Origin: Diplonema japonicum
Taxonomy: Eukaryota; Protista; Euglenozoa: Diplonemea
Direction of reading: 5' to 3'
NCBI GenBank assembly: GCA_964019335.1
Contig: OZ025687.1
Coordinates: 508,384 to 572,383, forward strand
DNA: 64,000 bases
Shown here: positions 1 through 64,000 of the stretch, piece after piece
Position numbering within the stretch: position 1 is the first letter of the stretch
Layout: every line of letters starts with the position of its first letter
The notes under the pieces: generated by a model
What the model was told of the DNA's origin: nothing
The model's database searches: none
The model's input: the letters and a program-made list of their open reading frames with translations, nothing else
Program-made: the position numbers and the translations under genes

Positions 1-709
1 TAAGTCAAATTGAACTGCGGGTGTTTCAAAAGATTTTTTTTTTATATACATTTCCCAAAAAAAAAAAAAAAAAAAAAAAAGAAAAGAAAAAAAAAAAAAG
101 CATTCGTGCGATCGGTTTTATTTTTTTTTTTATTTTTTATTTTCTATTAGATGTTATTTTCAAAATGGAGATTCAAAAGGTTAGTTTACGGGGCAGCAGG
201 ACCAAGGCCCTCGGGTATGGATTTCTCGTTTAACAAGTCAAAGTAAAAGGGGGCTGTGCAGATATTTTGGTCCACTCATGGATGCTGTTGTCAGGCACGT
301 GTAGGATCCCCCGTCCACGGTGGGCACCAACCAGCGCACCGCAAAAATAGATCGAGTTTTTTTTTTTTTTTTTTTTTTAGAAAGAAGGGGTGGGTGGGGT
401 GCTCGCGACGTGAGTATTTTTTTTTTTCCCCCTACCATATCGCCGAGGGCCTCGTTCCCCTCTCTTTGCTCCCCCCTTCTTCTTAGCCTTGTCTTTCTCA
501 CTTCTTTTGTTGAGATTACACCAGGTTTTCTTTTTTTCTTTTTTCTTTTTTTAAATCTTATGGTGTTTGTTTGCTTGTGTAGTAAAAGGGGTATATTTGT
601 GCCTGTTCCTGTTTTTATTGCCATATCCCCAGGGATGACCCCCCCCCCCCCCCCCCCCCCCCATTACTAACCTCTTTTTTTTAATATTTTTATTTATTTA
701 TTATTTCTT

Positions 710-748
710 TTTCAGGCGTCCTGTCACATACCGCAGGTACCCTTAAAT
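710..748 (+). repeat. 39-bp dispersed repeat, copy 1
   Basis: tttcaggcgtcctgtcacataccgcaggtacccttaaat; 38/39 identical to 53331-53369. Confidence 0.9.
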
Positions 749-871
749 GTTTCTTTTTTTTTTCTTTATTCAAACTCTCTCATTTGTCACTTATTATTTG
801 TCAAAGTTTTTTTTTTGGAAGGAAAAACACACACACAAGTATTACAAAAAAAAAAAAAAAAAAAAAAAAAA

Positions 872-1171
872 ATGGGTAACGCACACATCCTTGCCGTGGC
901 CAGCCATAACAGCTCTACGGGGTCCTTCAGAGGCCAGGAGAACTGCACTGAGAAATCTGCCTTCAGCAACCCGAAGCTGAGCAAGCTTGGTGACAAGAGG
1001 ACAAAGGGAAGAAAAGGTTCCAAGGGAGGTGATGTCGAACTCGACTCGATTCCTGAGCATGTGCATCTTCTGTCCCGTTCCAACTCTTCCTTCTCTACCG
1101 ATGAAGGTTCTTTCGATTACAGTGATTCCCTTGATGAAACCATACAGAGCCGCAGAGGAATAGCCGCGTGA
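872..1171 (+). CDS. Small hypothetical protein (99 aa), possible N-myristoylation (MGNAHI...)
   Basis: ATG at 872 directly after an A-tract; mixed-composition island between homopolymers; Gly2; Ser-rich; no recognisable domain. Confidence 0.5.
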   Translation: MGNAHILAVASHNSSTGSFRGQENCTEKSAFSNPKLSKLGDKRTKGRKGSKGGDVELDSIPEHVHLLSRSNSSFSTDEGSFDYSDSLDETIQSRRGIAA

Positions 1172-3607
1172 GGTGGGTTTCCCCCCTCTTTTTTTTATTC
1201 TCCCATTCTCTCGAAGAAAGAAAAAAAAAAAAAAACGAAAAAAAGGTAAAAAAAAAACGAAAAAAAATAGCCTCATTCATTTTTTTTTGTTTTTTTCCCT
1301 CAAATTTCTCTCCCCCTTTTTATTTTCTTCTCTTTTTTTTTCTTTTCCGAATTCCGGTTTAGTTTTAGAAGAGGTACGGGGAAAAAAAAAAGTGGGGAGT
1401 TAGAAAGAAGGGGGGGAAAAAAGAAAGAAAGAAAGAAAGAACAGAAAAGAGAAAGCAAAGGGGGAAAAGGGGGAGGAAGAAAAAAAAAGAAGGGAAAATA
1501 AAAAAAAACCTTTTTTTTTCGAGTCCTTAGCAGAGGAAATTAATAAAAGGGTGATCAATACTCTCCTTTCCCTAAAACTGTTTTTTTTCTCTTCTCCCCT
1601 CCCAATTGTTGATAGTGCAAAATCTCTTTTAAATAAATTATTTTACCTTCCCCCCTCCCTTGCCCTGTCCTTTATTTCATCTTCACCCCTGTCTCTTTCT
1701 GGCGTAAGGGAAGAGAACAAGAAAAAAAGTTAAAAAAGAAAAAAAGTGTGATTCGCACTTCATATACACCCTTTTTTTTTTGAGTGCCGTAAAAACATTC
1801 ATCCCTATTTCATCTTCACCCCCCTTTTTCTTTTTTTTATTCTTTCTTCTTTTTTTCTCTTTTTTTTTCTCTTCAGTTTGAGCAATTTTTTTCCATTCGA
1901 TTTGCTCATATGAAGAAACAAAAAAAAAAAAAAACAACCAAAACCATATCCCCCCTTTCCTTTTTTTTTCTTTTCTTTTTTTTTTTTTTTCGAAATTATT
2001 GTTTCAACTGAATAGGGGTTTACAAGGGACGAAGAAAGGGAGAAAGGAAAAAAAAAAAAAAAAAAAAACAGAAAAATAGTGGCATAAGAGAAATAAAAGA
2101 CCCTTGAGAGGGGAATATCTCTTGGTCCGCGAGGCTAGTTCAGCCATGAAATCTTTCCTCCTCTATTGTGCGTTGTGTTTTTTTTCTTTTTTTTTTTTTT
2201 TTTTTTTTCTTTTTTTTTAATTTCCACGTCGTGTGTTGTAGGGAAATGGGTAGCCTCGATAAAAGTACAAGAAAATAAAATGAAATACCCTTCCTTACAC
2301 TTTTTTTTTTCTCTTTTTTTTTTTCATTTCAATAGAGTTGATAGATAAGAGGCAACCCCGGTTAGAACTAGCACTCTGCATTTCGTTCTCTTTTCTCCCT
2401 TCATTAAAAAAAAAAAAAAATCTTTTTTCTTCTTCTGATGGGTATATTTGCTAACACTTTCTTCCCTTCTCATCATGACCACATTTCGAGATTTCATCTT
2501 TTCTTTTATTATTATTTTTTTTTTTCTTATTTCTTTTTTTTTTTTAAATTAGAAAACAAAAAAAAATAAAAGAGACCGTAAAATCGCACGTAAAAATATT
2601 TTTTTCTTTTTTTTTTTTGTATTTCACATTTTCTTTTTTTCCTTTATAGTTTATTCCAATTATTCTTTTTCAAAAAAGTAAAATCGTGGTACCCCCCCCC
2701 CCCCCCCCCCGTTGCTCTCCTTTTCCTTATTTCATCCTTTTTGAAAGAGAAGGCCCATGCCGGTAAAATCACTCGAGATGCCAGACGCGAGAAGAAGAAA
2801 AAGGGAACTGAACGTACCATCAAAAGACCCCACCCCCCTCCACCCCCCGCTTCGATGACAGTAAAGCAGTACAGCTAGCACCAGCTTTCTGTGGAAGAGG
2901 TTCTTGCAAAAGATTATATGTTAAAAGAAAAAAAAAAAATATATATCTGCCACTCAGGGCACCTTAATTCTAACCCTATTATCGCCTTAAGAAAAGGCGT
3001 TAAAAAAAAAAGTAGCATGTGCGGAGGGGGAACATTTCTGATGAAAGGGAGGGGGGGAAATACGCAAAATGAAAAGGAAAAGATTAAGAGAAGGAACAAA
3101 AAAAAAAAAAAAGAAAAAAAAAACGTAAGGCTAACAACCATCTATCCCTTATTTTTTTATTTGCTTTATTGTGTTTTTTTTTTTTTTTATTTGCATTTTT
3201 TTTATTCCATTCAATTTCCTTTCCCCCTCCCATTTGTTTTTTTGTTTTTTTTTTCCTTCCCCCTCCTTCCCCCATTCACATGGCACTTGTTTCCTCTCTT
3301 TTTTTTTTTTTTTTTCCCTTCACATTATTCCTCATTTCTTTTTGTGGGTAGTTCCCCCCCCTTTACTCTGCTTCCATTTCATTCTCTCTTTCACACCGGC
3401 CCTTTAAGGCGTGTGAACAAGAGAACAGGGAAGAAATAGAGTAGAGGCGGGGAAAAGAAAGAAAATGAAGACCTAACCAAAGATTTTCTCCTTTTTTTAT
3501 TTTTTTTTATTTTTTATATTCTTTCTTTTTCGTTTCCTCTATTTTACTTTATTCTCTCCTCATCACTCTTATTCATCCTTTTCTTTTTTTTTTTTTTTCT
3601 TTTGTGT

Positions 3608-3646
<39 letters not shown>

Positions 3647-3728
3647 CTATTCTTGTTCCCAGCATGATCTCAAAAAAAAAAAAAAAAAATCCCAAAGGGT
3701 AAAAAAAAAAAAAAAAAAGGAGAACAGC

Positions 3729-3889
3729 ATGCAAGCCGAACAATGGAGTGCTTACTATGATGAGGAAGCAGATGACTTCTCTGAATTCAAGAGATTCGAA
3801 ATACCTGATGACGTGCCTTTGAGGCAGCTGAGTGGGAGCATTGTAGAGGAAGAGAATGCGAAGGAATGGGAGGAGGATTGGGAAGATGA

Positions 3890-3930
<41 letters not shown>

Positions 3931-3989
3931 AGGACAAGGAAGACACCTATCAACACATCGCCACTCGCCTAACCTCTGAAAGGAAATAA
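3729..3989 (+). CDS. SEM1: SEM1/DSS1 proteasome lid subunit (exons 3729-3890, 3933-3989)
   Basis: Acidic motifs EEADDFSEF and WEEDWEDE typical of DSS1/Sem1; removing intron 3891-3932 removes the poly-Lys run. Confidence 0.85.
3891..3932 (+). other. 42-nt intron GT-(A)37-CAG
   Basis: GT...CAG boundaries, phase 0; splicing gives WEDE|DKEDTY. Confidence 0.8.
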
Positions 3990-4581
3990 AAAAACTTTAA
4001 AAACCCCACCCAAGGAGGGGAGAGAAGGGAAAAAAAAAGATAATTTTTAGAGCCTTTTGAACAAAAAAAAAGGAGGAGGGGGTGGGGCGGGGGGATCTTT
4101 TAGCCCCCGCTCCCCCCGTCATTTCCTGAAATTTAGAAAAACACAAAAAACTTTTTTTTTAAAAAATTCTTTTATGGAATTCCTAACTAACCGAGAAGTG
4201 GGGGGGGGGGTGGAAAAGGGAAAAAGTGTGTGTTTAAGGTTATTATTTATTTGTTATTTATTCTTTTCTACCTATATAGTTCCAGCACTCAACAAACCGA
4301 CGTGCGTTTGCTTTTCCCTGGCGTCTCGTCCCACCACCGTCGATCCCTCTGGCTTAACATGACAATAATAAAGATCTTACCCCCGTCGTCGCATAACGGT
4401 CAGTCTGTCCTTGTCTATTTAGTGTTGCTCCAAAGGCAGCGTGCATACCTCACCCTCTGCTCCGGGAGCTTCAGATAACTGTTGAAGGTGAGGAGCCACG
4501 AGATGTGTTCGAAAAAAAAAAAAAAAAAAAAAAAAAAACTGAGAGCTACCTAGGGGGAAGAGGGGAGAAGAAAAAAAGAAA

Positions 4582-7500
4582 ATGAACCTTCAAGAAGGCA
4601 ATGAAACAGCTTTATTAGCAGAGGTAGAAACAGGAGAGGCAGGTGGTAAGGTGATGGTGTGGGCTAAGGAAGAGGTGTGGATGGGTAGAAAGAAGGGAGG
4701 TGTCTGCATACGGGACATGTGCAGCGGGAGAGAGATTGCAGAAGTAACTGACAAAAGCGGGGAGGCTTTCTGTAGACAGAACACACACGCCACAGCAATG
4801 CTGCGACACGAAACGAGTGAAGTTGTATGGGTGGGGTTCAACGATGGTGGCATGGCCGTCATATGTGCTGAGACCTATCAATGCCGGCATGAGTGGAAAC
4901 CCCATACGGGCACGGTGCACTCCATCACGGTGTCTGATGGCCCCGACCCTACCTTCTACACTTCTGGCGAGGACCGCCAGATCCGTTCCTTCACAGGCTT
5001 CCCTCCAAAATGCACCGCCACCTACACGCAGCATCACGCCCCTGTCCTCTCTCTCCTTCACACTCCTACCGGTCTTTTCTCAGGCTCTTCTGACGGTTAC
5101 CTCTACCACTGGGCGTCTTCATCTCCCGCAACACACAAAGCCCATGCCAACGGCTGCCTTATCCTTGCCGCCCATCCACGAAACCCGCTTGAACTGTGGT
5201 CTGGTGGAGGTGACGGTGGCATCTGCATATGGGCGCACGAGGGCGGGAAGCCCCTAAAAATGACAAAGCAGTTGCAGCAACACCCGGGTCCTGTGACCAC
5301 GCTCCTGCAAGTTGCAAACAAAATGATCAGCATGGACAAGCACGGGGTGGTGGTGGTGTGGGACGGGTACGAAGCAGTGCAGCGGATATCCCCCGAAGGA
5401 GCAGGCGGGTGGCAGCGGCATGGGATCAGCGCAGGCTGCCTTGTGGGGCGCGTTGTGTCGTGGAGGTTTTGGACAACAGGCGGAGACGGACGGATCAAGG
5501 TGTGGGGGTGCCCCGCAGAGTCAGAAGCGCAAATGGTGTCGGACCTCATGACATGGAACAGCGAGTTACAAGCAGCAAACACCAACCTGGAAACCGCCGT
5601 TGCCGCTCTGCAGGTACGAGCAGATCACGTCGCAGAGGTCACCGAGTCCAATGCCAACATAGAAGCCACCATGCACTCTGCGATCACGTCTTTGAAGAAT
5701 GTGCACGAAGCCCAGCTGAAAGAAGCTAGCAAACACCACCTCTTAGAGCTTGAGAAACTTCGCAACATGCACTTTGCACACACCAAAGGACTCAGTTCCA
5801 AGCACACTAAAGAAGTGGCGGCGATTCGTGCTGAAGTAGCAAGCATTGAGGCTGCGAAGATAGAGATGATGGAGCGCTACGAGGTATGCAGTGCAGCATG
5901 ACCGTCACAACCCCACAGGAGGACACACAGCAGAAGGAGGAGGAGATGCAAGACGCTCTCAAGCGTGAGAGTGTGTCTCTGAAAGGTCTCACAAAGCAGT
6001 GCGAGGTATGATGACACCACCTGTGCAACACCGACAGGCTGAGGCTACAGAACTGACAAGAACATACACTGCCGAGATAGAGGGGATTCAACACAAGTGC
6101 TCAGAGGAAGTCCGAGGACTCACCGAAGAACTGGAACGGGAACAAGAAAGGTGTCGTAAACTGGAACAGCAGGTTGAGGAAAGCACTGAGTATGTGAAGG
6201 AGGTCCGTGAACGGCAAGCAGAGCTTGCCGAGATCGTGAAAGGAATGCCTGCTGTGAAGGCTTTGGAGGAGAAGGTAGTGGCTCTTGAGGAAGAACTGAA
6301 GACAGTCCTAGATGTACCTGCACCTCTGGTTGCTTCCCTTCAGACTGAAATTGAAACCTTGCAAACCGCGCTTGCTGAGAAGGAGCGGGAACTCTCCCGC
6401 CCGGTCCCGACAATTCCTGTTGCTGCACCTCCTGCCCCCGATCTTGTCTGCTCCCTGCAGGCTGAGGTTGCGCTCCTCCAAACCAGGCTTATGGAGAAGG
6501 AACGGGATCACGCTAGCCGCCCAGTCGCGATCCATATACCGAAGCCCGCTCCTGTGACCCCCTATGCTGTCCCTAATGTGCACACACCACGAGCGCACCA
6601 GCAGGTCCTTGACGCCGTGGAGAGGTACAGGTCTGAAGTGCAGAAGTTGGGCGACGAGGTCTCTGTAGGGAAGAAGCACGAGTCTCTTAGCAGACAAGTC
6701 GACAGCAACAACACTGTTATTGCACATCTGGAGGCACAGCTTGACGCTGCCCTGCGCACATCCGGGGAACTGGAAGGCAAGGCATCAGGGCTAGAGATGG
6801 CACTTTCGAACGCACAGGCACAACTGATGGCCGCAAAGGCCGATCAGGAACACGCTGTCGGGACGCTGCGAGGAGTGGAAGCGTCGCTGGAAAAAGCACT
6901 ACATGAGAAACAGCTCGTGGAAATGCAAAACAGGACGTTGGAGGATAGGATGCAGGTGAGGATTGAGGAAGCGGAGGTGTTGCAGGGACACCTGGCCCTG
7001 TCACAGAGGACGCTGTGTGAGAAGCAGCAACAGTTTGAGGCGGAGAAAAACGAGTACTTAAAATGTACAGACAGGCTGCAGGAGGTAGTGGAAACTGTGG
7101 GGACAGAGAGGGACGTGCTGGGGAAGCTGGTGGGAACACTGGAAGGGGAGCTGAAGGAGGAGAGGCGGATGGCGGACGAAAACGGAACGCGGTGGGTGGA
7201 ATCCGAGACAAGCTTAAAAGTTTTAAAATATGAGAAAGAAGAAATGCTGCTCAAGACACAAGAAGCTGACTACGCGATGACACAGCTTACCTCAGCGAAC
7301 GCCGCCATACAAGATGAATTGTCTGCCATGAGGGACTCCCTGGCAGAAGTGTGCGAGTCAGAGAGTCACCTCAAGACAAGAATCATTTCCCTCCTTGAAG
7401 AACGTGACGCCTCCCTGCAAGACCTCGACTCCCTGAAGCTTGCGTACAACGACCTCGAGAGGGAGGCTCCCGTCATTGCCCCGCCAAATACCCTTGCCTC

Positions 7501-7651
7501 TGAGCTCTCCAACATCACTTCAAGCAGCCCATGGATCCTGTCCCAGCTTAAATCCCTCCAAGATGGGCTGGATCAAACCCACCTTACACGAGAGGAACTA
7601 CAAGCCAAGACAGCATACTTGGTGGATCTCATTGCAATGGCGGTTTCGTAA
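4582..7651 (+). CDS. WD40 beta-propeller + long coiled-coil protein (exons 4582-5883, 5919-6005, 6038-7651)
   Basis: WD-like repeats (HTGTVHSI...SGEDRQIRSF, SGSSDGYLYHW, SGGGDGGICIW, TGGDGRIKVW); introns 5884-5918 (35 nt) and 6006-6037 (32 nt), both GTATG...ACAG, join ORFs 4582 and 5999 in frame via a 29-codon exon. Confidence 0.8.
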
Positions 7652-7680
7652 TAAAAAAGATCGGCGGAAACTATGTATAC

Positions 7681-7716
<36 letters not shown>

Positions 7717-7889
7717 AATAAAAAAACTCAATGTTGTATCCTTTAGAATTAGTAACATCACCCCCCTCCCCCTCTCGGAATGTACTTCCATGTTATTTAC
7801 TATTCCCTTTTTTTTTTGTTGACGACCTTAAGAACACCACAGTTTCACACTCTTAAAAAAAAAAAGAAAAAAAAAGAAAACCAACAACC

Positions 7890-10800
7890 ATGGTAACAAG
7901 GGTAGCGGTAGGAGTGCTGCTGGCAGCAACATGCTTGGTAAGCGCTGCGGAGAGTGAGGAGATGCCGCCGTTCAGCATCAGCAGCTTCAAGGAGGACCTT
8001 GCGGACGAGGCGAAGGACTACCTGATCACGAAGAGCGTGGACTTTGTGACGGAGCACCTGCAGGACTCCTCTGTGTTCCAGGAGGTGATGTCCGAGCTCG
8101 GGATGGGGAAGGTGAAGGCTTTCTGGGACCGGATCAGCGGGGCGCTGAACGGGTACACGCCGTCCGAGGCACAGCTGGTGGCGCTGGAGGGGTACGTTGC
8201 GAAGTGGGACGCGATGAAGGAGGCGGCGTCGAACATCTGCTCGTCGGCGGACGCGGGGAAGCGACAGGGGCAAGTGCTGGCGGCCGGTGAGGCGAGGTTT
8301 GTTGCTGCAGGGAAGTACTCTTTGACGGCAGGTCCGCTGAACGGGTTTGCGCAGTTCATGATCGACGACAAGGGTGTGGTGAGCCCCGCGGTTGCCCTCG
8401 GGTTCACGCTGGCGCCTGGTACGGAGTGCTCGGAGAAGGCGGAGAAGACGTGCAGCGTGCAGGGGAAGACTTGCAACTCCAAGGGGGACGACTGGGAGTG
8501 CACGTGCGACGGGTCCAGCTGCACCGTGGAGGACCTGTCGAAGGAGAAGGGCGACATCGACATCGACGAGTGCAAGCTGGACAGCAGCTTCTACCTGGAG
8601 CAGCCGTCGGAGGAGTACAAGAAGTACGGGAAGCTCCCGGAGTGCAGCGCGGACCAGGAGTGCGAGGACACGGCTGGAAGCCTCGGGTCTGTGGAGTGCG
8701 TGGCGGCACCGAAGCCGTCGAAGAAGAAGGCCCTCATCCCGAAGGGGGAGGCTTTCGTGGAGCTGTCTGTGGAGACGGGGTCCGGGTTCACGCCCATTCC
8801 CGACACGCTGCTGCAGCTCCCCGCGCCCTACGACTACCTCACCTTCGTAATCAACTTCAAGACGCTGGCGATGAAGTTCCAGGTGGACCTTGTGAAGTAC
8901 GAGGAGGAGGACTCGGAAGGGAGCTCGGACGGAGTGCGCGGGGCCTTCCTTGCCGGTCTGGAGCACATGAAGTCTCTGACGAAGCCGAGCCTGCAGGGGG
9001 CGGAGGAGCTTCTGCAGGGCTTCACCTTGATGGCGTACAAGCAGTTCCAGGGAGTGCAGACCCCGATCCCGTCGGCGTTGAACGTGCTCATCCCGATCGT
9101 GACCCCCGTGGTGAACGTGCTGCTGCAGGGGAAGATCGAGCTCCCGTTCTGCATCGGGAACTGCGCGGCGTCTGCGCCTGCCTCGTCGCACGTGTCTGGA
9201 GAGGGCGGGGTGAAGCTGATCGAGACGGACAGGGGGTGCAGGCCCGAGCTGTACGTGAACCTGGAGCAGCTGACGGTGGGGTCCTTCGCCATCGTGCTGC
9301 AGGAGATCACAACGATCCCGGGGCTGACGGATATCATCCAGGCGACGCCGTTCGCCGGTGTGGGGCTTGCGGAAGCGGACCTGTCGGCGACGGTGCTCGG
9401 GCTGACGGAGGTGGAGTTCTCCGTGAGCGGGTCGCCGAGGCTGGGCGGGGTGGACCTCGGGGTGCTGAACACGATCGCGAGCTTCCTGCGTGTCGGGGTG
9501 TCGGCGAAGATCGAGAAGACGACGACGACCATGACCCTGAGCCTCGCGACGAAGGGGATCGAGCTGTCGAACGAGTTCGCCTTCGCGGACCCGAAGGACG
9601 AGGGGGTGAAGTTCGACATCCAGAATGTGGCGGGCCCGATGCCCTCGTCGCGCACCTCTGTGTACCTCCCGTTCAGGGTGACGAAGCCTGAGGCGAACCC
9701 TGTGAACGGGAAGTACCTGTACTTCATCCTGTCAACGAGCTACGTGACGGCGTCGACGGTGGCGGGGATCAGCGGGACCTTCGAGATGGTGGGAACGTGG
9801 GAGAAGGCCTTCGGGATCCCCTTCGTGCAGCTGTCGGACGTGACCGTGTCTGTTGGGATCGACTTCACCATCATCTTCGAGCTGGAGCTGGCCGGGAAGG
9901 TGTGCCTCGGGTCGCAGCAGGCGTGCCGTGACGGGGACTCGACGAAGTCCATCACCGGGGGGGGCGCCGTGCGCTACGACCGAACGGACGCAACGAAGAA
10001 CTACGTGATGGCCTACCTGGACGGGAGCCTCACCCTGACCACCATGTTCGGGCTGTTCGAGCTGGAGAAGATCGGGATCCCGACTATTCTGAGCACCGAC
10101 CAGGTTGGCTTCTTCCCCTACAAAGACGGCTGTGAGCCGAGCGACTTCTCGTGCAAGCTTCGCTTCTCCTACTCGGCCGGGGTGGAGGACGCGATGATCA
10201 ACGGGGTCACGGTGCCCGGGGGCTTCTACCTGCAGGGAGCGATCAAGCTTCCCGGCTTCCACATGCGCGGCTTCGTGCAGTTCTCGCGCCTGCAAGGGAG
10301 GTACGAGATCGACATGGAGGGGCGCTTCGAGTTCAAGGTGGCGGGGACCGAGATCATCACTGTGGAGGGGACGACCCCTGGGAGCGACGCCCGCTTCCAC
10401 GTCCTGGCCAGCGTGATGGAGGGAGTGCTCGTCGACATCGAGGGCTCCTTCAACGTCCCGATCCTGCTCTCGCACGGTGACGCGTCCATCCAGGTGAACG
10501 GCGAAGAGGTGTCGATGACGTCGAAGTCGCTGTCGCTGTTCGGCGGTGCTGTCTCGGGCAGCGGGACGGCTCGCTGGACTTGGAACTCCGTGCAGCTGAA
10601 GGTGCATGCCAACGTTGACCTCTCGCCGCCCCTCACCACCGTGAGCCTGGGCTCCGGGTCCATCGACGTGGACGTGTCGCCCTCGGGTGCCAGCTTCGAC
10701 ATCGCGGTCACCGTCATCGGCTACACGCAGCACGTGAGCGCCTCGATCACGAAGGAACACCTCTCGTTCGGGTTCGGTGTGGACGCAGGGCTCGTCTCCC

Positions 10801-12239
10801 TCGACATCTCTGTCGGCGTCAACATCCAGCACTACAAGGACGCGGGGTCGTGGATGGTCATGGTTAAGCCACAGTTCAACGGCAAGTTTGCGGAGGAGGT
10901 CGGGAAGTTCGTCGGCAATGGCGTCACTAAAGTCGCTGAGGCAGTCCTCAATGCAGTGCACCAGGTCTCAACGATGGCCGAGCACATCGTGTTCGGGTCT
11001 ATCGAAAGAGCTAAGGGCACACTCATGACGTACTTCGAGGGTGTGGACAACTTGATCCATTCGCTCGACAAGTTCGGCTCGATCGCTGTTGACGCGCTTG
11101 GGGACCTGGACCACACCATGAGCGAAGTGATGGGCGAGGTTGGCGGTGCGTTGGAAGACGTGGCCGACACCTTCAGCAGCATCGGCGGCTCTGTCGGTGG
11201 CTTCCTTGGGGGTCTTGGCGGGAGCATCGGTGGGATCTTCTCGGAGAAGCAACACGTGCTGTCGAGGAAGGGCCGTGTCCTCGGTGCCTCTATCCGCCGC
11301 GGTGCGAATGTCGACGACGCTGGCCGCGCCCTTCTGGACGTTGCGATGATGGTGAGCGACGCCTCTGCGGCCAAGCACCTTGAGGCAAGGACGGCAGCTT
11401 TGAAGAAGGAACAGACGGAAGTGGTCAACACGATCAAGAAAACGGACTTCCAGCCGTCGATCTCCAGCTTCGGAAACCCTTATTTGTCAGCAAACAACCC
11501 CACCGCCTCGCTGAGCCTTGGGGTGTTCTTCGGCAAGGTGTCCTTCGGGCAGACGTACGTGCACGCAGGGAACAAGATCGACATCAGCAAGGACAAGATC
11601 CAAGGCAGCCTGGACGGTCTGAAGGCAAACATCGGACAGCAGGGAACTGACCGGATCAACAAGCAGGTTCCCCAGAAGGCTGCCGACCAGGCGAAGGTGC
11701 TCGACGACAACGCACATCCAACTGAGGTGTACAACAAGTGGATGAGCGACCCGGGGTACCCGTACGCGTCGAGTGTGGGCAACGGGAACCCCTGTGAGAA
11801 CAGAGGTCTGCGCAGCATCAACAGCAGGTGCTCGAGCGACCACTGCACCTTCGACTACACGTGCGCAGGAAAGCAGCTTGAGAGGTGCCACGAGACCTTC
11901 TCCTTTCAGAACGCGTACGACGTGCAGAAGGGGTTCAGGCTGGTCAACTTTGTCCCGATGCACTGCCCCTTCAACATGATCATGTCCGTGACGCAGAAGG
12001 GAGACGGCATCGTCCGCCTCCTGTGCTGCAACCCTGCTGCGGGGTACACAGTTGAGAAGAAGCAGCAGAGTGCCTGCGCTGTGAAGAGGCTCTTTGACGG
12101 CGAGGGCCGCACTCCTATGTACAGGACCGCAAGCTGCGGGCCCACAAAATACCTCACAGGCGTGTTCAGCAGTCCCTGCACAGATGTCAAGGGTGACTTC
12201 TACAAGACTGACTTCACGTGCAAGGAGTTCAGCGAATAA
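7890..12239 (+). CDS. Large secreted protein (1449 aa): signal peptide, EGF-like Cys module, long beta-strand-rich body, helical/Gly-rich segment, Cys-rich C-terminus
   Basis: Intact ORF with strong GC3 bias; hydrophobic N-terminus MVTRVAVGVLLAATCLVSA; C..QGKTC....DWECTC...DIDECK motif. Confidence 0.85.
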   Translation: MVTRVAVGVLLAATCLVSAAESEEMPPFSISSFKEDLADEAKDYLITKSVDFVTEHLQDSSVFQEVMSELGMGKVKAFWDRISGALNGYTPSEAQLVALEGYVAKWDAMKEAASNICSSADAGKRQGQVLAAGEARFVAAGKYSLTAGPLNGFAQFMIDDKGVVSPAVALGFTLAPGTECSEKAEKTCSVQGKTCNSKGDDWECTCDGSSCTVEDLSKEKGDIDIDECKLDSSFYLEQPSEEYKKYGKLPECSADQECEDTAGSLGSVECVAAPKPSKKKALIPKGEAFVELSVETGSGFTPIPDTLLQLPAPYDYLTFVINFKTLAMKFQVDLVKYEEEDSEGSSDGVRGAFLAGLEHMKSLTKPSLQGAEELLQGFTLMAYKQFQGVQTPIPSALNVLIPIVTPVVNVLLQGKIELPFCIGNCAASAPASSHVSGEGGVKLIETDRGCRPELYVNLEQLTVGSFAIVLQEITTIPGLTDIIQATPFAGVGLAEADLSATVLGLTEVEFSVSGSPRLGGVDLGVLNTIASFLRVGVSAKIEKTTTTMTLSLATKGIELSNEFAFADPKDEGVKFDIQNVAGPMPSSRTSVYLPFRVTKPEANPVNGKYLYFILSTSYVTASTVAGISGTFEMVGTWEKAFGIPFVQLSDVTVSVGIDFTIIFELELAGKVCLGSQQACRDGDSTKSITGGGAVRYDRTDATKNYVMAYLDGSLTLTTMFGLFELEKIGIPTILSTDQVGFFPYKDGCEPSDFSCKLRFSYSAGVEDAMINGVTVPGGFYLQGAIKLPGFHMRGFVQFSRLQGRYEIDMEGRFEFKVAGTEIITVEGTTPGSDARFHVLASVMEGVLVDIEGSFNVPILLSHGDASIQVNGEEVSMTSKSLSLFGGAVSGSGTARWTWNSVQLKVHANVDLSPPLTTVSLGSGSIDVDVSPSGASFDIAVTVIGYTQHVSASITKEHLSFGFGVDAGLVSLDISVGVNIQHYKDAGSWMVMVKPQFNGKFAEEVGKFVGNGVTKVAEAVLNAVHQVSTMAEHIVFGSIERAKGTLMTYFEGVDNLIHSLDKFGSIAVDALGDLDHTMSEVMGEVGGALEDVADTFSSIGGSVGGFLGGLGGSIGGIFSEKQHVLSRKGRVLGASIRRGANVDDAGRALLDVAMMVSDASAAKHLEARTAALKKEQTEVVNTIKKTDFQPSISSFGNPYLSANNPTASLSLGVFFGKVSFGQTYVHAGNKIDISKDKIQGSLDGLKANIGQQGTDRINKQVPQKAADQAKVLDDNAHPTEVYNKWMSDPGYPYASSVGNGNPCENRGLRSINSRCSSDHCTFDYTCAGKQLERCHETFSFQNAYDVQKGFRLVNFVPMHCPFNMIMSVTQKGDGIVRLLCCNPAAGYTVEKKQQSACAVKRLFDGEGRTPMYRTASCGPTKYLTGVFSSPCTDVKGDFYKTDFTCKEFSE

Positions 12240-13423
12240 GCAATTAATATAAAAAAATAAAAAATAAAAAAAAAAGCCCTGCTATTCACTAGCACTAGGT
12301 GCATCCTTCCTCATCATTTAAATATTTTTTTTTAAACAAAAAGCTCTTTTTTTCCGCCCCCCCTTTTTTTTACCCCGTTTCTTTTTGTACTGGTACCATT
12401 AATCACAATGAATTTATACATTTTTTTTTTTTTCCCTTTTTTTTTCTTCCCCCCTTCTTTCTTCCCGCCTTTATTATTCGTGTTGCTTGTCCCATTATAC
12501 CCTTTTTGCTTCTTGTAATGGCCATTAAAAAGGTATCAAGCCAAGGAATAGGTGTGGTACCCTGTATAATGGTCATAACGGTGATGCAATTTTGGAGAAG
12601 GGGCAAATAAACTAAAAAAGAAAAAAGGCGTTATTTTCACACGTTTTAGTAGCTGTTTTTTTTTTCTCTTTTTAATTACAACAGTTCTCGTGTAGGTTTT
12701 TGTTCCCCTACGTCTTTTCTTCTTTTTTCCCTTTTTTTTTCCTGCTCCCTTTCACTGGGACAACAAAAAAAAAAGTCTATGTCCCTCCGCGCATGTTAAC
12801 TTCTGATCTATGATCATATGAAGGTTAAGCCAGAGAACTGTAGGCTTTGGGGGGAAGGGATCTTTGAAAGTAAAGTGAACTGTAAAAATTTCAGTTCGCC
12901 ACTTTATTTTAACCCCCCCCCCCCGGTTTTCTTTTTTGTTTGTTGTCCGTCCTCGACGTTCTCCGTCCTCTATCTTCGTTTTATTTTATATTTCTTCTTT
13001 GATACGTTTTTGCTTCCCATTTTTTTTTTTGCCCACCCTCCTTTTCTTTTGCATTCTTTTTTTTTATCTTCTAAACTCCTGCCTGCGTCTCTGTAGCTGT
13101 TATTAGAAAACAACTCTCGCATGTGCAGAAAAAAAAACGAAAATAAAAGAGGTGGGAACCAAAAAAAAAAAAAAATAATAATAGTATCTCGGTGTTTTCG
13201 TTCGCTTCCCACTCGTCCTGCTTCTGATCAACTCACCAAGGGCCCCCCGTGCCTGCGTGTCTCCGGAAGAGTGAGGTAAGAGAAAAAACAATGAGGTTGT
13301 CATTACCCCCCCCCCCCCCCCCCCCTCCCCGTTTTATATTTTACCCCATTTTCTCCTCCAATTATATTCCTTTTGTCACAATGCACTGTGTATCTTTATC
13401 ACATCACAAACAGCTTTGCTTGC

Positions 13424-14083
13424 ATGGAAGATGGGAATCTCACGGTGACGTACGTGCAAAGTAATGACACCACTGCTACAGTGGTGCCATTAATAAATAT
13501 TGAAGGGGACGAGAGTGGGTATGGGGTGGGCATGGGGTGGGGGTTATGAAGGGAAAACCACAGATGGTCAAAGACTAGGGACACCCTGATCATAGCCGCA
13601 CTGTCCGTTATCATCCTACTTGTCTGCGTCTTAATATGCTGTTATTGGAGGAAGGGGTCAGCTGTAGATAAGGAGATGAAGTGGCTGCCGAACACCACGC
13701 CGCTCCTGTATGAAGGTAGGCAGATAGAGCTTGTTGATGTGACTAAAGACGACGAGGAATATTCTAAAGATATGGAACCTACTCCTATAGAGGACCCACC
13801 TACTCCTGTGGCTGTAGATGTCCAGGATGATTACCCGGATCCAGAGCCGTCTCCTGTTTCTTTTCCTAGCGACTCTCCTACATTCTCGTTTCTCAAGCCG
13901 GAGGTCATCTACAGTTCGCCTCGTAGCCTTGACATCCCTCCCATTCCCACCTCTCGCCCTGCTCTCCAAGCCCACCGAACTCGTCACGTCCGTGGCCTTG
14001 GCCACTCTGGGACACCCTTCCGCCCTCTCACCGAGTGGGCGCCCTCCGCTGAGGCATGGCCCTCCACACGCAGCCATGTCTAA
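13424..14083 (+). CDS. Single-pass membrane protein (exons 13424-13518, 13564-14083)
   Basis: Intron 13519-13563 (GTATG...CACAG, 45 nt, contains in-frame TGA) extends ORF 13676 to MEDGNLTVTYVQSNDTT...; TM LIIAALSVIILLVCVLICCYW followed by RK; two N-glycosylation sequons. Confidence 0.7.
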
Positions 14084-14374
14084 GCAAACGATATCGCCCC
14101 ATATCACTAACCCGTCTGGTCAATCCTGAATGTGATCTAAGAGCCTGTTTTGAAAGCATAGCAATGTTCTGTCCGGACACAAGGGAAGGGGCTGAACAGG
14201 GTTTACAGATATGAGGTTTTTTTTATTCTTTTTTTTTTTTTTTATATAAATATATGTAGAACACTCATTCCTTTTGTAGTTATTAGACGAAGTAAAAAAG
14301 TCTTTATTAAGAACGATTTTAAAAAGAAATAAAGCAACGCATCAGACCTTCCAGCACACCACACAGACACAACA

Positions 14375-16107
14375 ATGGGTAAAGTCCGGCTGAAAGAGCG
14401 TCTTCTGGACCTTGATCTCATAAAGCCTCATGACATGTCTGATGACTTCGAAGGGGTGAAGGGCGGGGGCGTGGAATCATTCTTCAGAGGTGGGGGTTGC
14501 TTGGGGTTGGGAAGTAGGTTATTTAAGGGTAAATACAGAAAAGGTGGGAAGCCTGTAGTATTGAAACAGCTGTTTGTTGGAGGGGAAGAGGTGGAGGAAA
14601 AGGGTCCTGTAGAGATGGAGCTGCACATCCTGAAGAACTACGGGCATGAACATCTTGTGAAGTACGAGGCCGCGTTCATGACGGAGCACATCGACGATGG
14701 TGTGTGGCTGGTCATGGCGCAGTGCGCGGGAGGGTCCATCGCTGATGCCATCCGCATGCGCGACTTGCCGTTCAATGAAACTCAGCTGCAACAAACATTG
14801 CACGGCCTCCTGCGTGCTGTGACGCACCTCCACGCCCAGAACTACATACACCGCGACATCAGAGGTGAGAACATCCTGCTGACTGCAGGGGGCAAGGCAG
14901 TGCTGGCCGACCTTGGAACTGTGGGCATATCTAACTCCACTTCCGCACAGGTGGGCACCAGCCACTGGATGGCTCCCGAGATGACCTCTGCTTCGAGCGT
15001 TCCATATGACGTCAAAGTCGACATTTGGAGTATAGGCATCACCATCATCGAGATGGCAGAGATGGAAACCCCTGCTGCCAGAGATGTATGCACATGTTTC
15101 ATCACACACCACACATAGGGCGGCAACGAGACCACGACACAGATGCATTCACCAAAGTTCGCCCACCCGTCAACTTGGTCCAAGTCCTTGAACAGGCTTG
15201 TGACCACATGTCTTGAGATGGACCCTAAGAAACGGCCGTCTGCAGCGAAGCTGCTTGCGTCGGATTTCATGAAACAGAAAACGAAAAAAGAAGAGACGCT
15301 AAAGGAGCTCGTTAAGGTGTGATGATAAGTTACTCAAGACAACCACTGCAGATCGTGAACCACCTTCGCCAGCAGGAAGAGACTCTTGCTGCGGAGCGCA
15401 AGTCAAAATGGCTAGACGATGACGATGACTCCACCGAGTGCGACACAGTGCTGGGGAACTCTATCAGCTCGCAAGTACTTGAAGAAAAGACACAGAAAGA
15501 AATGAGCATCCACTTCGACCCGGTCGTGTCGCCCCCGCCCGTCATCAAGGAGGTATGCGCATAAGATGACACTCACGACACACAGACGACACCAGCACCT
15601 CTTCTGCGCCCTGAGAGCAAAGAAGCTCTCACGGAGAGAAATGCAGAGCTCAGAAAGAAGGTAGCAGCACTAAAGAACATTCTGAAGTGCGAACTGTTGT
15701 TAAAGGATGAGGCAGTGTTCCATAAAAGAAATAATAAAAAAACAACAAGTGCTGTGATGCTGAAGAAGATGGAGCAGGAGAAAGAGCTCCTAGCCGAGAA
15801 GGCGGCCACTATCAAGAAGAACCTGCTAAGCATGAAGACTAGCATCACGAATCTTGGAGTGTCTATTTCTGATGTGTCCTCGCGTCTGAGTGATACCTCT
15901 GCCCCTGCCACTCACACTTCTACTTCCCACCCGGAGCCTCTGCGGCGGCTGAATACTTCAACGGGGCTGGTCAAAACGGCCTCGCCTAGCCCCTCTGTGG
16001 TCACAAGAAGCCTCACCCAAGCACAGTCTCAAACTCACTATGTCCCCGGTTCCCTGCGCAAGAATGCAATGCTCAGTAGAGTCCGTAGCGATACAAAGAG
16101 AAAGTAA
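14375..16107 (+). CDS. STE20-like Ser/Thr kinase with C-terminal coiled coil (exons 14375-15085, 15119-15316, 15352-15552, 15586-16107)
   Basis: HRDIRGEN, ADLG, GTSHWMAPE, DIWSIGITIIEMAE; introns of 33, 35 and 33 nt restore subdomain XI (CLEMDPKKRPSA). Confidence 0.85.
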
Positions 16108-16284
16108 TGCCTTCATTTGGCCTTATTCGGGTTTCTTCCACTTCTGCCCCCCCATGTTCTGCCCGTATATGTTAGTGTTACGGTTATTGCTAAGTCCTTT
16201 CATGCCATCTTTGTAATTTTGTGAGTATTATTGCAGCAATGCCAACCATTCAATTTATCTTCGCGCAGGAGCCAAGAAGTCAAA

Positions 16285-17871
16285 ATGGCAAAAAGGGGAA
16301 CGGGTGTGTACAGCAGGGGTGAGAAGGTTGAGGTGTTCTACAGGTTCGAGCATGACGGGAGCGGTGACGGGGCTGAAGGGTACTTCCCAGTATTGACGCC
16401 CGACGCGGGTCTATTCAACCCCAGGTTGGGTCTGACGGACAGCTGGCAGGAGGCAGTGGTGCTGCACGACTTCAACCCGCAGACATACGACGAAAAAGTG
16501 AGGGACACATGGGTGATCGTTACAATGTCCCACGGGAGGTGGGCCAACCGCAAGGGTCAGTCCCTTGACCTCAGTGACAAACACAACACAACAGTCATGA
16601 TGAAGCCCTGTGACGTCAGGTTCCCTGAACAGCAGCAGCCGCTTCTGTCCTTCCTGTGCGTCCGTTGGGGTGGTCCGTACCCCATCCCTGAGCACTCCGA
16701 CGATGGTGAGTTTGGTGGGTGGGGTGACATCGGCACCTGCATCTGCGACAAATACATCAACACCTTCTTCCAAGTTGTTTACAATGAAGTGGGTCCCAAC
16801 TACGAGGTGTACTCGTGCTTCGTGTCGCAGTCTGCTGACTTGCAAAAAATATATGGTCCCGGTGTCTCTGGGCTGCTGAAGGGTAAGCACAAGGCAGGTC
16901 TGTACTACCTGTGGCCTGTTGCGTGGATGGACTGCAACGAGGGTCAGACGGGTTACGTCGAGAAAGATGCCATGCTGACGTTGATGAAGAACATGGAATG
17001 CGCGGGGATACCCAGCAGGCACCCGCACCCTTCTAACTTGTACCACCTCTTCGCCTCCAAAAGTTGGACTGCGACAATGTGCCTGTCGCAGGGGTTCAAT
17101 GTGCCATGCACCACAAAGGTTAACCGCGCACAGATTCTGGACAACCCCCGTGCCAGCGCCAAGCAGGCCCTCGAAGCACTGACCGTACTGCAGAAGGCAA
17201 AGCATGGAGTGGTAGAGAAGAACCACAGCAACATCTCAGGTGTCGCGAAGCTTGGCTTCTCGTGGGAGGCACAGGTATGCTGGAGGTAACTAACTATCAA
17301 CGTCACACAGGATGTGCTGTTCTTCAAAGGAGTCGAGCAGCTGGGGGGCCGCTTAGAAAGGCTGCTGGAGCAAGCGGGGTGCATGGCCGACTGCATCTAC
17401 GTGCAGGAGAATGTACCGAATGACTGTGAGATCAGAATATATTTGATAGACGGGAAGCCTGCGAAGAAATTGTACTCTAAATTCTGTGAAGTGGACAACA
17501 GCGGGTCGTTCAGCAGCTTCAGGAGGATCGAGGACAGAAACATTGTGCTGAAAGAGTGGTTCGGCAATAATGACGCGGGACTGGCTGATGCGGAGAAGCA
17601 GATCGCTGCGCTGTGTGACAAGTGGCTGGTTTGGTTGAGGGCTGAGTGCTCTGCACCTCCTGCTGTGTGCAGAATGGACTTCTTCGTGAAGCTCCACGGC
17701 CCAACGGCAACTGTGACCACTGGAGAGCTTACTGAACAGGGTGCTTCTATGCTCGGTTGGGCTGAAGGGCCGCAAGTCACCTTCAGCGCCGTCGTTCGCG
17801 AGTGCCTCAACCAACAGCCTATCCCCAGCAGGTCCAGCCCACCGCCTCAGAGGAGAAAAATTGAACAGTAA
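16285..17871 (+). CDS. Putative ATP-grasp-fold protein (exons 16285-17274, 17311-17871)
   Basis: 36-nt intron 17275-17310 (GTATGC...AACTAAC...CACAG); motifs VAKLGFSWEAQDV, YVQENV..DCEIRIYLIDGK, RMDFF...GELTE. Confidence 0.7.
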
Positions 17872-18130
17872 GCGCCCCTGCAATATCCCACCACAGTGTC
17901 AATTAGGGAGATATAACTGCACCTTTCTGTTCTGCCCCCAACCCAAAACTTTCCACACACACACACACACACCCCTCTTATCATATATAGTCAAGAGTAC
18001 CATAGTCATCAGCGAAGTGTCGCCGAAAGCAGAAGGGAAGGGCGGCACAACCTTTCCCCCTTTCAGTTTTGCGTCTCTCCATAGGACCATTGTCTTTTTT
18101 ACTTCTTTATATCCCCCCTTTTATTCCTTC

Positions 18131-21100
18131 ATGTCACCATCACCCCTTCCATCCCCTGCAGGAGGGTGGTCCCACTCCCTCATGTCGACCGTGACTGGGG
18201 CGGTGATAACGTTGGTGATGGTGGTGATGGTGCACGGCGGGGGGGACGTGTCAGGGTATTGCTGCTATCTATGTGGGAATGCTACGTTAACGGAGGTTGA
18301 CGAGTGCAGTGCTTGCTATGGGTGTTGGGATGAGAAGAGCTGGTGTTCGTCGAAGGACACATGTGGGGGACAGTGTGGGGGTACGTGGTGCACCGAGCAC
18401 CCGACCACCCCACCTATCATCCCACCAGCTCCTTCGCATCTGGTTCCTCCTGAACAGTGGTCAATAGTAGTGCCCACTGACAGTGTGGTTGGGAACCCTG
18501 TTATCAAGGGCTCCTACGTCTACTGGGTAGAGTATATCCCCGCAGCCAATAAGGCAACCCTCCACAGAGCATCCCTTATCAACGAGACCGATCGCGGCTT
18601 CACGCCCGTTGGCAACCCCAACGACCGGATCACCTCCGTCTCTGATCCCTTCACACCGCTCTCCAACATCATCGTTGTCTCCTACGGTGTCAACAACGAC
18701 GACTTCACCATCATCGAAGGCTTCCAGTCCACGCAAACCCGCCCCCTATCCGTTATCTGGTTGAAAGTTGTTAACACCATTGCCCCCATCGCTGTGTCTC
18801 CTGTCGGGATTTACTGGACTAACACATCAGGCTACCTAGAGTGTGTGGATGTTGAATCAACATCTTTCAAATGGGCGTACAATGCAAAGGCCTCCGTTCT
18901 GTCCTATCCCATAGTTAGCGGCCAGAAAGTGTTCATCACAGGCCAGTGCGGTGCTTCTGGGAACCTGTGCATCTTCGCCATCGATGCGAACGAAGGGACA
19001 CGGCACTGGGCAGTCGACATCCTCGTGAAATGGTGGCTGCCGCAGATATCCGTCTTCAAGACCACAGTTGTAGTTACCACGACGCACTTCACAGAGTATG
19101 AGGGGCTGTACAATAAGTCGGAAATAGTTGTTGGCGACCCCGACGGGAAGGTCACGGGCTACGATGCTGACGTAGGGGTTGTCAAGTGGAGCTTCAACGT
19201 GGCTGGCGCTGTGGGGGTGCCTAGCATGACACAGCTGGTGGTCAACAACAACAAAACACGTGAAGTACTTGTTTTCACGTCGTGCAAAACACCTCCAAAG
19301 ACACCACCGCAGGCAGCACAGCGAGACCAGTGGACGACCTGCACTGTGTGGGGCATTGACGTTAGCATGTTGATGGCGAACCCCATCACGGGCGCAGCCG
19401 TTTTGTGGCAGGTAACTCCCTTGTACTACGTCGCAGTGAGCCCACAGCAGGTGCTTGGCAGAACGGTCTTCGTGTCGATGGCCTCGTTCAACGCCATCTC
19501 GACGATGGGCTCTGGAGGGGTGTACCACGACAAGCAACTCGCGTCAGTGGACATCTTGTCGGGCAACGTCACTTGGGCCATCACCAGCATCCCCGAGCCT
19601 AGGAACGGCACTGTGTACCCTTCGCTGCGCTACGCACTGGACACCAAGGTGGACTACCTTGTGTGCAACTCGAAAGCCCACATCTACAAATACATTCTCG
19701 GAACTACCCCAGCACCAGCAGCACAGCCCACAGGAAAGACACCTTTCACGAGGACGCCCCTCTTCTACGTTGCTATCGGCGCGGCACTTTTCGTGACCAT
19801 CGTGGCACTGCTCGTAAGGTGGTGCTTGCGCCGCCGTGTGCCGAAGGACCCACCTCTCCTTGTGGACTCCGACACCTCTCACGAGGTCAACATGGACGAG
19901 GAGTCCCTTGCAAGGGGGTATCGCAGGTTGCGCCCCTTAGGGAAGGGGGGCTTTGGGGTGGTCTACTTGTGCGAGAGTTTGGACACCAAGGAGCTGCTCG
20001 GGATGAAACAGATCAGGTGTCTGAGCAAGAAGGAACAGCGCATCGCGGAAAACGAGGTGAAAATCCTGTCGAACCTCCCAAAGAACGAAGGCACCATCGA
20101 GGTGCTGAACGCCTTCACAGTCCCCAACATGGTGGTGATGGTGATGCCGTACTACAAGGCAGGCGACCTGTCTGCTTACATCTCGAAACTGGAGAACATG
20201 ATACCCGAAGTACAGATCATACACTACACAAGACAGCTTTGCCTTGCACTGAACCACCTCCACAAACAGCGTCCTGCCATTGTGCACAGGGACCTCAAAC
20301 CTGCTAACATTCTGATGTCGGAAGACAGACGGAAACTCGTGATCACTGACTTCGGCTTGGCAAGACTGGTAGACAAGACATACATGCACACACATGCAGG
20401 GACCATGGCGTACATGGCGCCGGAGGCATTTGACGGTCATTACACAAACAAGGTGGACATATGGTCCTTGGGGTGCGTTGTGTATGCTATGGTGAAGCGC
20501 AAGGTGAATGGGAAGGTGCTTTGCATCCACTCTGCTAAACAAGATTTCCTGAAGCAGATATCGGGAGACATTTCGAAGGCCGGCTACGGCGAGCTGGTGG
20601 TGGACCTTGTACGGCAGATGCTGCAGAACAACAGGCGGGCACGGCCCAGTGCTGAGGAGCTGCTTTTCAGGTTATCAAACAGCTTCCCGACTTCTCATGT
20701 GGTGCCTGTTACCCAACCGGAGGTGATAACGGTGAACACGCCTGTGAAGGCACCTGTCCAAGGGTACATGGCAGCGCTGAGGAATGTGAACGTTGAAACG
20801 TCGTCAGAAGAAGAAAGCGAGGTAAAGGAGCTATCTGCACCTGCTCAGGTCCCTGCAGCGCTGGGGTTCATGGCTGCACTGCGCAAGATGCCTCCTTCGT
20901 ACCAAGTGCCTACCTCCTACGCGACCAGCTCCTCGTCTTCCAGCACGCGAAACCACTCGTCAGTGCAGGACACCTCGCAAGTCATCACCCCACAAGCGCA
21001 GTCTTCACAGCCTACACAGCCTGCGCAGGTGGGGTTCATGGCGGCATTGCGAAACATCAACATCTCCAACTGCACTTCGTCTTCTTCTTCTTCATCCTCT

Positions 21101-21131
21101 TCTGTGCTGTCTGAGGAAGGGGTTATTAACT

Positions 21132-21133
<2 letters not shown>
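18131..21133 (+). CDS. Receptor-type Ser/Thr kinase: signal peptide, Cys-rich module, PQQ-like beta-propeller, TM helix, NEK-like kinase
   Basis: Repeats AIDANEGTRHW, GYDADVGVVKW, SVDILSGNVTW; TM YVAIGAALFVTIVALLV then RRR; GKGGFG, HRDLKPAN, DFG, APE; start may be 18131 or 18182. Confidence 0.85.
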
Positions 21134-21172
<39 letters not shown>

Positions 21173-21815
21173 AGAAAGAAAGCGGCTTTGTTTTATCTTT
21201 CTTTTCACTTTCTCATCTTCCCATTCAAAGTTTGCGGTTTTTCTTCACTTTCTTCTTCAAGGTGGCGTTATGACCGAGCAACCTTTCTGTGACAATAAGC
21301 GACTCTTTCCTTTCATCTCTTGAATCCCTCTCCCCTCTCCCCTCTTTTGGTTTCATTTATATTTTCTTTTTTTTTTTTCCTTCGTATAGTACTATGTTCT
21401 TTTTCTTTTTTGTTTCTTCCTGTTTCCGATTTCCTTCTAAGTGTTTTTGAAGGTCTGCTGTTGGCGTTCCACCAGAGTGCCGGTCAGGTGGTAGAACAGT
21501 TCTTGGGTGTTGGTAAAGTTAGTGGTTTGGTCCCCCCCTCCCCCTCTTGTTATTTTTATTTATCCTTTCTCCTGGAGCGAAACACACACGCACACAAAGC
21601 AAAAAGGGAACGGCAATGAGGCTTTTTTTTTTCCCCCCTTCTTTTTTTTCTTTTTTTTGCTCCTGGTTTGAAATTTCGTTTTGTTTCCCCCTCCCCCCAC
21701 CCTTTCCTTGTTTGGTCCCCAAATGTTTCAATCTTCGTGCTTTGCATCTCTCGCCACCTGTGATCTAGTGGAATATGACAAAAAAAGAAGAAAAAAAAAA
21801 AAAAAGCGAAACGTT

Positions 21816-22008
21816 AACTCGAACCCCTAACTCTCCAAAATGCTCAAAGACCGCCACATTAGTTTCCAAAGTGCCCAAGTGGGTTGAGTTTGTGTATTCT
21901 TGAAGATTTGAGTGAAATCTTGGGGATTGTGTCTGAAAGTTTTCCCTCCTAAATCTCAAACTAAGGGGGTTGAGTTTGAGCATTATTAACGAGCTAAGGG
22001 GTCGGGTT
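21816..22008. mobile_element. MITE-like element with ~33-bp imperfect terminal inverted repeats
   Basis: 21816-21848 aactcgaacccctaactctccaaaatgctcaaa versus reverse complement of 21975-22008 aacccgaccccttagctcgttaataatgctcaaa; TTAA at left edge. Confidence 0.55.
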
Positions 22009-22448
22009 GGCTGTTTTTTCGCAAAAAAAGAGAAAACAGAAAGAAAGAATAGCGAGTGGATGCAAATGTAAATCTTTTGGGTTGCACTTATCACACAACT
22101 TTTATGTGTTGCAACCAAACAATTTTTTTTTTTTAAATTTATTTTGTGAGGTAAACCTTTTTTTTTTTTTTTTTGTTTTGTTTTTGTGTTCTCGCTGCGT
22201 GCCTGTTCCCTACCCCCCCCTACCTTGCACATCCCCCTTCAAAAAAGAAAAAGGAAAGAAAACTACAAGAAGAGAGAAAAAAAAAGAAGAAGAAGAAAAC
22301 AAGTAGGGTACCAATCAGATAGCATTCAAAGAGAATGCAATGAAGCCCTTAGGTTAGTAGCTTTTTCTTCTGAGATAATCTTTTCAGTAACTCAGGGGAG
22401 GGGGGCAAAAATAAATAAAGCTGCTGAAAACATTGGTTATTGCCCTCC

Positions 22449-22484
<36 letters not shown>

Positions 22485-22620
22485 AGAATTGCGATACAAC
22501 CTGCTTCAAAAATAAAAAAAATAAAAAAAATAAAGTTAGGTTTTTTTCCCCCCCCCTTTTTTTTTTTTGGTTATTCCGTTTAACACGTACAAAAAAAAAA
22601 GAAAAAAAAAGGGAAATAGG

Positions 22621-22790
22621 CCACCAACACTTAATGACTCTTACCATTCACCTCGAGGTTCCGTTTTCTTTTGTTTCCCCCCCATTTTTTCTCCTCCCCC
22701 CCCCCCCCCCATCTTCTGAGCAAGGTCGGGTTAGCGACAGGCAAGTGGTTTTATTTTTTCGCACATCTGAAATTACTTCATCACGAAGGG
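22621..22790 (+). repeat. Degenerate copy of the left end of the element at 43931-44470, interrupted by a T/C tract
   Basis: Shared blocks taatgact-ttacc-tt-acctcgaggt and aagtggttttattt...tctgaaattacttca.cacga. Confidence 0.7.
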
Positions 22791-22850
22791 AAGGCAGACA
22801 AAAAAAAAAAGTCTACCATCGGTTCGTCACTGTGAACGGTTTGTTTCTTT

Positions 22851-22892
<42 letters not shown>

Positions 22893-23478
22893 CATGCTAA
22901 AGTAAGTTCACAGAAGAATCATAGGAAAAAACAGGCCATTACTGATGAACTTTCAGAAAGAAGTGCCATTTACTGAATAAAAAAAAAGAGAAAAAAAAAA
23001 GAAAAAAAAAAAAACATAACAGTCTGCAGTTGAGGCAGTTCGCACTGTGCATTTCCCCTTTCCCCACAAGTCTTGTATCCACTACTTTATGAAGCTCTTT
23101 TTCGATACAATTTTTTTTTCCCCCCTTTCTTCCAGCACCCTCTTACCATTTTCTTTATCTTTACCGGAAGACCAAACACAGGAAATGGAAGGTGGGGGGG
23201 AGAGAATGACGACGAGAATCTTTAACAGAAAAAAAGAAGAACAAATCGCTATAATCCTCTGTTCTTTCTCCCGGCATGAAACGGTGGGGGGGGGGGGGGG
23301 GGGGGAAGCCATGAAGTATTATTAATCTAATATCCACCTCTTCTTTTCTTTTTCTTTTTCTTTTTTCTTTCCCCCCTGTCCGCCTTTACACATTTCAACA
23401 CAGTCGTACACACACACACACACACGCATATCCTCCTGCTTTAAATTTTTTTTTCCGAAAAAAACTTTTTTTAACAAA

Positions 23479-23703
23479 ATGGTCCGTGATGGCAGTACCA
23501 ACAAGCGTCAAACAGGACGTGTGGGGAAGGACAAGGAAAAGACCGCTACAAGCAGCAAGCAGAGCAAACAAAAGCTATCGCTAGTGACAGCAGCACAGGA
23601 GCCGGAGTGCGAAGAACTGGAAGCTCCCTTGCAGGATTGGTGGGGCCGTGTCTCGTCAGAGTTTTCAGGAGGCCGGCCGTCCTGGGCTTGCATGCCTGCG
23701 TGA
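23479..23703 (+). CDS. Small hypothetical protein (74 aa)
   Basis: Coding-like island between homopolymers; ATG after acaaa; A-tract shortly after TGA; basic N-terminus and W-rich C-terminus. Confidence 0.45.
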   Translation: MVRDGSTNKRQTGRVGKDKEKTATSSKQSKQKLSLVTAAQEPECEELEAPLQDWWGRVSSEFSGGRPSWACMPA

Positions 23704-24607
23704 GAGGAAAAAAAAAAATTAAAGAGCGAAAACAAAACAACCTTAATATGCGCATGCTGATGATTCTGATGTTCCATAAGAGAAAAAAAAAGAAAAAAAA
23801 AAGAGAAAAAAAAACCTTTCTTCCTTCATCTCTCCCTCTAGTTATTTTTGTTTTATTTTTCTCCCCCCTCCTCTTCCCTCTCCTAGCAGTATGGAAAAAA
23901 AAGGGGGGGGGCAAATTAAAAAGAAAACCAGTGCTGGGGGAGGAGGTTTTCTTTTTTTTTTTTGTCCCCTCATATCTCTAAGCTGTCCAAATACCCTGTC
24001 CTGTTTGTACTTAAAACGTGTCTTTTTATTTTGCTGAATAAAAAAAAAAAAGAAAAAAAAAAAATGGCCGGAATGGACTCAAGATGGCTCCTTCAGTCAT
24101 CCCACCGTGCTGAAGGGTAAGAGAAAGAAGAGAGGAAAATAGAAAGTTTTAGCCTCACAACACGTTCAGTACACTTCGGGATATGAGGAGCTTTTTTTTT
24201 TTTTTTTCCCTTCTTGAAAGTAGTCTTTTTGCTTCTTTTTTTATTATTTCGTTTCTCCCCCTCTTTTCTTTTCCATCTACTCTTACCTGTTCACGCTCAC
24301 GATCCTTCAAGGGGAAAAATCGAAATGGTTAAAAGTTACAACACGAAAAGACCCCGGCCAAGGTATAGCCACCGAAGACTACCAAGGCACGCGTGTGCAT
24401 GTGATACTTTAGTTTTATTTAACGAGAGCCTGCATTTAAGGGAAGGCAATGGATTTATTCCTTTGGGTCCTTGGTGACATTGGCGAAGTGAAAAAAAAAA
24501 AGTTTAGAGTAGACTGCAAGATGCAAACCTTCATTTTTTTTTTTTTTTTTTTTTTTTTCCCGTGCACCGAGAACACAGCTCGAGTTACGTAAGAAGAAAA
24601 AAAAGAT

Positions 24608-24648
<41 letters not shown>

Positions 24649-25281
24649 AACCCGCCCGGAATTCCCTTTTATTAAAAAGGCGACTCCTAAGGCGTAAGGC
24701 TCCCAAAAAAAAAAGAAGACATGTTCCATAGTTCCCCCTTTCCCCGTTTTTTATCCCTCACCTTCTTCTCTCTGTCCCCCGCCTATTTATTTTTGTTTTA
24801 TTTAAAAAAAGGGGGAGGGAGGGAAATAATATAAAAAAAAAGGTAAAGGTGCGATTAAAAGCTGCACATTTAAAAAAATTAAACGTACCTTTTTTTTTTG
24901 CTTTAAAAAAAGATCTGAAGTTTTTTTTGTCCCCCCCTACCCTTAATGGTTGGCCTCATACATTAGCTGTACTGTGATAGCCCAAGTTCTCCCCCCCCCC
25001 CCCCCCCATTCTTCCCCTCCTTACAGATTGGTAGCACATTCTTTTTTGTTCATAAGTGCAGTGCGTACCATTGGATGGGCTGGATTTCGTCTTTTTTTTT
25101 ATTTATTCCTTCTAAGATCCCTTTCTCCCTTATTTTTTTTCCCATGTCCCCTGTTTTTTTTTTACCCCCCTTCCAAAATCTCTTTGCGAAAGACAACAAG
25201 AAGCACTTATTCCCCCACCCTCTCTTTTTTCTTCTCTTTTCTTCCCTCTTCTTTCTTACCCGACCCTCGCTGTTCCCCTTT

Positions 25282-26910
25282 ATGCTCCGCTGCGCCAGCA
25301 AGCACAGCACAGGGATGTCTGGGGGTGATCATGGTGCTGACTTGGTGTTCGTTGAAGACGAGCATTTTGATGACTTGAAAGGCGACTTCACGTCAGGTCT
25401 GCTCACGACACCTGACCTGCCGACCACAGCTGACTACATGACGACAGAGTCCTTCACAGCTGACACGAACGACAGCATGGACCACACCTTCTGCGGTATT
25501 ATGTTCAACGTGAGATGCAGGACTGACACACCGCCCATAGAGTTCATCCAGATCCAGGGCGTACGCGTGCGTGGGGACCTCGGCAGGGTCCGTGTCTACG
25601 TGAGGGAGCACGGCTATGCTGATGCGTTCCACAGCGACGACAAGTGGCTCAAGATGCACGACATGGTGCACAGCTCCAGCTTGGACCAGCTTGTCCTCAT
25701 GGAATTCTCTGAGCCAGTTGTGCTGTGCCCTGGCGATGTGTATGGTGTCTATGTGCACTCCTCGCTGCCCGGCGACACGGGCATTGTCTACGACAACCAG
25801 CGTGGGCACATCACGCTCAGCGACGGATATCTCGACGTGCTGCCGGGTGCGGCGCACCTCAACCCAGAGCCCTTCCGTAACATGTCCCCATGGGGCACTG
25901 AGGGCTGGCGCATGCACAGGCAGCTTGCAGGTGGCGTCAGCTACGGCGTGAGCTTCAGGCTCTGGACACCCATGACTCACAACGTCTTCCCTGGGAGCTT
26001 CAAAAGGTTCGCAGCCCTCTCCCTGTGGACCATGATGCGGGCAGGCCTTCCTACCGACATCGCGCTACACGTCCTCAACATGTGCAAGTTTAACTGGACC
26101 ACGCCCAACCAGGGCTCCTCCGTGCGCACAGTACGCTCAGGGCTGCAGCTCCTCACCCTGCGGCAGGACGGGACCTGGTCTGGACACCCGCAGAGAGAAT
26201 CTGTTGTGACAGTGAATTATGAGCACACTGACTCCGCTGACGAGACTCAAAATAAGACACTAGCAGGTGCTAGCTTCGAGATATTCGACCCCACAAGCCC
26301 CCTGCCGCATGTGTACCACGAAGCGGTGGAGGCCATGATGGAGGGGGAGAAGGCACTGGTCATCATCGAGGGGAGCAGGAAGTCCGCAAGGACGACTCTG
26401 CAGTTGGTGAAGGTAAGCACGCCAACAATAGATGTGGATGCCAGCATATGGACCAAGGTGCTGGAGGCGGAAAGAAGAAAGGACGCTGGCAACACGTTCT
26501 ACGCAGCAGGACACATCGAGTTCGCGCAGTTTAAGTACGAAAAAGGACTTGAGTTCTTCAGCGATGTGGGACCGCTGTCGCAGGATGAGATGAAGACTGT
26601 GCTGGCTGTCTTCGTACCTCTGCTGACGAACTCTGCGGCTTGTTCTCTGGAACTGAAGGACTACCACAGTGTGCTACGGCTGACATCGTCTGCCCTGCGC
26701 TACGATGCTGACAACATCAAGGCACTCACACGCCGGGCGAAGGCCTACTTCCATCTAGGCAACGCCGCCGCTGCCATCGTTGACATCGACAAAGGTCTCA
26801 GCCTCGACCCCGACAACACCGACCTCCAGACGCTCAAGACAGCCGCCACCGCTGAGGAGAAACGCAACGCCAACAGTTTAAAATCTCGCCTCCGCAATAT
26901 GTTTTCTTAA
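25282..26910 (+). CDS. Uncharacterised N-terminal beta-domain fused to a degenerate FKBP-like region and TPR repeats
   Basis: TPR carboxylate-clamp pattern KDAGNTFY...LLTNSAACSL...IKALTRRAKAY; EAVEAMMEGEKALV resembles FKBP; start 25282 or 25315. Confidence 0.75.
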   Translation: MLRCASKHSTGMSGGDHGADLVFVEDEHFDDLKGDFTSGLLTTPDLPTTADYMTTESFTADTNDSMDHTFCGIMFNVRCRTDTPPIEFIQIQGVRVRGDLGRVRVYVREHGYADAFHSDDKWLKMHDMVHSSSLDQLVLMEFSEPVVLCPGDVYGVYVHSSLPGDTGIVYDNQRGHITLSDGYLDVLPGAAHLNPEPFRNMSPWGTEGWRMHRQLAGGVSYGVSFRLWTPMTHNVFPGSFKRFAALSLWTMMRAGLPTDIALHVLNMCKFNWTTPNQGSSVRTVRSGLQLLTLRQDGTWSGHPQRESVVTVNYEHTDSADETQNKTLAGASFEIFDPTSPLPHVYHEAVEAMMEGEKALVIIEGSRKSARTTLQLVKVSTPTIDVDASIWTKVLEAERRKDAGNTFYAAGHIEFAQFKYEKGLEFFSDVGPLSQDEMKTVLAVFVPLLTNSAACSLELKDYHSVLRLTSSALRYDADNIKALTRRAKAYFHLGNAAAAIVDIDKGLSLDPDNTDLQTLKTAATAEEKRNANSLKSRLRNMFS

Positions 26911-26951
26911 TAATAGCTACACCTCTTGTGACAACCATTCAAAGGTACAGA

Positions 26952-27020
26952 GAGGCGCCGTGTGTTGTGGAGGCCACGCATGTTGAGGCACCGTGTGTTG
27001 TGAATGCCTCATGCATGTGG
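26952..27020 (+). repeat. Two-copy ~33-bp tandem duplication
   Basis: gaggcgccgtgtgttgtgg...gcatgt followed by gaggcaccgtgtgttgtga...gcatgt. Confidence 0.7.
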
Positions 27021-27135
27021 AGTTACACACAATGCAGTCCACACTTCCGGTCGCGTGTTGACCGACTCTTTAGTAAAGTGCTTCGCGTCCGAGTCTAGTT
27101 CAATACCACCACAGGGATACAAGCAATATAATAAC

Positions 27136-28047
27136 ATGAAAAGAGAGAGGGACTGGGACAGGGAAAGGGACAGAGACAGGGACAGGGACAGAGACAGAGG
27201 GCATGACTCTGGCAGGGGCAGATCAGACAAGCCCAGGCTGTTGAACCTGCCGTCGTACCCTGCCACAAAGAAGTGGCTGGTCAACGTGGGTGTGACACTG
27301 CGGCTCAACGAAAAGTCTGTCCTGGCGCTGATGGACGCGCACCCTGCTGACGTGTGCCTGGTGCTGCGCGACTTCTTTAAGGGTGAGGCTGAGGGGGACT
27401 GGCCGCTGCGCAATGCGCTTGTCGCAAGGAAGCTGAACCTCATCGAAAACAGGTGCGTCGGGTGTGGCAAGAAGAGCGGGCTGAAGAGGTGCTGCGGGAG
27501 CATTCAATACTGCTCTGAGACGTGTCAGAACAACGATTGGGATCTGCACAAGAAGGACTGCAATCGGGGGTCAGGGGACAAGCGGGGACCGGGAAGGGAC
27601 AGAGACAGGGACAGGGACAGGGGTGCAGATCGGGAACGGGAGAAAGGACCAGACAGGGATAAAGATAAGGAAAGAGAAAAGGATCAAAGACAGAGGCTGA
27701 CGACGAGAGTGGAGAAGAAAATCGAGAAGAGCAACGACACGAAAGAAGAAGGGCCGAAGAAGGCCCTCCCGCCAGCACGCCCACCACGCATCACACACAC
27801 ACCGCAATTCACCTCCAGACTGTCTTTCCTGGAGGAGGCCGATGCAAGTGTGAACGCTGCCGTGAAAGAAATAGAGGAACAAGAAGCTAAAGCCAAAGAG
27901 GAGGGGGAGAATGGCACTAACACTACCACCCAACCTGAACCTGAACCTGAACCTGAAGCAGAAACAGCACAGGAAGCAGAGGCCGCATCTCCTGAAAACT
28001 CGGACGCCAGCGAGTCAAGTGAAGAGGATTTCCTTGCTGAGGAATGA
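27136..28047 (+). CDS. RD/RE-repeat protein with MYND-type zinc finger
   Basis: CVGCGK....KRCC..IQYCSETCQNNDWDLHKKDC; two Arg-Asp dipeptide tracts; acidic tail. Confidence 0.8.
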   Translation: MKRERDWDRERDRDRDRDRDRGHDSGRGRSDKPRLLNLPSYPATKKWLVNVGVTLRLNEKSVLALMDAHPADVCLVLRDFFKGEAEGDWPLRNALVARKLNLIENRCVGCGKKSGLKRCCGSIQYCSETCQNNDWDLHKKDCNRGSGDKRGPGRDRDRDRDRGADREREKGPDRDKDKEREKDQRQRLTTRVEKKIEKSNDTKEEGPKKALPPARPPRITHTPQFTSRLSFLEEADASVNAAVKEIEEQEAKAKEEGENGTNTTTQPEPEPEPEAETAQEAEAASPENSDASESSEEDFLAEE

Positions 28048-28315
28048 GCAGATTCTTGGGACAACAAAAAAAGTAATACATCCTACTAATAACATAAGTA
28101 ACAAAGTGAGTGTTTTTTTAAATTCTCCCCTCCTCCTCCCCCCCCCCCCCCCCCCCCCGCACCCTCCCGTTCTTTAGTTCTCCTAAAAAAAAAGCGAGCA
28201 AGAAAGAAGGGGGGGGGGAAAGAAAACGGGAGAGAAAAAAAAAGTGTGTCATTTTTTTGTTTCCCCGCCTGTCCCCCACCGCAAAAAAAAAAAAAAAAAA
28301 AAAAAAAAAGTCACC

Positions 28316-28846
28316 ATGACGAACGCATGGAAAATGGAGCAGCACTCAGCAGACAGCCTGATCAAAGCAAGGCGGTTGATGCGGGGATCTGAGTATTTTG
28401 CTAAGATGGCGGACAGGATGTGGGAGAGGTCTGAGAAGATACTCTCGGAGGGCTGCCCGCGCGAGAGGAAGAAGGGTGTGTGCTATGGGTGCGGTAGGAG
28501 GGGGCATCATTACTCTGAATGCCTCTTTGTGCTGGTGAAATCAGATGTTTGCTTCACATGTGGAACCCCGGGACACAAGGCACATAGCTGCCCCCAGAAT
28601 CGGCGTAGGGTAGTCCAGAAGCCACTTACTCCCACAAAAGACGCGAGATCACCACTGCCACCACCGCCACCGCCACCACAAGCAGAGCAACAACAGCATC
28701 AACATGTGCCTGTTATGTCTGCAAGCACATCTCCCCGTACGTCCCCGCCTTCTTCCCCTCATACATCATCCGCCTCCAACAGTGACTATGAGCTGGTCAG
28801 CAAGCTTTCTTCAGCCCACTCCAGCTTCGAACAAGTTGATTGGTGA
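28316..28846 (+). CDS. Double CCHC zinc-knuckle protein
   Basis: CYGCGRRGHHYSEC and CFTCGTPGHKAHSC; Pro/Ser-rich tail; ATG after A-tract. Confidence 0.8.
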   Translation: MTNAWKMEQHSADSLIKARRLMRGSEYFAKMADRMWERSEKILSEGCPRERKKGVCYGCGRRGHHYSECLFVLVKSDVCFTCGTPGHKAHSCPQNRRRVVQKPLTPTKDARSPLPPPPPPPQAEQQQHQHVPVMSASTSPRTSPPSSPHTSSASNSDYELVSKLSSAHSSFEQVDW

Positions 28847-29418
28847 AACATTTTTTTTTTTTATTTTTTACAATAATAATGGTACCGTAAAAGTTTTTAA
28901 CCCTCCTTTTTTTTTTTTTTTTTTTTTTCCCATTAATTTTTTTAAAAAAAAAAAAGTTGCAAAACTTACGTTCTGCTTGTGAACAGGGGCCGCTTCAGTG
29001 TCGGGAGGTATCGATCCGACGCCTTGTTGGCCCACACCATAGATGCCCCCACATATGTGGTGGGGGAGGGAGGTCTCAAACACCTGTGAAATGTTTTTTT
29101 ATGAACGAGGAGTTTTTTTTTTTCCGGAGGACCCTTCTTTTCTTTATTTCTCTTTATTTTCTTGCCTTTTTTTGTTATCTTGCCCTGTTTTTTCTTTTGT
29201 TTTTTCTTGCCGTTTTCATCCCCCCTTTTTTTTTTCTCTTTTAAACTTGGATTCTTCCTTTGTCCCTTGTAAGGTATAAGAAAGAGCAACAGAAAAAAAA
29301 AAAATGAATTGGGGCGAAAGAAAGAAAAATAATAAATGAAAAAAAAAAAAAAAAAAGAAAATAGTACAGAGAGTGAATGGGTGAGCGAGTGAGTAAGATG
29401 TGCGGAAAAATTACGTGT

Positions 29419-29657
29419 TTCGGACTTTCTGTAATTTGAAGCCTGGCATTTCTTGGAACGTAAACCATTTACAGAAAGCTATTTGGTGCATAAAACTGTA
29501 AAAGTACTTGGAAAAAAACTTAAGTTGGCCGGGTTCAGAGTTGCTGCTGCTGTTACAGGTGGCCAGACAGCAGTGGTTGTAACCACTTGAACACATATCT
29601 GCGAAAAGTCAGAATTTCCCTATTTGAGAAAATAACGGCTTCAAATTAGAGTCCGAA
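29419..29657. mobile_element. MITE-like element (~240 bp) with terminal inverted repeats
   Basis: 29419-29443 ttcggactttctgtaatttgaagcc versus reverse complement of 29637-29657 ttcggactctaatttgaagcc; non-coding interior. Confidence 0.6.
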
Positions 29658-30421
29658 TGGGTAAGAAAGAAAAAAAAGAAAAAAAGCCTTAGAGAGTAGG
29701 TAGTTGTCATATTGTCAGTATATGCAGTCACACCCACCTTATTTCTTTTTGATGTTCCTCCTTCCCTCCCCCCGCATCCCCCCCCCTCTTTTTTATCCGC
29801 TGAAGAATAAAGAATAACAGAAAAAAAAAAAAAAAAAGAAAACTAACAATACCCACACTTTAGGGGAAAACTCCCTGCTTCCCGCACAGTGATCTTGTTC
29901 GATATATTTCCTTCTTTTTTTTTTTTTTTTTTCACTGTCCTATCCCCCCTCCCTCTCATGTTTTAAGAAACAAGAAACAAGATAATTATAAGAAATATTT
30001 TTTATTTTTATTTATTCTCCTTTTGATTTTGGATTTAATTCTCCCCACCCTTTGTTTGATCCCCCCCCCCTTATTTCTTTTATTTTCCCCCTTTAAAAAA
30101 AATTATGTTAACAATAGGCATAGGCAGAATGTAATTGCTAAAGCTCTTGTATAAGTCCAGAGCCCACCTTGCGTACAGTTGATTTGCAGCTTGCATTTTT
30201 TTCCCTTTTTTTTTTCTTCTTCTTTTCTTTTCTTATGTTGTGTTTATTTTCCTGTGTGTTTTCCCCTCCTTTTCTTAGATAGTTTTTTTCCCAATAGAAT
30301 TGAGGTTTTTTTTTTTTTTTTTTTTTTTTTTTCTTTTTTCTTTTTTTTTTCTTTTTCTTTTTTTTGGTGAGCCATTTTCCAGTGAATCTTTTCTTTTCCC
30401 TTTTACTTGCCTCTATCCGTA

Positions 30422-30455
<34 letters not shown>

Positions 30456-31827
30456 AGCATGCATTTCTAAGTACTCGACCTCTAGTTCACTACTTCAGCC
30501 AGTCTTTTGGCCTGAAGGTCCGGAATGTAGTTTGTTAGTTCCTGGTTAACGGTTTGGCACTTGGCATTGCATTGCTTCCTCAGAAAAAGAAGGGGGTAAA
30601 AAAAAATAGTAAATATATAAAAAAAAAAAAATACTTTTACTCGTTTCAGTTTTTTTTCGTTTACATCGCACCTAGTATATATATAAAAAAAAAAATATTT
30701 TCCACTTTTATTAGTTTTTACATTACGGAAAAGTTCAAAAAAAAATTTTTTTTTTTTTAGTTGGATGGTCGTTGGCTAACATAACAAAAGTGGCCGCCCA
30801 CGGTAAGAAAGAAAAGAAGAAGAAAAAAAAAAAGGAAGGGGAAGAAAAAGGAAGAAAAAAAAAAATGAAAAAAGAAAAACGTTGTACCTGAGTAGCACTT
30901 AAATGGGTGCGAAGGGCGCATGTTGCCTTTATTTTCGGTTTTTTTTTTTTTTTTGAGAAAATGTAGGTTTTGTTTTTCTTTTTTTGAGTTGAAAGTCGTG
31001 AGGCGATCCTGCCAGGTTCCCTTCAAAGACACCTTTTTCTTCTTTTCCCCTTGGTTCTCAGCGAATGTATTTATCTATTCCCCTGTTGCTATGATTTTTT
31101 TTTTTTTGTGTCCTTCCCTCAGCGTAGAATATTTTTAAAAGGAAAAATAGAGGGGTAAGAAAAAAAATGTTTCATTTTTTTATTCTCCCCTTTTTCCGTT
31201 CTTCCTCCCCTTTCCACCTTTTCTTCTGTTGTATTAGAAAACTTCCCCTAAAACAAAAAAAAGGATAATAAAAAATTGAGGGAATTTGTTGATAACTTAA
31301 TGTAAGAACCCTTTTTACCCCCGCCCCAATACTTTCTTAGTAAAAAGAAGAAAAAAAAAAGAAGACGAATAAAAAAATTAAAAAAAAAACATTACACAAT
31401 ATTTGTACTACCGCCAATGAGACAGGAGAAAAAAATTGTTTCCCCCCCTCCCTTTTTTTTGCCGGTTGAAAAAAAAAATGAACTTCCTTTTTTTCTTCTC
31501 TTGGGGTTTCCACTTACACCTCTTTTTTTAATAAAAAAAAGAGAAAAAAAAACAGATTTTTATTCTGGCAAGAGGACACTCCACGCTACCACTGGATGAC
31601 CTTGGTTTCCCTCCGCCCCCTTTTTTTTTATTACCCCCCTTTTTTTCCTTTCTCTTTCGTCCCCCCCCTCTTTTTTTTTCTTTTCACTCTTCTTTCCTCA
31701 CATATTAGTTTCTTTATCTTACCCGACGGGTTTGCGCATTTAGCTCATTGCAGCCTGGAGCAAGTCGCATTTTACTGAAGAGGGCAAAGAGAGCAAAGAG
31801 CATTATTAGTTCACAGTACACAATGCC

Positions 31828-34800
31828 ATGCAAGATGTCTCCAACACAGGACTACAGCACAGCGGGGTGCTAGGCGAAGCTAAGGAGAAATGGGTGTTAG
31901 AACTACCGATGCGGGTAGAGGGTTTGGAGCTCCTGCTGGACAAGAGTGCTAAGAAGGAAGAAAATGCGGAAGAGGAAGAAGAGGAGGCGTGTGAGTGGAG
32001 CAGTTCTACGTCAGAGTCGTGCAGCGCAGTGTCTGAAGGGGAACCGCCTCCCGTTACCACCTTCGGAGTGGGCGACTCAGTGGATTGGCGCAGTCCCTGC
32101 GGCAAGTGGGTAGGAGGGCGTGTGCTCTCCATCCTGCACAATGGTGTCCTTGACATACTCGCAGACGGTGTGAAGCATCGCACCTTTGTCAACTGCGTGC
32201 AGCACCCCATCAGTCTCAGCTACACCCAGCAAGGTCCCGTTCCTCCTAAAATCCCGGCACCCCGTGTCCGGCCTACCCCGCCCCCTTGGAACAAACCCGT
32301 CGACTGGACACACAAAGTCGCCGCACGGCAGCATGCCATCGAAATGCGGAAAGCCGCAGTTGTCGCTGACATCGAAGCCCGCTACCTCGCCAGGCAGAAG
32401 CGTGCCGGAAGGAACCGACATGTCCCCACCGCACGTGATCAACACGCGCAGCGTGGTCATAAGTGGCTTGGTGTTGCCGTGCTTGCCTCCCGCACCCTGC
32501 TTTTCTACAACCAAACTGCACAGCAGCTGGCCGCACGGCGGTTGCAACACCTCCTCATACCCCTCATCAGAAAGGTCATTTACCGCAGGAAGTTGCAGTG
32601 CCCTCCGCAGCACGAGCCGTTCGTCACGACAGTGCTCAGCAGGTATTTAACTGGCTGGCCGCACAACAAAGTGGTGTCCATCGTTAGACGTGCTACTATG
32701 TTGGAGCTTAGCAAGAAAGGTGCTGCCATCCTACGACGGGGCGACTGGGTGACAGGATGCTTTGTGTGCATCCAGGGTAGTTTTACACCCTGCCTGAACG
32801 ATGAGGAGGTGGTTGCGCACACTGCTCTCATACGAGTGGAGCAGGCACCTGAGACCGTGTGCACTACGGAGGAAGACTGCCTCTTCTGCATAGTACCTAG
32901 GTACCTGATCGAAAGGGAGGTGAGGGGCAATGCTTCTTTAGAGAAGTGGTTGGCCGCACGTGTACTAGAGCAGCGCGTGGCTTATGCCAAGGAGCACAGA
33001 AAGCTCACCGTCGCGCTCCTGCAGTCGTGTCCGTTTTTCTCCCACTGGACTCGGCCCAGCCTCGAAAAAGCAGTTGAGTGTGCAGTAGTGCAGCTATATG
33101 ACAAACATGAGGAAGTTGCCATCGAGAGGGAAGTTGTCCTCAATGTGCATGTCATTGCCGAGGGACGTGGAATGCTCGTGAGGAGGGGTGCGTACAAAGG
33201 AATGGAGTCATGCGCACTGAGAGCACGGACGAACGTGAAATGGGACCCATCAAGGATGGAGAAACCATGGATTGTGCCTGACGAGGAGACAGCCAAATGC
33301 GGGGAGCAGAATTTTGTGATAGGTCACGTACTGGGGCAGGCACCGGGGTCTCACGATCACTACGAGCTAGAAGACGGGAGATACTTGGCAGGAAACTTGG
33401 AAGCTGGAAGTATAGTGGGCCTAGACTGTGTCGCGGGGATGCTCAGCGACGAGAGCTTCATCACGTCCACAAGTGTCACGTTGTGGGCAGTTCCTTTGGC
33501 ACGGCTTCTCAGCAGCACACCTGAGCAGGACATGGCGGTCCTGTACCGGTGGAAGGCAGTCCGTGCTGCGGGCATCATCACCACATCGCCCATCACACCA
33601 TCCCACCTTCTCCGAATGACCATTTTCAGGAAACTAGATTCGTCTGTCAAAAAGCAACTCCTCCCTCTATTGTGGGAGCTCACGACGCTGCTGCGGCTGT
33701 CGTACCACGCACCTGGTGTCGTCTTCGAGGACACCACTGCATGCTTTGTTGGCTTCGCGTCGCGGGGAGTGTTGCAGTGCGCCGACAATACGATGGACCC
33801 TCTTGTCTACGGGCAGCCTTCGAAGTCCCTGTTCGCGTTGACCACCTTCGACCCCTACCATGCTTCTGCTACATTCACCGTTAAAACACGCACTTTTCTA
33901 TGCCTGTGGACCCTGAGCAGCAAGGAGCTGTCCGACTGTATTATCAACTCTCCCTTTGCAGACTTGGTGCTCCCCTGCGACACCCTCCCCAGGTGGGTGA
34001 CAGACGCTGTCACGTGTGACGACTTGGGTGCACCAACGGGTGTTGTTGCAAACGCACATGAAGACGAGATGCTGGTGAGCAAACCTCCTGTGTTGCCAAA
34101 GTCGCACCGCTTGATGAGGTTAGCGGCAGCAGAGGCGGAATGCGAAACAAAGCTGCAAGTTCTGAGGTTGATACGTGCAGAGCAGGGGTCGTTTTATCAA
34201 AAGAAACGACAGGAATTATGGTGCAGACTTCGGACCGCACGCCAAGACGTGTCAAAGCTGCGGGCGAAGGGTATCTCGCACCTGGTGTGGTCACATGAGG
34301 GTGACGAGACGGAGGACTCTGTCGCTGGATCACCCCATTCACAGAAACATACATCCCCCATAACGTTCGGCCGGTCGGGCAAGGCGTCACCGAAGGCGGT
34401 CTCCAAATTTTCTGCCGAATTTGTTGGTGCTAACTTCGGTACGAACATATGCTCTTCATTCCCGGCGGAGAATTTTGAACGCGTAACATTTACACTGAGC
34501 AACCCCCCTGTCCCCAGGCCCCCTCCGGACAGTCCCGATAGTGCCGTGTATACAAGCAAGCCGCCTAAACCTGTGGCAGAGACTCAGAACATTCCGCGCG
34601 CTGCCTCAACAACGGGTCACAAGCAGGCAAGATTTGCCACTCTCAAGCTCAAGGAGCACAGCCGCTACATGACAGGAGTAGAGCGCAAGCAACAGGAGTT
34701 CGTGCAAAGTACTGCCGCCAGCATTGATGCAGTCCGACAGACTCATGTGCCGCTCAAGACCACTTTTGCTGATATCGTTAGCAAGTGGGAAATAATAGAG

Positions 34801-34830
34801 AGGGAGCGCGGGCTGAAGGACTTCTTGTAA
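31828..34830 (+). CDS. Protein with degenerate cyclic-nucleotide-binding domains (1000 aa)
   Basis: KGAAILRRGDWVTGCFVCIQG, LLQSCPFFSHW, LHVIAEG-like (VHVIAEG), LEAGSIVG patterns; N-terminal SH3/Tudor-like VGDSVDWR...W..GRV. Confidence 0.7.
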   Translation: MQDVSNTGLQHSGVLGEAKEKWVLELPMRVEGLELLLDKSAKKEENAEEEEEEACEWSSSTSESCSAVSEGEPPPVTTFGVGDSVDWRSPCGKWVGGRVLSILHNGVLDILADGVKHRTFVNCVQHPISLSYTQQGPVPPKIPAPRVRPTPPPWNKPVDWTHKVAARQHAIEMRKAAVVADIEARYLARQKRAGRNRHVPTARDQHAQRGHKWLGVAVLASRTLLFYNQTAQQLAARRLQHLLIPLIRKVIYRRKLQCPPQHEPFVTTVLSRYLTGWPHNKVVSIVRRATMLELSKKGAAILRRGDWVTGCFVCIQGSFTPCLNDEEVVAHTALIRVEQAPETVCTTEEDCLFCIVPRYLIEREVRGNASLEKWLAARVLEQRVAYAKEHRKLTVALLQSCPFFSHWTRPSLEKAVECAVVQLYDKHEEVAIEREVVLNVHVIAEGRGMLVRRGAYKGMESCALRARTNVKWDPSRMEKPWIVPDEETAKCGEQNFVIGHVLGQAPGSHDHYELEDGRYLAGNLEAGSIVGLDCVAGMLSDESFITSTSVTLWAVPLARLLSSTPEQDMAVLYRWKAVRAAGIITTSPITPSHLLRMTIFRKLDSSVKKQLLPLLWELTTLLRLSYHAPGVVFEDTTACFVGFASRGVLQCADNTMDPLVYGQPSKSLFALTTFDPYHASATFTVKTRTFLCLWTLSSKELSDCIINSPFADLVLPCDTLPRWVTDAVTCDDLGAPTGVVANAHEDEMLVSKPPVLPKSHRLMRLAAAEAECETKLQVLRLIRAEQGSFYQKKRQELWCRLRTARQDVSKLRAKGISHLVWSHEGDETEDSVAGSPHSQKHTSPITFGRSGKASPKAVSKFSAEFVGANFGTNICSSFPAENFERVTFTLSNPPVPRPPPDSPDSAVYTSKPPKPVAETQNIPRAASTTGHKQARFATLKLKEHSRYMTGVERKQQEFVQSTAASIDAVRQTHVPLKTTFADIVSKWEIIERERGLKDFL

Positions 34831-34890
34831 GGTTTTACTCCCATTAGTTATCAGCAGTTACACAGGTCCGCTGATGCAAAAAAACACAAG

Positions 34891-35320
34891 ATGAGCAACA
34901 GCGACAGTGATTTCATTTCAGATAGTAGCAGTGGTCCAGCTTGCGTGGTGTGTGGGAACCACGGTGGCGGGAACCTCCTCTTGAAGTGTGTGGCGTGCGA
35001 CCTTGCTCTTCACTCCTTCTGCTGCCACAAGCCATTAGGTGCTGCGAGCCTGAAAATCACCAACTGGAGGTGCACGAAGTGCTTCAAGGGACACGAAGCA
35101 CGCAGCGAGCTGCTACCCAGGTACGCACAGCGCACTCCGTACATTACACAGAATACGGAAATACCGAAAGTTCAAATCGAAACACGACAAAGCAAGCGGC
35201 GTCAGCATCGCTACCCAAACTGACACCCCCAAGCCCATCCCCGTCCCCGTCCCTACCCGTTGCCCCGTCCGTTATCGTATTACAACATACACAGCATACC
35301 ACCCCCCTACAGGCATTTAA
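34891..35320 (+). CDS. PHD-finger protein (probable exons 34891-35120, 35152-35320; 3' end uncertain)
   Basis: C4HC3 pattern CVVC...LLKCVACDLALHSFCC...WRCTKC; 31-nt GTACGC...ACACAG intron candidate 35121-35151; unspliced ORF stops at 35223. Confidence 0.7.
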
Positions 35321-35335
35321 CACAAGTAACCAAAG

Positions 35336-36956
35336 ATGGCATTCCTTATCGATGTTGGTAGCGACCTGTTTGGCACCAAGTGCAACGTGTCCCTTGAGTT
35401 CCCTGCGCGGCCCTCTGTCACAGAGCTCACTGCTGCGTGCGAGTCGAACTTTGATGTGAGGGCAAGGGCCCAACGCCCTGCAGGGTACCCTGACACGCCT
35501 TTCAAGGTTGAGACTTTCCAACTCTTCGACGAGACTCTCCTGCGGTGGGTTGACCTTTACAATGAGCAGCAGCTCCGCCACGGCTCTCAGCTCTGGTGCT
35601 TCCAGCCGGAGTCCATCTGGCACAGTGACGCCCAGGGCGTCATCCCTAGTGCCCAGAGAGCACCCGTCACTTGGACCACACCCCTTGGCTCCCCCAGGAG
35701 GGCCAGGATCGCTGCTGACGCTGGTGTCCCTCCCACTCTGTCCGAGAAGCTGCGCTCTGTGTTTTTCCAGATTGACGGTCAGAACAAGGGTTATCTCCTG
35801 TACCAGGACCTCGAGGGTACCTTCACGAGGTGCGACATGGCCTTCACGCAGGGCACAGCGGGCGATCTCTTCACGCTCGCCGATCAGAACAGGTCGCAGC
35901 ACATCACCTATGACGAGTGGGTCAACTTTGCAGTGAGGTGCCCGTCGGTGGTCGATGCACTGTTCTTCAGGATGCGCGACATGACGCAGGACATCCCCAA
36001 CTCCCCTCCTGGCTACGACGCACAGAAGCAGAGGCAGCAAGAGTTGCAGGACTACTACAAAGACTCGTGGAGCACTCCTGCCAAGGTGCAGCAGGAGAAG
36101 GACTTCCGAGTTGCAATGGAAGCCGAGAAGAGGAGGGCAGATGCTGACTCAGCGCTCAGGGAGCACCAGGATGCTTTGGAAAAGGCTCAGCAGGCAGCAC
36201 AGTTGCACGCCCAGCAGCATGCACGTGCCAGACAGATCGCCAGCGACCAAACCTCTGCCATGGACGAGGCGCAGAACGCGCTGCTCAAGGCGGAGCAGGA
36301 CGCCGCTGCCTTCGCAAACCAGGAGGCTGCTGCCCGTCAGGCAGCGGAACAGGCGAAGTCCCAGCGTGCTGCAGCAGAGGCTGCTCTCCGTCAGGCTCAG
36401 GACCAGCACCAGGCCGCCCAGCAGCAGGCGGACAGCGAGGCGGCAGCACAGTATGCTGCTGAGCAGCATGCGGCCCAGCAGCAGGCGGCTAGGGAGCAGG
36501 CGGCACGTGCTGCCAAGCTTGCAGCGGAGGAGCATGCCCAGGCACTGAGTGCAGAAAAGGCGCAGCAGGATGCTTTGGCTGCAGCACAAGCAACACAAGC
36601 TGCGCAGCAGGCTGCCCAGCAAGCCGCTCATCAGCAGCAGCAAGCAGAAGCTGCGGCACAAGCTGCGCTTGCGGCCCAGCAGGCAAGGGAAAAGGACCTT
36701 GCCAACTCCCCCTACCCCGCCGCGCCTGCACAGACCCCTTACCAGCCTTCTCCGCCTACCTCGGCAATGGACCCCAGGAGGGACTACGAGTCTGCCAAGA
36801 GGAGAGCGGACGAGCTGCGCCAGCAGAAGGAGGACGTATGTAAAGAAAACCTAAAATCAATATCCACAGGCTGAAAGGGAAGAGAGGGAGGCCTGGAACA
36901 AACTGTACTACAGCCCCGCCAGCCCACACTACCTGTCACACAGCCCGCAGCACTGA
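35336..36956 (+). CDS. BILBO1: BILBO1-family cytoskeletal protein: ubiquitin-like NTD, EF-hand pair, Ala/Gln coiled coil (exons 35336-36835, 36870-36956)
   Basis: N-terminus colinear with trypanosomatid BILBO1 NTD as recalled (F12, K15, W71, F89); EF-hands DGQNKGYL and DQNRSQHITYDE; 34-nt intron 36836-36869. Confidence 0.8.
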
Positions 36957-37517
36957 TTGCCTTGTACTCATAGATCCTTAGATGGTGACTTCCCTTTGTA
37001 CCTGCCTTTGTTCTTTGGCTTCCCCCCCGTCACCTCTGTTCCGACCGCTAGCGGCACCGCCTAGGTTGCTATCCCCTTGTCCCAGTTTTTATCTGTTGTT
37101 CAAATTTTGTCTTTTTTTTTTTTTTTTTTGTCCCATCTATGAAAAGTAAGGTGAATGGAGAAATATTTTAAAAAAGAATTAATTCTAGCAGTGGGAAGTG
37201 AAGGCTATCGAAGTTCCTTCCTACTCTTCAGTTCCGCTCTGGTTTCTTCTTTTTTTCTTTCTCCCTTACCTTTTCTTTCTTTGTTCCTTCCCCACCCCGC
37301 TTTTCCCAGCGCCCCTCCCTCATTGTCCCCTACTTTATTTTCACACCCCTTGAAAAAAACCCCCCCAGAAAAAGAAAAAAATTCCTCTCTTTGTTCTTTT
37401 TTTTGTCTTTTTTTTGTTGCCCCTCCCCCGCCCCCCCTCGGTTTTTTCTGTGTTTATATGCTGCGGGCAAAAAAAAAAAAAAAGACGGAGGGGAAAAAAA
37501 AAAAAAAAAAAAAAAAG

Positions 37518-38105
37518 ATGGGCGTAATCCGTGAGAAGCCCACCTGGATCAAACCCTTGGCAAGGGTGTTGGAGGGAAAACCTGCGTTTCACGCAAGCGG
37601 GCGTAAGGATGAAAAGGCCGGGGCGTACTTCAAGAGCGATGACCCCATGAGTTGTTTTGAAAGCGTGGCGGTGCCGAAGGTGACGGTGCAGGATTACCTG
37701 TATTTCCTGTATTCAGAGGTAAGGGAACCAGCTACCTGGCTGGCGGTGGCAGCATTGATATTGAGGATAAAGGAGAAGGGGGTTCTGCCGCTGACGCCCC
37801 ACACAGCCCACAGGGTGCTCCTCGCGGCCCTTGTGGTTTGTGACAAAGCGCAATGCGACTTCCCTTGCCGCAACACCAAGTACGCAAGGATTGGGCTGAC
37901 AAACCTGCAGGACCTCAATGAGCTCGAGCGTGCACTGTTAATCTACGTTGACTTCACAGTGGTTATCCCCCTCTCTGAAGCCAGAGCCGCCAGAGCCTTC
38001 TTTACGACACCCCCTGAGAAGCGCACTGATTCCATATCCCCCACAAAGGGAAGGCTTTTGCTGCCACCATTGAATATAGAAAAGCTCCAAAGGTCGCTGT
38101 TCTGA
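37518..38105 (+). CDS. Pho80/P-U-type cyclin
   Basis: FESVAVPKVTVQDYL, LTPHTAHRVLLAALVVCDK..CD....NTKYARIG......LNELERALL..VDF. Confidence 0.85.
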   Translation: MGVIREKPTWIKPLARVLEGKPAFHASGRKDEKAGAYFKSDDPMSCFESVAVPKVTVQDYLYFLYSEVREPATWLAVAALILRIKEKGVLPLTPHTAHRVLLAALVVCDKAQCDFPCRNTKYARIGLTNLQDLNELERALLIYVDFTVVIPLSEARAARAFFTTPPEKRTDSISPTKGRLLLPPLNIEKLQRSLF

Positions 38106-38184
38106 AAAAAAAAAAAAAAGAAGATTCTTGCGTTAACCTTCTGCAGGTTCACTGGCTTGTGCAACAAACAAGAAACGATGACTT

Positions 38185-38224
<40 letters not shown>

Positions 38225-38922
38225 GCCCTCTTCTTTTTTTTTTTTAAGGGTATAAAGGGGAAAAAAGAAAAAAAGAAAAAAAAAGAAAGAAAGAGAGCTT
38301 ACAAAAGAAAGGGGACATTTCACAAGTCAGAGCGGGGTTTTTTTAAAATTTTTTTTTGTTCTTCTTTCCCCTGGCGCCACGCCGATGATCAATCTCACGG
38401 GTGGGAGAAAAAGGAAAAAAAAAAAAAAAAAAAAAAGAAAGTGACAAAAGAAGGGGAAGAAGAAAAGAAGAAAGAGGGGAACCCATACAAGTTTTCATTC
38501 CCGTTCTCCCCTCCACAGGATAACTTGCTTAAGATAAGGGTCCGTGTAATTTGGTTTTCTCTCTTTTTTTTTTCCACTTTTTTTTTTTTTTTCATGCACA
38601 CTGAAACTTTATCGAATTTTTTTTCAATCATGACCTTTGTTCTATTTACGTTCTCATTTTCTCTTCTTTTCCCCTCCTTGACACATGCTGTTAGCTTGAT
38701 GGGATGGAGCAGGGAATTTATCTGCTGACAGACAAGGAGTGGGAAAAGAACATGAAAAAGAAAAAGAAAAAAAAAGAAGAAAAAGAAAATACCTTTGGCC
38801 GGGAACAGTGACGTGTGCCTCTTACCTGACGAGTCGAGAGCTGTGTCCTTATGCTGAGTGCTACCTAGTACGGCCCTACCTTTGTGAATTTTCTTCTTTC
38901 TTCTTGCAGCGCTTCTTCCTCA

Positions 38923-38960
<38 letters not shown>

Positions 38961-39360
38961 AAACGAGCTATCTCAGGAAAACTCGTTTTGAACTCGAGGG
39001 GTAGGGGAAGGGCTGCAGTTTGTAGTTATATTTTTTTTCCCTCTCTTTCAGTCTTCATTGTTTTCTTGCCCTTCCCCCTCATGTGTGCCTTTTCTCTGTT
39101 TTTTATTTTATTTTATTTTTATTAGTTTCGTCTTTGTGTTCTATTACCACTCCTCGCTTTCTCTCTACTTTATTAGCTTCAAATGTGAATAACTGTTTTG
39201 CCCCGATGCGGACAGTTTTCTTCCCCCCCCCCCTTTCGATTGAATTTTTTTTCTCTTCAAAAAAAAAAGAAGGAGAACAATTGTAAAAAAAAGGGGGGTT
39301 TCTATTTCTTTTTTTTTTCAAGTAGCTATCATAGTCTGAGGGAAAATAACAAGAAAAAAA

Positions 39361-39363
<3 letters not shown>

Positions 39364-39433
<70 letters not shown>
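39364..39433. repeat. (TC)n microsatellite
   Basis: About 35 TC units read directly. Confidence 0.95.
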
Positions 39434-39439
<6 letters not shown>

Positions 39440-39684
39440 CCCCCCCCCCCTCTTCCCCCCCCATTTACGGGTAGATGTGTTCTGGTTTAATTAACTAAAA
39501 AGAAATATCAAAAATAGTATGAAAGAAATCAACAATGAAAAGAAAAGAAAAAAAAAGGGAGAAAAAATGTCACCCTTTGTCCCCCCTAGTAATTGTGAAT
39601 AGAAAAGAAACCACTTTTCAAATGAAAAAATGGCAAATGTAATGTGTTGTTGCCTCGCATTTCCCTTTTGCTTTCTTTTTCTCT

Positions 39685-39716
<32 letters not shown>

Positions 39717-40605
39717 CCCTTCGAGAACGAGTCTTTGTCTTGTTTGAACAAAAGGGGAAAGTTGGCTACATGAAGTTCACCAGGTTATCTACCAGGCATG
39801 CGCAAACAACGACCACACCATCATCTTCTTCTTCTTTTTTTTTTTTTCCTTTCCCCTTTTGCCATCATTCAGCACGTTAGTAAAATAACTCTATGAAAAG
39901 TAATGAAAGAAGAAGAATAAGAAAAAAAAAAAAAACAAAACAAAAAAGGGGGGTGTTAACATGATTTCAAAAAAATATAAGTTTTCACTTTCTTCTTTTC
40001 TATTTCCCCCTTGGCGATCAGCGAATGAAAGAGAAAATAATTTAAAAAAAAAAAAAGAAACCCCCCCTGACGGGTAAATTCACCATTTACTGGATGAAGC
40101 CGTGGCTCTAAATAGAAGCAATATTTATTTTTATTGTATCTATCCCCTTCCCTTATCCTGAGCCATCACCTAATGTGCCGTCAGATTGAAGAAGAAAATA
40201 AAATAAGAAGGTGTTTCTTTTTATCATCTTTTTGTACAGCGATTTAGCGGGGAAAAAAAAAGTATTTTTTTTCATTTCTCATAACGTAATTTATTTTAAA
40301 AAAAGATTTAATTAATTACCCCCCCCCCCCCTCTTCCCCCTTTTTTATTATCAACAAATGAACTAAACGAGAAAAAAAAGAAAGCTATTTGTTACCAACA
40401 AATTGTCATAATTTAACGAGAGTTAATCATGGCACATTTGGCGGTAAGTATTTTTTTTTTTTTTTTTTTTATCTTCCACCTTTTGTCATGTTAGCCACTC
40501 GCTGTACTTGGAACAACAGAGCCAGAGTTGCTAACAACCCTTGGGGGGTTTGCGGGTTTACGCAAGAAAACAATGGCCACAACCCCTCTTTTTTTTTTCG
40601 AGATC

Positions 40606-40636
<31 letters not shown>

Positions 40637-40719
40637 CGAAAGGGGAGTCCTCTTCCCACTCCGTTGGGTTGCTGCTAACACCCCATAAAAATCCCCCCCC
40701 CCCTTTCTTATTTTTTTAA

Positions 40720-42521
40720 CCATCTACCAACGGACCATTTTTGCCCACCAGGGGGTAAATTTTCAAAACTTCAAAAAAAGCTATTCCAGCGCAACGCCGG
40801 GGCTATATGCCCCCGGAAATGCGTCCAGATGTCCCAATTCTAGAGAGAGGGTGCCCACAGCAGGGTCCACCCCCACAACATTGTCAAAAATATCGTTCCT
40901 GAAGTGCCCGAGAGGGGGTACAAAAACAAGTCAAAAAAAATCGACTGTAAAATTCTATAAAAAGCTATTTAAGGCCTTCTTGACGCGGTTCGTATGTGCC
41001 CCAGGCTGGGGGACTTCTTTTTTAACCCCGGGAGGGGTTTCTGGGGGGTATCCCCGGCAAGGTGGTAGTCTTTGAAGCACGGAGTCACGCAAAGTTGTAC
41101 CAAGCAGGCTGAACACTGAAATAGGGGTCTTTTCGACTTGCAATGCTTGCACCGCACGTTGCACTACTTTTTCGGGGAAATGGTCCCAGAAGGTACTGTC
41201 ACGGCGCATTGGGGTCTCAGGGCACTCGTTCTGTGTTTCGGGGCATGGTATTGGGGCAGCCTGCTCTGTAGTTGACTTTAACTGTTGTTTAGACTGCCTC
41301 CCTAGTAGCCCTTCGATGACTGCCTCTTTGAAAGGCGTAAATCCACTGTCGTTCGTACTCAGGGTGTTGGGGGGCAATGCTTCTTTCCAAACAAGCCAAG
41401 CATTCGCCAGAGATTTACCTAACAAGTACAAAAATACTTTTAGGGGCCACTTTTAAGTCATAAGGGAGCGTTTATGCGGCGTTTTGTCACAGCATCACCC
41501 AGCGTCGGTTCCGCCCATTGCGGTGTTGTAAATATGCACTTGGTGGGGGGCGGGATGTCCTTTCCGGCTTTCATTCTCTTTTGGCGGACACGCCAAATTC
41601 GACTTCACCGGAACATCCAACGTCGATAGAAAGCACGCTGGCATGATGTCATGCCACGTTGTGGTGCAAAGGATGCTCGCGTGCTGGTGGAACTGGGTGT
41701 CCCCACGGGATGCGCGTCCTTGGGCATGCGGCCTCGATTCTTTGGGGCATCCATGATCTCCGGGAGGCCTTTGCGATAGGTAGAAGCACGCTTGTTTGTT
41801 TCGCTGTGGAAACACAGATTTCCCAGAATAGTCAAAAAGCGGTCTCTTGACATGACGGTGGCGTACCCAGGGGTGTAGTTGAGAGACGTGGAGCCAGTGT
41901 GCCAGTAATCAGAATAATCTGGCTTGATATCCAAGTCCATCGACAAAAGGACACCTAGGAAGGTATGCAGAGAAGCAGCATCGAGATCCAGGGAGACACC
42001 TTTTTTAGCCGCATTTGCCACATTGTTTGAAGTTATGACCCGAATAACGTTTGGGACGAGCATTTGGAGAATATATGGTATGGCGTTGAGCCTTTGATGT
42101 CAAAACAGGGTCCACAAGGATTCCGATCTTCACGAAACCGGATGCCTTCCAACTGCTCCGGCTTTGCCGTCCAATCACCCTGCTGTGACTCGGAATCGGT
42201 CGAATTCGTATCAGAATCACTGTTTGTATCAAAATTGCATAATAGGGATGAGCCATCAGTGCTGCCATCACTCATAACGTCCTCTTCCGGCCTCTTTTCG
42301 GGCGCCTTTTTGAAGTGATTTTTAAGGGTAAATTTGGGCTGGCGTTTTTTTTCATTTTTTCATTTTCTTGTTAAGTTAGGGCAGCATTTAGTTTATTTTT
42401 TTCATATTTTCCGCGCAGGACCCCGCCGGCAAGAAAGGGCCGGGCTGTATTGCATTGAAAGCCCTTTGCGTAAAAGATTTTTTTTCAAATCGTCTATATA
42501 TAGACGCTCGTTGGTAGATGG
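40720..42521 (-). mobile_element. Defective piggyBac DNA transposon (1.8 kb)
   Basis: Perfect 13-bp TIRs CCATCTACCAACG (40720-40732, 42509-42521); flanks TTAA (40716-40719) and TTAG (42522-42525); transposase remnants inside. Confidence 0.9.
40969..42275 (-). pseudogene. piggyBac transposase pseudogene, frameshifted and internally deleted
   Basis: DYSDYW, MSRDRFLTILGNLCF, WHD...FLST, YNTAMGGTD, KWPLKVFLYLL...LANAW and Cys-rich tail RCKHC...QCSACLVQLC..PCFKDYH spread over several frames. Confidence 0.85.
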
Positions 42522-42740
42522 TTAGTATTTTTTTTTTTTTCCCCTTATGGCGGAACAGAAGAAACACATGCAATTAAAAAAACCAAAAAAAAAAAAAAAA
42601 TCAAACAAAAAAAAAAAAGAAAAAGAAGTTAACCATACCTACCTCATATCTCTGTCCCCCCCAAGGGGGAACACCTTGGAGGTATTAGGCACTGTTTTTT
42701 TTTCTTTTTTTTTTTTTAAACCCACAACACTATTTCTTCC

Positions 42741-42777
<37 letters not shown>

Positions 42778-42840
42778 CTTGCCAACCGATATCGCGATCC
42801 GAATAACGATTCCCTCTCCCGCCCCTCTTTTTTTTCCCAA

Positions 42841-43058
42841 GGGGCAGCAAGACCTTTTTGGTCTGGTCTAGGTGCGTGACGACACCTCCCTATAAGCGAG
42901 TCATTTCAGGAAAGTCTGTGTCAGGTGACGAGACACAGACCGACCTCTCAAAAATAGGGTTAACATGGGTTGCTTTTGAGACGAGGAGTGGTGTCGGCGC
43001 AGGTTAGAATTCACTGTGCCGATTGACTACAAACAGGATTTTGACTTGTTGTCACCCC
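42841..43058 (+). ncRNA. Candidate structured RNA (~215 nt), five hairpins closed by a terminal stem; identity unknown
   Basis: Stems 42850-54/42860-64, 42870-74/42883-87, 42914-22/42932-40, 42946-53/42974-81, 42994-43002/43014-22; terminal stem 42841-51 with 43045-56; G-U pairs favour the + strand. Confidence 0.4.
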
Positions 43059-43230
43059 CCCCCCCCCCCCCCCCCCCCCCACGTTGTTAAAACTTAGAAC
43101 TGTCAAGTGCTTGCTTTACTTTTTGACACCCGAGATCAGAGAGAAGGCGACCAAGCACGCCAACTGTTCCTTCATCTAGAAGGTACTTTTTTTTTTCTCA
43201 TAAGAAAATACAACACAAAACACGCACAAA

Positions 43231-43265
<35 letters not shown>

Positions 43266-43930
43266 TCCCTTTTTTTTCCCCTCCCCCTTCTCCTCCCCTA
43301 TTCATCTATTGTGCCTCGAAGAGGCACAAGAATTTTTTTTTTTATGTACTTCTATTTCTTTTTTTGTTATCTATTGCTATATTTTCCTATGGTTTTTTTT
43401 TTTCTTCTTTTTTTTCTTTTTTTTATTGTGCAGGGCGCCGCGAACACCGGCCTCCTTTAACTCTTATATTTTTTTTTTCTTGCAGAAGAAAGTGAAAAAG
43501 TTCTCAGAATTCTTTCTTTTTTTTTTAAAAGAGAGGGGGTAAAAAAAAAAAAGAGATTTCTTTCCTTCGGTTTCTTCTCTCTCCTCGCCTTCCCACTAAA
43601 GTCAGGTAAGGCCGGTTTTATATCGGCCACCTGTTGAATTTTCTTTTTTTTTTTTTTTTTGAAATATATTTCACCTCTCCTCCTTCCTTTCCCTGGCACA
43701 AAGTGCTCGATTCATCACTTGGGTATTTATGTATTTATCCTTATTGGTATTTGAGTCAGAAAAAAAAGTTCTTTATTTTGAGCCTCTTTGAGAAAAAAAT
43801 AAAAATCTTGCTAGCATGTGTGTGCCTCACCCTCCTCCCAGTTACCTTTTTACACGTTTGCTTTCCTGTCAGGATGGGGCAATGAGAAATAAGTTGGGGA
43901 AAAAAAAAAAAAAAAAAAAAAATAGCTATT

Positions 43931-44470
43931 TACTGCCAACAAGTAATGACTTTACCGTTACCTCGAGGTCGGTAAAGCATTACTTGGCGGTAGGTAAGTG
44001 GTTTTATTTCACGACACTCTGAAATTACTTCACCACGAGGGGCACAACAGGGTGACAAGGGGTACAACAAGAGGGGTTACAAAGGTTACAATACAAGTTG
44101 TTTTTCCTCCTTTTGTTGACTAAGAGCTGCCGCTGTCGCTGGCATTGCCACTGTTACCATCTCTAATCAGGCCTTCCCATACCTGGCGCGGCCGCTGGCT
44201 CCTTTTTTTTCTGCTGCTTCGGTATTTTGAAGTCATTTGGGGAGCTTGGGTAAGCTGACTAAGTTGGTCAATTGAGCTGAACCTGGGGGAAACTAGCAAA
44301 CTGAGAGGAAAAAGTAGCCCCACTGGGAACCGAACCGAGGCAAAAATTGGCCTACCGAGGCATATTATTTAACGGAAACCCCCTATTACTTCACCGTGAA
44401 GTAATGAGATTTAGCGTGAAGTAATGGGCCCCCCGGTGCGTGAAGTAATTTCTGAAGAGTGAAATAAAAT
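43931..44470. mobile_element. Non-autonomous transposon-like element with terminal palindrome, inverted repeats and GTGAAGTAAT iterons
   Basis: Hairpin 43931-43992; inverted repeat 44001-44036 versus 44436-44470; motif repeated in both orientations; partial second copy at 22621. Confidence 0.55.
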
Positions 44471-44997
44471 AAATAAATAAAGAAACGCCATTAATTTCTG
44501 CGAAAGGAGGACTGCGGGGTTTCAAAAAAAGAAAAAGAGAAAAAAAAACCAATTTATTCCGGTCCCCCCCCCCATCCTTGTCCAATGCCATTATTTACTA
44601 TCACTCTTCCTGAGATGAAAGGGGATAGTTAAAAGGGAACCTCGCCTCTCTTTTTTTTTTTTCCCCTCTTCCCTTCTTTTTTCCTGCGAAATTATTTCCT
44701 TTTTTTTTTCTTTTTCTTCCTTCTGTTGTACGTCTCATATCTCCAAACTCTCCAATCGATTTGTGCATTTTCAGAAATAGAATGTTGTGTTGGAAGGAGT
44801 CCTCTCATGGATTGAACGGGGCCTTTTCAAAAGATTTCCTCCAAGTCAACCTTTGAAAGTTTTTAGATATGGTGCTACTCTTTTTTTCTTCTTTTTTTTT
44901 TCTTCTTTTGTTTTGTTGACCTTCCCTAAGAATAAGGCAAAACCCTGGCTGTGTAGTTTTTGCAACTTCCAAGACGTACTACATTGGGACCACACTT

Positions 44998-45037
<40 letters not shown>

Positions 45038-47357
45038 TCGCTTTTCAATGTCAACTTTATGGTACTTGCACAAACAAAAGGCTGAATAACCTTCTCCCTC
45101 CTCTCCTTTTTTTTTTTTCTCTCTCTCTCTCTTTTTTTTAAAGAATGTTTAAAAAGTAACCTCTCTCTAGTGGTTTTGGCGCTTCTCTTTCATCCTTGTT
45201 GCTATTTCCTTTTTTTTTCTCTTGACAATGCTTCTCAATAGGGGGAAAAGGAGAAAACGTCTTTTTTTTTTTTAAAAAAAAAGAAGAAAATACCAACTAG
45301 GTGCGCAAAAGTAAGACAAGGAAGCAATGACTGATGATTCAGTGGCAGGGTTATCTCCCCCCTTTTTTTTTTAAAAGTTTTTTTAAGTGAAGAAAGGAGC
45401 GGGGATCCCACTGCAGAGAAACCCATTGTTTAGTAGTGCGCAAGCCTTACAGGCCTTCCCCCCTTTTCTCCTTTTCATTTCTTCTGTTCGCTGTCAAAAA
45501 AAAAAAAAAAAAAAGAAATTTTCGCTTCAGTGCTCAAAGAGAAGACAACAACCACGACAACAACAACAACAAACAAAAAAAAAAAAAAAAGTGCTGCTTC
45601 ACATGAACAAAAAAGAAATCTCTTTCCAGGATAATGATTACCAGGTACCTAGGGCGACTTTCTAGCCCGGTAAGCATTATGTGAAACTCTACCTATTACG
45701 GATCCCTTTTTTTTTCCCCTTCTTTTTTTCATGCCCCCCTCCCGTCTAGCTGGTGCTCTTCTGCAACGCTGCGGAAGGGCATCTTCCCCTCTATTTCGAG
45801 AGGGTGGGGAAAAGGGGGGAAAAAAATTGAGGATTTGGGGAACACACTGTTTTTTCTTTTCTTTTTTTTCCCCCCCCTTAATGAACAGTGTGCTTCGTCA
45901 TGTCACACTGGAGAAAAAAAAAACCCCCCCTCTTTTTTTACACACGAAAAAAAAAAAAAAAACATTGGGGTAGGGATATCTTTGAACCTACGTTCCCTTT
46001 GCTGGGCTCATCCCCCCTCCCCAAAAATTACACGAAATCACTACACAATTTCTGCTACAAATGTTGGTCAGTTGTTCGCTATTTGTATGGGGTGTGAGCA
46101 AAAAAAAAAAAAAGCTCCCGTTTGTAGGCAAATAGCGAACCTAGCTAATATTTTGAGGGGAAAAACAAAAGATTTTTATACCTTCTCTCTCTCGCTCTCT
46201 CTCTCTCTTCCCACCCCCCTTTCGCGAAAAAAAAAAGATTCTTTTTAACCCCTTCAAGGACGGGAGGATATAACCAAAAAAAAAAGAAGGGAAAACAAAT
46301 CAAACATCTTTGAACGCCACCGAAAAGTGCTTTTTTTTTTCTCTTTTTTTAAATGTCTCTTTTTTTTTTTTTTTTTTTCTTGCTTATTCGTGTTTGATGT
46401 TCAAATTTTGCCATTGGTCCGCCCATAGCACTTTTTTGTTTTAACAATATTATTGTCGAGACTAAAAACTAGTTGATGGCAGCGTAATGAGCTATTTTAT
46501 GGTAAAATTCCGCTCGTGCGCACAGACAAATGGAGCGCCAAACTAGTTTTTTATGTTGTGTTTGTGAGGCCGAGGGCCTAGGGATTTATTTTTTCTTCTT
46601 CTTATCTGAATTATCAGTCTCCGATCCTTAAAGGGTTAAAAAAAGAAATAGAGTTTTCAAAAAAAAAAAAAAAAAAAAAAAAAAACAAGTTTACACTGTC
46701 CTTGCCCGAACTACGAGGAGATTGACAAAAAAAATGAGGGGAAAACTAGGGAAACAAAAGAGGAAAGAATTAAAAAAAAAAGTTTTTCTTCTTCTTTTCT
46801 TCCCCCAACCCCCCCCTTTTTTTTTGCTCTTTTTTCCTTTTAGAACGAATATTAATTTTTTCTTTTTCCATTTTTTTAACAGAAAAAGTATCAACTTTCT
46901 TTCTTTGTTTTTAAACCTATCTTCTTCTTTTTTTTTATAAAGATTATTACTGTGGGAAATAAAGCCGTACGGTATGCTAACTTTTGGGGGTGCAATGGAG
47001 GAGGGAAACGTTCTTTTGAAATCGTGAATGGTTTTGCTAAACCGCCTTTTTTTTTTCTTTTTTTCTTTTTCTTTTTCGCACGCCACTTCATGTAGCCTCG
47101 TCCACGGCTATACTGCCCAAAAAAAAAAACACGAAAAATTAGAAAATTGCAACACCCCGCCCCTCCCCTTGCCCACCCCAAATCAAAAGTTAGCATTCTT
47201 TGACTTTTTTCTTCTTTTTTTTTTTTTTTTTTACTTTCATTCCTTTCCCCCAGTAGCATATATTATTATTCTTTTTTTTCCTCATGAAAAAAAAAAAAAA
47301 AAAAAAAAAAAGAATTCCAACCACAAAAAGGCAAAAAAAAAAAAAAAAAAAAAAAAA

Positions 47358-48248
47358 ATGTCAATCGTTTTAAGAGTAAAGCGAAGGCTGGAAGAAGAGT
47401 CCCCAGCGAAGATCATATTGAATGGGAAGAAACGCAAGATCAACGTGGGCTCTGATGAAGATGGAGAAAAAAAAATGGAAGAGCTGACTGGCCTGATGGG
47501 CAAAATAGACGAAGGGAGAAGGGTGTTTTACTTGAAACACAAAGACAACACCAGGCAGACCACCAAGAGGAAACGTGAGCATACTACCGAACCAAAACAG
47601 CAAATCAGCAAAAAACCAAACGTGAAACGAGAAAAAGCAAATGTAGTCATCGAACTTGACACGGCCCACGACGACGATGAATACAGAATCGACGAGTACG
47701 AGATGCGGAGGGAAGGAGTCTTTGAAGAAAGCACCGAAGAGGAAGAACAGATAGAAACATTCGACATCGACCTCACAATGGAAGAGCTCGAAGAATTATT
47801 ATACACAAAAAAAAAAGTAAGCTGGCGAGACGAAGCAGAAGAAGACAGTGAAGATGAAATGAACTCCAAGAATGACTACCCTTCCAGTGATGAAGAAACT
47901 GAGGAAGACGAAGACGCTGACCCAGTGGAGCTCCATGGCCCCCGCGGCTTTGCGATTACAGGGGAGTCTGACCTTATCTGCGATGGTGCCCTTGACGACT
48001 TCAACCCCCCTACCAACCACTGCCAGGATCTTATCAATGCTTTCGAGGCTGAGGAGGATTCCCCCTTCACCTACAACGACGGGTACGACCACTACACCTT
48101 GCAGGCAGAGTCCGACGGGCTTGGCTACGGGACAGGCGGCCAGCTTCGTGATCTGGTAGAGCGGTTCAGCAACATCGCCTTCGACCCCAACGATATGACA
48201 AGCGATTCTGAAGATGGGTTTGGCTATGATGATGATGATGATATGTAG
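47358..48248 (+). CDS. IWR1: Iwr1/SLC7A6OS-like RNA polymerase II nuclear import factor
   Basis: N-terminal LRVKRR.EE.P...I....KKRK and acidic EEDSEDE.N.KNDYP motif. Confidence 0.7.
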   Translation: MSIVLRVKRRLEEESPAKIILNGKKRKINVGSDEDGEKKMEELTGLMGKIDEGRRVFYLKHKDNTRQTTKRKREHTTEPKQQISKKPNVKREKANVVIELDTAHDDDEYRIDEYEMRREGVFEESTEEEEQIETFDIDLTMEELEELLYTKKKVSWRDEAEEDSEDEMNSKNDYPSSDEETEEDEDADPVELHGPRGFAITGESDLICDGALDDFNPPTNHCQDLINAFEAEEDSPFTYNDGYDHYTLQAESDGLGYGTGGQLRDLVERFSNIAFDPNDMTSDSEDGFGYDDDDDM

Positions 48249-48449
48249 GGGGGGGGGGGGGGGGGGGAGGGTGCCCTTCTGCCGAGACCGTGCTGATAGG
48301 GGCATCTTTCCAGTGCCACCCCCTTTTCTTTTTCTATTTGATCACTGAGAGTCGTCCTCCCCCCTTTTTTTTATTGTGCAAAAAAAAAAAAAGAAAAAAA
48401 AAAGAAAGAAAAAAAAAAGAACCAACAGGAAGAAGAGAAGAAAAAAAAA

Positions 48450-48674
48450 ATGTCGACTCAGGTGTCAGCTGACTTCATCTGGAGGGTGGTCAAGGGGAAC
48501 AACGCTTTCCTCAAGAAGCAGAGGTTCGGGCGTGGGAAGGAGGGCGCCAAGCTCAGCACTGAGAGCAGCAACCTGCTCTCCTCCAGCTCCTTCAAGTACT
48601 CCGGCATTGCGCACAAGGGGCTTGGCATGCAGCTTTCTACTAACGGTGTGGTGTTCTCGCGCAGGTATGACCAT

Positions 48675-48764
<90 letters not shown>

Positions 48765-48923
48765 GGTCTGAAGGACGCCACCAGCACGACTAACAAGTCC
48801 ACTGGTGCCGCCGTGCGTATCGCCAGCAAGGGCCGCAAGGACTTGAAGACTGCTGCCAGGGCCAGGGCCCAGAGGCTGAAACGTCTTGCAACCAGGAAGA
48901 CCAGGAAGACCTGGAAGGCATAG
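48450..48923 (+). CDS. RPL28: 60S ribosomal protein eL28 (exons 48450-48664, 48764-48923)
   Basis: SADFIW.VVK.NNAFL.K, STE..NL....SFKYSG, RKDL..AA.ARA; (CA)n-filled intron. Confidence 0.9.
48665..48763 (+). other. 99-nt intron filled by a (CA)n microsatellite
   Basis: GTATGA...CACAG; removal deletes the HTHTHT run and keeps the frame. Confidence 0.85.
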
Positions 48924-49011
48924 AATCGTGAGTATCAGGGTTTCGTATTTCACCACTCCACTCTACTACTCTACTCCACACCACTCACACTCACAGACAC
49001 AGACAGGAGAG

Positions 49012-50012
49012 ATGATGTTTGCAATGATGGCGGCGGCGCTTGTGGTGGCGGAGGCACCACCCTGCAAAACATTTGCGGAGATCTACGGGAACGGGAAGAA
49101 CCTGTGCGAGAAGATGTGGGGTGACGCCTTCGTGTACGTGAAGCCTGAGGACGGGCCTGCGTACGACATGTGGTGGGGAGGAGGGCCCAACCCCAACGAC
49201 GATGTCACCAAGACCTTGCACGACAAGGGGGTCAACTTCTTCGATTACGACCCCGAAGCCAACTCGGTGACGAAGTGCCTGGACTCGCACCACAAGCACT
49301 CCCCGTCGCCTACTGCGAACATGACAGAATGCCAGGTGTGGTCGGACAACAACTGTTGTAAGAAGGAAACGGTGCGCAGTGCTGATGCGCTCAACGAGGC
49401 CTATGGGAAGGAGTACCACTGGAACAGGTGCGGGGAGCTGTCGGACTCTTGCAAGAGGTACTTCGTGTACGAGGCATGCCTTTACGAGTGCGACCCTGCG
49501 GCCGCCCTGTGGAGGAGGTTCCTCACCCACGAGAATGCCACAGCGCACCCGAGGCACTACAACAACAGCGACCCCAACGAGCGCAACAAATGGGAGCTCT
49601 ACAAGATGCCCATCAAGGCAGGGACTTGCGATGGGTGGTATGAAGCCTGCAAGAATGACCTGTTCTGCAGTCTCGACAGTGGGAACTACTTCTCGTGCGC
49701 CAAGGAGTACGTCCGTCACGATAACACTGCCAGCAACGACGACGACAGCCTCCCCCCTGGGTGGATCGCCGTCATTAGCGGGCTGTGCGTCCTCTTCTTG
49801 GCCATCACCTGCTACCTTATCTACATCATCACGAAGGAGAAGCAGGGCAAGGTGTGGGAAATGAATCAAATGTTTATTTTTAAAAAAAAATAATATAAAA
49901 AAAACAGCCTGTTTTCTACCAGCCCGTTGCCGCCTCAGAGGCAGCAGCGAACCACCCTGAGGCGGTCGAGATGAGCAAGCCTGAGTCCACTGCTGGTCAG
50001 GAGACAGCTTAG
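49012..50012 (+). CDS. Folate-receptor/riboflavin-binding family protein, circularly permuted, type I TM (exons 49012-49851, 49908-50012)
   Basis: CLDSHHK.SPSP...ECQVW..NNCC, WNRCG.LS.SCKRYF..EACLYECDP, CDGWYEACK; 56-nt intron gives tail KEKQGKPVFYQP. Confidence 0.85.
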
Positions 50013-50408
50013 GTTGCTTTTTTTTTTTACACATGATTTCTTTTTTTTTTCCCCCCCTCTTTTTTTTTAAAGAAAGTATCTCCTCTCTCTCGCCCCCCTT
50101 TTTCTTCCTTACTTGTAAGCAGCATGCCTCGCCGGCAGTAGCGCTGATGGTGTGTGTGGGGGGGCTTTTTTTTATATATTATTTGTAAGAGACATGAGAA
50201 TTTTTTGCAGAATAATAGAATGTTGGCTTTCTTTTAATTTTTCTTGGGCTTATTGATGGTGCCCTTGGTAGGTGCTGACGCGATTGTCTGTTCCGTTGGG
50301 GGAAGGAGAAAAAATTCGCACCGATACCCACTGTTATCTGCCTCACTCTTCCAAGAGACGAAATTGTCGTGGGGTTTATTATTATTATTATTATTCTTTA
50401 CTGGCTTT

Positions 50409-50449
<41 letters not shown>

Positions 50450-51051
50450 GTGTCCGTGTCGTCTGAAGATAACATTAACTGGAATTAAAATGCAAGAAAG
50501 AAAACCAAAGCGTTTTTTTTTTTTTTTGCCCCTCCTTTTCATTTTTTCTCTCTTCTTTCATTTTCTTTTCTACCTTTATGCACGCACGAGAGGCCCTTCC
50601 TTCAAATATGCTTTTTTTTTTTTGTTCTGTTTTTTTTTTTTTTTTTTTTTCTCTTGTTGTATTATTACAGGGTATTCATTATACCCTCTTTTTTTCCTCC
50701 TTTTTTTTTTGTTTTACACGGTTTTTGTTTGGCTCATCCAACTAGAACTGTGCAGGGTTGCCTTTTGATCTCCCTTACTTTTTGTTTTCTTTTTTTTGGG
50801 GAAAAAAAAAAAAACAAAACAAAATAACATCAATCATCCCCTCTCCCCCCTCCCCTTCTTCTTTTTCCTTTTTATGTTCCCCCTTGTAAACATTCCCCCT
50901 CCCTTTGTGTTTTTCTTTTTTCTCTTTCCATCCCAATGTCATCTACGTCATTTACTAATTTAATCTTTTGTTTTTTTTTTTTTTCTGTTAAGACGGAACA
51001 AAAAAAAATCAAAAAAAAGAGGGAATTGGAAGAAAAAAAAAGAAAAAAAAA

Positions 51052-53082
51052 ATGACCTCAGCAAGCATGGCTTTGATATTTGGTGTCGTTGACGCACCAA
51101 AACCGCAACCCGTGCCCAAACCCCCCGAGGCAAAGAGAAAACCATCGGTCCCTACCCGACAGCAAAATTCAACAACGGGCGATACAAAACCTGCAGTACA
51201 CAAGCTCGAAGGAGTTGTGATGTGTGTTGCGTACGAAATAAGCGCAGAGAGTCTACAAGAAGACACCATCAAAGAAGTCATAAACCGTGTGTTTGAAATA
51301 ACAAAGAACACGTTCAGCCCGCAGAAGTACCACAACACCTCTGAAGTAGCAGCCATCAATATGATGAGAGCTAACGAGTACCTGAAGCCCTCAAAGGAAA
51401 TGTGCGAACTGCTACGTACCATCACCACTCTGAACAAGGACACTCTAGGCGTGTTCGACCCGACTGCAGACACCGTTCTCTCAGAATGGGAACAAGCCAT
51501 CGACAACGTCGACAACCTTCCCGCGGTGGAAGAGTTAAAAAACAAAATCTCGAAAAAAACCGCAGCAGCGGAAAAAATAAGCTGGGGGAGGTTGTTCTCG
51601 TTCAACGAAACACGCCAAACGCTCATGAAACACGTATCTCGAGGGACCATCGATGTTTCAGGTGTTGCAAAGGGCTGGGCGGTCGACACAATCTTCAACA
51701 AGCTGAAGCTAAAAGGCGGGAAAAACATTTACGTCAACTGGGGCGGCGACATGCGATGCTCAGGTCCACACCAATGGTCCATCCCAGTCATGGAACCCCC
51801 TCCTTTACAAGAGATGTTCTCCATGTGGCGAACCCACAGCCTCTCGTCTATCACGTCAACAAGCGATGAACCCGCTTACACATTTTCCGGCTCGTCCATG
51901 GCCATCGCCACCTCTGGCGACTATGGATCAGCATGGAAATACGGGTTTTTCCCTGTTTTAAACCCCGTCACTGACATTTCAACACCAATGCAGGCGAAAG
52001 GTGGTAGTATTGCGTCTGTTACTGTGAACGCTTACACATGTGCTGCCGCCGATGCTTGGGCAACCACTTTGTTGTCATTTCACTGTGTTTCAAACCTTGA
52101 AAAATGGCTCAGAAAACTCGAGCCTGTTCTGAACGAATCCGTGGTGACGATCTGCGTGCTGACCCGCGACGACCCCCCGAAACGCCACATTTACGAATAC
52201 GGGAAGAATGGAACGAATGTCAAAATTCGAGATTTTTCACGGCACATCCCCCACCAGGTCGCGCTGCTGTCGAACGGTGGGAACGAGAAACCCAAATACG
52301 TGTTTGCGTTGGACACCGTGCACGAGGTGGGCGAGTACTGTATTTTCTGCGTAGAAAAAACCTCGGCGATGGCGAAACTGACGTTTCTAAACGAGACCTT
52401 CCGCGTGTCGTTTGTTGAAGGGACGCCCTCCGGACGGGACATTGCCATGCACGTTGCATCCTCCCCATTACCCACCGACGAAGTTTCCGCTTCCTGCTTT
52501 TCAAAAGAAACCTGTTTCCAGATAGAACTCGTTGAAAAGATCGACGCTGGCGATCGCGACATCTGCGTTGCGAAGAAGTCCAGCACCACCGCAGCAAATA
52601 TAAAGATTAAAAAAACATGTTTGGTGACCGGTAGTGAAGGGGGGAAACGGTTTTACAAGAAGATACCAGACTCGCTGTACTGCATTCCATTGGTTTGCGT
52701 GTCAAAGGATGGTTTGTGGGTCCCAGGGATGCATTTTAATGTGTGTTCCGTGATGCCTCCTGCTCTTTCATTTGTCGTTTATAAAGGGATGCCCGAGAAG
52801 GCAGCCGCGGCCATCCTTAAGCAAGGGATTACCTTGGCTGTTTCTTCTCTTCTTCTGTCGGACTTTACGTCGCTTCGCAAGGCGCTTGAGGGGGCTGCTA
52901 CATTGATCCCAACTGCACAGGAAGACCGACTCACTTGCACTGTCACCCGTCTCCGAACTTTCGCTACGGGGACACTTGTCGTGGCGTCTGTTACAGCAAT
53001 GACCGCACCCAGCGACCCGAAGCTCCCGTTGCTGATTTCATCGAACATTCAGCCAGCTATTCTGACCCCGGCTGTTTTGTGA
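51052..53082 (+). CDS. apbE: ApbE (FAD:protein FMN transferase) fused to two degenerate flavin-reductase-like domains
   Basis: IDVSGVAKGWAVD, VNWGGDMR, AIATSGDY, SVTV....CAAADAWAT; C-terminal RDFSRHIPHQVALL, IDAGDRDICVA, VCSVMPPALSF. Confidence 0.8.
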   Translation: MTSASMALIFGVVDAPKPQPVPKPPEAKRKPSVPTRQQNSTTGDTKPAVHKLEGVVMCVAYEISAESLQEDTIKEVINRVFEITKNTFSPQKYHNTSEVAAINMMRANEYLKPSKEMCELLRTITTLNKDTLGVFDPTADTVLSEWEQAIDNVDNLPAVEELKNKISKKTAAAEKISWGRLFSFNETRQTLMKHVSRGTIDVSGVAKGWAVDTIFNKLKLKGGKNIYVNWGGDMRCSGPHQWSIPVMEPPPLQEMFSMWRTHSLSSITSTSDEPAYTFSGSSMAIATSGDYGSAWKYGFFPVLNPVTDISTPMQAKGGSIASVTVNAYTCAAADAWATTLLSFHCVSNLEKWLRKLEPVLNESVVTICVLTRDDPPKRHIYEYGKNGTNVKIRDFSRHIPHQVALLSNGGNEKPKYVFALDTVHEVGEYCIFCVEKTSAMAKLTFLNETFRVSFVEGTPSGRDIAMHVASSPLPTDEVSASCFSKETCFQIELVEKIDAGDRDICVAKKSSTTAANIKIKKTCLVTGSEGGKRFYKKIPDSLYCIPLVCVSKDGLWVPGMHFNVCSVMPPALSFVVYKGMPEKAAAAILKQGITLAVSSLLLSDFTSLRKALEGAATLIPTAQEDRLTCTVTRLRTFATGTLVVASVTAMTAPSDPKLPLLISSNIQPAILTPAVL

Positions 53083-53330
53083 TTTTCTTTTTATTGTGGT
53101 AACATTGAGATAGGTGTGCCTGACAATCAAGTAGACAGCTGCTTGTGCAGGGCGCCGCCCAATACTGGCCTTCTTTATCTCTTGTGAATTTTTTTTTTTT
53201 GGTTCGGCGTAGGAGGAACATGGTGTTTTGGTTGTGCGCCTTCAACCTCGCCCTTTGTCGCACTTTCGGGAGTCCTGCGGTGCCTCAGACGATTTCCCCT
53301 TGCCATTTTGCGATTTTTTTTTTTTTTCCC

Positions 53331-53369
53331 TTTCAGGCGTCCTGCCACATACCGCAGGTACCCTTAAAT
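53331..53369 (+). repeat. 39-bp dispersed repeat, copy 2
   Basis: tttcaggcgtcctgccacataccgcaggtacccttaaat. Confidence 0.9.
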
Positions 53370-53638
53370 ATCTCTTTTTTTTTCCTTTACGATTGAATCT
53401 CTGATTTGAGCATTTTTTTTATTTTTGGTGGGGTCGTTGTCTCTCACCCCCCCCCCCCCCCCCCCTGCAAAAGCTGTTAAATTTGTTTGCATACATTTCA
53501 ACAAAAAAAGAAGAGTTTTCACTTTTTTTTTCCCCTCTTCCCCCCCACCCTGATACAATCAATCGGCAGAAAAAGGAGGGGGTTGTCTGTAGGGGGGGGG
53601 GGGGGGGGGATACAACAAACCCAATCGTCCGTCCCAAC

Positions 53639-54145
53639 ATGAAGACAAGAATGACGGCTGTCCCCATTGGCGCACTGAACGAGGTAGCGCGACTGAAGGA
53701 ACTAGTAAATGAGTTTGAGGGAGTAGTTCGAGAAAAGGACACGGAGATAAAGAAATTGACCTTAAAGGTCAAGGAAATGCAAGGGGTAAACTGTCCTTAC
53801 TGCCCAGAGGTGCATAACACAATAGGTCGGGCGGTACTTCATGTTGAAAGGGCGCACCCATCGTCCAAGTCTTGCAGCATATGCGAATCACTGTTTGCAA
53901 GCCCTTTAAATCTTGTAATCCACTATCATGATATGCAAAGGAACAACTCCCACACGGAAAAGTTGAAGGAGGACCTGAGGTATCCTTGTTGCAACTTCCG
54001 CACCCCACCTCATTGTGTGGAACATCTGTTGACCCATTTTACTGGAACGCATCTCATGGATTATCCGATCATTTGTAGTTTGTGCAACGAGGCTAAATTT
54101 AATGCGCGGGACCATGTGGCACACTACAATGAGATACACACGTGA
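53639..54145 (+). CDS. Coiled coil + multiple C2H2-like zinc-finger protein
   Basis: CPYC..HVERAH, CSIC..H...H, PCC..HLLTH, CSLC..HYNEIH. Confidence 0.7.
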   Translation: MKTRMTAVPIGALNEVARLKELVNEFEGVVREKDTEIKKLTLKVKEMQGVNCPYCPEVHNTIGRAVLHVERAHPSSKSCSICESLFASPLNLVIHYHDMQRNNSHTEKLKEDLRYPCCNFRTPPHCVEHLLTHFTGTHLMDYPIICSLCNEAKFNARDHVAHYNEIHT

Positions 54146-54179
54146 GGAATGATTTTTTTTTTTTTTCTATTCTTTTTTG

Positions 54180-54950
54180 AACGCGGTGCGGAGCAAGATG
54201 GAGTACGCGAACCTGGACCCGGCAGCTATGCCGAAGGCGACGTGGCTGCTGGGGTGGTGCCCAGAGGCTGCCAAGACAAGCCAAGGGCCTTACTGGTGCA
54301 GAAGTACCTGCTGGAGGTAGTCACGCGGAGGGATGCAGCGGTGGATGCGAACTGGACCGCGCACTGCAGACACAAGCTTACCCGTGGCGGGCGGTCGTGA
54401 CGGGGAGGGCGCACCCGACGCCGACGGTGTCTGAACTGCGAAGGCTGGGAGCGTCAGGAACAGTGATGGACAAGCTGCTGGGGCCGGTGCTGAGGTGGTT
54501 GGGAGGCCTGCTGTGGTGACGCGCCTGGTCGGCACACGGCGGTGACGACGTTAGAGCTGGCCCTCGACTTCGAGAGGAGATCGGGCTGCCGCTGGACGAC
54601 GGCGGGGAAGTGGGCAAGGTGGAGGACCTGGGCGTCAAGGCAAGGAGGCTACGGTATGTGCTGAGACGAGTCCAGGACCTGTACCACGCTGATGGCAGAG
54701 GGGTAGCGTTCCCAGCGGCGCGAGTGGAGCGCGTCAACTCCCTACGCTGTATCGGAGGACCGACCACACACGGGTATGACAGGAGGCCAGTACTCCCGGA
54801 ACGAACCATGAGTAGCATCGAAGGCTTGCGGGACAGGTACCTGTCGCAGACACCGACAAGGCTGCCCCGCAGTTTGACCACCGCAGTAGGAACCCAGAGC
54901 CCCCAGAACGGGGACAACGGGGACTAAGCACAGCTCGGCCGGTGAGCGCA
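54180..54950 (+). pseudogene. GC-rich degenerate coding fragment, possibly a 5'-truncated retroelement 3' end
   Basis: Abrupt GC-rich block between T-tracts; coding-like frames broken by shifts and stops (KMEYANL...WLLGWCP / ALLVQKYLLEVV...W). Confidence 0.35.
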
Positions 54951-55058
54951 AAAACGCATACCTTAAAAGAATAGTTTTTTTTTTTTTTTTTTCCCTCAGA
55001 AAAAAAAAAAAAAAAAGTAATACACACCCACAAAAAAAAAAAAAAAAAAAAGAAAACA

Positions 55059-55678
55059 ATGCATAATAAAATGGTGGTATCGTCGCCCCATGTTCACGAT
55101 GAAGATGCAAGCATGTTGTGTGCGTTGTTTCCTCAGTTAGATATGAACGACGCTTATTCAGTTCTACGAAGGCAAGGCAGCATTGAGAAAGCAGCCAATG
55201 TGTTGGTTGATGTAGAAGTTATTGACGAAGTCGTGGAGGAAGAGGAAGGGTTGTGGGACGACTGCAGACGCGAACTTCCAAATTTCCTTCGCTGTCCGAA
55301 ATGTTACTCATCTGACATTTTGCTGGAGGACGAGACCTCCACCGTCGTCTGTATTAAATGCCACCATCATTTCACAGAATCGATGGCGAAGAAGGGCGCT
55401 GTTAGGGCGATTGGGTCTGGGAAAACAAGCGTACCGAAGAAAAGCGTGAAGAAACCTTCTAAAAAAATGAAAGAGATTAAGCTTGAGCCGACCTCCCCTG
55501 TCGAAACAGACGTAACAGGGCCTATCATGCAGAAGCTGCAAGACACAAGGGCAGCTAAGGCCGCAAATCCTACGCTCCGCCTCGTAGTGAGCCACGCCGG
55601 AAAACCAAAGGAAAAAAAAGTTATCACAATTCCTTTGGTCGATGGGTACACCTCACTGATGAAACAGGTTTGATTTGG

Positions 55679-55713
<35 letters not shown>

Positions 55714-56066
55714 AGGCGCGGGCAAAATTTCGTCTAAGGAAACCGTTAAAAGGCCTAAGAATCCTACCAGAAGGGGTCGCTGTCTCGCCCTTGGAAATTG
55801 TGAAACTTCAAAATGGGCAGGAGGTGTGTGGGAAAAAAAAAATTATTTCTTTGTAAAAATGAGATTTAAAAAAAAACCCCCCCATAAAGGTGTTAGTCAC
55901 ATTTCAATCAGAATTATCCAAGACCCCCACAACCCCTGAGGGCAGTGTGTGGTTTCCTGACTCAGATGTGCATGGAGTTGGCACCTGTGAAGTTGTGCCT
56001 GAAGAACTAGAAGTGCCGACCAATGTTGAAAGTCCTGAAGAAGTACGCGTGTCAACGTCAGACTGA
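55059..56066 (+). CDS. CUE/UBA-like + zinc ribbon + ubiquitin-like (KHA/DCX-type) protein (exons 55059-55667, 55716-55823, 55890-56066)
   Basis: LCALFPQLD....SVLR..GSIEKAANVL; CPKC...CIKC; introns 55668-55715 (48 nt) and 55824-55889 (66 nt), both with in-frame stops, give LMKQARAKFRL...LQNGQEVLVT. Confidence 0.7.
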
Positions 56067-56835
56067 AGAAAAAACAAACTATTTACCCCCCCCCCCCCCC
56101 CCCCAGAAGAGAAATCGCAGGGGTGGAGGAATAAAAAGCGAAGGGTGGAAAAGGGCTTTTTTGACTTCTGGTCTCCTCTTTCTCTTCTTTTTTTTCCCTC
56201 TCCCATTTTTTTTTTTTCTCTTCCCCCTTCCCATTTCTGTCATTCCCCTGGATCCCTGAAAAAAATTTTTTTTATATCTATCCCAAACCCAGGCTGACTA
56301 CAGGATTTTTTTTTTTGTTATTCCATTTTTATATAAGAAAGCGAAGAAAGGGGAGGAAAAAAGGTAAGAGAAAGAAGAAAAAAAAAAGAAAAAAAAAGCC
56401 GGGAAAGAGAGAGCCATGTTGAAGGTAGAAAAATTAGTTTGTTATTTACCGTACCACCGTGATTACTGTAAGGGGGTGGGGCAAAGGGGGTGGGTAGAAA
56501 AAAAAAAGGGGCTCTTCATACTCCTTTTAACGAAAAGGAAAAAAGAAACCAAGGATAAGAGAATGGTATAAAAAAAAGAAGAAAAAAAAAAAACCAAAAA
56601 AAAAGGAAAGAAACCACTTTTTTTCTTCTTCTTCTCTCCTTTCCTCCACCCTGGTTTTCTTTATTTTCTATTTCTTTTTTTTTCTTCTACCATCCCTTTC
56701 TCCCCTCCTGCCTTTTTTTTTTTTTAATATAAAATCACAAAAAAAAATCATGGCAAAAAAAAGGGGGAAGATAAAAAGAGGGGACCCTACCCCCCCCCCC
56801 CCCCCCTTTGGGCATCCCACACAAATAAAACACCA

Positions 56836-57525
56836 ATGGCTAAGAATGCGCAAAAAGTTGTTCTTTTAGGAGACAGTGGAGTGGGGAAAAGTGCATTGGT
56901 AAGGCGTTTCCTTTACAACGAGTTCACGGGCAGGGAGAGTAAAACTGCGCCAACATTGGAATCGACTTCTGGAAATCTTGCTGCGGAAAAAAAGATTAGA
57001 ATAGGTGACGAGTGCGTGGTGTTGAGCATCTGGGACACAGCCGGAGAAGAGCGGTTCAGGGCCCTCCAACGGATTTACTATAGCAACGCAAAAGGAGCTG
57101 TTCTGGTCTACGATCTCACTGATGCGGAGGCCTCTTTTGAAAAGGTGAGGATGTGGGTTAAAGCGTTGCGACAGCTTGATACCCATGTGCATATATGTAT
57201 TTGTGGCAACAAGGCCGACCTTGCCTCAAGGAAAGGCAACCTTCCTTGTACAAATGAGTACGAGGAGTTTGCCAAAAGCTATCAAGCAACTCACCACATC
57301 ACCTCAGCCAAGCAAGGTACAGGTGTCACAAATGCTTTTATAACTCTTGCTGGCCACATACTTCATTCACTGTCGTCGTCGGTCGCACCGAGGAAAATGG
57401 CACATTCGTCATCGAGGAAGCAATCCGGGCGGAGCGGGCTTCATATTGAAGAAGATGAAACTACAAGACTTAACCCTGAGTACGGTTCACCAAGCGGGTC
57501 TTCTTGTTGTTGCGTTGTTTCGTGA
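56836..57525 (+). CDS. RAB21: Rab GTPase, Rab21-like
   Basis: GDSGVGKS, IWDTAGEERFRAL..IYY, SFEKVR.WVK.LR, GNKADL, TSAK; C-terminal CCCVVS. Confidence 0.75.
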   Translation: MAKNAQKVVLLGDSGVGKSALVRRFLYNEFTGRESKTAPTLESTSGNLAAEKKIRIGDECVVLSIWDTAGEERFRALQRIYYSNAKGAVLVYDLTDAEASFEKVRMWVKALRQLDTHVHICICGNKADLASRKGNLPCTNEYEEFAKSYQATHHITSAKQGTGVTNAFITLAGHILHSLSSSVAPRKMAHSSSRKQSGRSGLHIEEDETTRLNPEYGSPSGSSCCCVVS

Positions 57526-58175
57526 ATGCGGAAAAAAAAAAAAAAAAAAAAAGTTCCCCGCCCCACTCCCAAGAGTGCCGTTATTATTATTTTTTTTTTT
57601 TTTCCCTGTAGTATAGTCTGTTACGGAGAATCCATGTATGGGGAGAAGGGGAAAGAAGAAGGGGGGGAAAAAAAGTAAGGGACCGTCAGTCTTTTTTTTT
57701 TTTTACCCCCTCATTTTTGTTTTTTTTCGTTTTTTTAAAAAGAAAACAGGCTGCTTGTTTTCATTTTTCTTTTTTTTTTTTTTAAATATTTTATTCGTGC
57801 CTTTATTTCTCTGTCTTCACCATTAAAAAAAGGGAACCTCAAAGGGAAAGGGGGGAAAAAATGGAAATAGAAAAGGGGAACAAAACCAAAAAAAAAAAGT
57901 AATACCACTAACTTTAAAAAGACGTGAGTCGAACTTTGATACAAAAAAAAAAGAGGGAATGGCAAACAAGAAAAAAAAACCCCCCCTCTCAGCTAAATTA
58001 TAACTTTGAAAAAAAACTTTTTTCTCTCTCTTCTGTTCGCTCTTTTTTTTTTTTAATTTTTCCCGTTTTTCTTTTTTTTTTCTTTTTTCTCTCTCTCCCC
58101 TTATTCGTCTTTCCATTCCCCCTTTTTAAAAAAAAAACTCTTCATATTCCTCCAACTCACCTCAGGCCACAGAAC

Positions 58176-61154
58176 ATGCCACGACAAATGTACCTGTGTC
58201 CAAGAATCATGGGTCTGCTTCTCCTTCAATTCTGTCTCAGCACCGAGTGTGTCAAAGTATCGCCAAACAAATGCTCAAGCGGGAGTGTGACCTTCCCCGC
58301 TGGCTCTGCAGGAACAATGAGTTGTACCTCGAATGTCTGCAAGGGGTGCACTGTTAACTGTGCGGCAGGGCAAACCTGCACTGTGAAGTGCACTAACATG
58401 GAATCCTGTATGAACATGAAGCTAAACTGCCCCAAAGGTGCAAGATGCAATGTGGAGTGCCAAGGCACCCGGGCCTGCCAGTCCGCCATCATAAAGGGCG
58501 CGACAGGGGGGGCCTTGAAAGTAACCTGCGGTGACAATGAATCGTGTAAAAAGATGGATGTCACCTCGGCCTCGTCTGCAAGCCCCGTCACCGTGACCTG
58601 CAGTAGCAACTACGCGTGCTCCGAGGGTAAGCTCAAGTGCCGCGGTACTAGCGCTTGCAATGTGAAGTGCACGTCGCAGAACTCCTGCAAGCACTTCGAT
58701 ATCACGCTTGGCAACGGTGACCTTGACCTTCTCTGCGATGCGGACCACGCCTGCTCGCTGCAGACTGTCTCGCGCCCCTCGGGCAGCGGCGAGACGAACA
58801 TCGACTGCCACGCATCCCACTCGTGCAACACGCAAACCGTCTCCGCAGGAGGCCCCTCTACACTCCGCAGAAATTGCCGCGAGTCGGACTCCTGCAGTGG
58901 AAGCAGTGCTGATTGTAGCAAGTCCTCTGCCACAACATGCTACACTACCTGCGGCGGCACCAACTCTTGCGGCGGGAGCAACCTGAAGTGCCACTCGCGT
59001 GCCAAGACCTGTGCAGTCGACTGCACCGTCGACAACTCCTGCACAGGGTTCGGCACTGCTACCAACGCGAAGCCAGTGTGGTGCAGGACCAACAATGCGT
59101 GCAGCTCGCAGTTGAAGGCTAAAAGTGGTGGTTTGAAGTCCACCAGCGTGCCTGCAACGTCTGTCCCCGTGCCGAGAACATCAGCCCCTGACACTCTAGT
59201 ACCTTCTACAAGAGCACCCCGCACTCCGTCCCCTGCAACCTCTGTGCCTGCAACGACAGCCCCAGCCACCGGGGCACCGACCACACTTGTCCCAAAAACT
59301 CCAGCACCAGACACACGGGCACCTGCTACATCTGCGCCTTCTACATCTGCACCTTCTACTGGAGCACCGCTGACACCTGTACCAGACACACGGGCACCGG
59401 ACACACCATTGCCGCTGGGGAGCACCTACGCACCAAAAACACTTGCACCCGATACTGATGCACCCTCAACACCTGCACCGCTGACGCCTGCACCCAAAAC
59501 ACAGGTACCAGAGACAAATGCACCACCAACCACCGCTCCTGCTACATCTGTACCTTCTACATCTGCACCTATGACTGCAGCTCCACCGACATCGGTACCT
59601 ACAGCACTCCCAGCAGGGAGCACGCTGCCACCTGTCACCCCAGCACCGCAGACGGGTGCCCCTTCTACAAGCGTGCCTAGGACAGAGTCCCCTTCTACAC
59701 CGTCACCACCGGGCACCACTCTCCCTCCCGACACACTAGTGCCACTGGCGACAACACTGTCGCCGCCAACACTTGCACCGGGAACCTTGCCCCCTGCTAC
59801 ACCTGCACCTCAGACCATGACCCCCGCGACTGGTATACCCGTATCCCCGTCTGCGAGGCCAACGCAAGCACCTGTTGTGGCAGCCAGCACGCCGCCAGCA
59901 TTGAAGTCCGAAACAAAGCAAGAGCTCACGAAGGCGAACTCTTTTGCGAGTGCGACATCACTGCTGGCAGGCGGCGGTGCAGGGACAGCAGCACGGATGG
60001 CGTTGCTCAAGGACTTCGGCTGCGAGGTGGACGACGTGGACCTCTCGGAGGTGGAGAACCTGGACTGGGAGTTCCACCCCACGAGGATCGCCTTCAGCGG
60101 AAGCAAGAAAAAGTACATGCAAGCCGCAGTGGTCATGAACATAGTTATAATCCTCGGCTTCGGTGCCATGCTGCTACTCCTGGCTGCTTTGATCAAACAC
60201 ACGTTCAGTGTGAAGTGGGCGGAGGCATTGGGCGATGTGAGAGCACCGGGGCTGCTGTACATCCCGTACCTGTTCCTTCTGCAGGGAACGTCGTTGGTTG
60301 CCGCGAAGCTTGCGTTCTTCCCAAGCAGTGCTGTCGACGCCATCCTAGGATGGGGCGTGCTGCTGTTCTGCGCAGCATCGCCTGCTGTGATGGCGACGTT
60401 CCTGCGCAACCTGAAGGACAAGGCGTTGGTGCTGCCCGACGCAAGGCTGTTCCCAATGAACTCGCAACTTAAACAACTATACCTGCAATGCAACCTAAAG
60501 ATGCCAACACCAATAGTGGGCGTCAAAAGGTTTATGTACAAAGTCTTCTTGGGCGACTCGATATGGGTCCCTAGTGAGGGTGACTACATCTGCGAGCAGC
60601 TCGGCGCGATCTTCGAGGGGTACAAGGAAGACAAGGTGTGGATGGTGGTCGGGGAACCGGTGGTCATGGTCTTGCTGAGCTTGTTATCTGCATGGAAACC
60701 CGCATCAGCCTCAGATTGCACAGGGAGGAACACTCTTATCACGAGCTTGCTCGGTTCATGGTGCTTCGCCTTGTTGATCACAAGGCCTTACATCGCCATA
60801 GCCGACAACGTCATTGCATGTGCTCTTGCTGCTTTCACCTTCATGGCGGTTCTTTTCATGACAGTTGCTATAGCGCATCGGGCCGATCCTGATACTGTTC
60901 TTTTCAGTATTGCCGGGCAGCTCCTCTTCCTTTCAGCCATCCTCCTTACTGTCAAAAGCGTTTTTGATATTGCTATGTACGCGACAGATATTTGGTTAGG
61001 CCGTAGGAAGGAAGCACGGAAAAGCGCACGGGGCCGAGAACCAGAGTCTCCTGTTGAAATGCACGAACACACTGTTCACCATAAATCGGAAATTTCGACT
61101 GCATACACGGCAATGACAGACTCTGAGGGAACTCCTGAATTGCGTTTTTTGTGA
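58176..61154 (+). CDS. Surface protein: signal peptide, Cys-rich repeats, T/P/A mucin stalk, multi-pass TM domain (DGF-1 C-terminal-like)
   Basis: C...C....SC repeats; T-x-[AV]-P repeats about 59140-59900; LDWEFHPT...AVVMN followed by several hydrophobic helices. Confidence 0.85.
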   Translation: MPRQMYLCPRIMGLLLLQFCLSTECVKVSPNKCSSGSVTFPAGSAGTMSCTSNVCKGCTVNCAAGQTCTVKCTNMESCMNMKLNCPKGARCNVECQGTRACQSAIIKGATGGALKVTCGDNESCKKMDVTSASSASPVTVTCSSNYACSEGKLKCRGTSACNVKCTSQNSCKHFDITLGNGDLDLLCDADHACSLQTVSRPSGSGETNIDCHASHSCNTQTVSAGGPSTLRRNCRESDSCSGSSADCSKSSATTCYTTCGGTNSCGGSNLKCHSRAKTCAVDCTVDNSCTGFGTATNAKPVWCRTNNACSSQLKAKSGGLKSTSVPATSVPVPRTSAPDTLVPSTRAPRTPSPATSVPATTAPATGAPTTLVPKTPAPDTRAPATSAPSTSAPSTGAPLTPVPDTRAPDTPLPLGSTYAPKTLAPDTDAPSTPAPLTPAPKTQVPETNAPPTTAPATSVPSTSAPMTAAPPTSVPTALPAGSTLPPVTPAPQTGAPSTSVPRTESPSTPSPPGTTLPPDTLVPLATTLSPPTLAPGTLPPATPAPQTMTPATGIPVSPSARPTQAPVVAASTPPALKSETKQELTKANSFASATSLLAGGGAGTAARMALLKDFGCEVDDVDLSEVENLDWEFHPTRIAFSGSKKKYMQAAVVMNIVIILGFGAMLLLLAALIKHTFSVKWAEALGDVRAPGLLYIPYLFLLQGTSLVAAKLAFFPSSAVDAILGWGVLLFCAASPAVMATFLRNLKDKALVLPDARLFPMNSQLKQLYLQCNLKMPTPIVGVKRFMYKVFLGDSIWVPSEGDYICEQLGAIFEGYKEDKVWMVVGEPVVMVLLSLLSAWKPASASDCTGRNTLITSLLGSWCFALLITRPYIAIADNVIACALAAFTFMAVLFMTVAIAHRADPDTVLFSIAGQLLFLSAILLTVKSVFDIAMYATDIWLGRRKEARKSARGREPESPVEMHEHTVHHKSEISTAYTAMTDSEGTPELRFL

Positions 61155-62845
61155 ACGATGAGGTGCTTTCTGAGAAAGGGGTGAGAATAAATTTTTGTTT
61201 TTTTTTTTTTGATGGGGAAACGGGGAGATGTGAAAAAAAAAAAAGGGGGACGAGAAGGGGAAAAAAAAAAAGACGAGACAACTGGGGGTAACGACACCTT
61301 TCTCCTGTCGTGCCTCCGCCTATTAAAACTGTCTTTGGTCTTTTTTTTTTTTTTTCTTCTTTTTTTTTTCTCTCTCTCTCTTTTTTTTTATTTTCTTGCT
61401 TTTCTTTCTCCCTCTTCATCTACTTTTTTTTTTTATTTGATCTCCCCCTTTCTTTTTTTTTTCTTTCTTATTTCTTTTTTTTTTTTTCTCCTCTCTCTCT
61501 CTTCTCTCTCTTCCTTTTTCTCCCTCTCCTCTCTTTTTTTTTTTTGATAAAAAAAATAAATACTGAAAAAACCAACTACCCGCTTTGTTTTTTGTTTTTG
61601 TTTTTTTTTTCTTTTTTTTTTTTTAATTCGAGCCGGGTTTTCAAGGGTGGGAGTGAAAATAAGATTTCACTTTATATCAGGCGCAACTTTATGTTCACTC
61701 CTAGAGAAATAAGGCCCAGGAGTGATGTAATGTTACAGTTAAAAAAAAGAAAAGAAATTTGTACCCATCACACCGCATGCTTGTTTTTTTTTCCTCTGAA
61801 GCTGTATCGTGGATTGTGTTTGCAGAAGGGGTTTTAAAAAAAAAAAGAAAAAAAAAAAGAAAAAGGAAAAAGGAAAAAAAAACCTCTTCCAGGACCAGGT
61901 ATTTTCTCAAGAAATCCATATCTTGATGGGGTTATCGAAATAAAACGATAAAAACCCCGCACCGATCCCCTTGCACAGACCACAGCCTCGATGTAAAGCG
62001 TTTTTTTTGTTTTTTGTTTTTTTTTTTTTGTTTTTTTTTTAAATTCCATGTGGTTTTTCAGTAAAGAAGAAAAACAAAATAAAAGAGAAGAACTTCTTCT
62101 TCTTCTTTCTTCTTTTTTTTTTCTTTTTTTTTTTTAATATGATGATGAACAGAAACACTTGTTATTGTAGTTATCAAAAGGAATATTTAGCAGCATTATG
62201 CAGTAAAAAAAGTTTGTACCCATTGCACGTAGACAAGGAATAACTCGCCAGAGGCCAAAGACCTCCTTACCTCATATAATCCCCCCCCCCCCCCCCCCCC
62301 ACTTTTACAGTAACTATTGTGAAAGTAGGGCCGTGTCGCGGGGGAGGGCATGACGGCCATTAGTGACATAGCAGTAAAAGTATGGGAAAAGAAAACCCCA
62401 TTTTCCCTCTGGCTGATTTCATGAATACATTCATTTTATTTACTGACAGGCTGTCGTCGAAATAAGGTATTTTTTTTTCTTCTTTTTTTCTTTTTTTCTT
62501 CTTTTTTTTTCCCCGCATGTTCGCACTGCAACATGCCCAGCTCTTAGGGTAGAGGTCAACTGGGTGTGACTAAAGAAAAAGAGAGAGAAAAAAAAAATTA
62601 AAAACTTAGAAATGAATAAAATATTTTTTTTTGAAGAAAATAATAACGATGATAAAAAAGAAAATATAATATAAAAAAAAAAAAAGGTGCTAGCCCGTCA
62701 GCACCCAACTTTAGTGGTTTACAGTGTTCGTTCGGGGCCACCTTCAACTTTGTTTCATTATTGTTTTTTTTTTTTTATTATTTTTTTTTACCCGTTGGCG
62801 CTTCAGTGATGCTATTTACGAACTTGTGGAGTGTTTATTTGCTTT

Positions 62846-62883
<38 letters not shown>

Positions 62884-63416
62884 CGGCGGGCCGTTGCTAA
62901 CCACTTCGTTCCTATCATAGTGAATTTTTTTTTTTTTTGTTTACAAATTTCTACATATTTCTCCTAACACGGGTTTGCTACGCCAAGGTTAAAATGTACA
63001 TTTGCGATTTTTTAAATAAAAAAAGGGGGGAACTTAGCAAAAAAAAAAAAAAATCAACTTTTCAAAAACCGTGTCATTTTTGTTCTATTCTGTATGCAGA
63101 TCGTTTAATTTTCTGGGGAAAAAAAAAGAGGGAGAGCCATCTGTTTCACACAGAAATGGCTTTTCTTTTTCTTTTTTTTGTTTGTTTTTTTTTATTATTC
63201 CCCTGTTTGTTTAACAATAAAAAAAAAAAAGTATAAGTACGTTCCAGCGTGTTGCATGTAATGTTTGTTCAATGGGAGGGAAGAAGGAAGGGCGAAAGGA
63301 AGCGACTAGATTTTCTTTAATGCTACGGCACCAAGTGGGAGGGAAGGAGTCTGCGCGGGAATCCTCTGCACGATATTCAAATAATCCTTCCGCGACATCC
63401 TGCTTGGTCACAAAAC

Positions 63417-63463
<47 letters not shown>

Positions 63464-64000
63464 CAGACGCTTCAGGCAAAAGGAAAAAAAGAGGGGGAAA
63501 AAAAAAAAACCACAAAGCCATATATGTAACTCCACCTCCCCTAAATAGGTACAGTAAAAAAAAGTCAAATTTTAGGGTTTCATGGAAAAAAAAAAATAAA
63601 ATAAAAATAAAAAGAAAAAGAAAAGTGCGACCCATTCCTGGATCTTAGAGCCCTTACTTAGTGATTTAACGAAAGAAACTATAGAGCGGAAAAAATAAGT
63701 AAAAAAAAAAATAAAAAAAACCCCAAAAATGGCGTTGCATGTATGAGAAGCTTTTTGAAGGAAAAAAAAATAATAATGATGTTTAAATCGGTACCGGTTC
63801 CATTGCTTTGGAAAAAAAAAAAAAAATCTTTTTTGACAATCCCCATCCTTTTTTTTTTCCCCCCTCCTCGTGGTCCCCTTTTCTGATTTTCACGAGTCGG
63901 GGGGAAAGGGGGAAGAGAAATGAATATAACCCCCCCCCCCCCCCAGGGCTATGCTGGCATGGAAACGCGTTTCCATGCATTTTTTGAAAAAAAGGGAAAC

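What the first reader, a model, noticed from the sequence alone, without database searches (positions are those of the whole stretch)
3891..55889. Possible cis/trans splice code: tiny cis-introns have A/C-rich acceptors, T-tracts occur at gene starts
Seen: 14 frame-restoring introns of 42, 35, 32, 45, 33, 35, 33, 36, 31, 34, 99, 56, 48 and 66 nt. Donors are mostly GTATG/GTGTG. Acceptors are ACACAG, CCACAG, AAACAG and similar, with no U-rich tract. Long T-tracts followed by AG precede genes (3662, 47253, 50992, 54999). Known: euglenozoan SL trans-splicing uses polypyrimidine-AG acceptors. Inference: U-rich versus A/C-rich composition routes an AG to trans- or cis-splicing, implying cis-acceptor recognition without a U2AF65-bound tract.
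Basis: partly seen in the sequence, partly recalled or inferred. Interest (0 to 1): 0.8.

Follow-up and report, generated by a model that had tools for sequence, protein, structure and literature searches.

The report
Tiny A-rich introns, no U-tract switch
This marine-flagellate DNA has real 31-99-base introns with A/C-rich ends, a feature already published for diplonemids, but the three mapped leader-addition sites lack long U-tracts, so the cis/trans choice likely rests on a nearby donor plus a mild pyrimidine bias rather than a U-versus-A/C switch.

Summary
The window is likely a diplonemid gene cluster. All 14 introns are present: 4 are skipped in RNA-like contigs, 3 give exact matches to transcriptome proteins, 1 is supported by homologues, 6 are untested. 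Their 3' ends are A-rich, U-poor and G-poor. Thakur et al. 2025 (PMC12621601) already report GTATG donors, ~41-nt introns, an A-rich 'PPT' and retained U2AF1/2 in diplonemids. The binary code fails where I could test it: spliced-leader (SL) ends map to AGs at 14354, 16268 and 18161, none beside a long T-tract; 14354 looks like a cis acceptor, and T-tract AGs upstream of it are passed over. T10+AG precedes 7 of 23 gene starts versus 24% of noncoding positions (p=0.30). A graded bias remains: SL sites are more pyrimidine-rich and less A-rich (p about 0.015, n=3 versus 14, post hoc, from a stretch chosen for lacking homopolymers). Such a bias is known from Schistosoma and Ciona. No earlier scan finding on this.

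The parts
3891..3932 (+). 42-nt candidate intron, GT-A37-CAG, in frame and stop-free
   Evidence: sequence only; no RNA or homologue test
5884..5918 (+). 35-nt candidate intron, WD40/coiled-coil gene
   Evidence: removal with the next intron joins 439 aa to 1000 aa; homologue search empty
6006..6037 (+). 32-nt candidate intron, same gene
   Evidence: 464 to 1000 aa
13519..13563 (+). 45-nt candidate intron
   Evidence: removal extends ORF 41 to 204 aa; untested
14353..14354 (+). SL trans-splice acceptor AG of the kinase gene (ATG 14375); A-rich upstream, short CCTTCC tract
   Evidence: SL-type loose end in X8; composition
15086..15118 (+). 33-nt cis-intron
   Evidence: skipped in X8 and X1 contigs
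15317..15351 (+). 35-nt cis-intron
   Evidence: skipped in X8; X1's contig reads through it
15553..15585 (+). 33-nt cis-intron
   Evidence: skipped in X8 and X1
16267..16268 (+). SL acceptor AG (ATG 16285); mixed C/T/A upstream, no T run over 3
   Evidence: SL-type loose ends in X8 and X2
17275..17310 (+). 36-nt cis-intron
   Evidence: skipped in X8, X1, X2
18160..18161 (+). SL acceptor AG (ATG 18182); C-rich pyrimidine tract
   Evidence: SL-type loose end in X8
35121..35151 (+). 31-nt candidate intron, PHD gene; weakest case
   Evidence: 110 to 132 aa, then runs over the next gene's likely acceptors; untested
36836..36869 (+). 34-nt candidate intron, EF-hand gene
   Evidence: 512 to 528 aa; untested
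48665..48763 (+). 99-nt (CA)n cis-intron in ribosomal protein L28e
   Evidence: removal gives P0001 exactly; Pfam PF01778
49852..49907 (+). 56-nt intron in folate-receptor-family gene
   Evidence: spliced tail matches homologue motif
55668..55715 (+). 48-nt poly-A cis-intron
   Evidence: removal of both introns gives P0042 exactly, 297 of 297 aa
55824..55889 (+). 66-nt cis-intron ending in AAG
   Evidence: as above
3610..3662 (+). T33 tract and AG before gene at 3729; putative SL acceptor
   Evidence: sequence only
47204..47253 (+). T-tract and AG before gene at 47358; putative SL acceptor
   Evidence: sequence only
50971..50992 (+). T-tract and AG before ApbE-family gene at 51052; putative SL acceptor
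   Evidence: sequence only
54975..54999 (+). T-tract and AG before gene at 55059; putative SL acceptor
   Evidence: sequence only

Best explanation
Tiny GT-AG introns with A/C-rich, G-poor 3' ends are spliced out and a euglenozoan spliced leader is joined to AGs that lack a long U-tract; the choice between the two is likely made by whether a strong donor lies about 30-100 nt upstream, with pyrimidine content as a graded helper. Shown: intron removal (7 of 14 directly), three SL sites, the compositions. Inferred: one U2-type spliceosome serves both; both acceptor classes need a G-poor stretch; a GTATG/GTGTG donor close by commits the AG to cis-splicing (intron definition); a donor-less AG with a short Y-rich stretch takes the SL, probably coupled to 3'-end formation of the upstream gene; introns and 5' UTRs are kept U-poor, likely because U-tracts there would invite wrong SL addition; the long T runs are mostly the low-complexity background of 3' UTRs and spacers.
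For:: 4 of 4 introns skipped, SL-type ends at 14354, 16268, 18161; leave-one-out donor scores 3.1-13.0 bits for the 14 introns (12 of 14 at 6.7 or more); best donor 28-100 nt upstream of the three SL sites 1.6, 0.5, -2.6; with a donor matrix trained on the other 10 introns the 4 true donors rank 1, 2, 3 and 6 of 223 GTs in the RNA-covered stretch; 7 of the 8 unused GTs scoring 6.5 or more that lie among the top 13 and have a listed or absent acceptor lack an A/C-rich one (one exception, 16539). G at -20..-4 is 0.12 or less in 12 of 14 cis and 3 of 3 SL sites versus 7% of 86 unused exonic YAGs. 5' UTR-side sequence (-1..-40 of ATG) is A 0.50, T 0.11, like intron interiors (A 0.50, T 0.15). Precedent: weak donor and U-rich upstream favour trans-splicing in Ciona (PMC11155486, passages); more U and longer tracts at trans-spliced acceptors in Schistosoma (PMC5832876, passages); SL-exon2 isoforms at cis acceptors in trypanosomatids (PMC11613528, passages).
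Against: Absence of a donor at the three SL sites is weak evidence: only 15% of all 1433 YAGs have a donor of 6 bits or more in range, so 3 of 3 is expected by chance (about 0.6). Composition does differ between classes (A 0.12-0.29 versus 0.29-1.00; Y 0.59-0.82 versus 0-0.59; p=0.015 each; A at -4 in 12 of 14 versus 0 of 3, Fisher p=0.015), so composition may matter more than I assume. Two donors score only 3.1 (both untested introns). Donor absence alone cannot explain why most donor-less AGs take no SL. Only 3 SL sites, from one compact cluster chosen for lacking homopolymers. No experiment.
Confidence: 0.6

Rival explanations
1. Composition is the main router, but as pyrimidine versus A close to the AG (including the -4 base), not as a long U-tract: a Y-tract reader such as U2AF65 or a PTB-like protein would mark SL acceptors and another factor would read A/C-rich cis acceptors.
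For: A and Y differ, p=0.015; among the 7 confirmed introns p=0.018 and 0.025; -4 A 12 of 14 versus 0 of 3 mapped, 0 of 4 reader sites; pyrimidines 0.65 versus 0.56 at -61..-140 of 23 ATGs, p=0.0035; T 0.41 versus 0.35, p=0.04; X8 uses CCTTCCAG 14354, not ACACAG 14366.
Against: Site 14354 equals cis acceptors over -20..-4; Y-rich AGs at 18066 (inside the upstream transcript contig), 14279 and 14286 show no SL end; the 88-nt spacer before 49012 offers almost only ACACAG/CTCACAG-type AGs; an X2 contig starts exactly at the G of ACACAG 14366, a weak hint of alternative SL use there; first-AG scanning also explains 14354 over 14366; tests are post hoc with n=3.
Confidence: 0.25
2. One reading: long U-tract means trans, A/C-rich means cis.
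For: The four named sites are real T-tract+AG 59-105 nt before ATGs; no intron has a T run over 5.
Against: 3 of 3 mapped SL sites lack a T run over 4 in 45 nt; 16 of 23 starts lack T10+AG; no enrichment over background (p=0.30) or by strand (56 versus 57); the T15 tract before the kinase gene is passed over in X8.
Confidence: 0.05
3. The differences are neutral by-products of local mutation and homopolymer slippage (A-runs in introns and 5' UTRs, T-runs in 3' UTRs and spacers) with no role in splice-mode choice.
For: 116 T10 and 104 A10 runs on +; poly-A introns occur in homopolymer-rich genes, CA-type introns in compact ones.
Against: Strict asymmetry: A runs up to 37 but T runs of at most 5 in 14 introns; A/C-rich, G-poor ends separate used from unused donor-acceptor pairs.
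Confidence: 0.1

Closest known systems
Canonical introns of Diplonemidae, especially Diplonema japonicum (Thakur et al. 2025, PMC12621601; parts 1-4 of 8 read, supplements unavailable)
   Same: (G)/GTATG donor, CAG acceptor, median 41 nt, A as the commonest base in the 'PPT', poly(A) tracts, CA-rich motifs in related species, rare YTRAY, U2AF1/2 present.
   Different: That paper makes no cis-versus-SL acceptor comparison in its main text ('spliced leader' 0, 'outron' 0 occurrences). The species of this window was not determined.
SL trans-splicing of polycistronic clusters in Paradiplonema papillatum (PMC10161547; passages and section 7) and trypanosomatids (PMC6597758; passages)
   Same: One-strand gene cluster, 39-nt-type leader ending TTTATTG, short 5' UTRs; poly(A) site set at a fixed distance from the downstream splice signal (hinted here).
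   Different: Trypanosome acceptors usually have a clear U- or C-rich tract and almost no cis-introns; here mapped acceptors have only short or C-rich tracts and cis-introns are frequent.
Cis/trans competition in Ciona (PMC11155486) and Schistosoma mansoni (PMC5832876); passages read
   Same: Graded rule: weak or absent donor and more U upstream favour SL addition.
   Different: There cis acceptors still carry pyrimidine tracts; here cis acceptors are A/C-rich, so the contrast could be sharper.
U2AF2-independent (AC)m-(GT)n zebrafish introns (PMC4691745; abstract and outline)
   Same: AC-rich intron ends without a U-tract.
   Different: Those introns pair GT and AC repeats across the intron; 12 of 14 introns here fold no better than shuffles (z -1.4 to +1.2), and the (CA)n intron has no GT repeat.

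Membership tests
Diplonemid canonical U2-type introns | GT..AG ends, removed from RNA | tested here: met
   14 of 14 GT..AG; 4 skipped in contigs, 3 by exact protein match
Diplonemid canonical U2-type introns | (G)/GTATG donor, CAG acceptor, about 40 nt, A/C-rich 3' region | tested here: met
   GTATG 8 of 14, CAG 12 of 14, lengths 31-99, A+C 0.81
Diplonemid canonical U2-type introns | Removal by the U2 spliceosome (snRNAs, lariat) | not testable with these tools
   no genome held; PMC12621601 reports the components
Diplonemea (host lineage) | Euglenozoan SL plus frequent canonical introns | tested here: met
   22-letter loose end matches 'Euglenozoa 14' SL in PMC3795323 (that it is the Diplonema leader is recalled, the passage does not name it); kinetoplastids have three intron genes (PMC11613528). 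No tree was built.
Trypanosome-type SL acceptor | SL joined at an AG upstream of the ATG | tested here: met
   3 sites, 16-20 nt before the ATG
Trypanosome-type SL acceptor | Long U-rich tract next to the AG | tested here: not met
   longest T run 3-4 in 45 nt at 3 of 3; one site has a C-rich tract
Trypanosome-type SL acceptor | Upstream poly(A) site at fixed distance | tested here: inconclusive
   two X8 contigs stop 45 and 46 nt before the next SL AG, but contigs cannot show RNA ends
U2AF2-independent AC/GT bridged introns | Complementary repeats pairing the intron ends | tested here: not met
   only 55668 (z -2.4, -0.9 kcal) and 55824 (z -1.9) stand out
U2AF2-independent AC/GT bridged introns | Splicing without U2AF2 | not testable with these tools
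   needs depletion experiments
Euglenid/hemistasiid non-canonical introns | Non-GT-AG ends with end pairing | tested here: not met

The most novel reading that the evidence does not exclude
Diplonemids split 3' splice-site reading in two: U2AF65 (or a PTB-like protein) is kept for pyrimidine-rich SL acceptors, while thousands of 30-60-nt cis-introns, down to a pyrimidine-free GT-A37-CAG, are read through an A/C-rich 'ACAG' signal without it, which would explain why U2AF is retained in a species whose intron tracts are poly(A).
Probability: 0.15. Interest if true: 0.65.

Novelty: new member of a known kind. Interest (0 to 1): 0.3.

Why it matters
An intron-rich organism that also trans-splices nearly every mRNA from polycistronic precursors must keep SL off internal acceptors. 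Diplonemids with A-rich intron ends are a clean place to ask how, and the comparison needs only existing RNA-seq. The intron features are in print; a cis-versus-SL acceptor comparison for diplonemids was not found in searches, but Additional file 1 of PMC10161547 (sections on splicing and UTRs) and the supplements of PMC12621601 could not be read and may hold it. What this window adds is three mapped SL acceptors that argue against a long-U-tract rule and hint at a softer A-versus-pyrimidine bias.

Tried and rejected
No whole genome held, so no genome-wide statistics. Run search listed no holder on record as RNA; X8, X1 and X2 are treated as RNA only because they skip introns and (X8, X2) carry SL-type ends, X7 as DNA-like because one 6.7-kb contig runs through unspliced. 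Homologue search with the first WD40 exon found nothing among 7441 longer candidates. The 3729 gene looks DSS1/SEM1-like from recall, but Pfam, PDB and Atlas gave no supporting hit, so its 42-nt intron stays unverified. End-pairing as the intron signal: rejected. YURAY branch motif: 2 of 14 introns, one of them overlapping the donor. Rfam: no hit. Earlier findings: none for this genome; one unrelated tunicate note, not used. One search's metagene had one start off by one base; one search repeats the test with corrected starts. Gene starts are my own ATG picks (23; the ORF at 54198 and the transposase were left out of the start list); only three have mapped SL sites.
Full report
Setting. The window holds about 24 genes on the + strand separated by homopolymer-rich spacers; the only minus-strand coding hit is a DDE transposase fragment. 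No genome is held. Contigs of run X8 carry 16-24-letter loose 5' ends whose 22-letter form matches a euglenozoan spliced leader listed in PMC3795323 (one passage read). With frequent GT-AG introns, which kinetoplastids lack (PMC11613528, passages), this points to a diplonemid; that is an inference, no tree was built and the species was not determined.

The introns are real. All 14 segments are at the stated lengths. In the one stretch laid with reads (14262-18400), X8 skips 4 of 4 with GT..AG ends, X1 skips 3, X2 skips 1, and X7 runs through unspliced. None of these runs is on record as RNA. Removing the 99-nt intron gives transcriptome protein P0001 exactly, and removing the 48- and 66-nt introns gives P0042 exactly. 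The 56-nt intron restores a motif shared with folate-receptor homologues. Six remain untested; the 31-nt one is the weakest. Twelve of 14 lengthen an ORF; the 42- and 99-nt ones are in-frame inserts. At -20..-4 the acceptors are A 0.52, T 0.13, G 0.07, each beyond 5000 draws from 457 noncoding YAGs. They do not fold better than shuffles in 12 of 14 cases.

This part is in print. Thakur et al. 2025 (PMC12621601; parts 1-4 of 8 and a term search; supplements unavailable) report (G)/GTATG donors, CAG acceptors, a 41-nt median and A as the commonest 'PPT' base in D. japonicum, CA-rich motifs in four other species, and U2AF1/2 present even there.

The T-tracts are weak evidence. The four named sites exist. 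But the window has 116 T10 runs on +; 56 have an AG within 25 nt, against 57 on the gene-free strand, and 7 of the 56 lie within 150 nt of a start. Seven of 23 starts have such a site, against 24% of noncoding positions (p=0.30). A milder signal exists: 61-140 nt before the ATG, pyrimidines are 0.65 against 0.56 (p=0.0035) and T 0.41 against 0.35 (p=0.04), while the last 40 nt are A 0.50, T 0.11, like intron interiors.

Direct test. SL ends map to AGs at 14354 (X8), 16268 (X8 and X2) and 18161 (X8). The longest T run in the 45 nt upstream is 4, 3 and 4; the nearest T10 run is 111, 2025 and 3918 nt away. Site 14354 has A 0.29, Y 0.59, A+C 0.71, inside the cis range. The kinase gene is one of the seven starts with T10+AG, yet no X8 contig covers 14262-14353, so those upstream AGs show no SL use (contigs drop rare variants). 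A pyrimidine-rich AG at 18066 lies inside the upstream transcript's contig. So a long U-tract is not needed, and a Y-rich AG is not enough. Caveat: I picked this stretch for its lack of homopolymers, which biases the three sites away from T-tracts; genes in homopolymer-rich spacers may well use their T-tract AGs.

What speaks for a softer code. SL sites have less A (0.12-0.29 versus 0.29-1.00) and more pyrimidine (0.59-0.82 versus 0-0.59), p=0.015 each; T alone p=0.053, A+C p=0.064 (four measures, uncorrected). The -4 base is A in 12 of 14 introns and 0 of 3 SL sites (p=0.015; 30% in noncoding YAGs). X8 uses CCTTCCAG at 14354 rather than ACACAG 12 nt on, though first-AG scanning explains that too, and an X2 contig begins exactly at that second AG's G.

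Mechanism. Both classes share a G-poor stretch. True donors rank 1, 2, 3 and 6 of 223 GTs in the covered stretch, and high-scoring unused donors mostly lack an A/C-rich acceptor in range, with one exception at 16539. The SL sites have no good donor within 28-100 nt, although that is expected by chance for most AGs. I therefore favour: nearby strong donor plus A/C-rich, G-poor end gives cis-splicing; donor-less AG with a short pyrimidine stretch gives SL addition, perhaps tied to upstream 3'-end formation (two X8 contigs stop 45-46 nt before the next SL AG, a hint only; the coupling is established in trypanosomes, PMC6597758, passages). These steps are inferred. The same graded logic is reported for Ciona (PMC11155486) and Schistosoma (PMC5832876). 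Whether U2AF65 is bypassed is untested; the zebrafish U2AF2-independent class (PMC4691745, abstract) needs end pairing that is absent here.

Novelty. Intron anatomy: already known. A cis-versus-SL acceptor comparison in diplonemids was not found (searches; PMC10161547 passages and section 7; PMC12817076 passages), but Additional file 1 of PMC10161547 was too large to read and may cover it. Verdict: a real but largely described feature; the strict code is not met, a weak bias is plausible and cheap to test genome-wide. Interest 0.3.

Noticed in passing
window 3891-3932: Candidate intron made of GT, 37 A and CAG, with no internal pyrimidine or branch motif; would be an extreme minimal intron if spliced. 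Host gene DSS1/SEM1-like by recall only; no database hit.
   Followed up: partly
window 16223/16268 and 18115/18161: Two X8 contigs end 45 and 46 nt upstream of the next gene's SL acceptor, a hint of a fixed poly(A)-to-SL spacing about as long as a tiny intron.
   Followed up: no
window 14366: An X2 contig begins exactly at the G of ACACAG, 12 nt after the SL site used in X8; may mark an alternative SL site at a cis-like acceptor.
   Followed up: no
window 692-786 and 53313-53408; 43426-43478 and 53143-53198: Two dispersed noncoding repeats of about 84% identity (95 and 55 nt); no Rfam match. The first contains two CAG and a CAG|GTA.
   Followed up: partly
window 40955-42359, - strand: Broken DDE_Tnp_1_7 (piggyBac-like by recall) transposase, the only minus-strand coding hit.
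   Followed up: partly
window 34831-34890 and 48924-49011: Spacers of only 60 and 88 nt between stop and next ATG, with no T run over 4; the second offers mainly CTCACAG/ACACAG acceptors.
   Followed up: partly
protein P0051 versus window 49852: A folate-receptor homologue departs from the family motif right at this intron position, as an unspliced intron at the same site in a relative would.
   Followed up: no
window 15317-15351 in run X1: X1 (about 99% alike, a relative or other strain) reads through this intron with a 2-letter deletion while skipping its neighbours: retention, DNA in the run, or a strain difference.
   Followed up: no
5' UTR regions, e.g. 846-872, 47333-47357, 55032-55058: Many start codons are directly preceded by A runs; the last 20 nt before 23 ATGs are 59% A.
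   Followed up: partly
window 51052-53082 and 7890-12239: Intron-free ApbE-family (flavin transferase) gene, a family mostly known from bacteria (recalled); and a GC-rich 1449-aa likely secreted protein with no Pfam hit.
   Followed up: no
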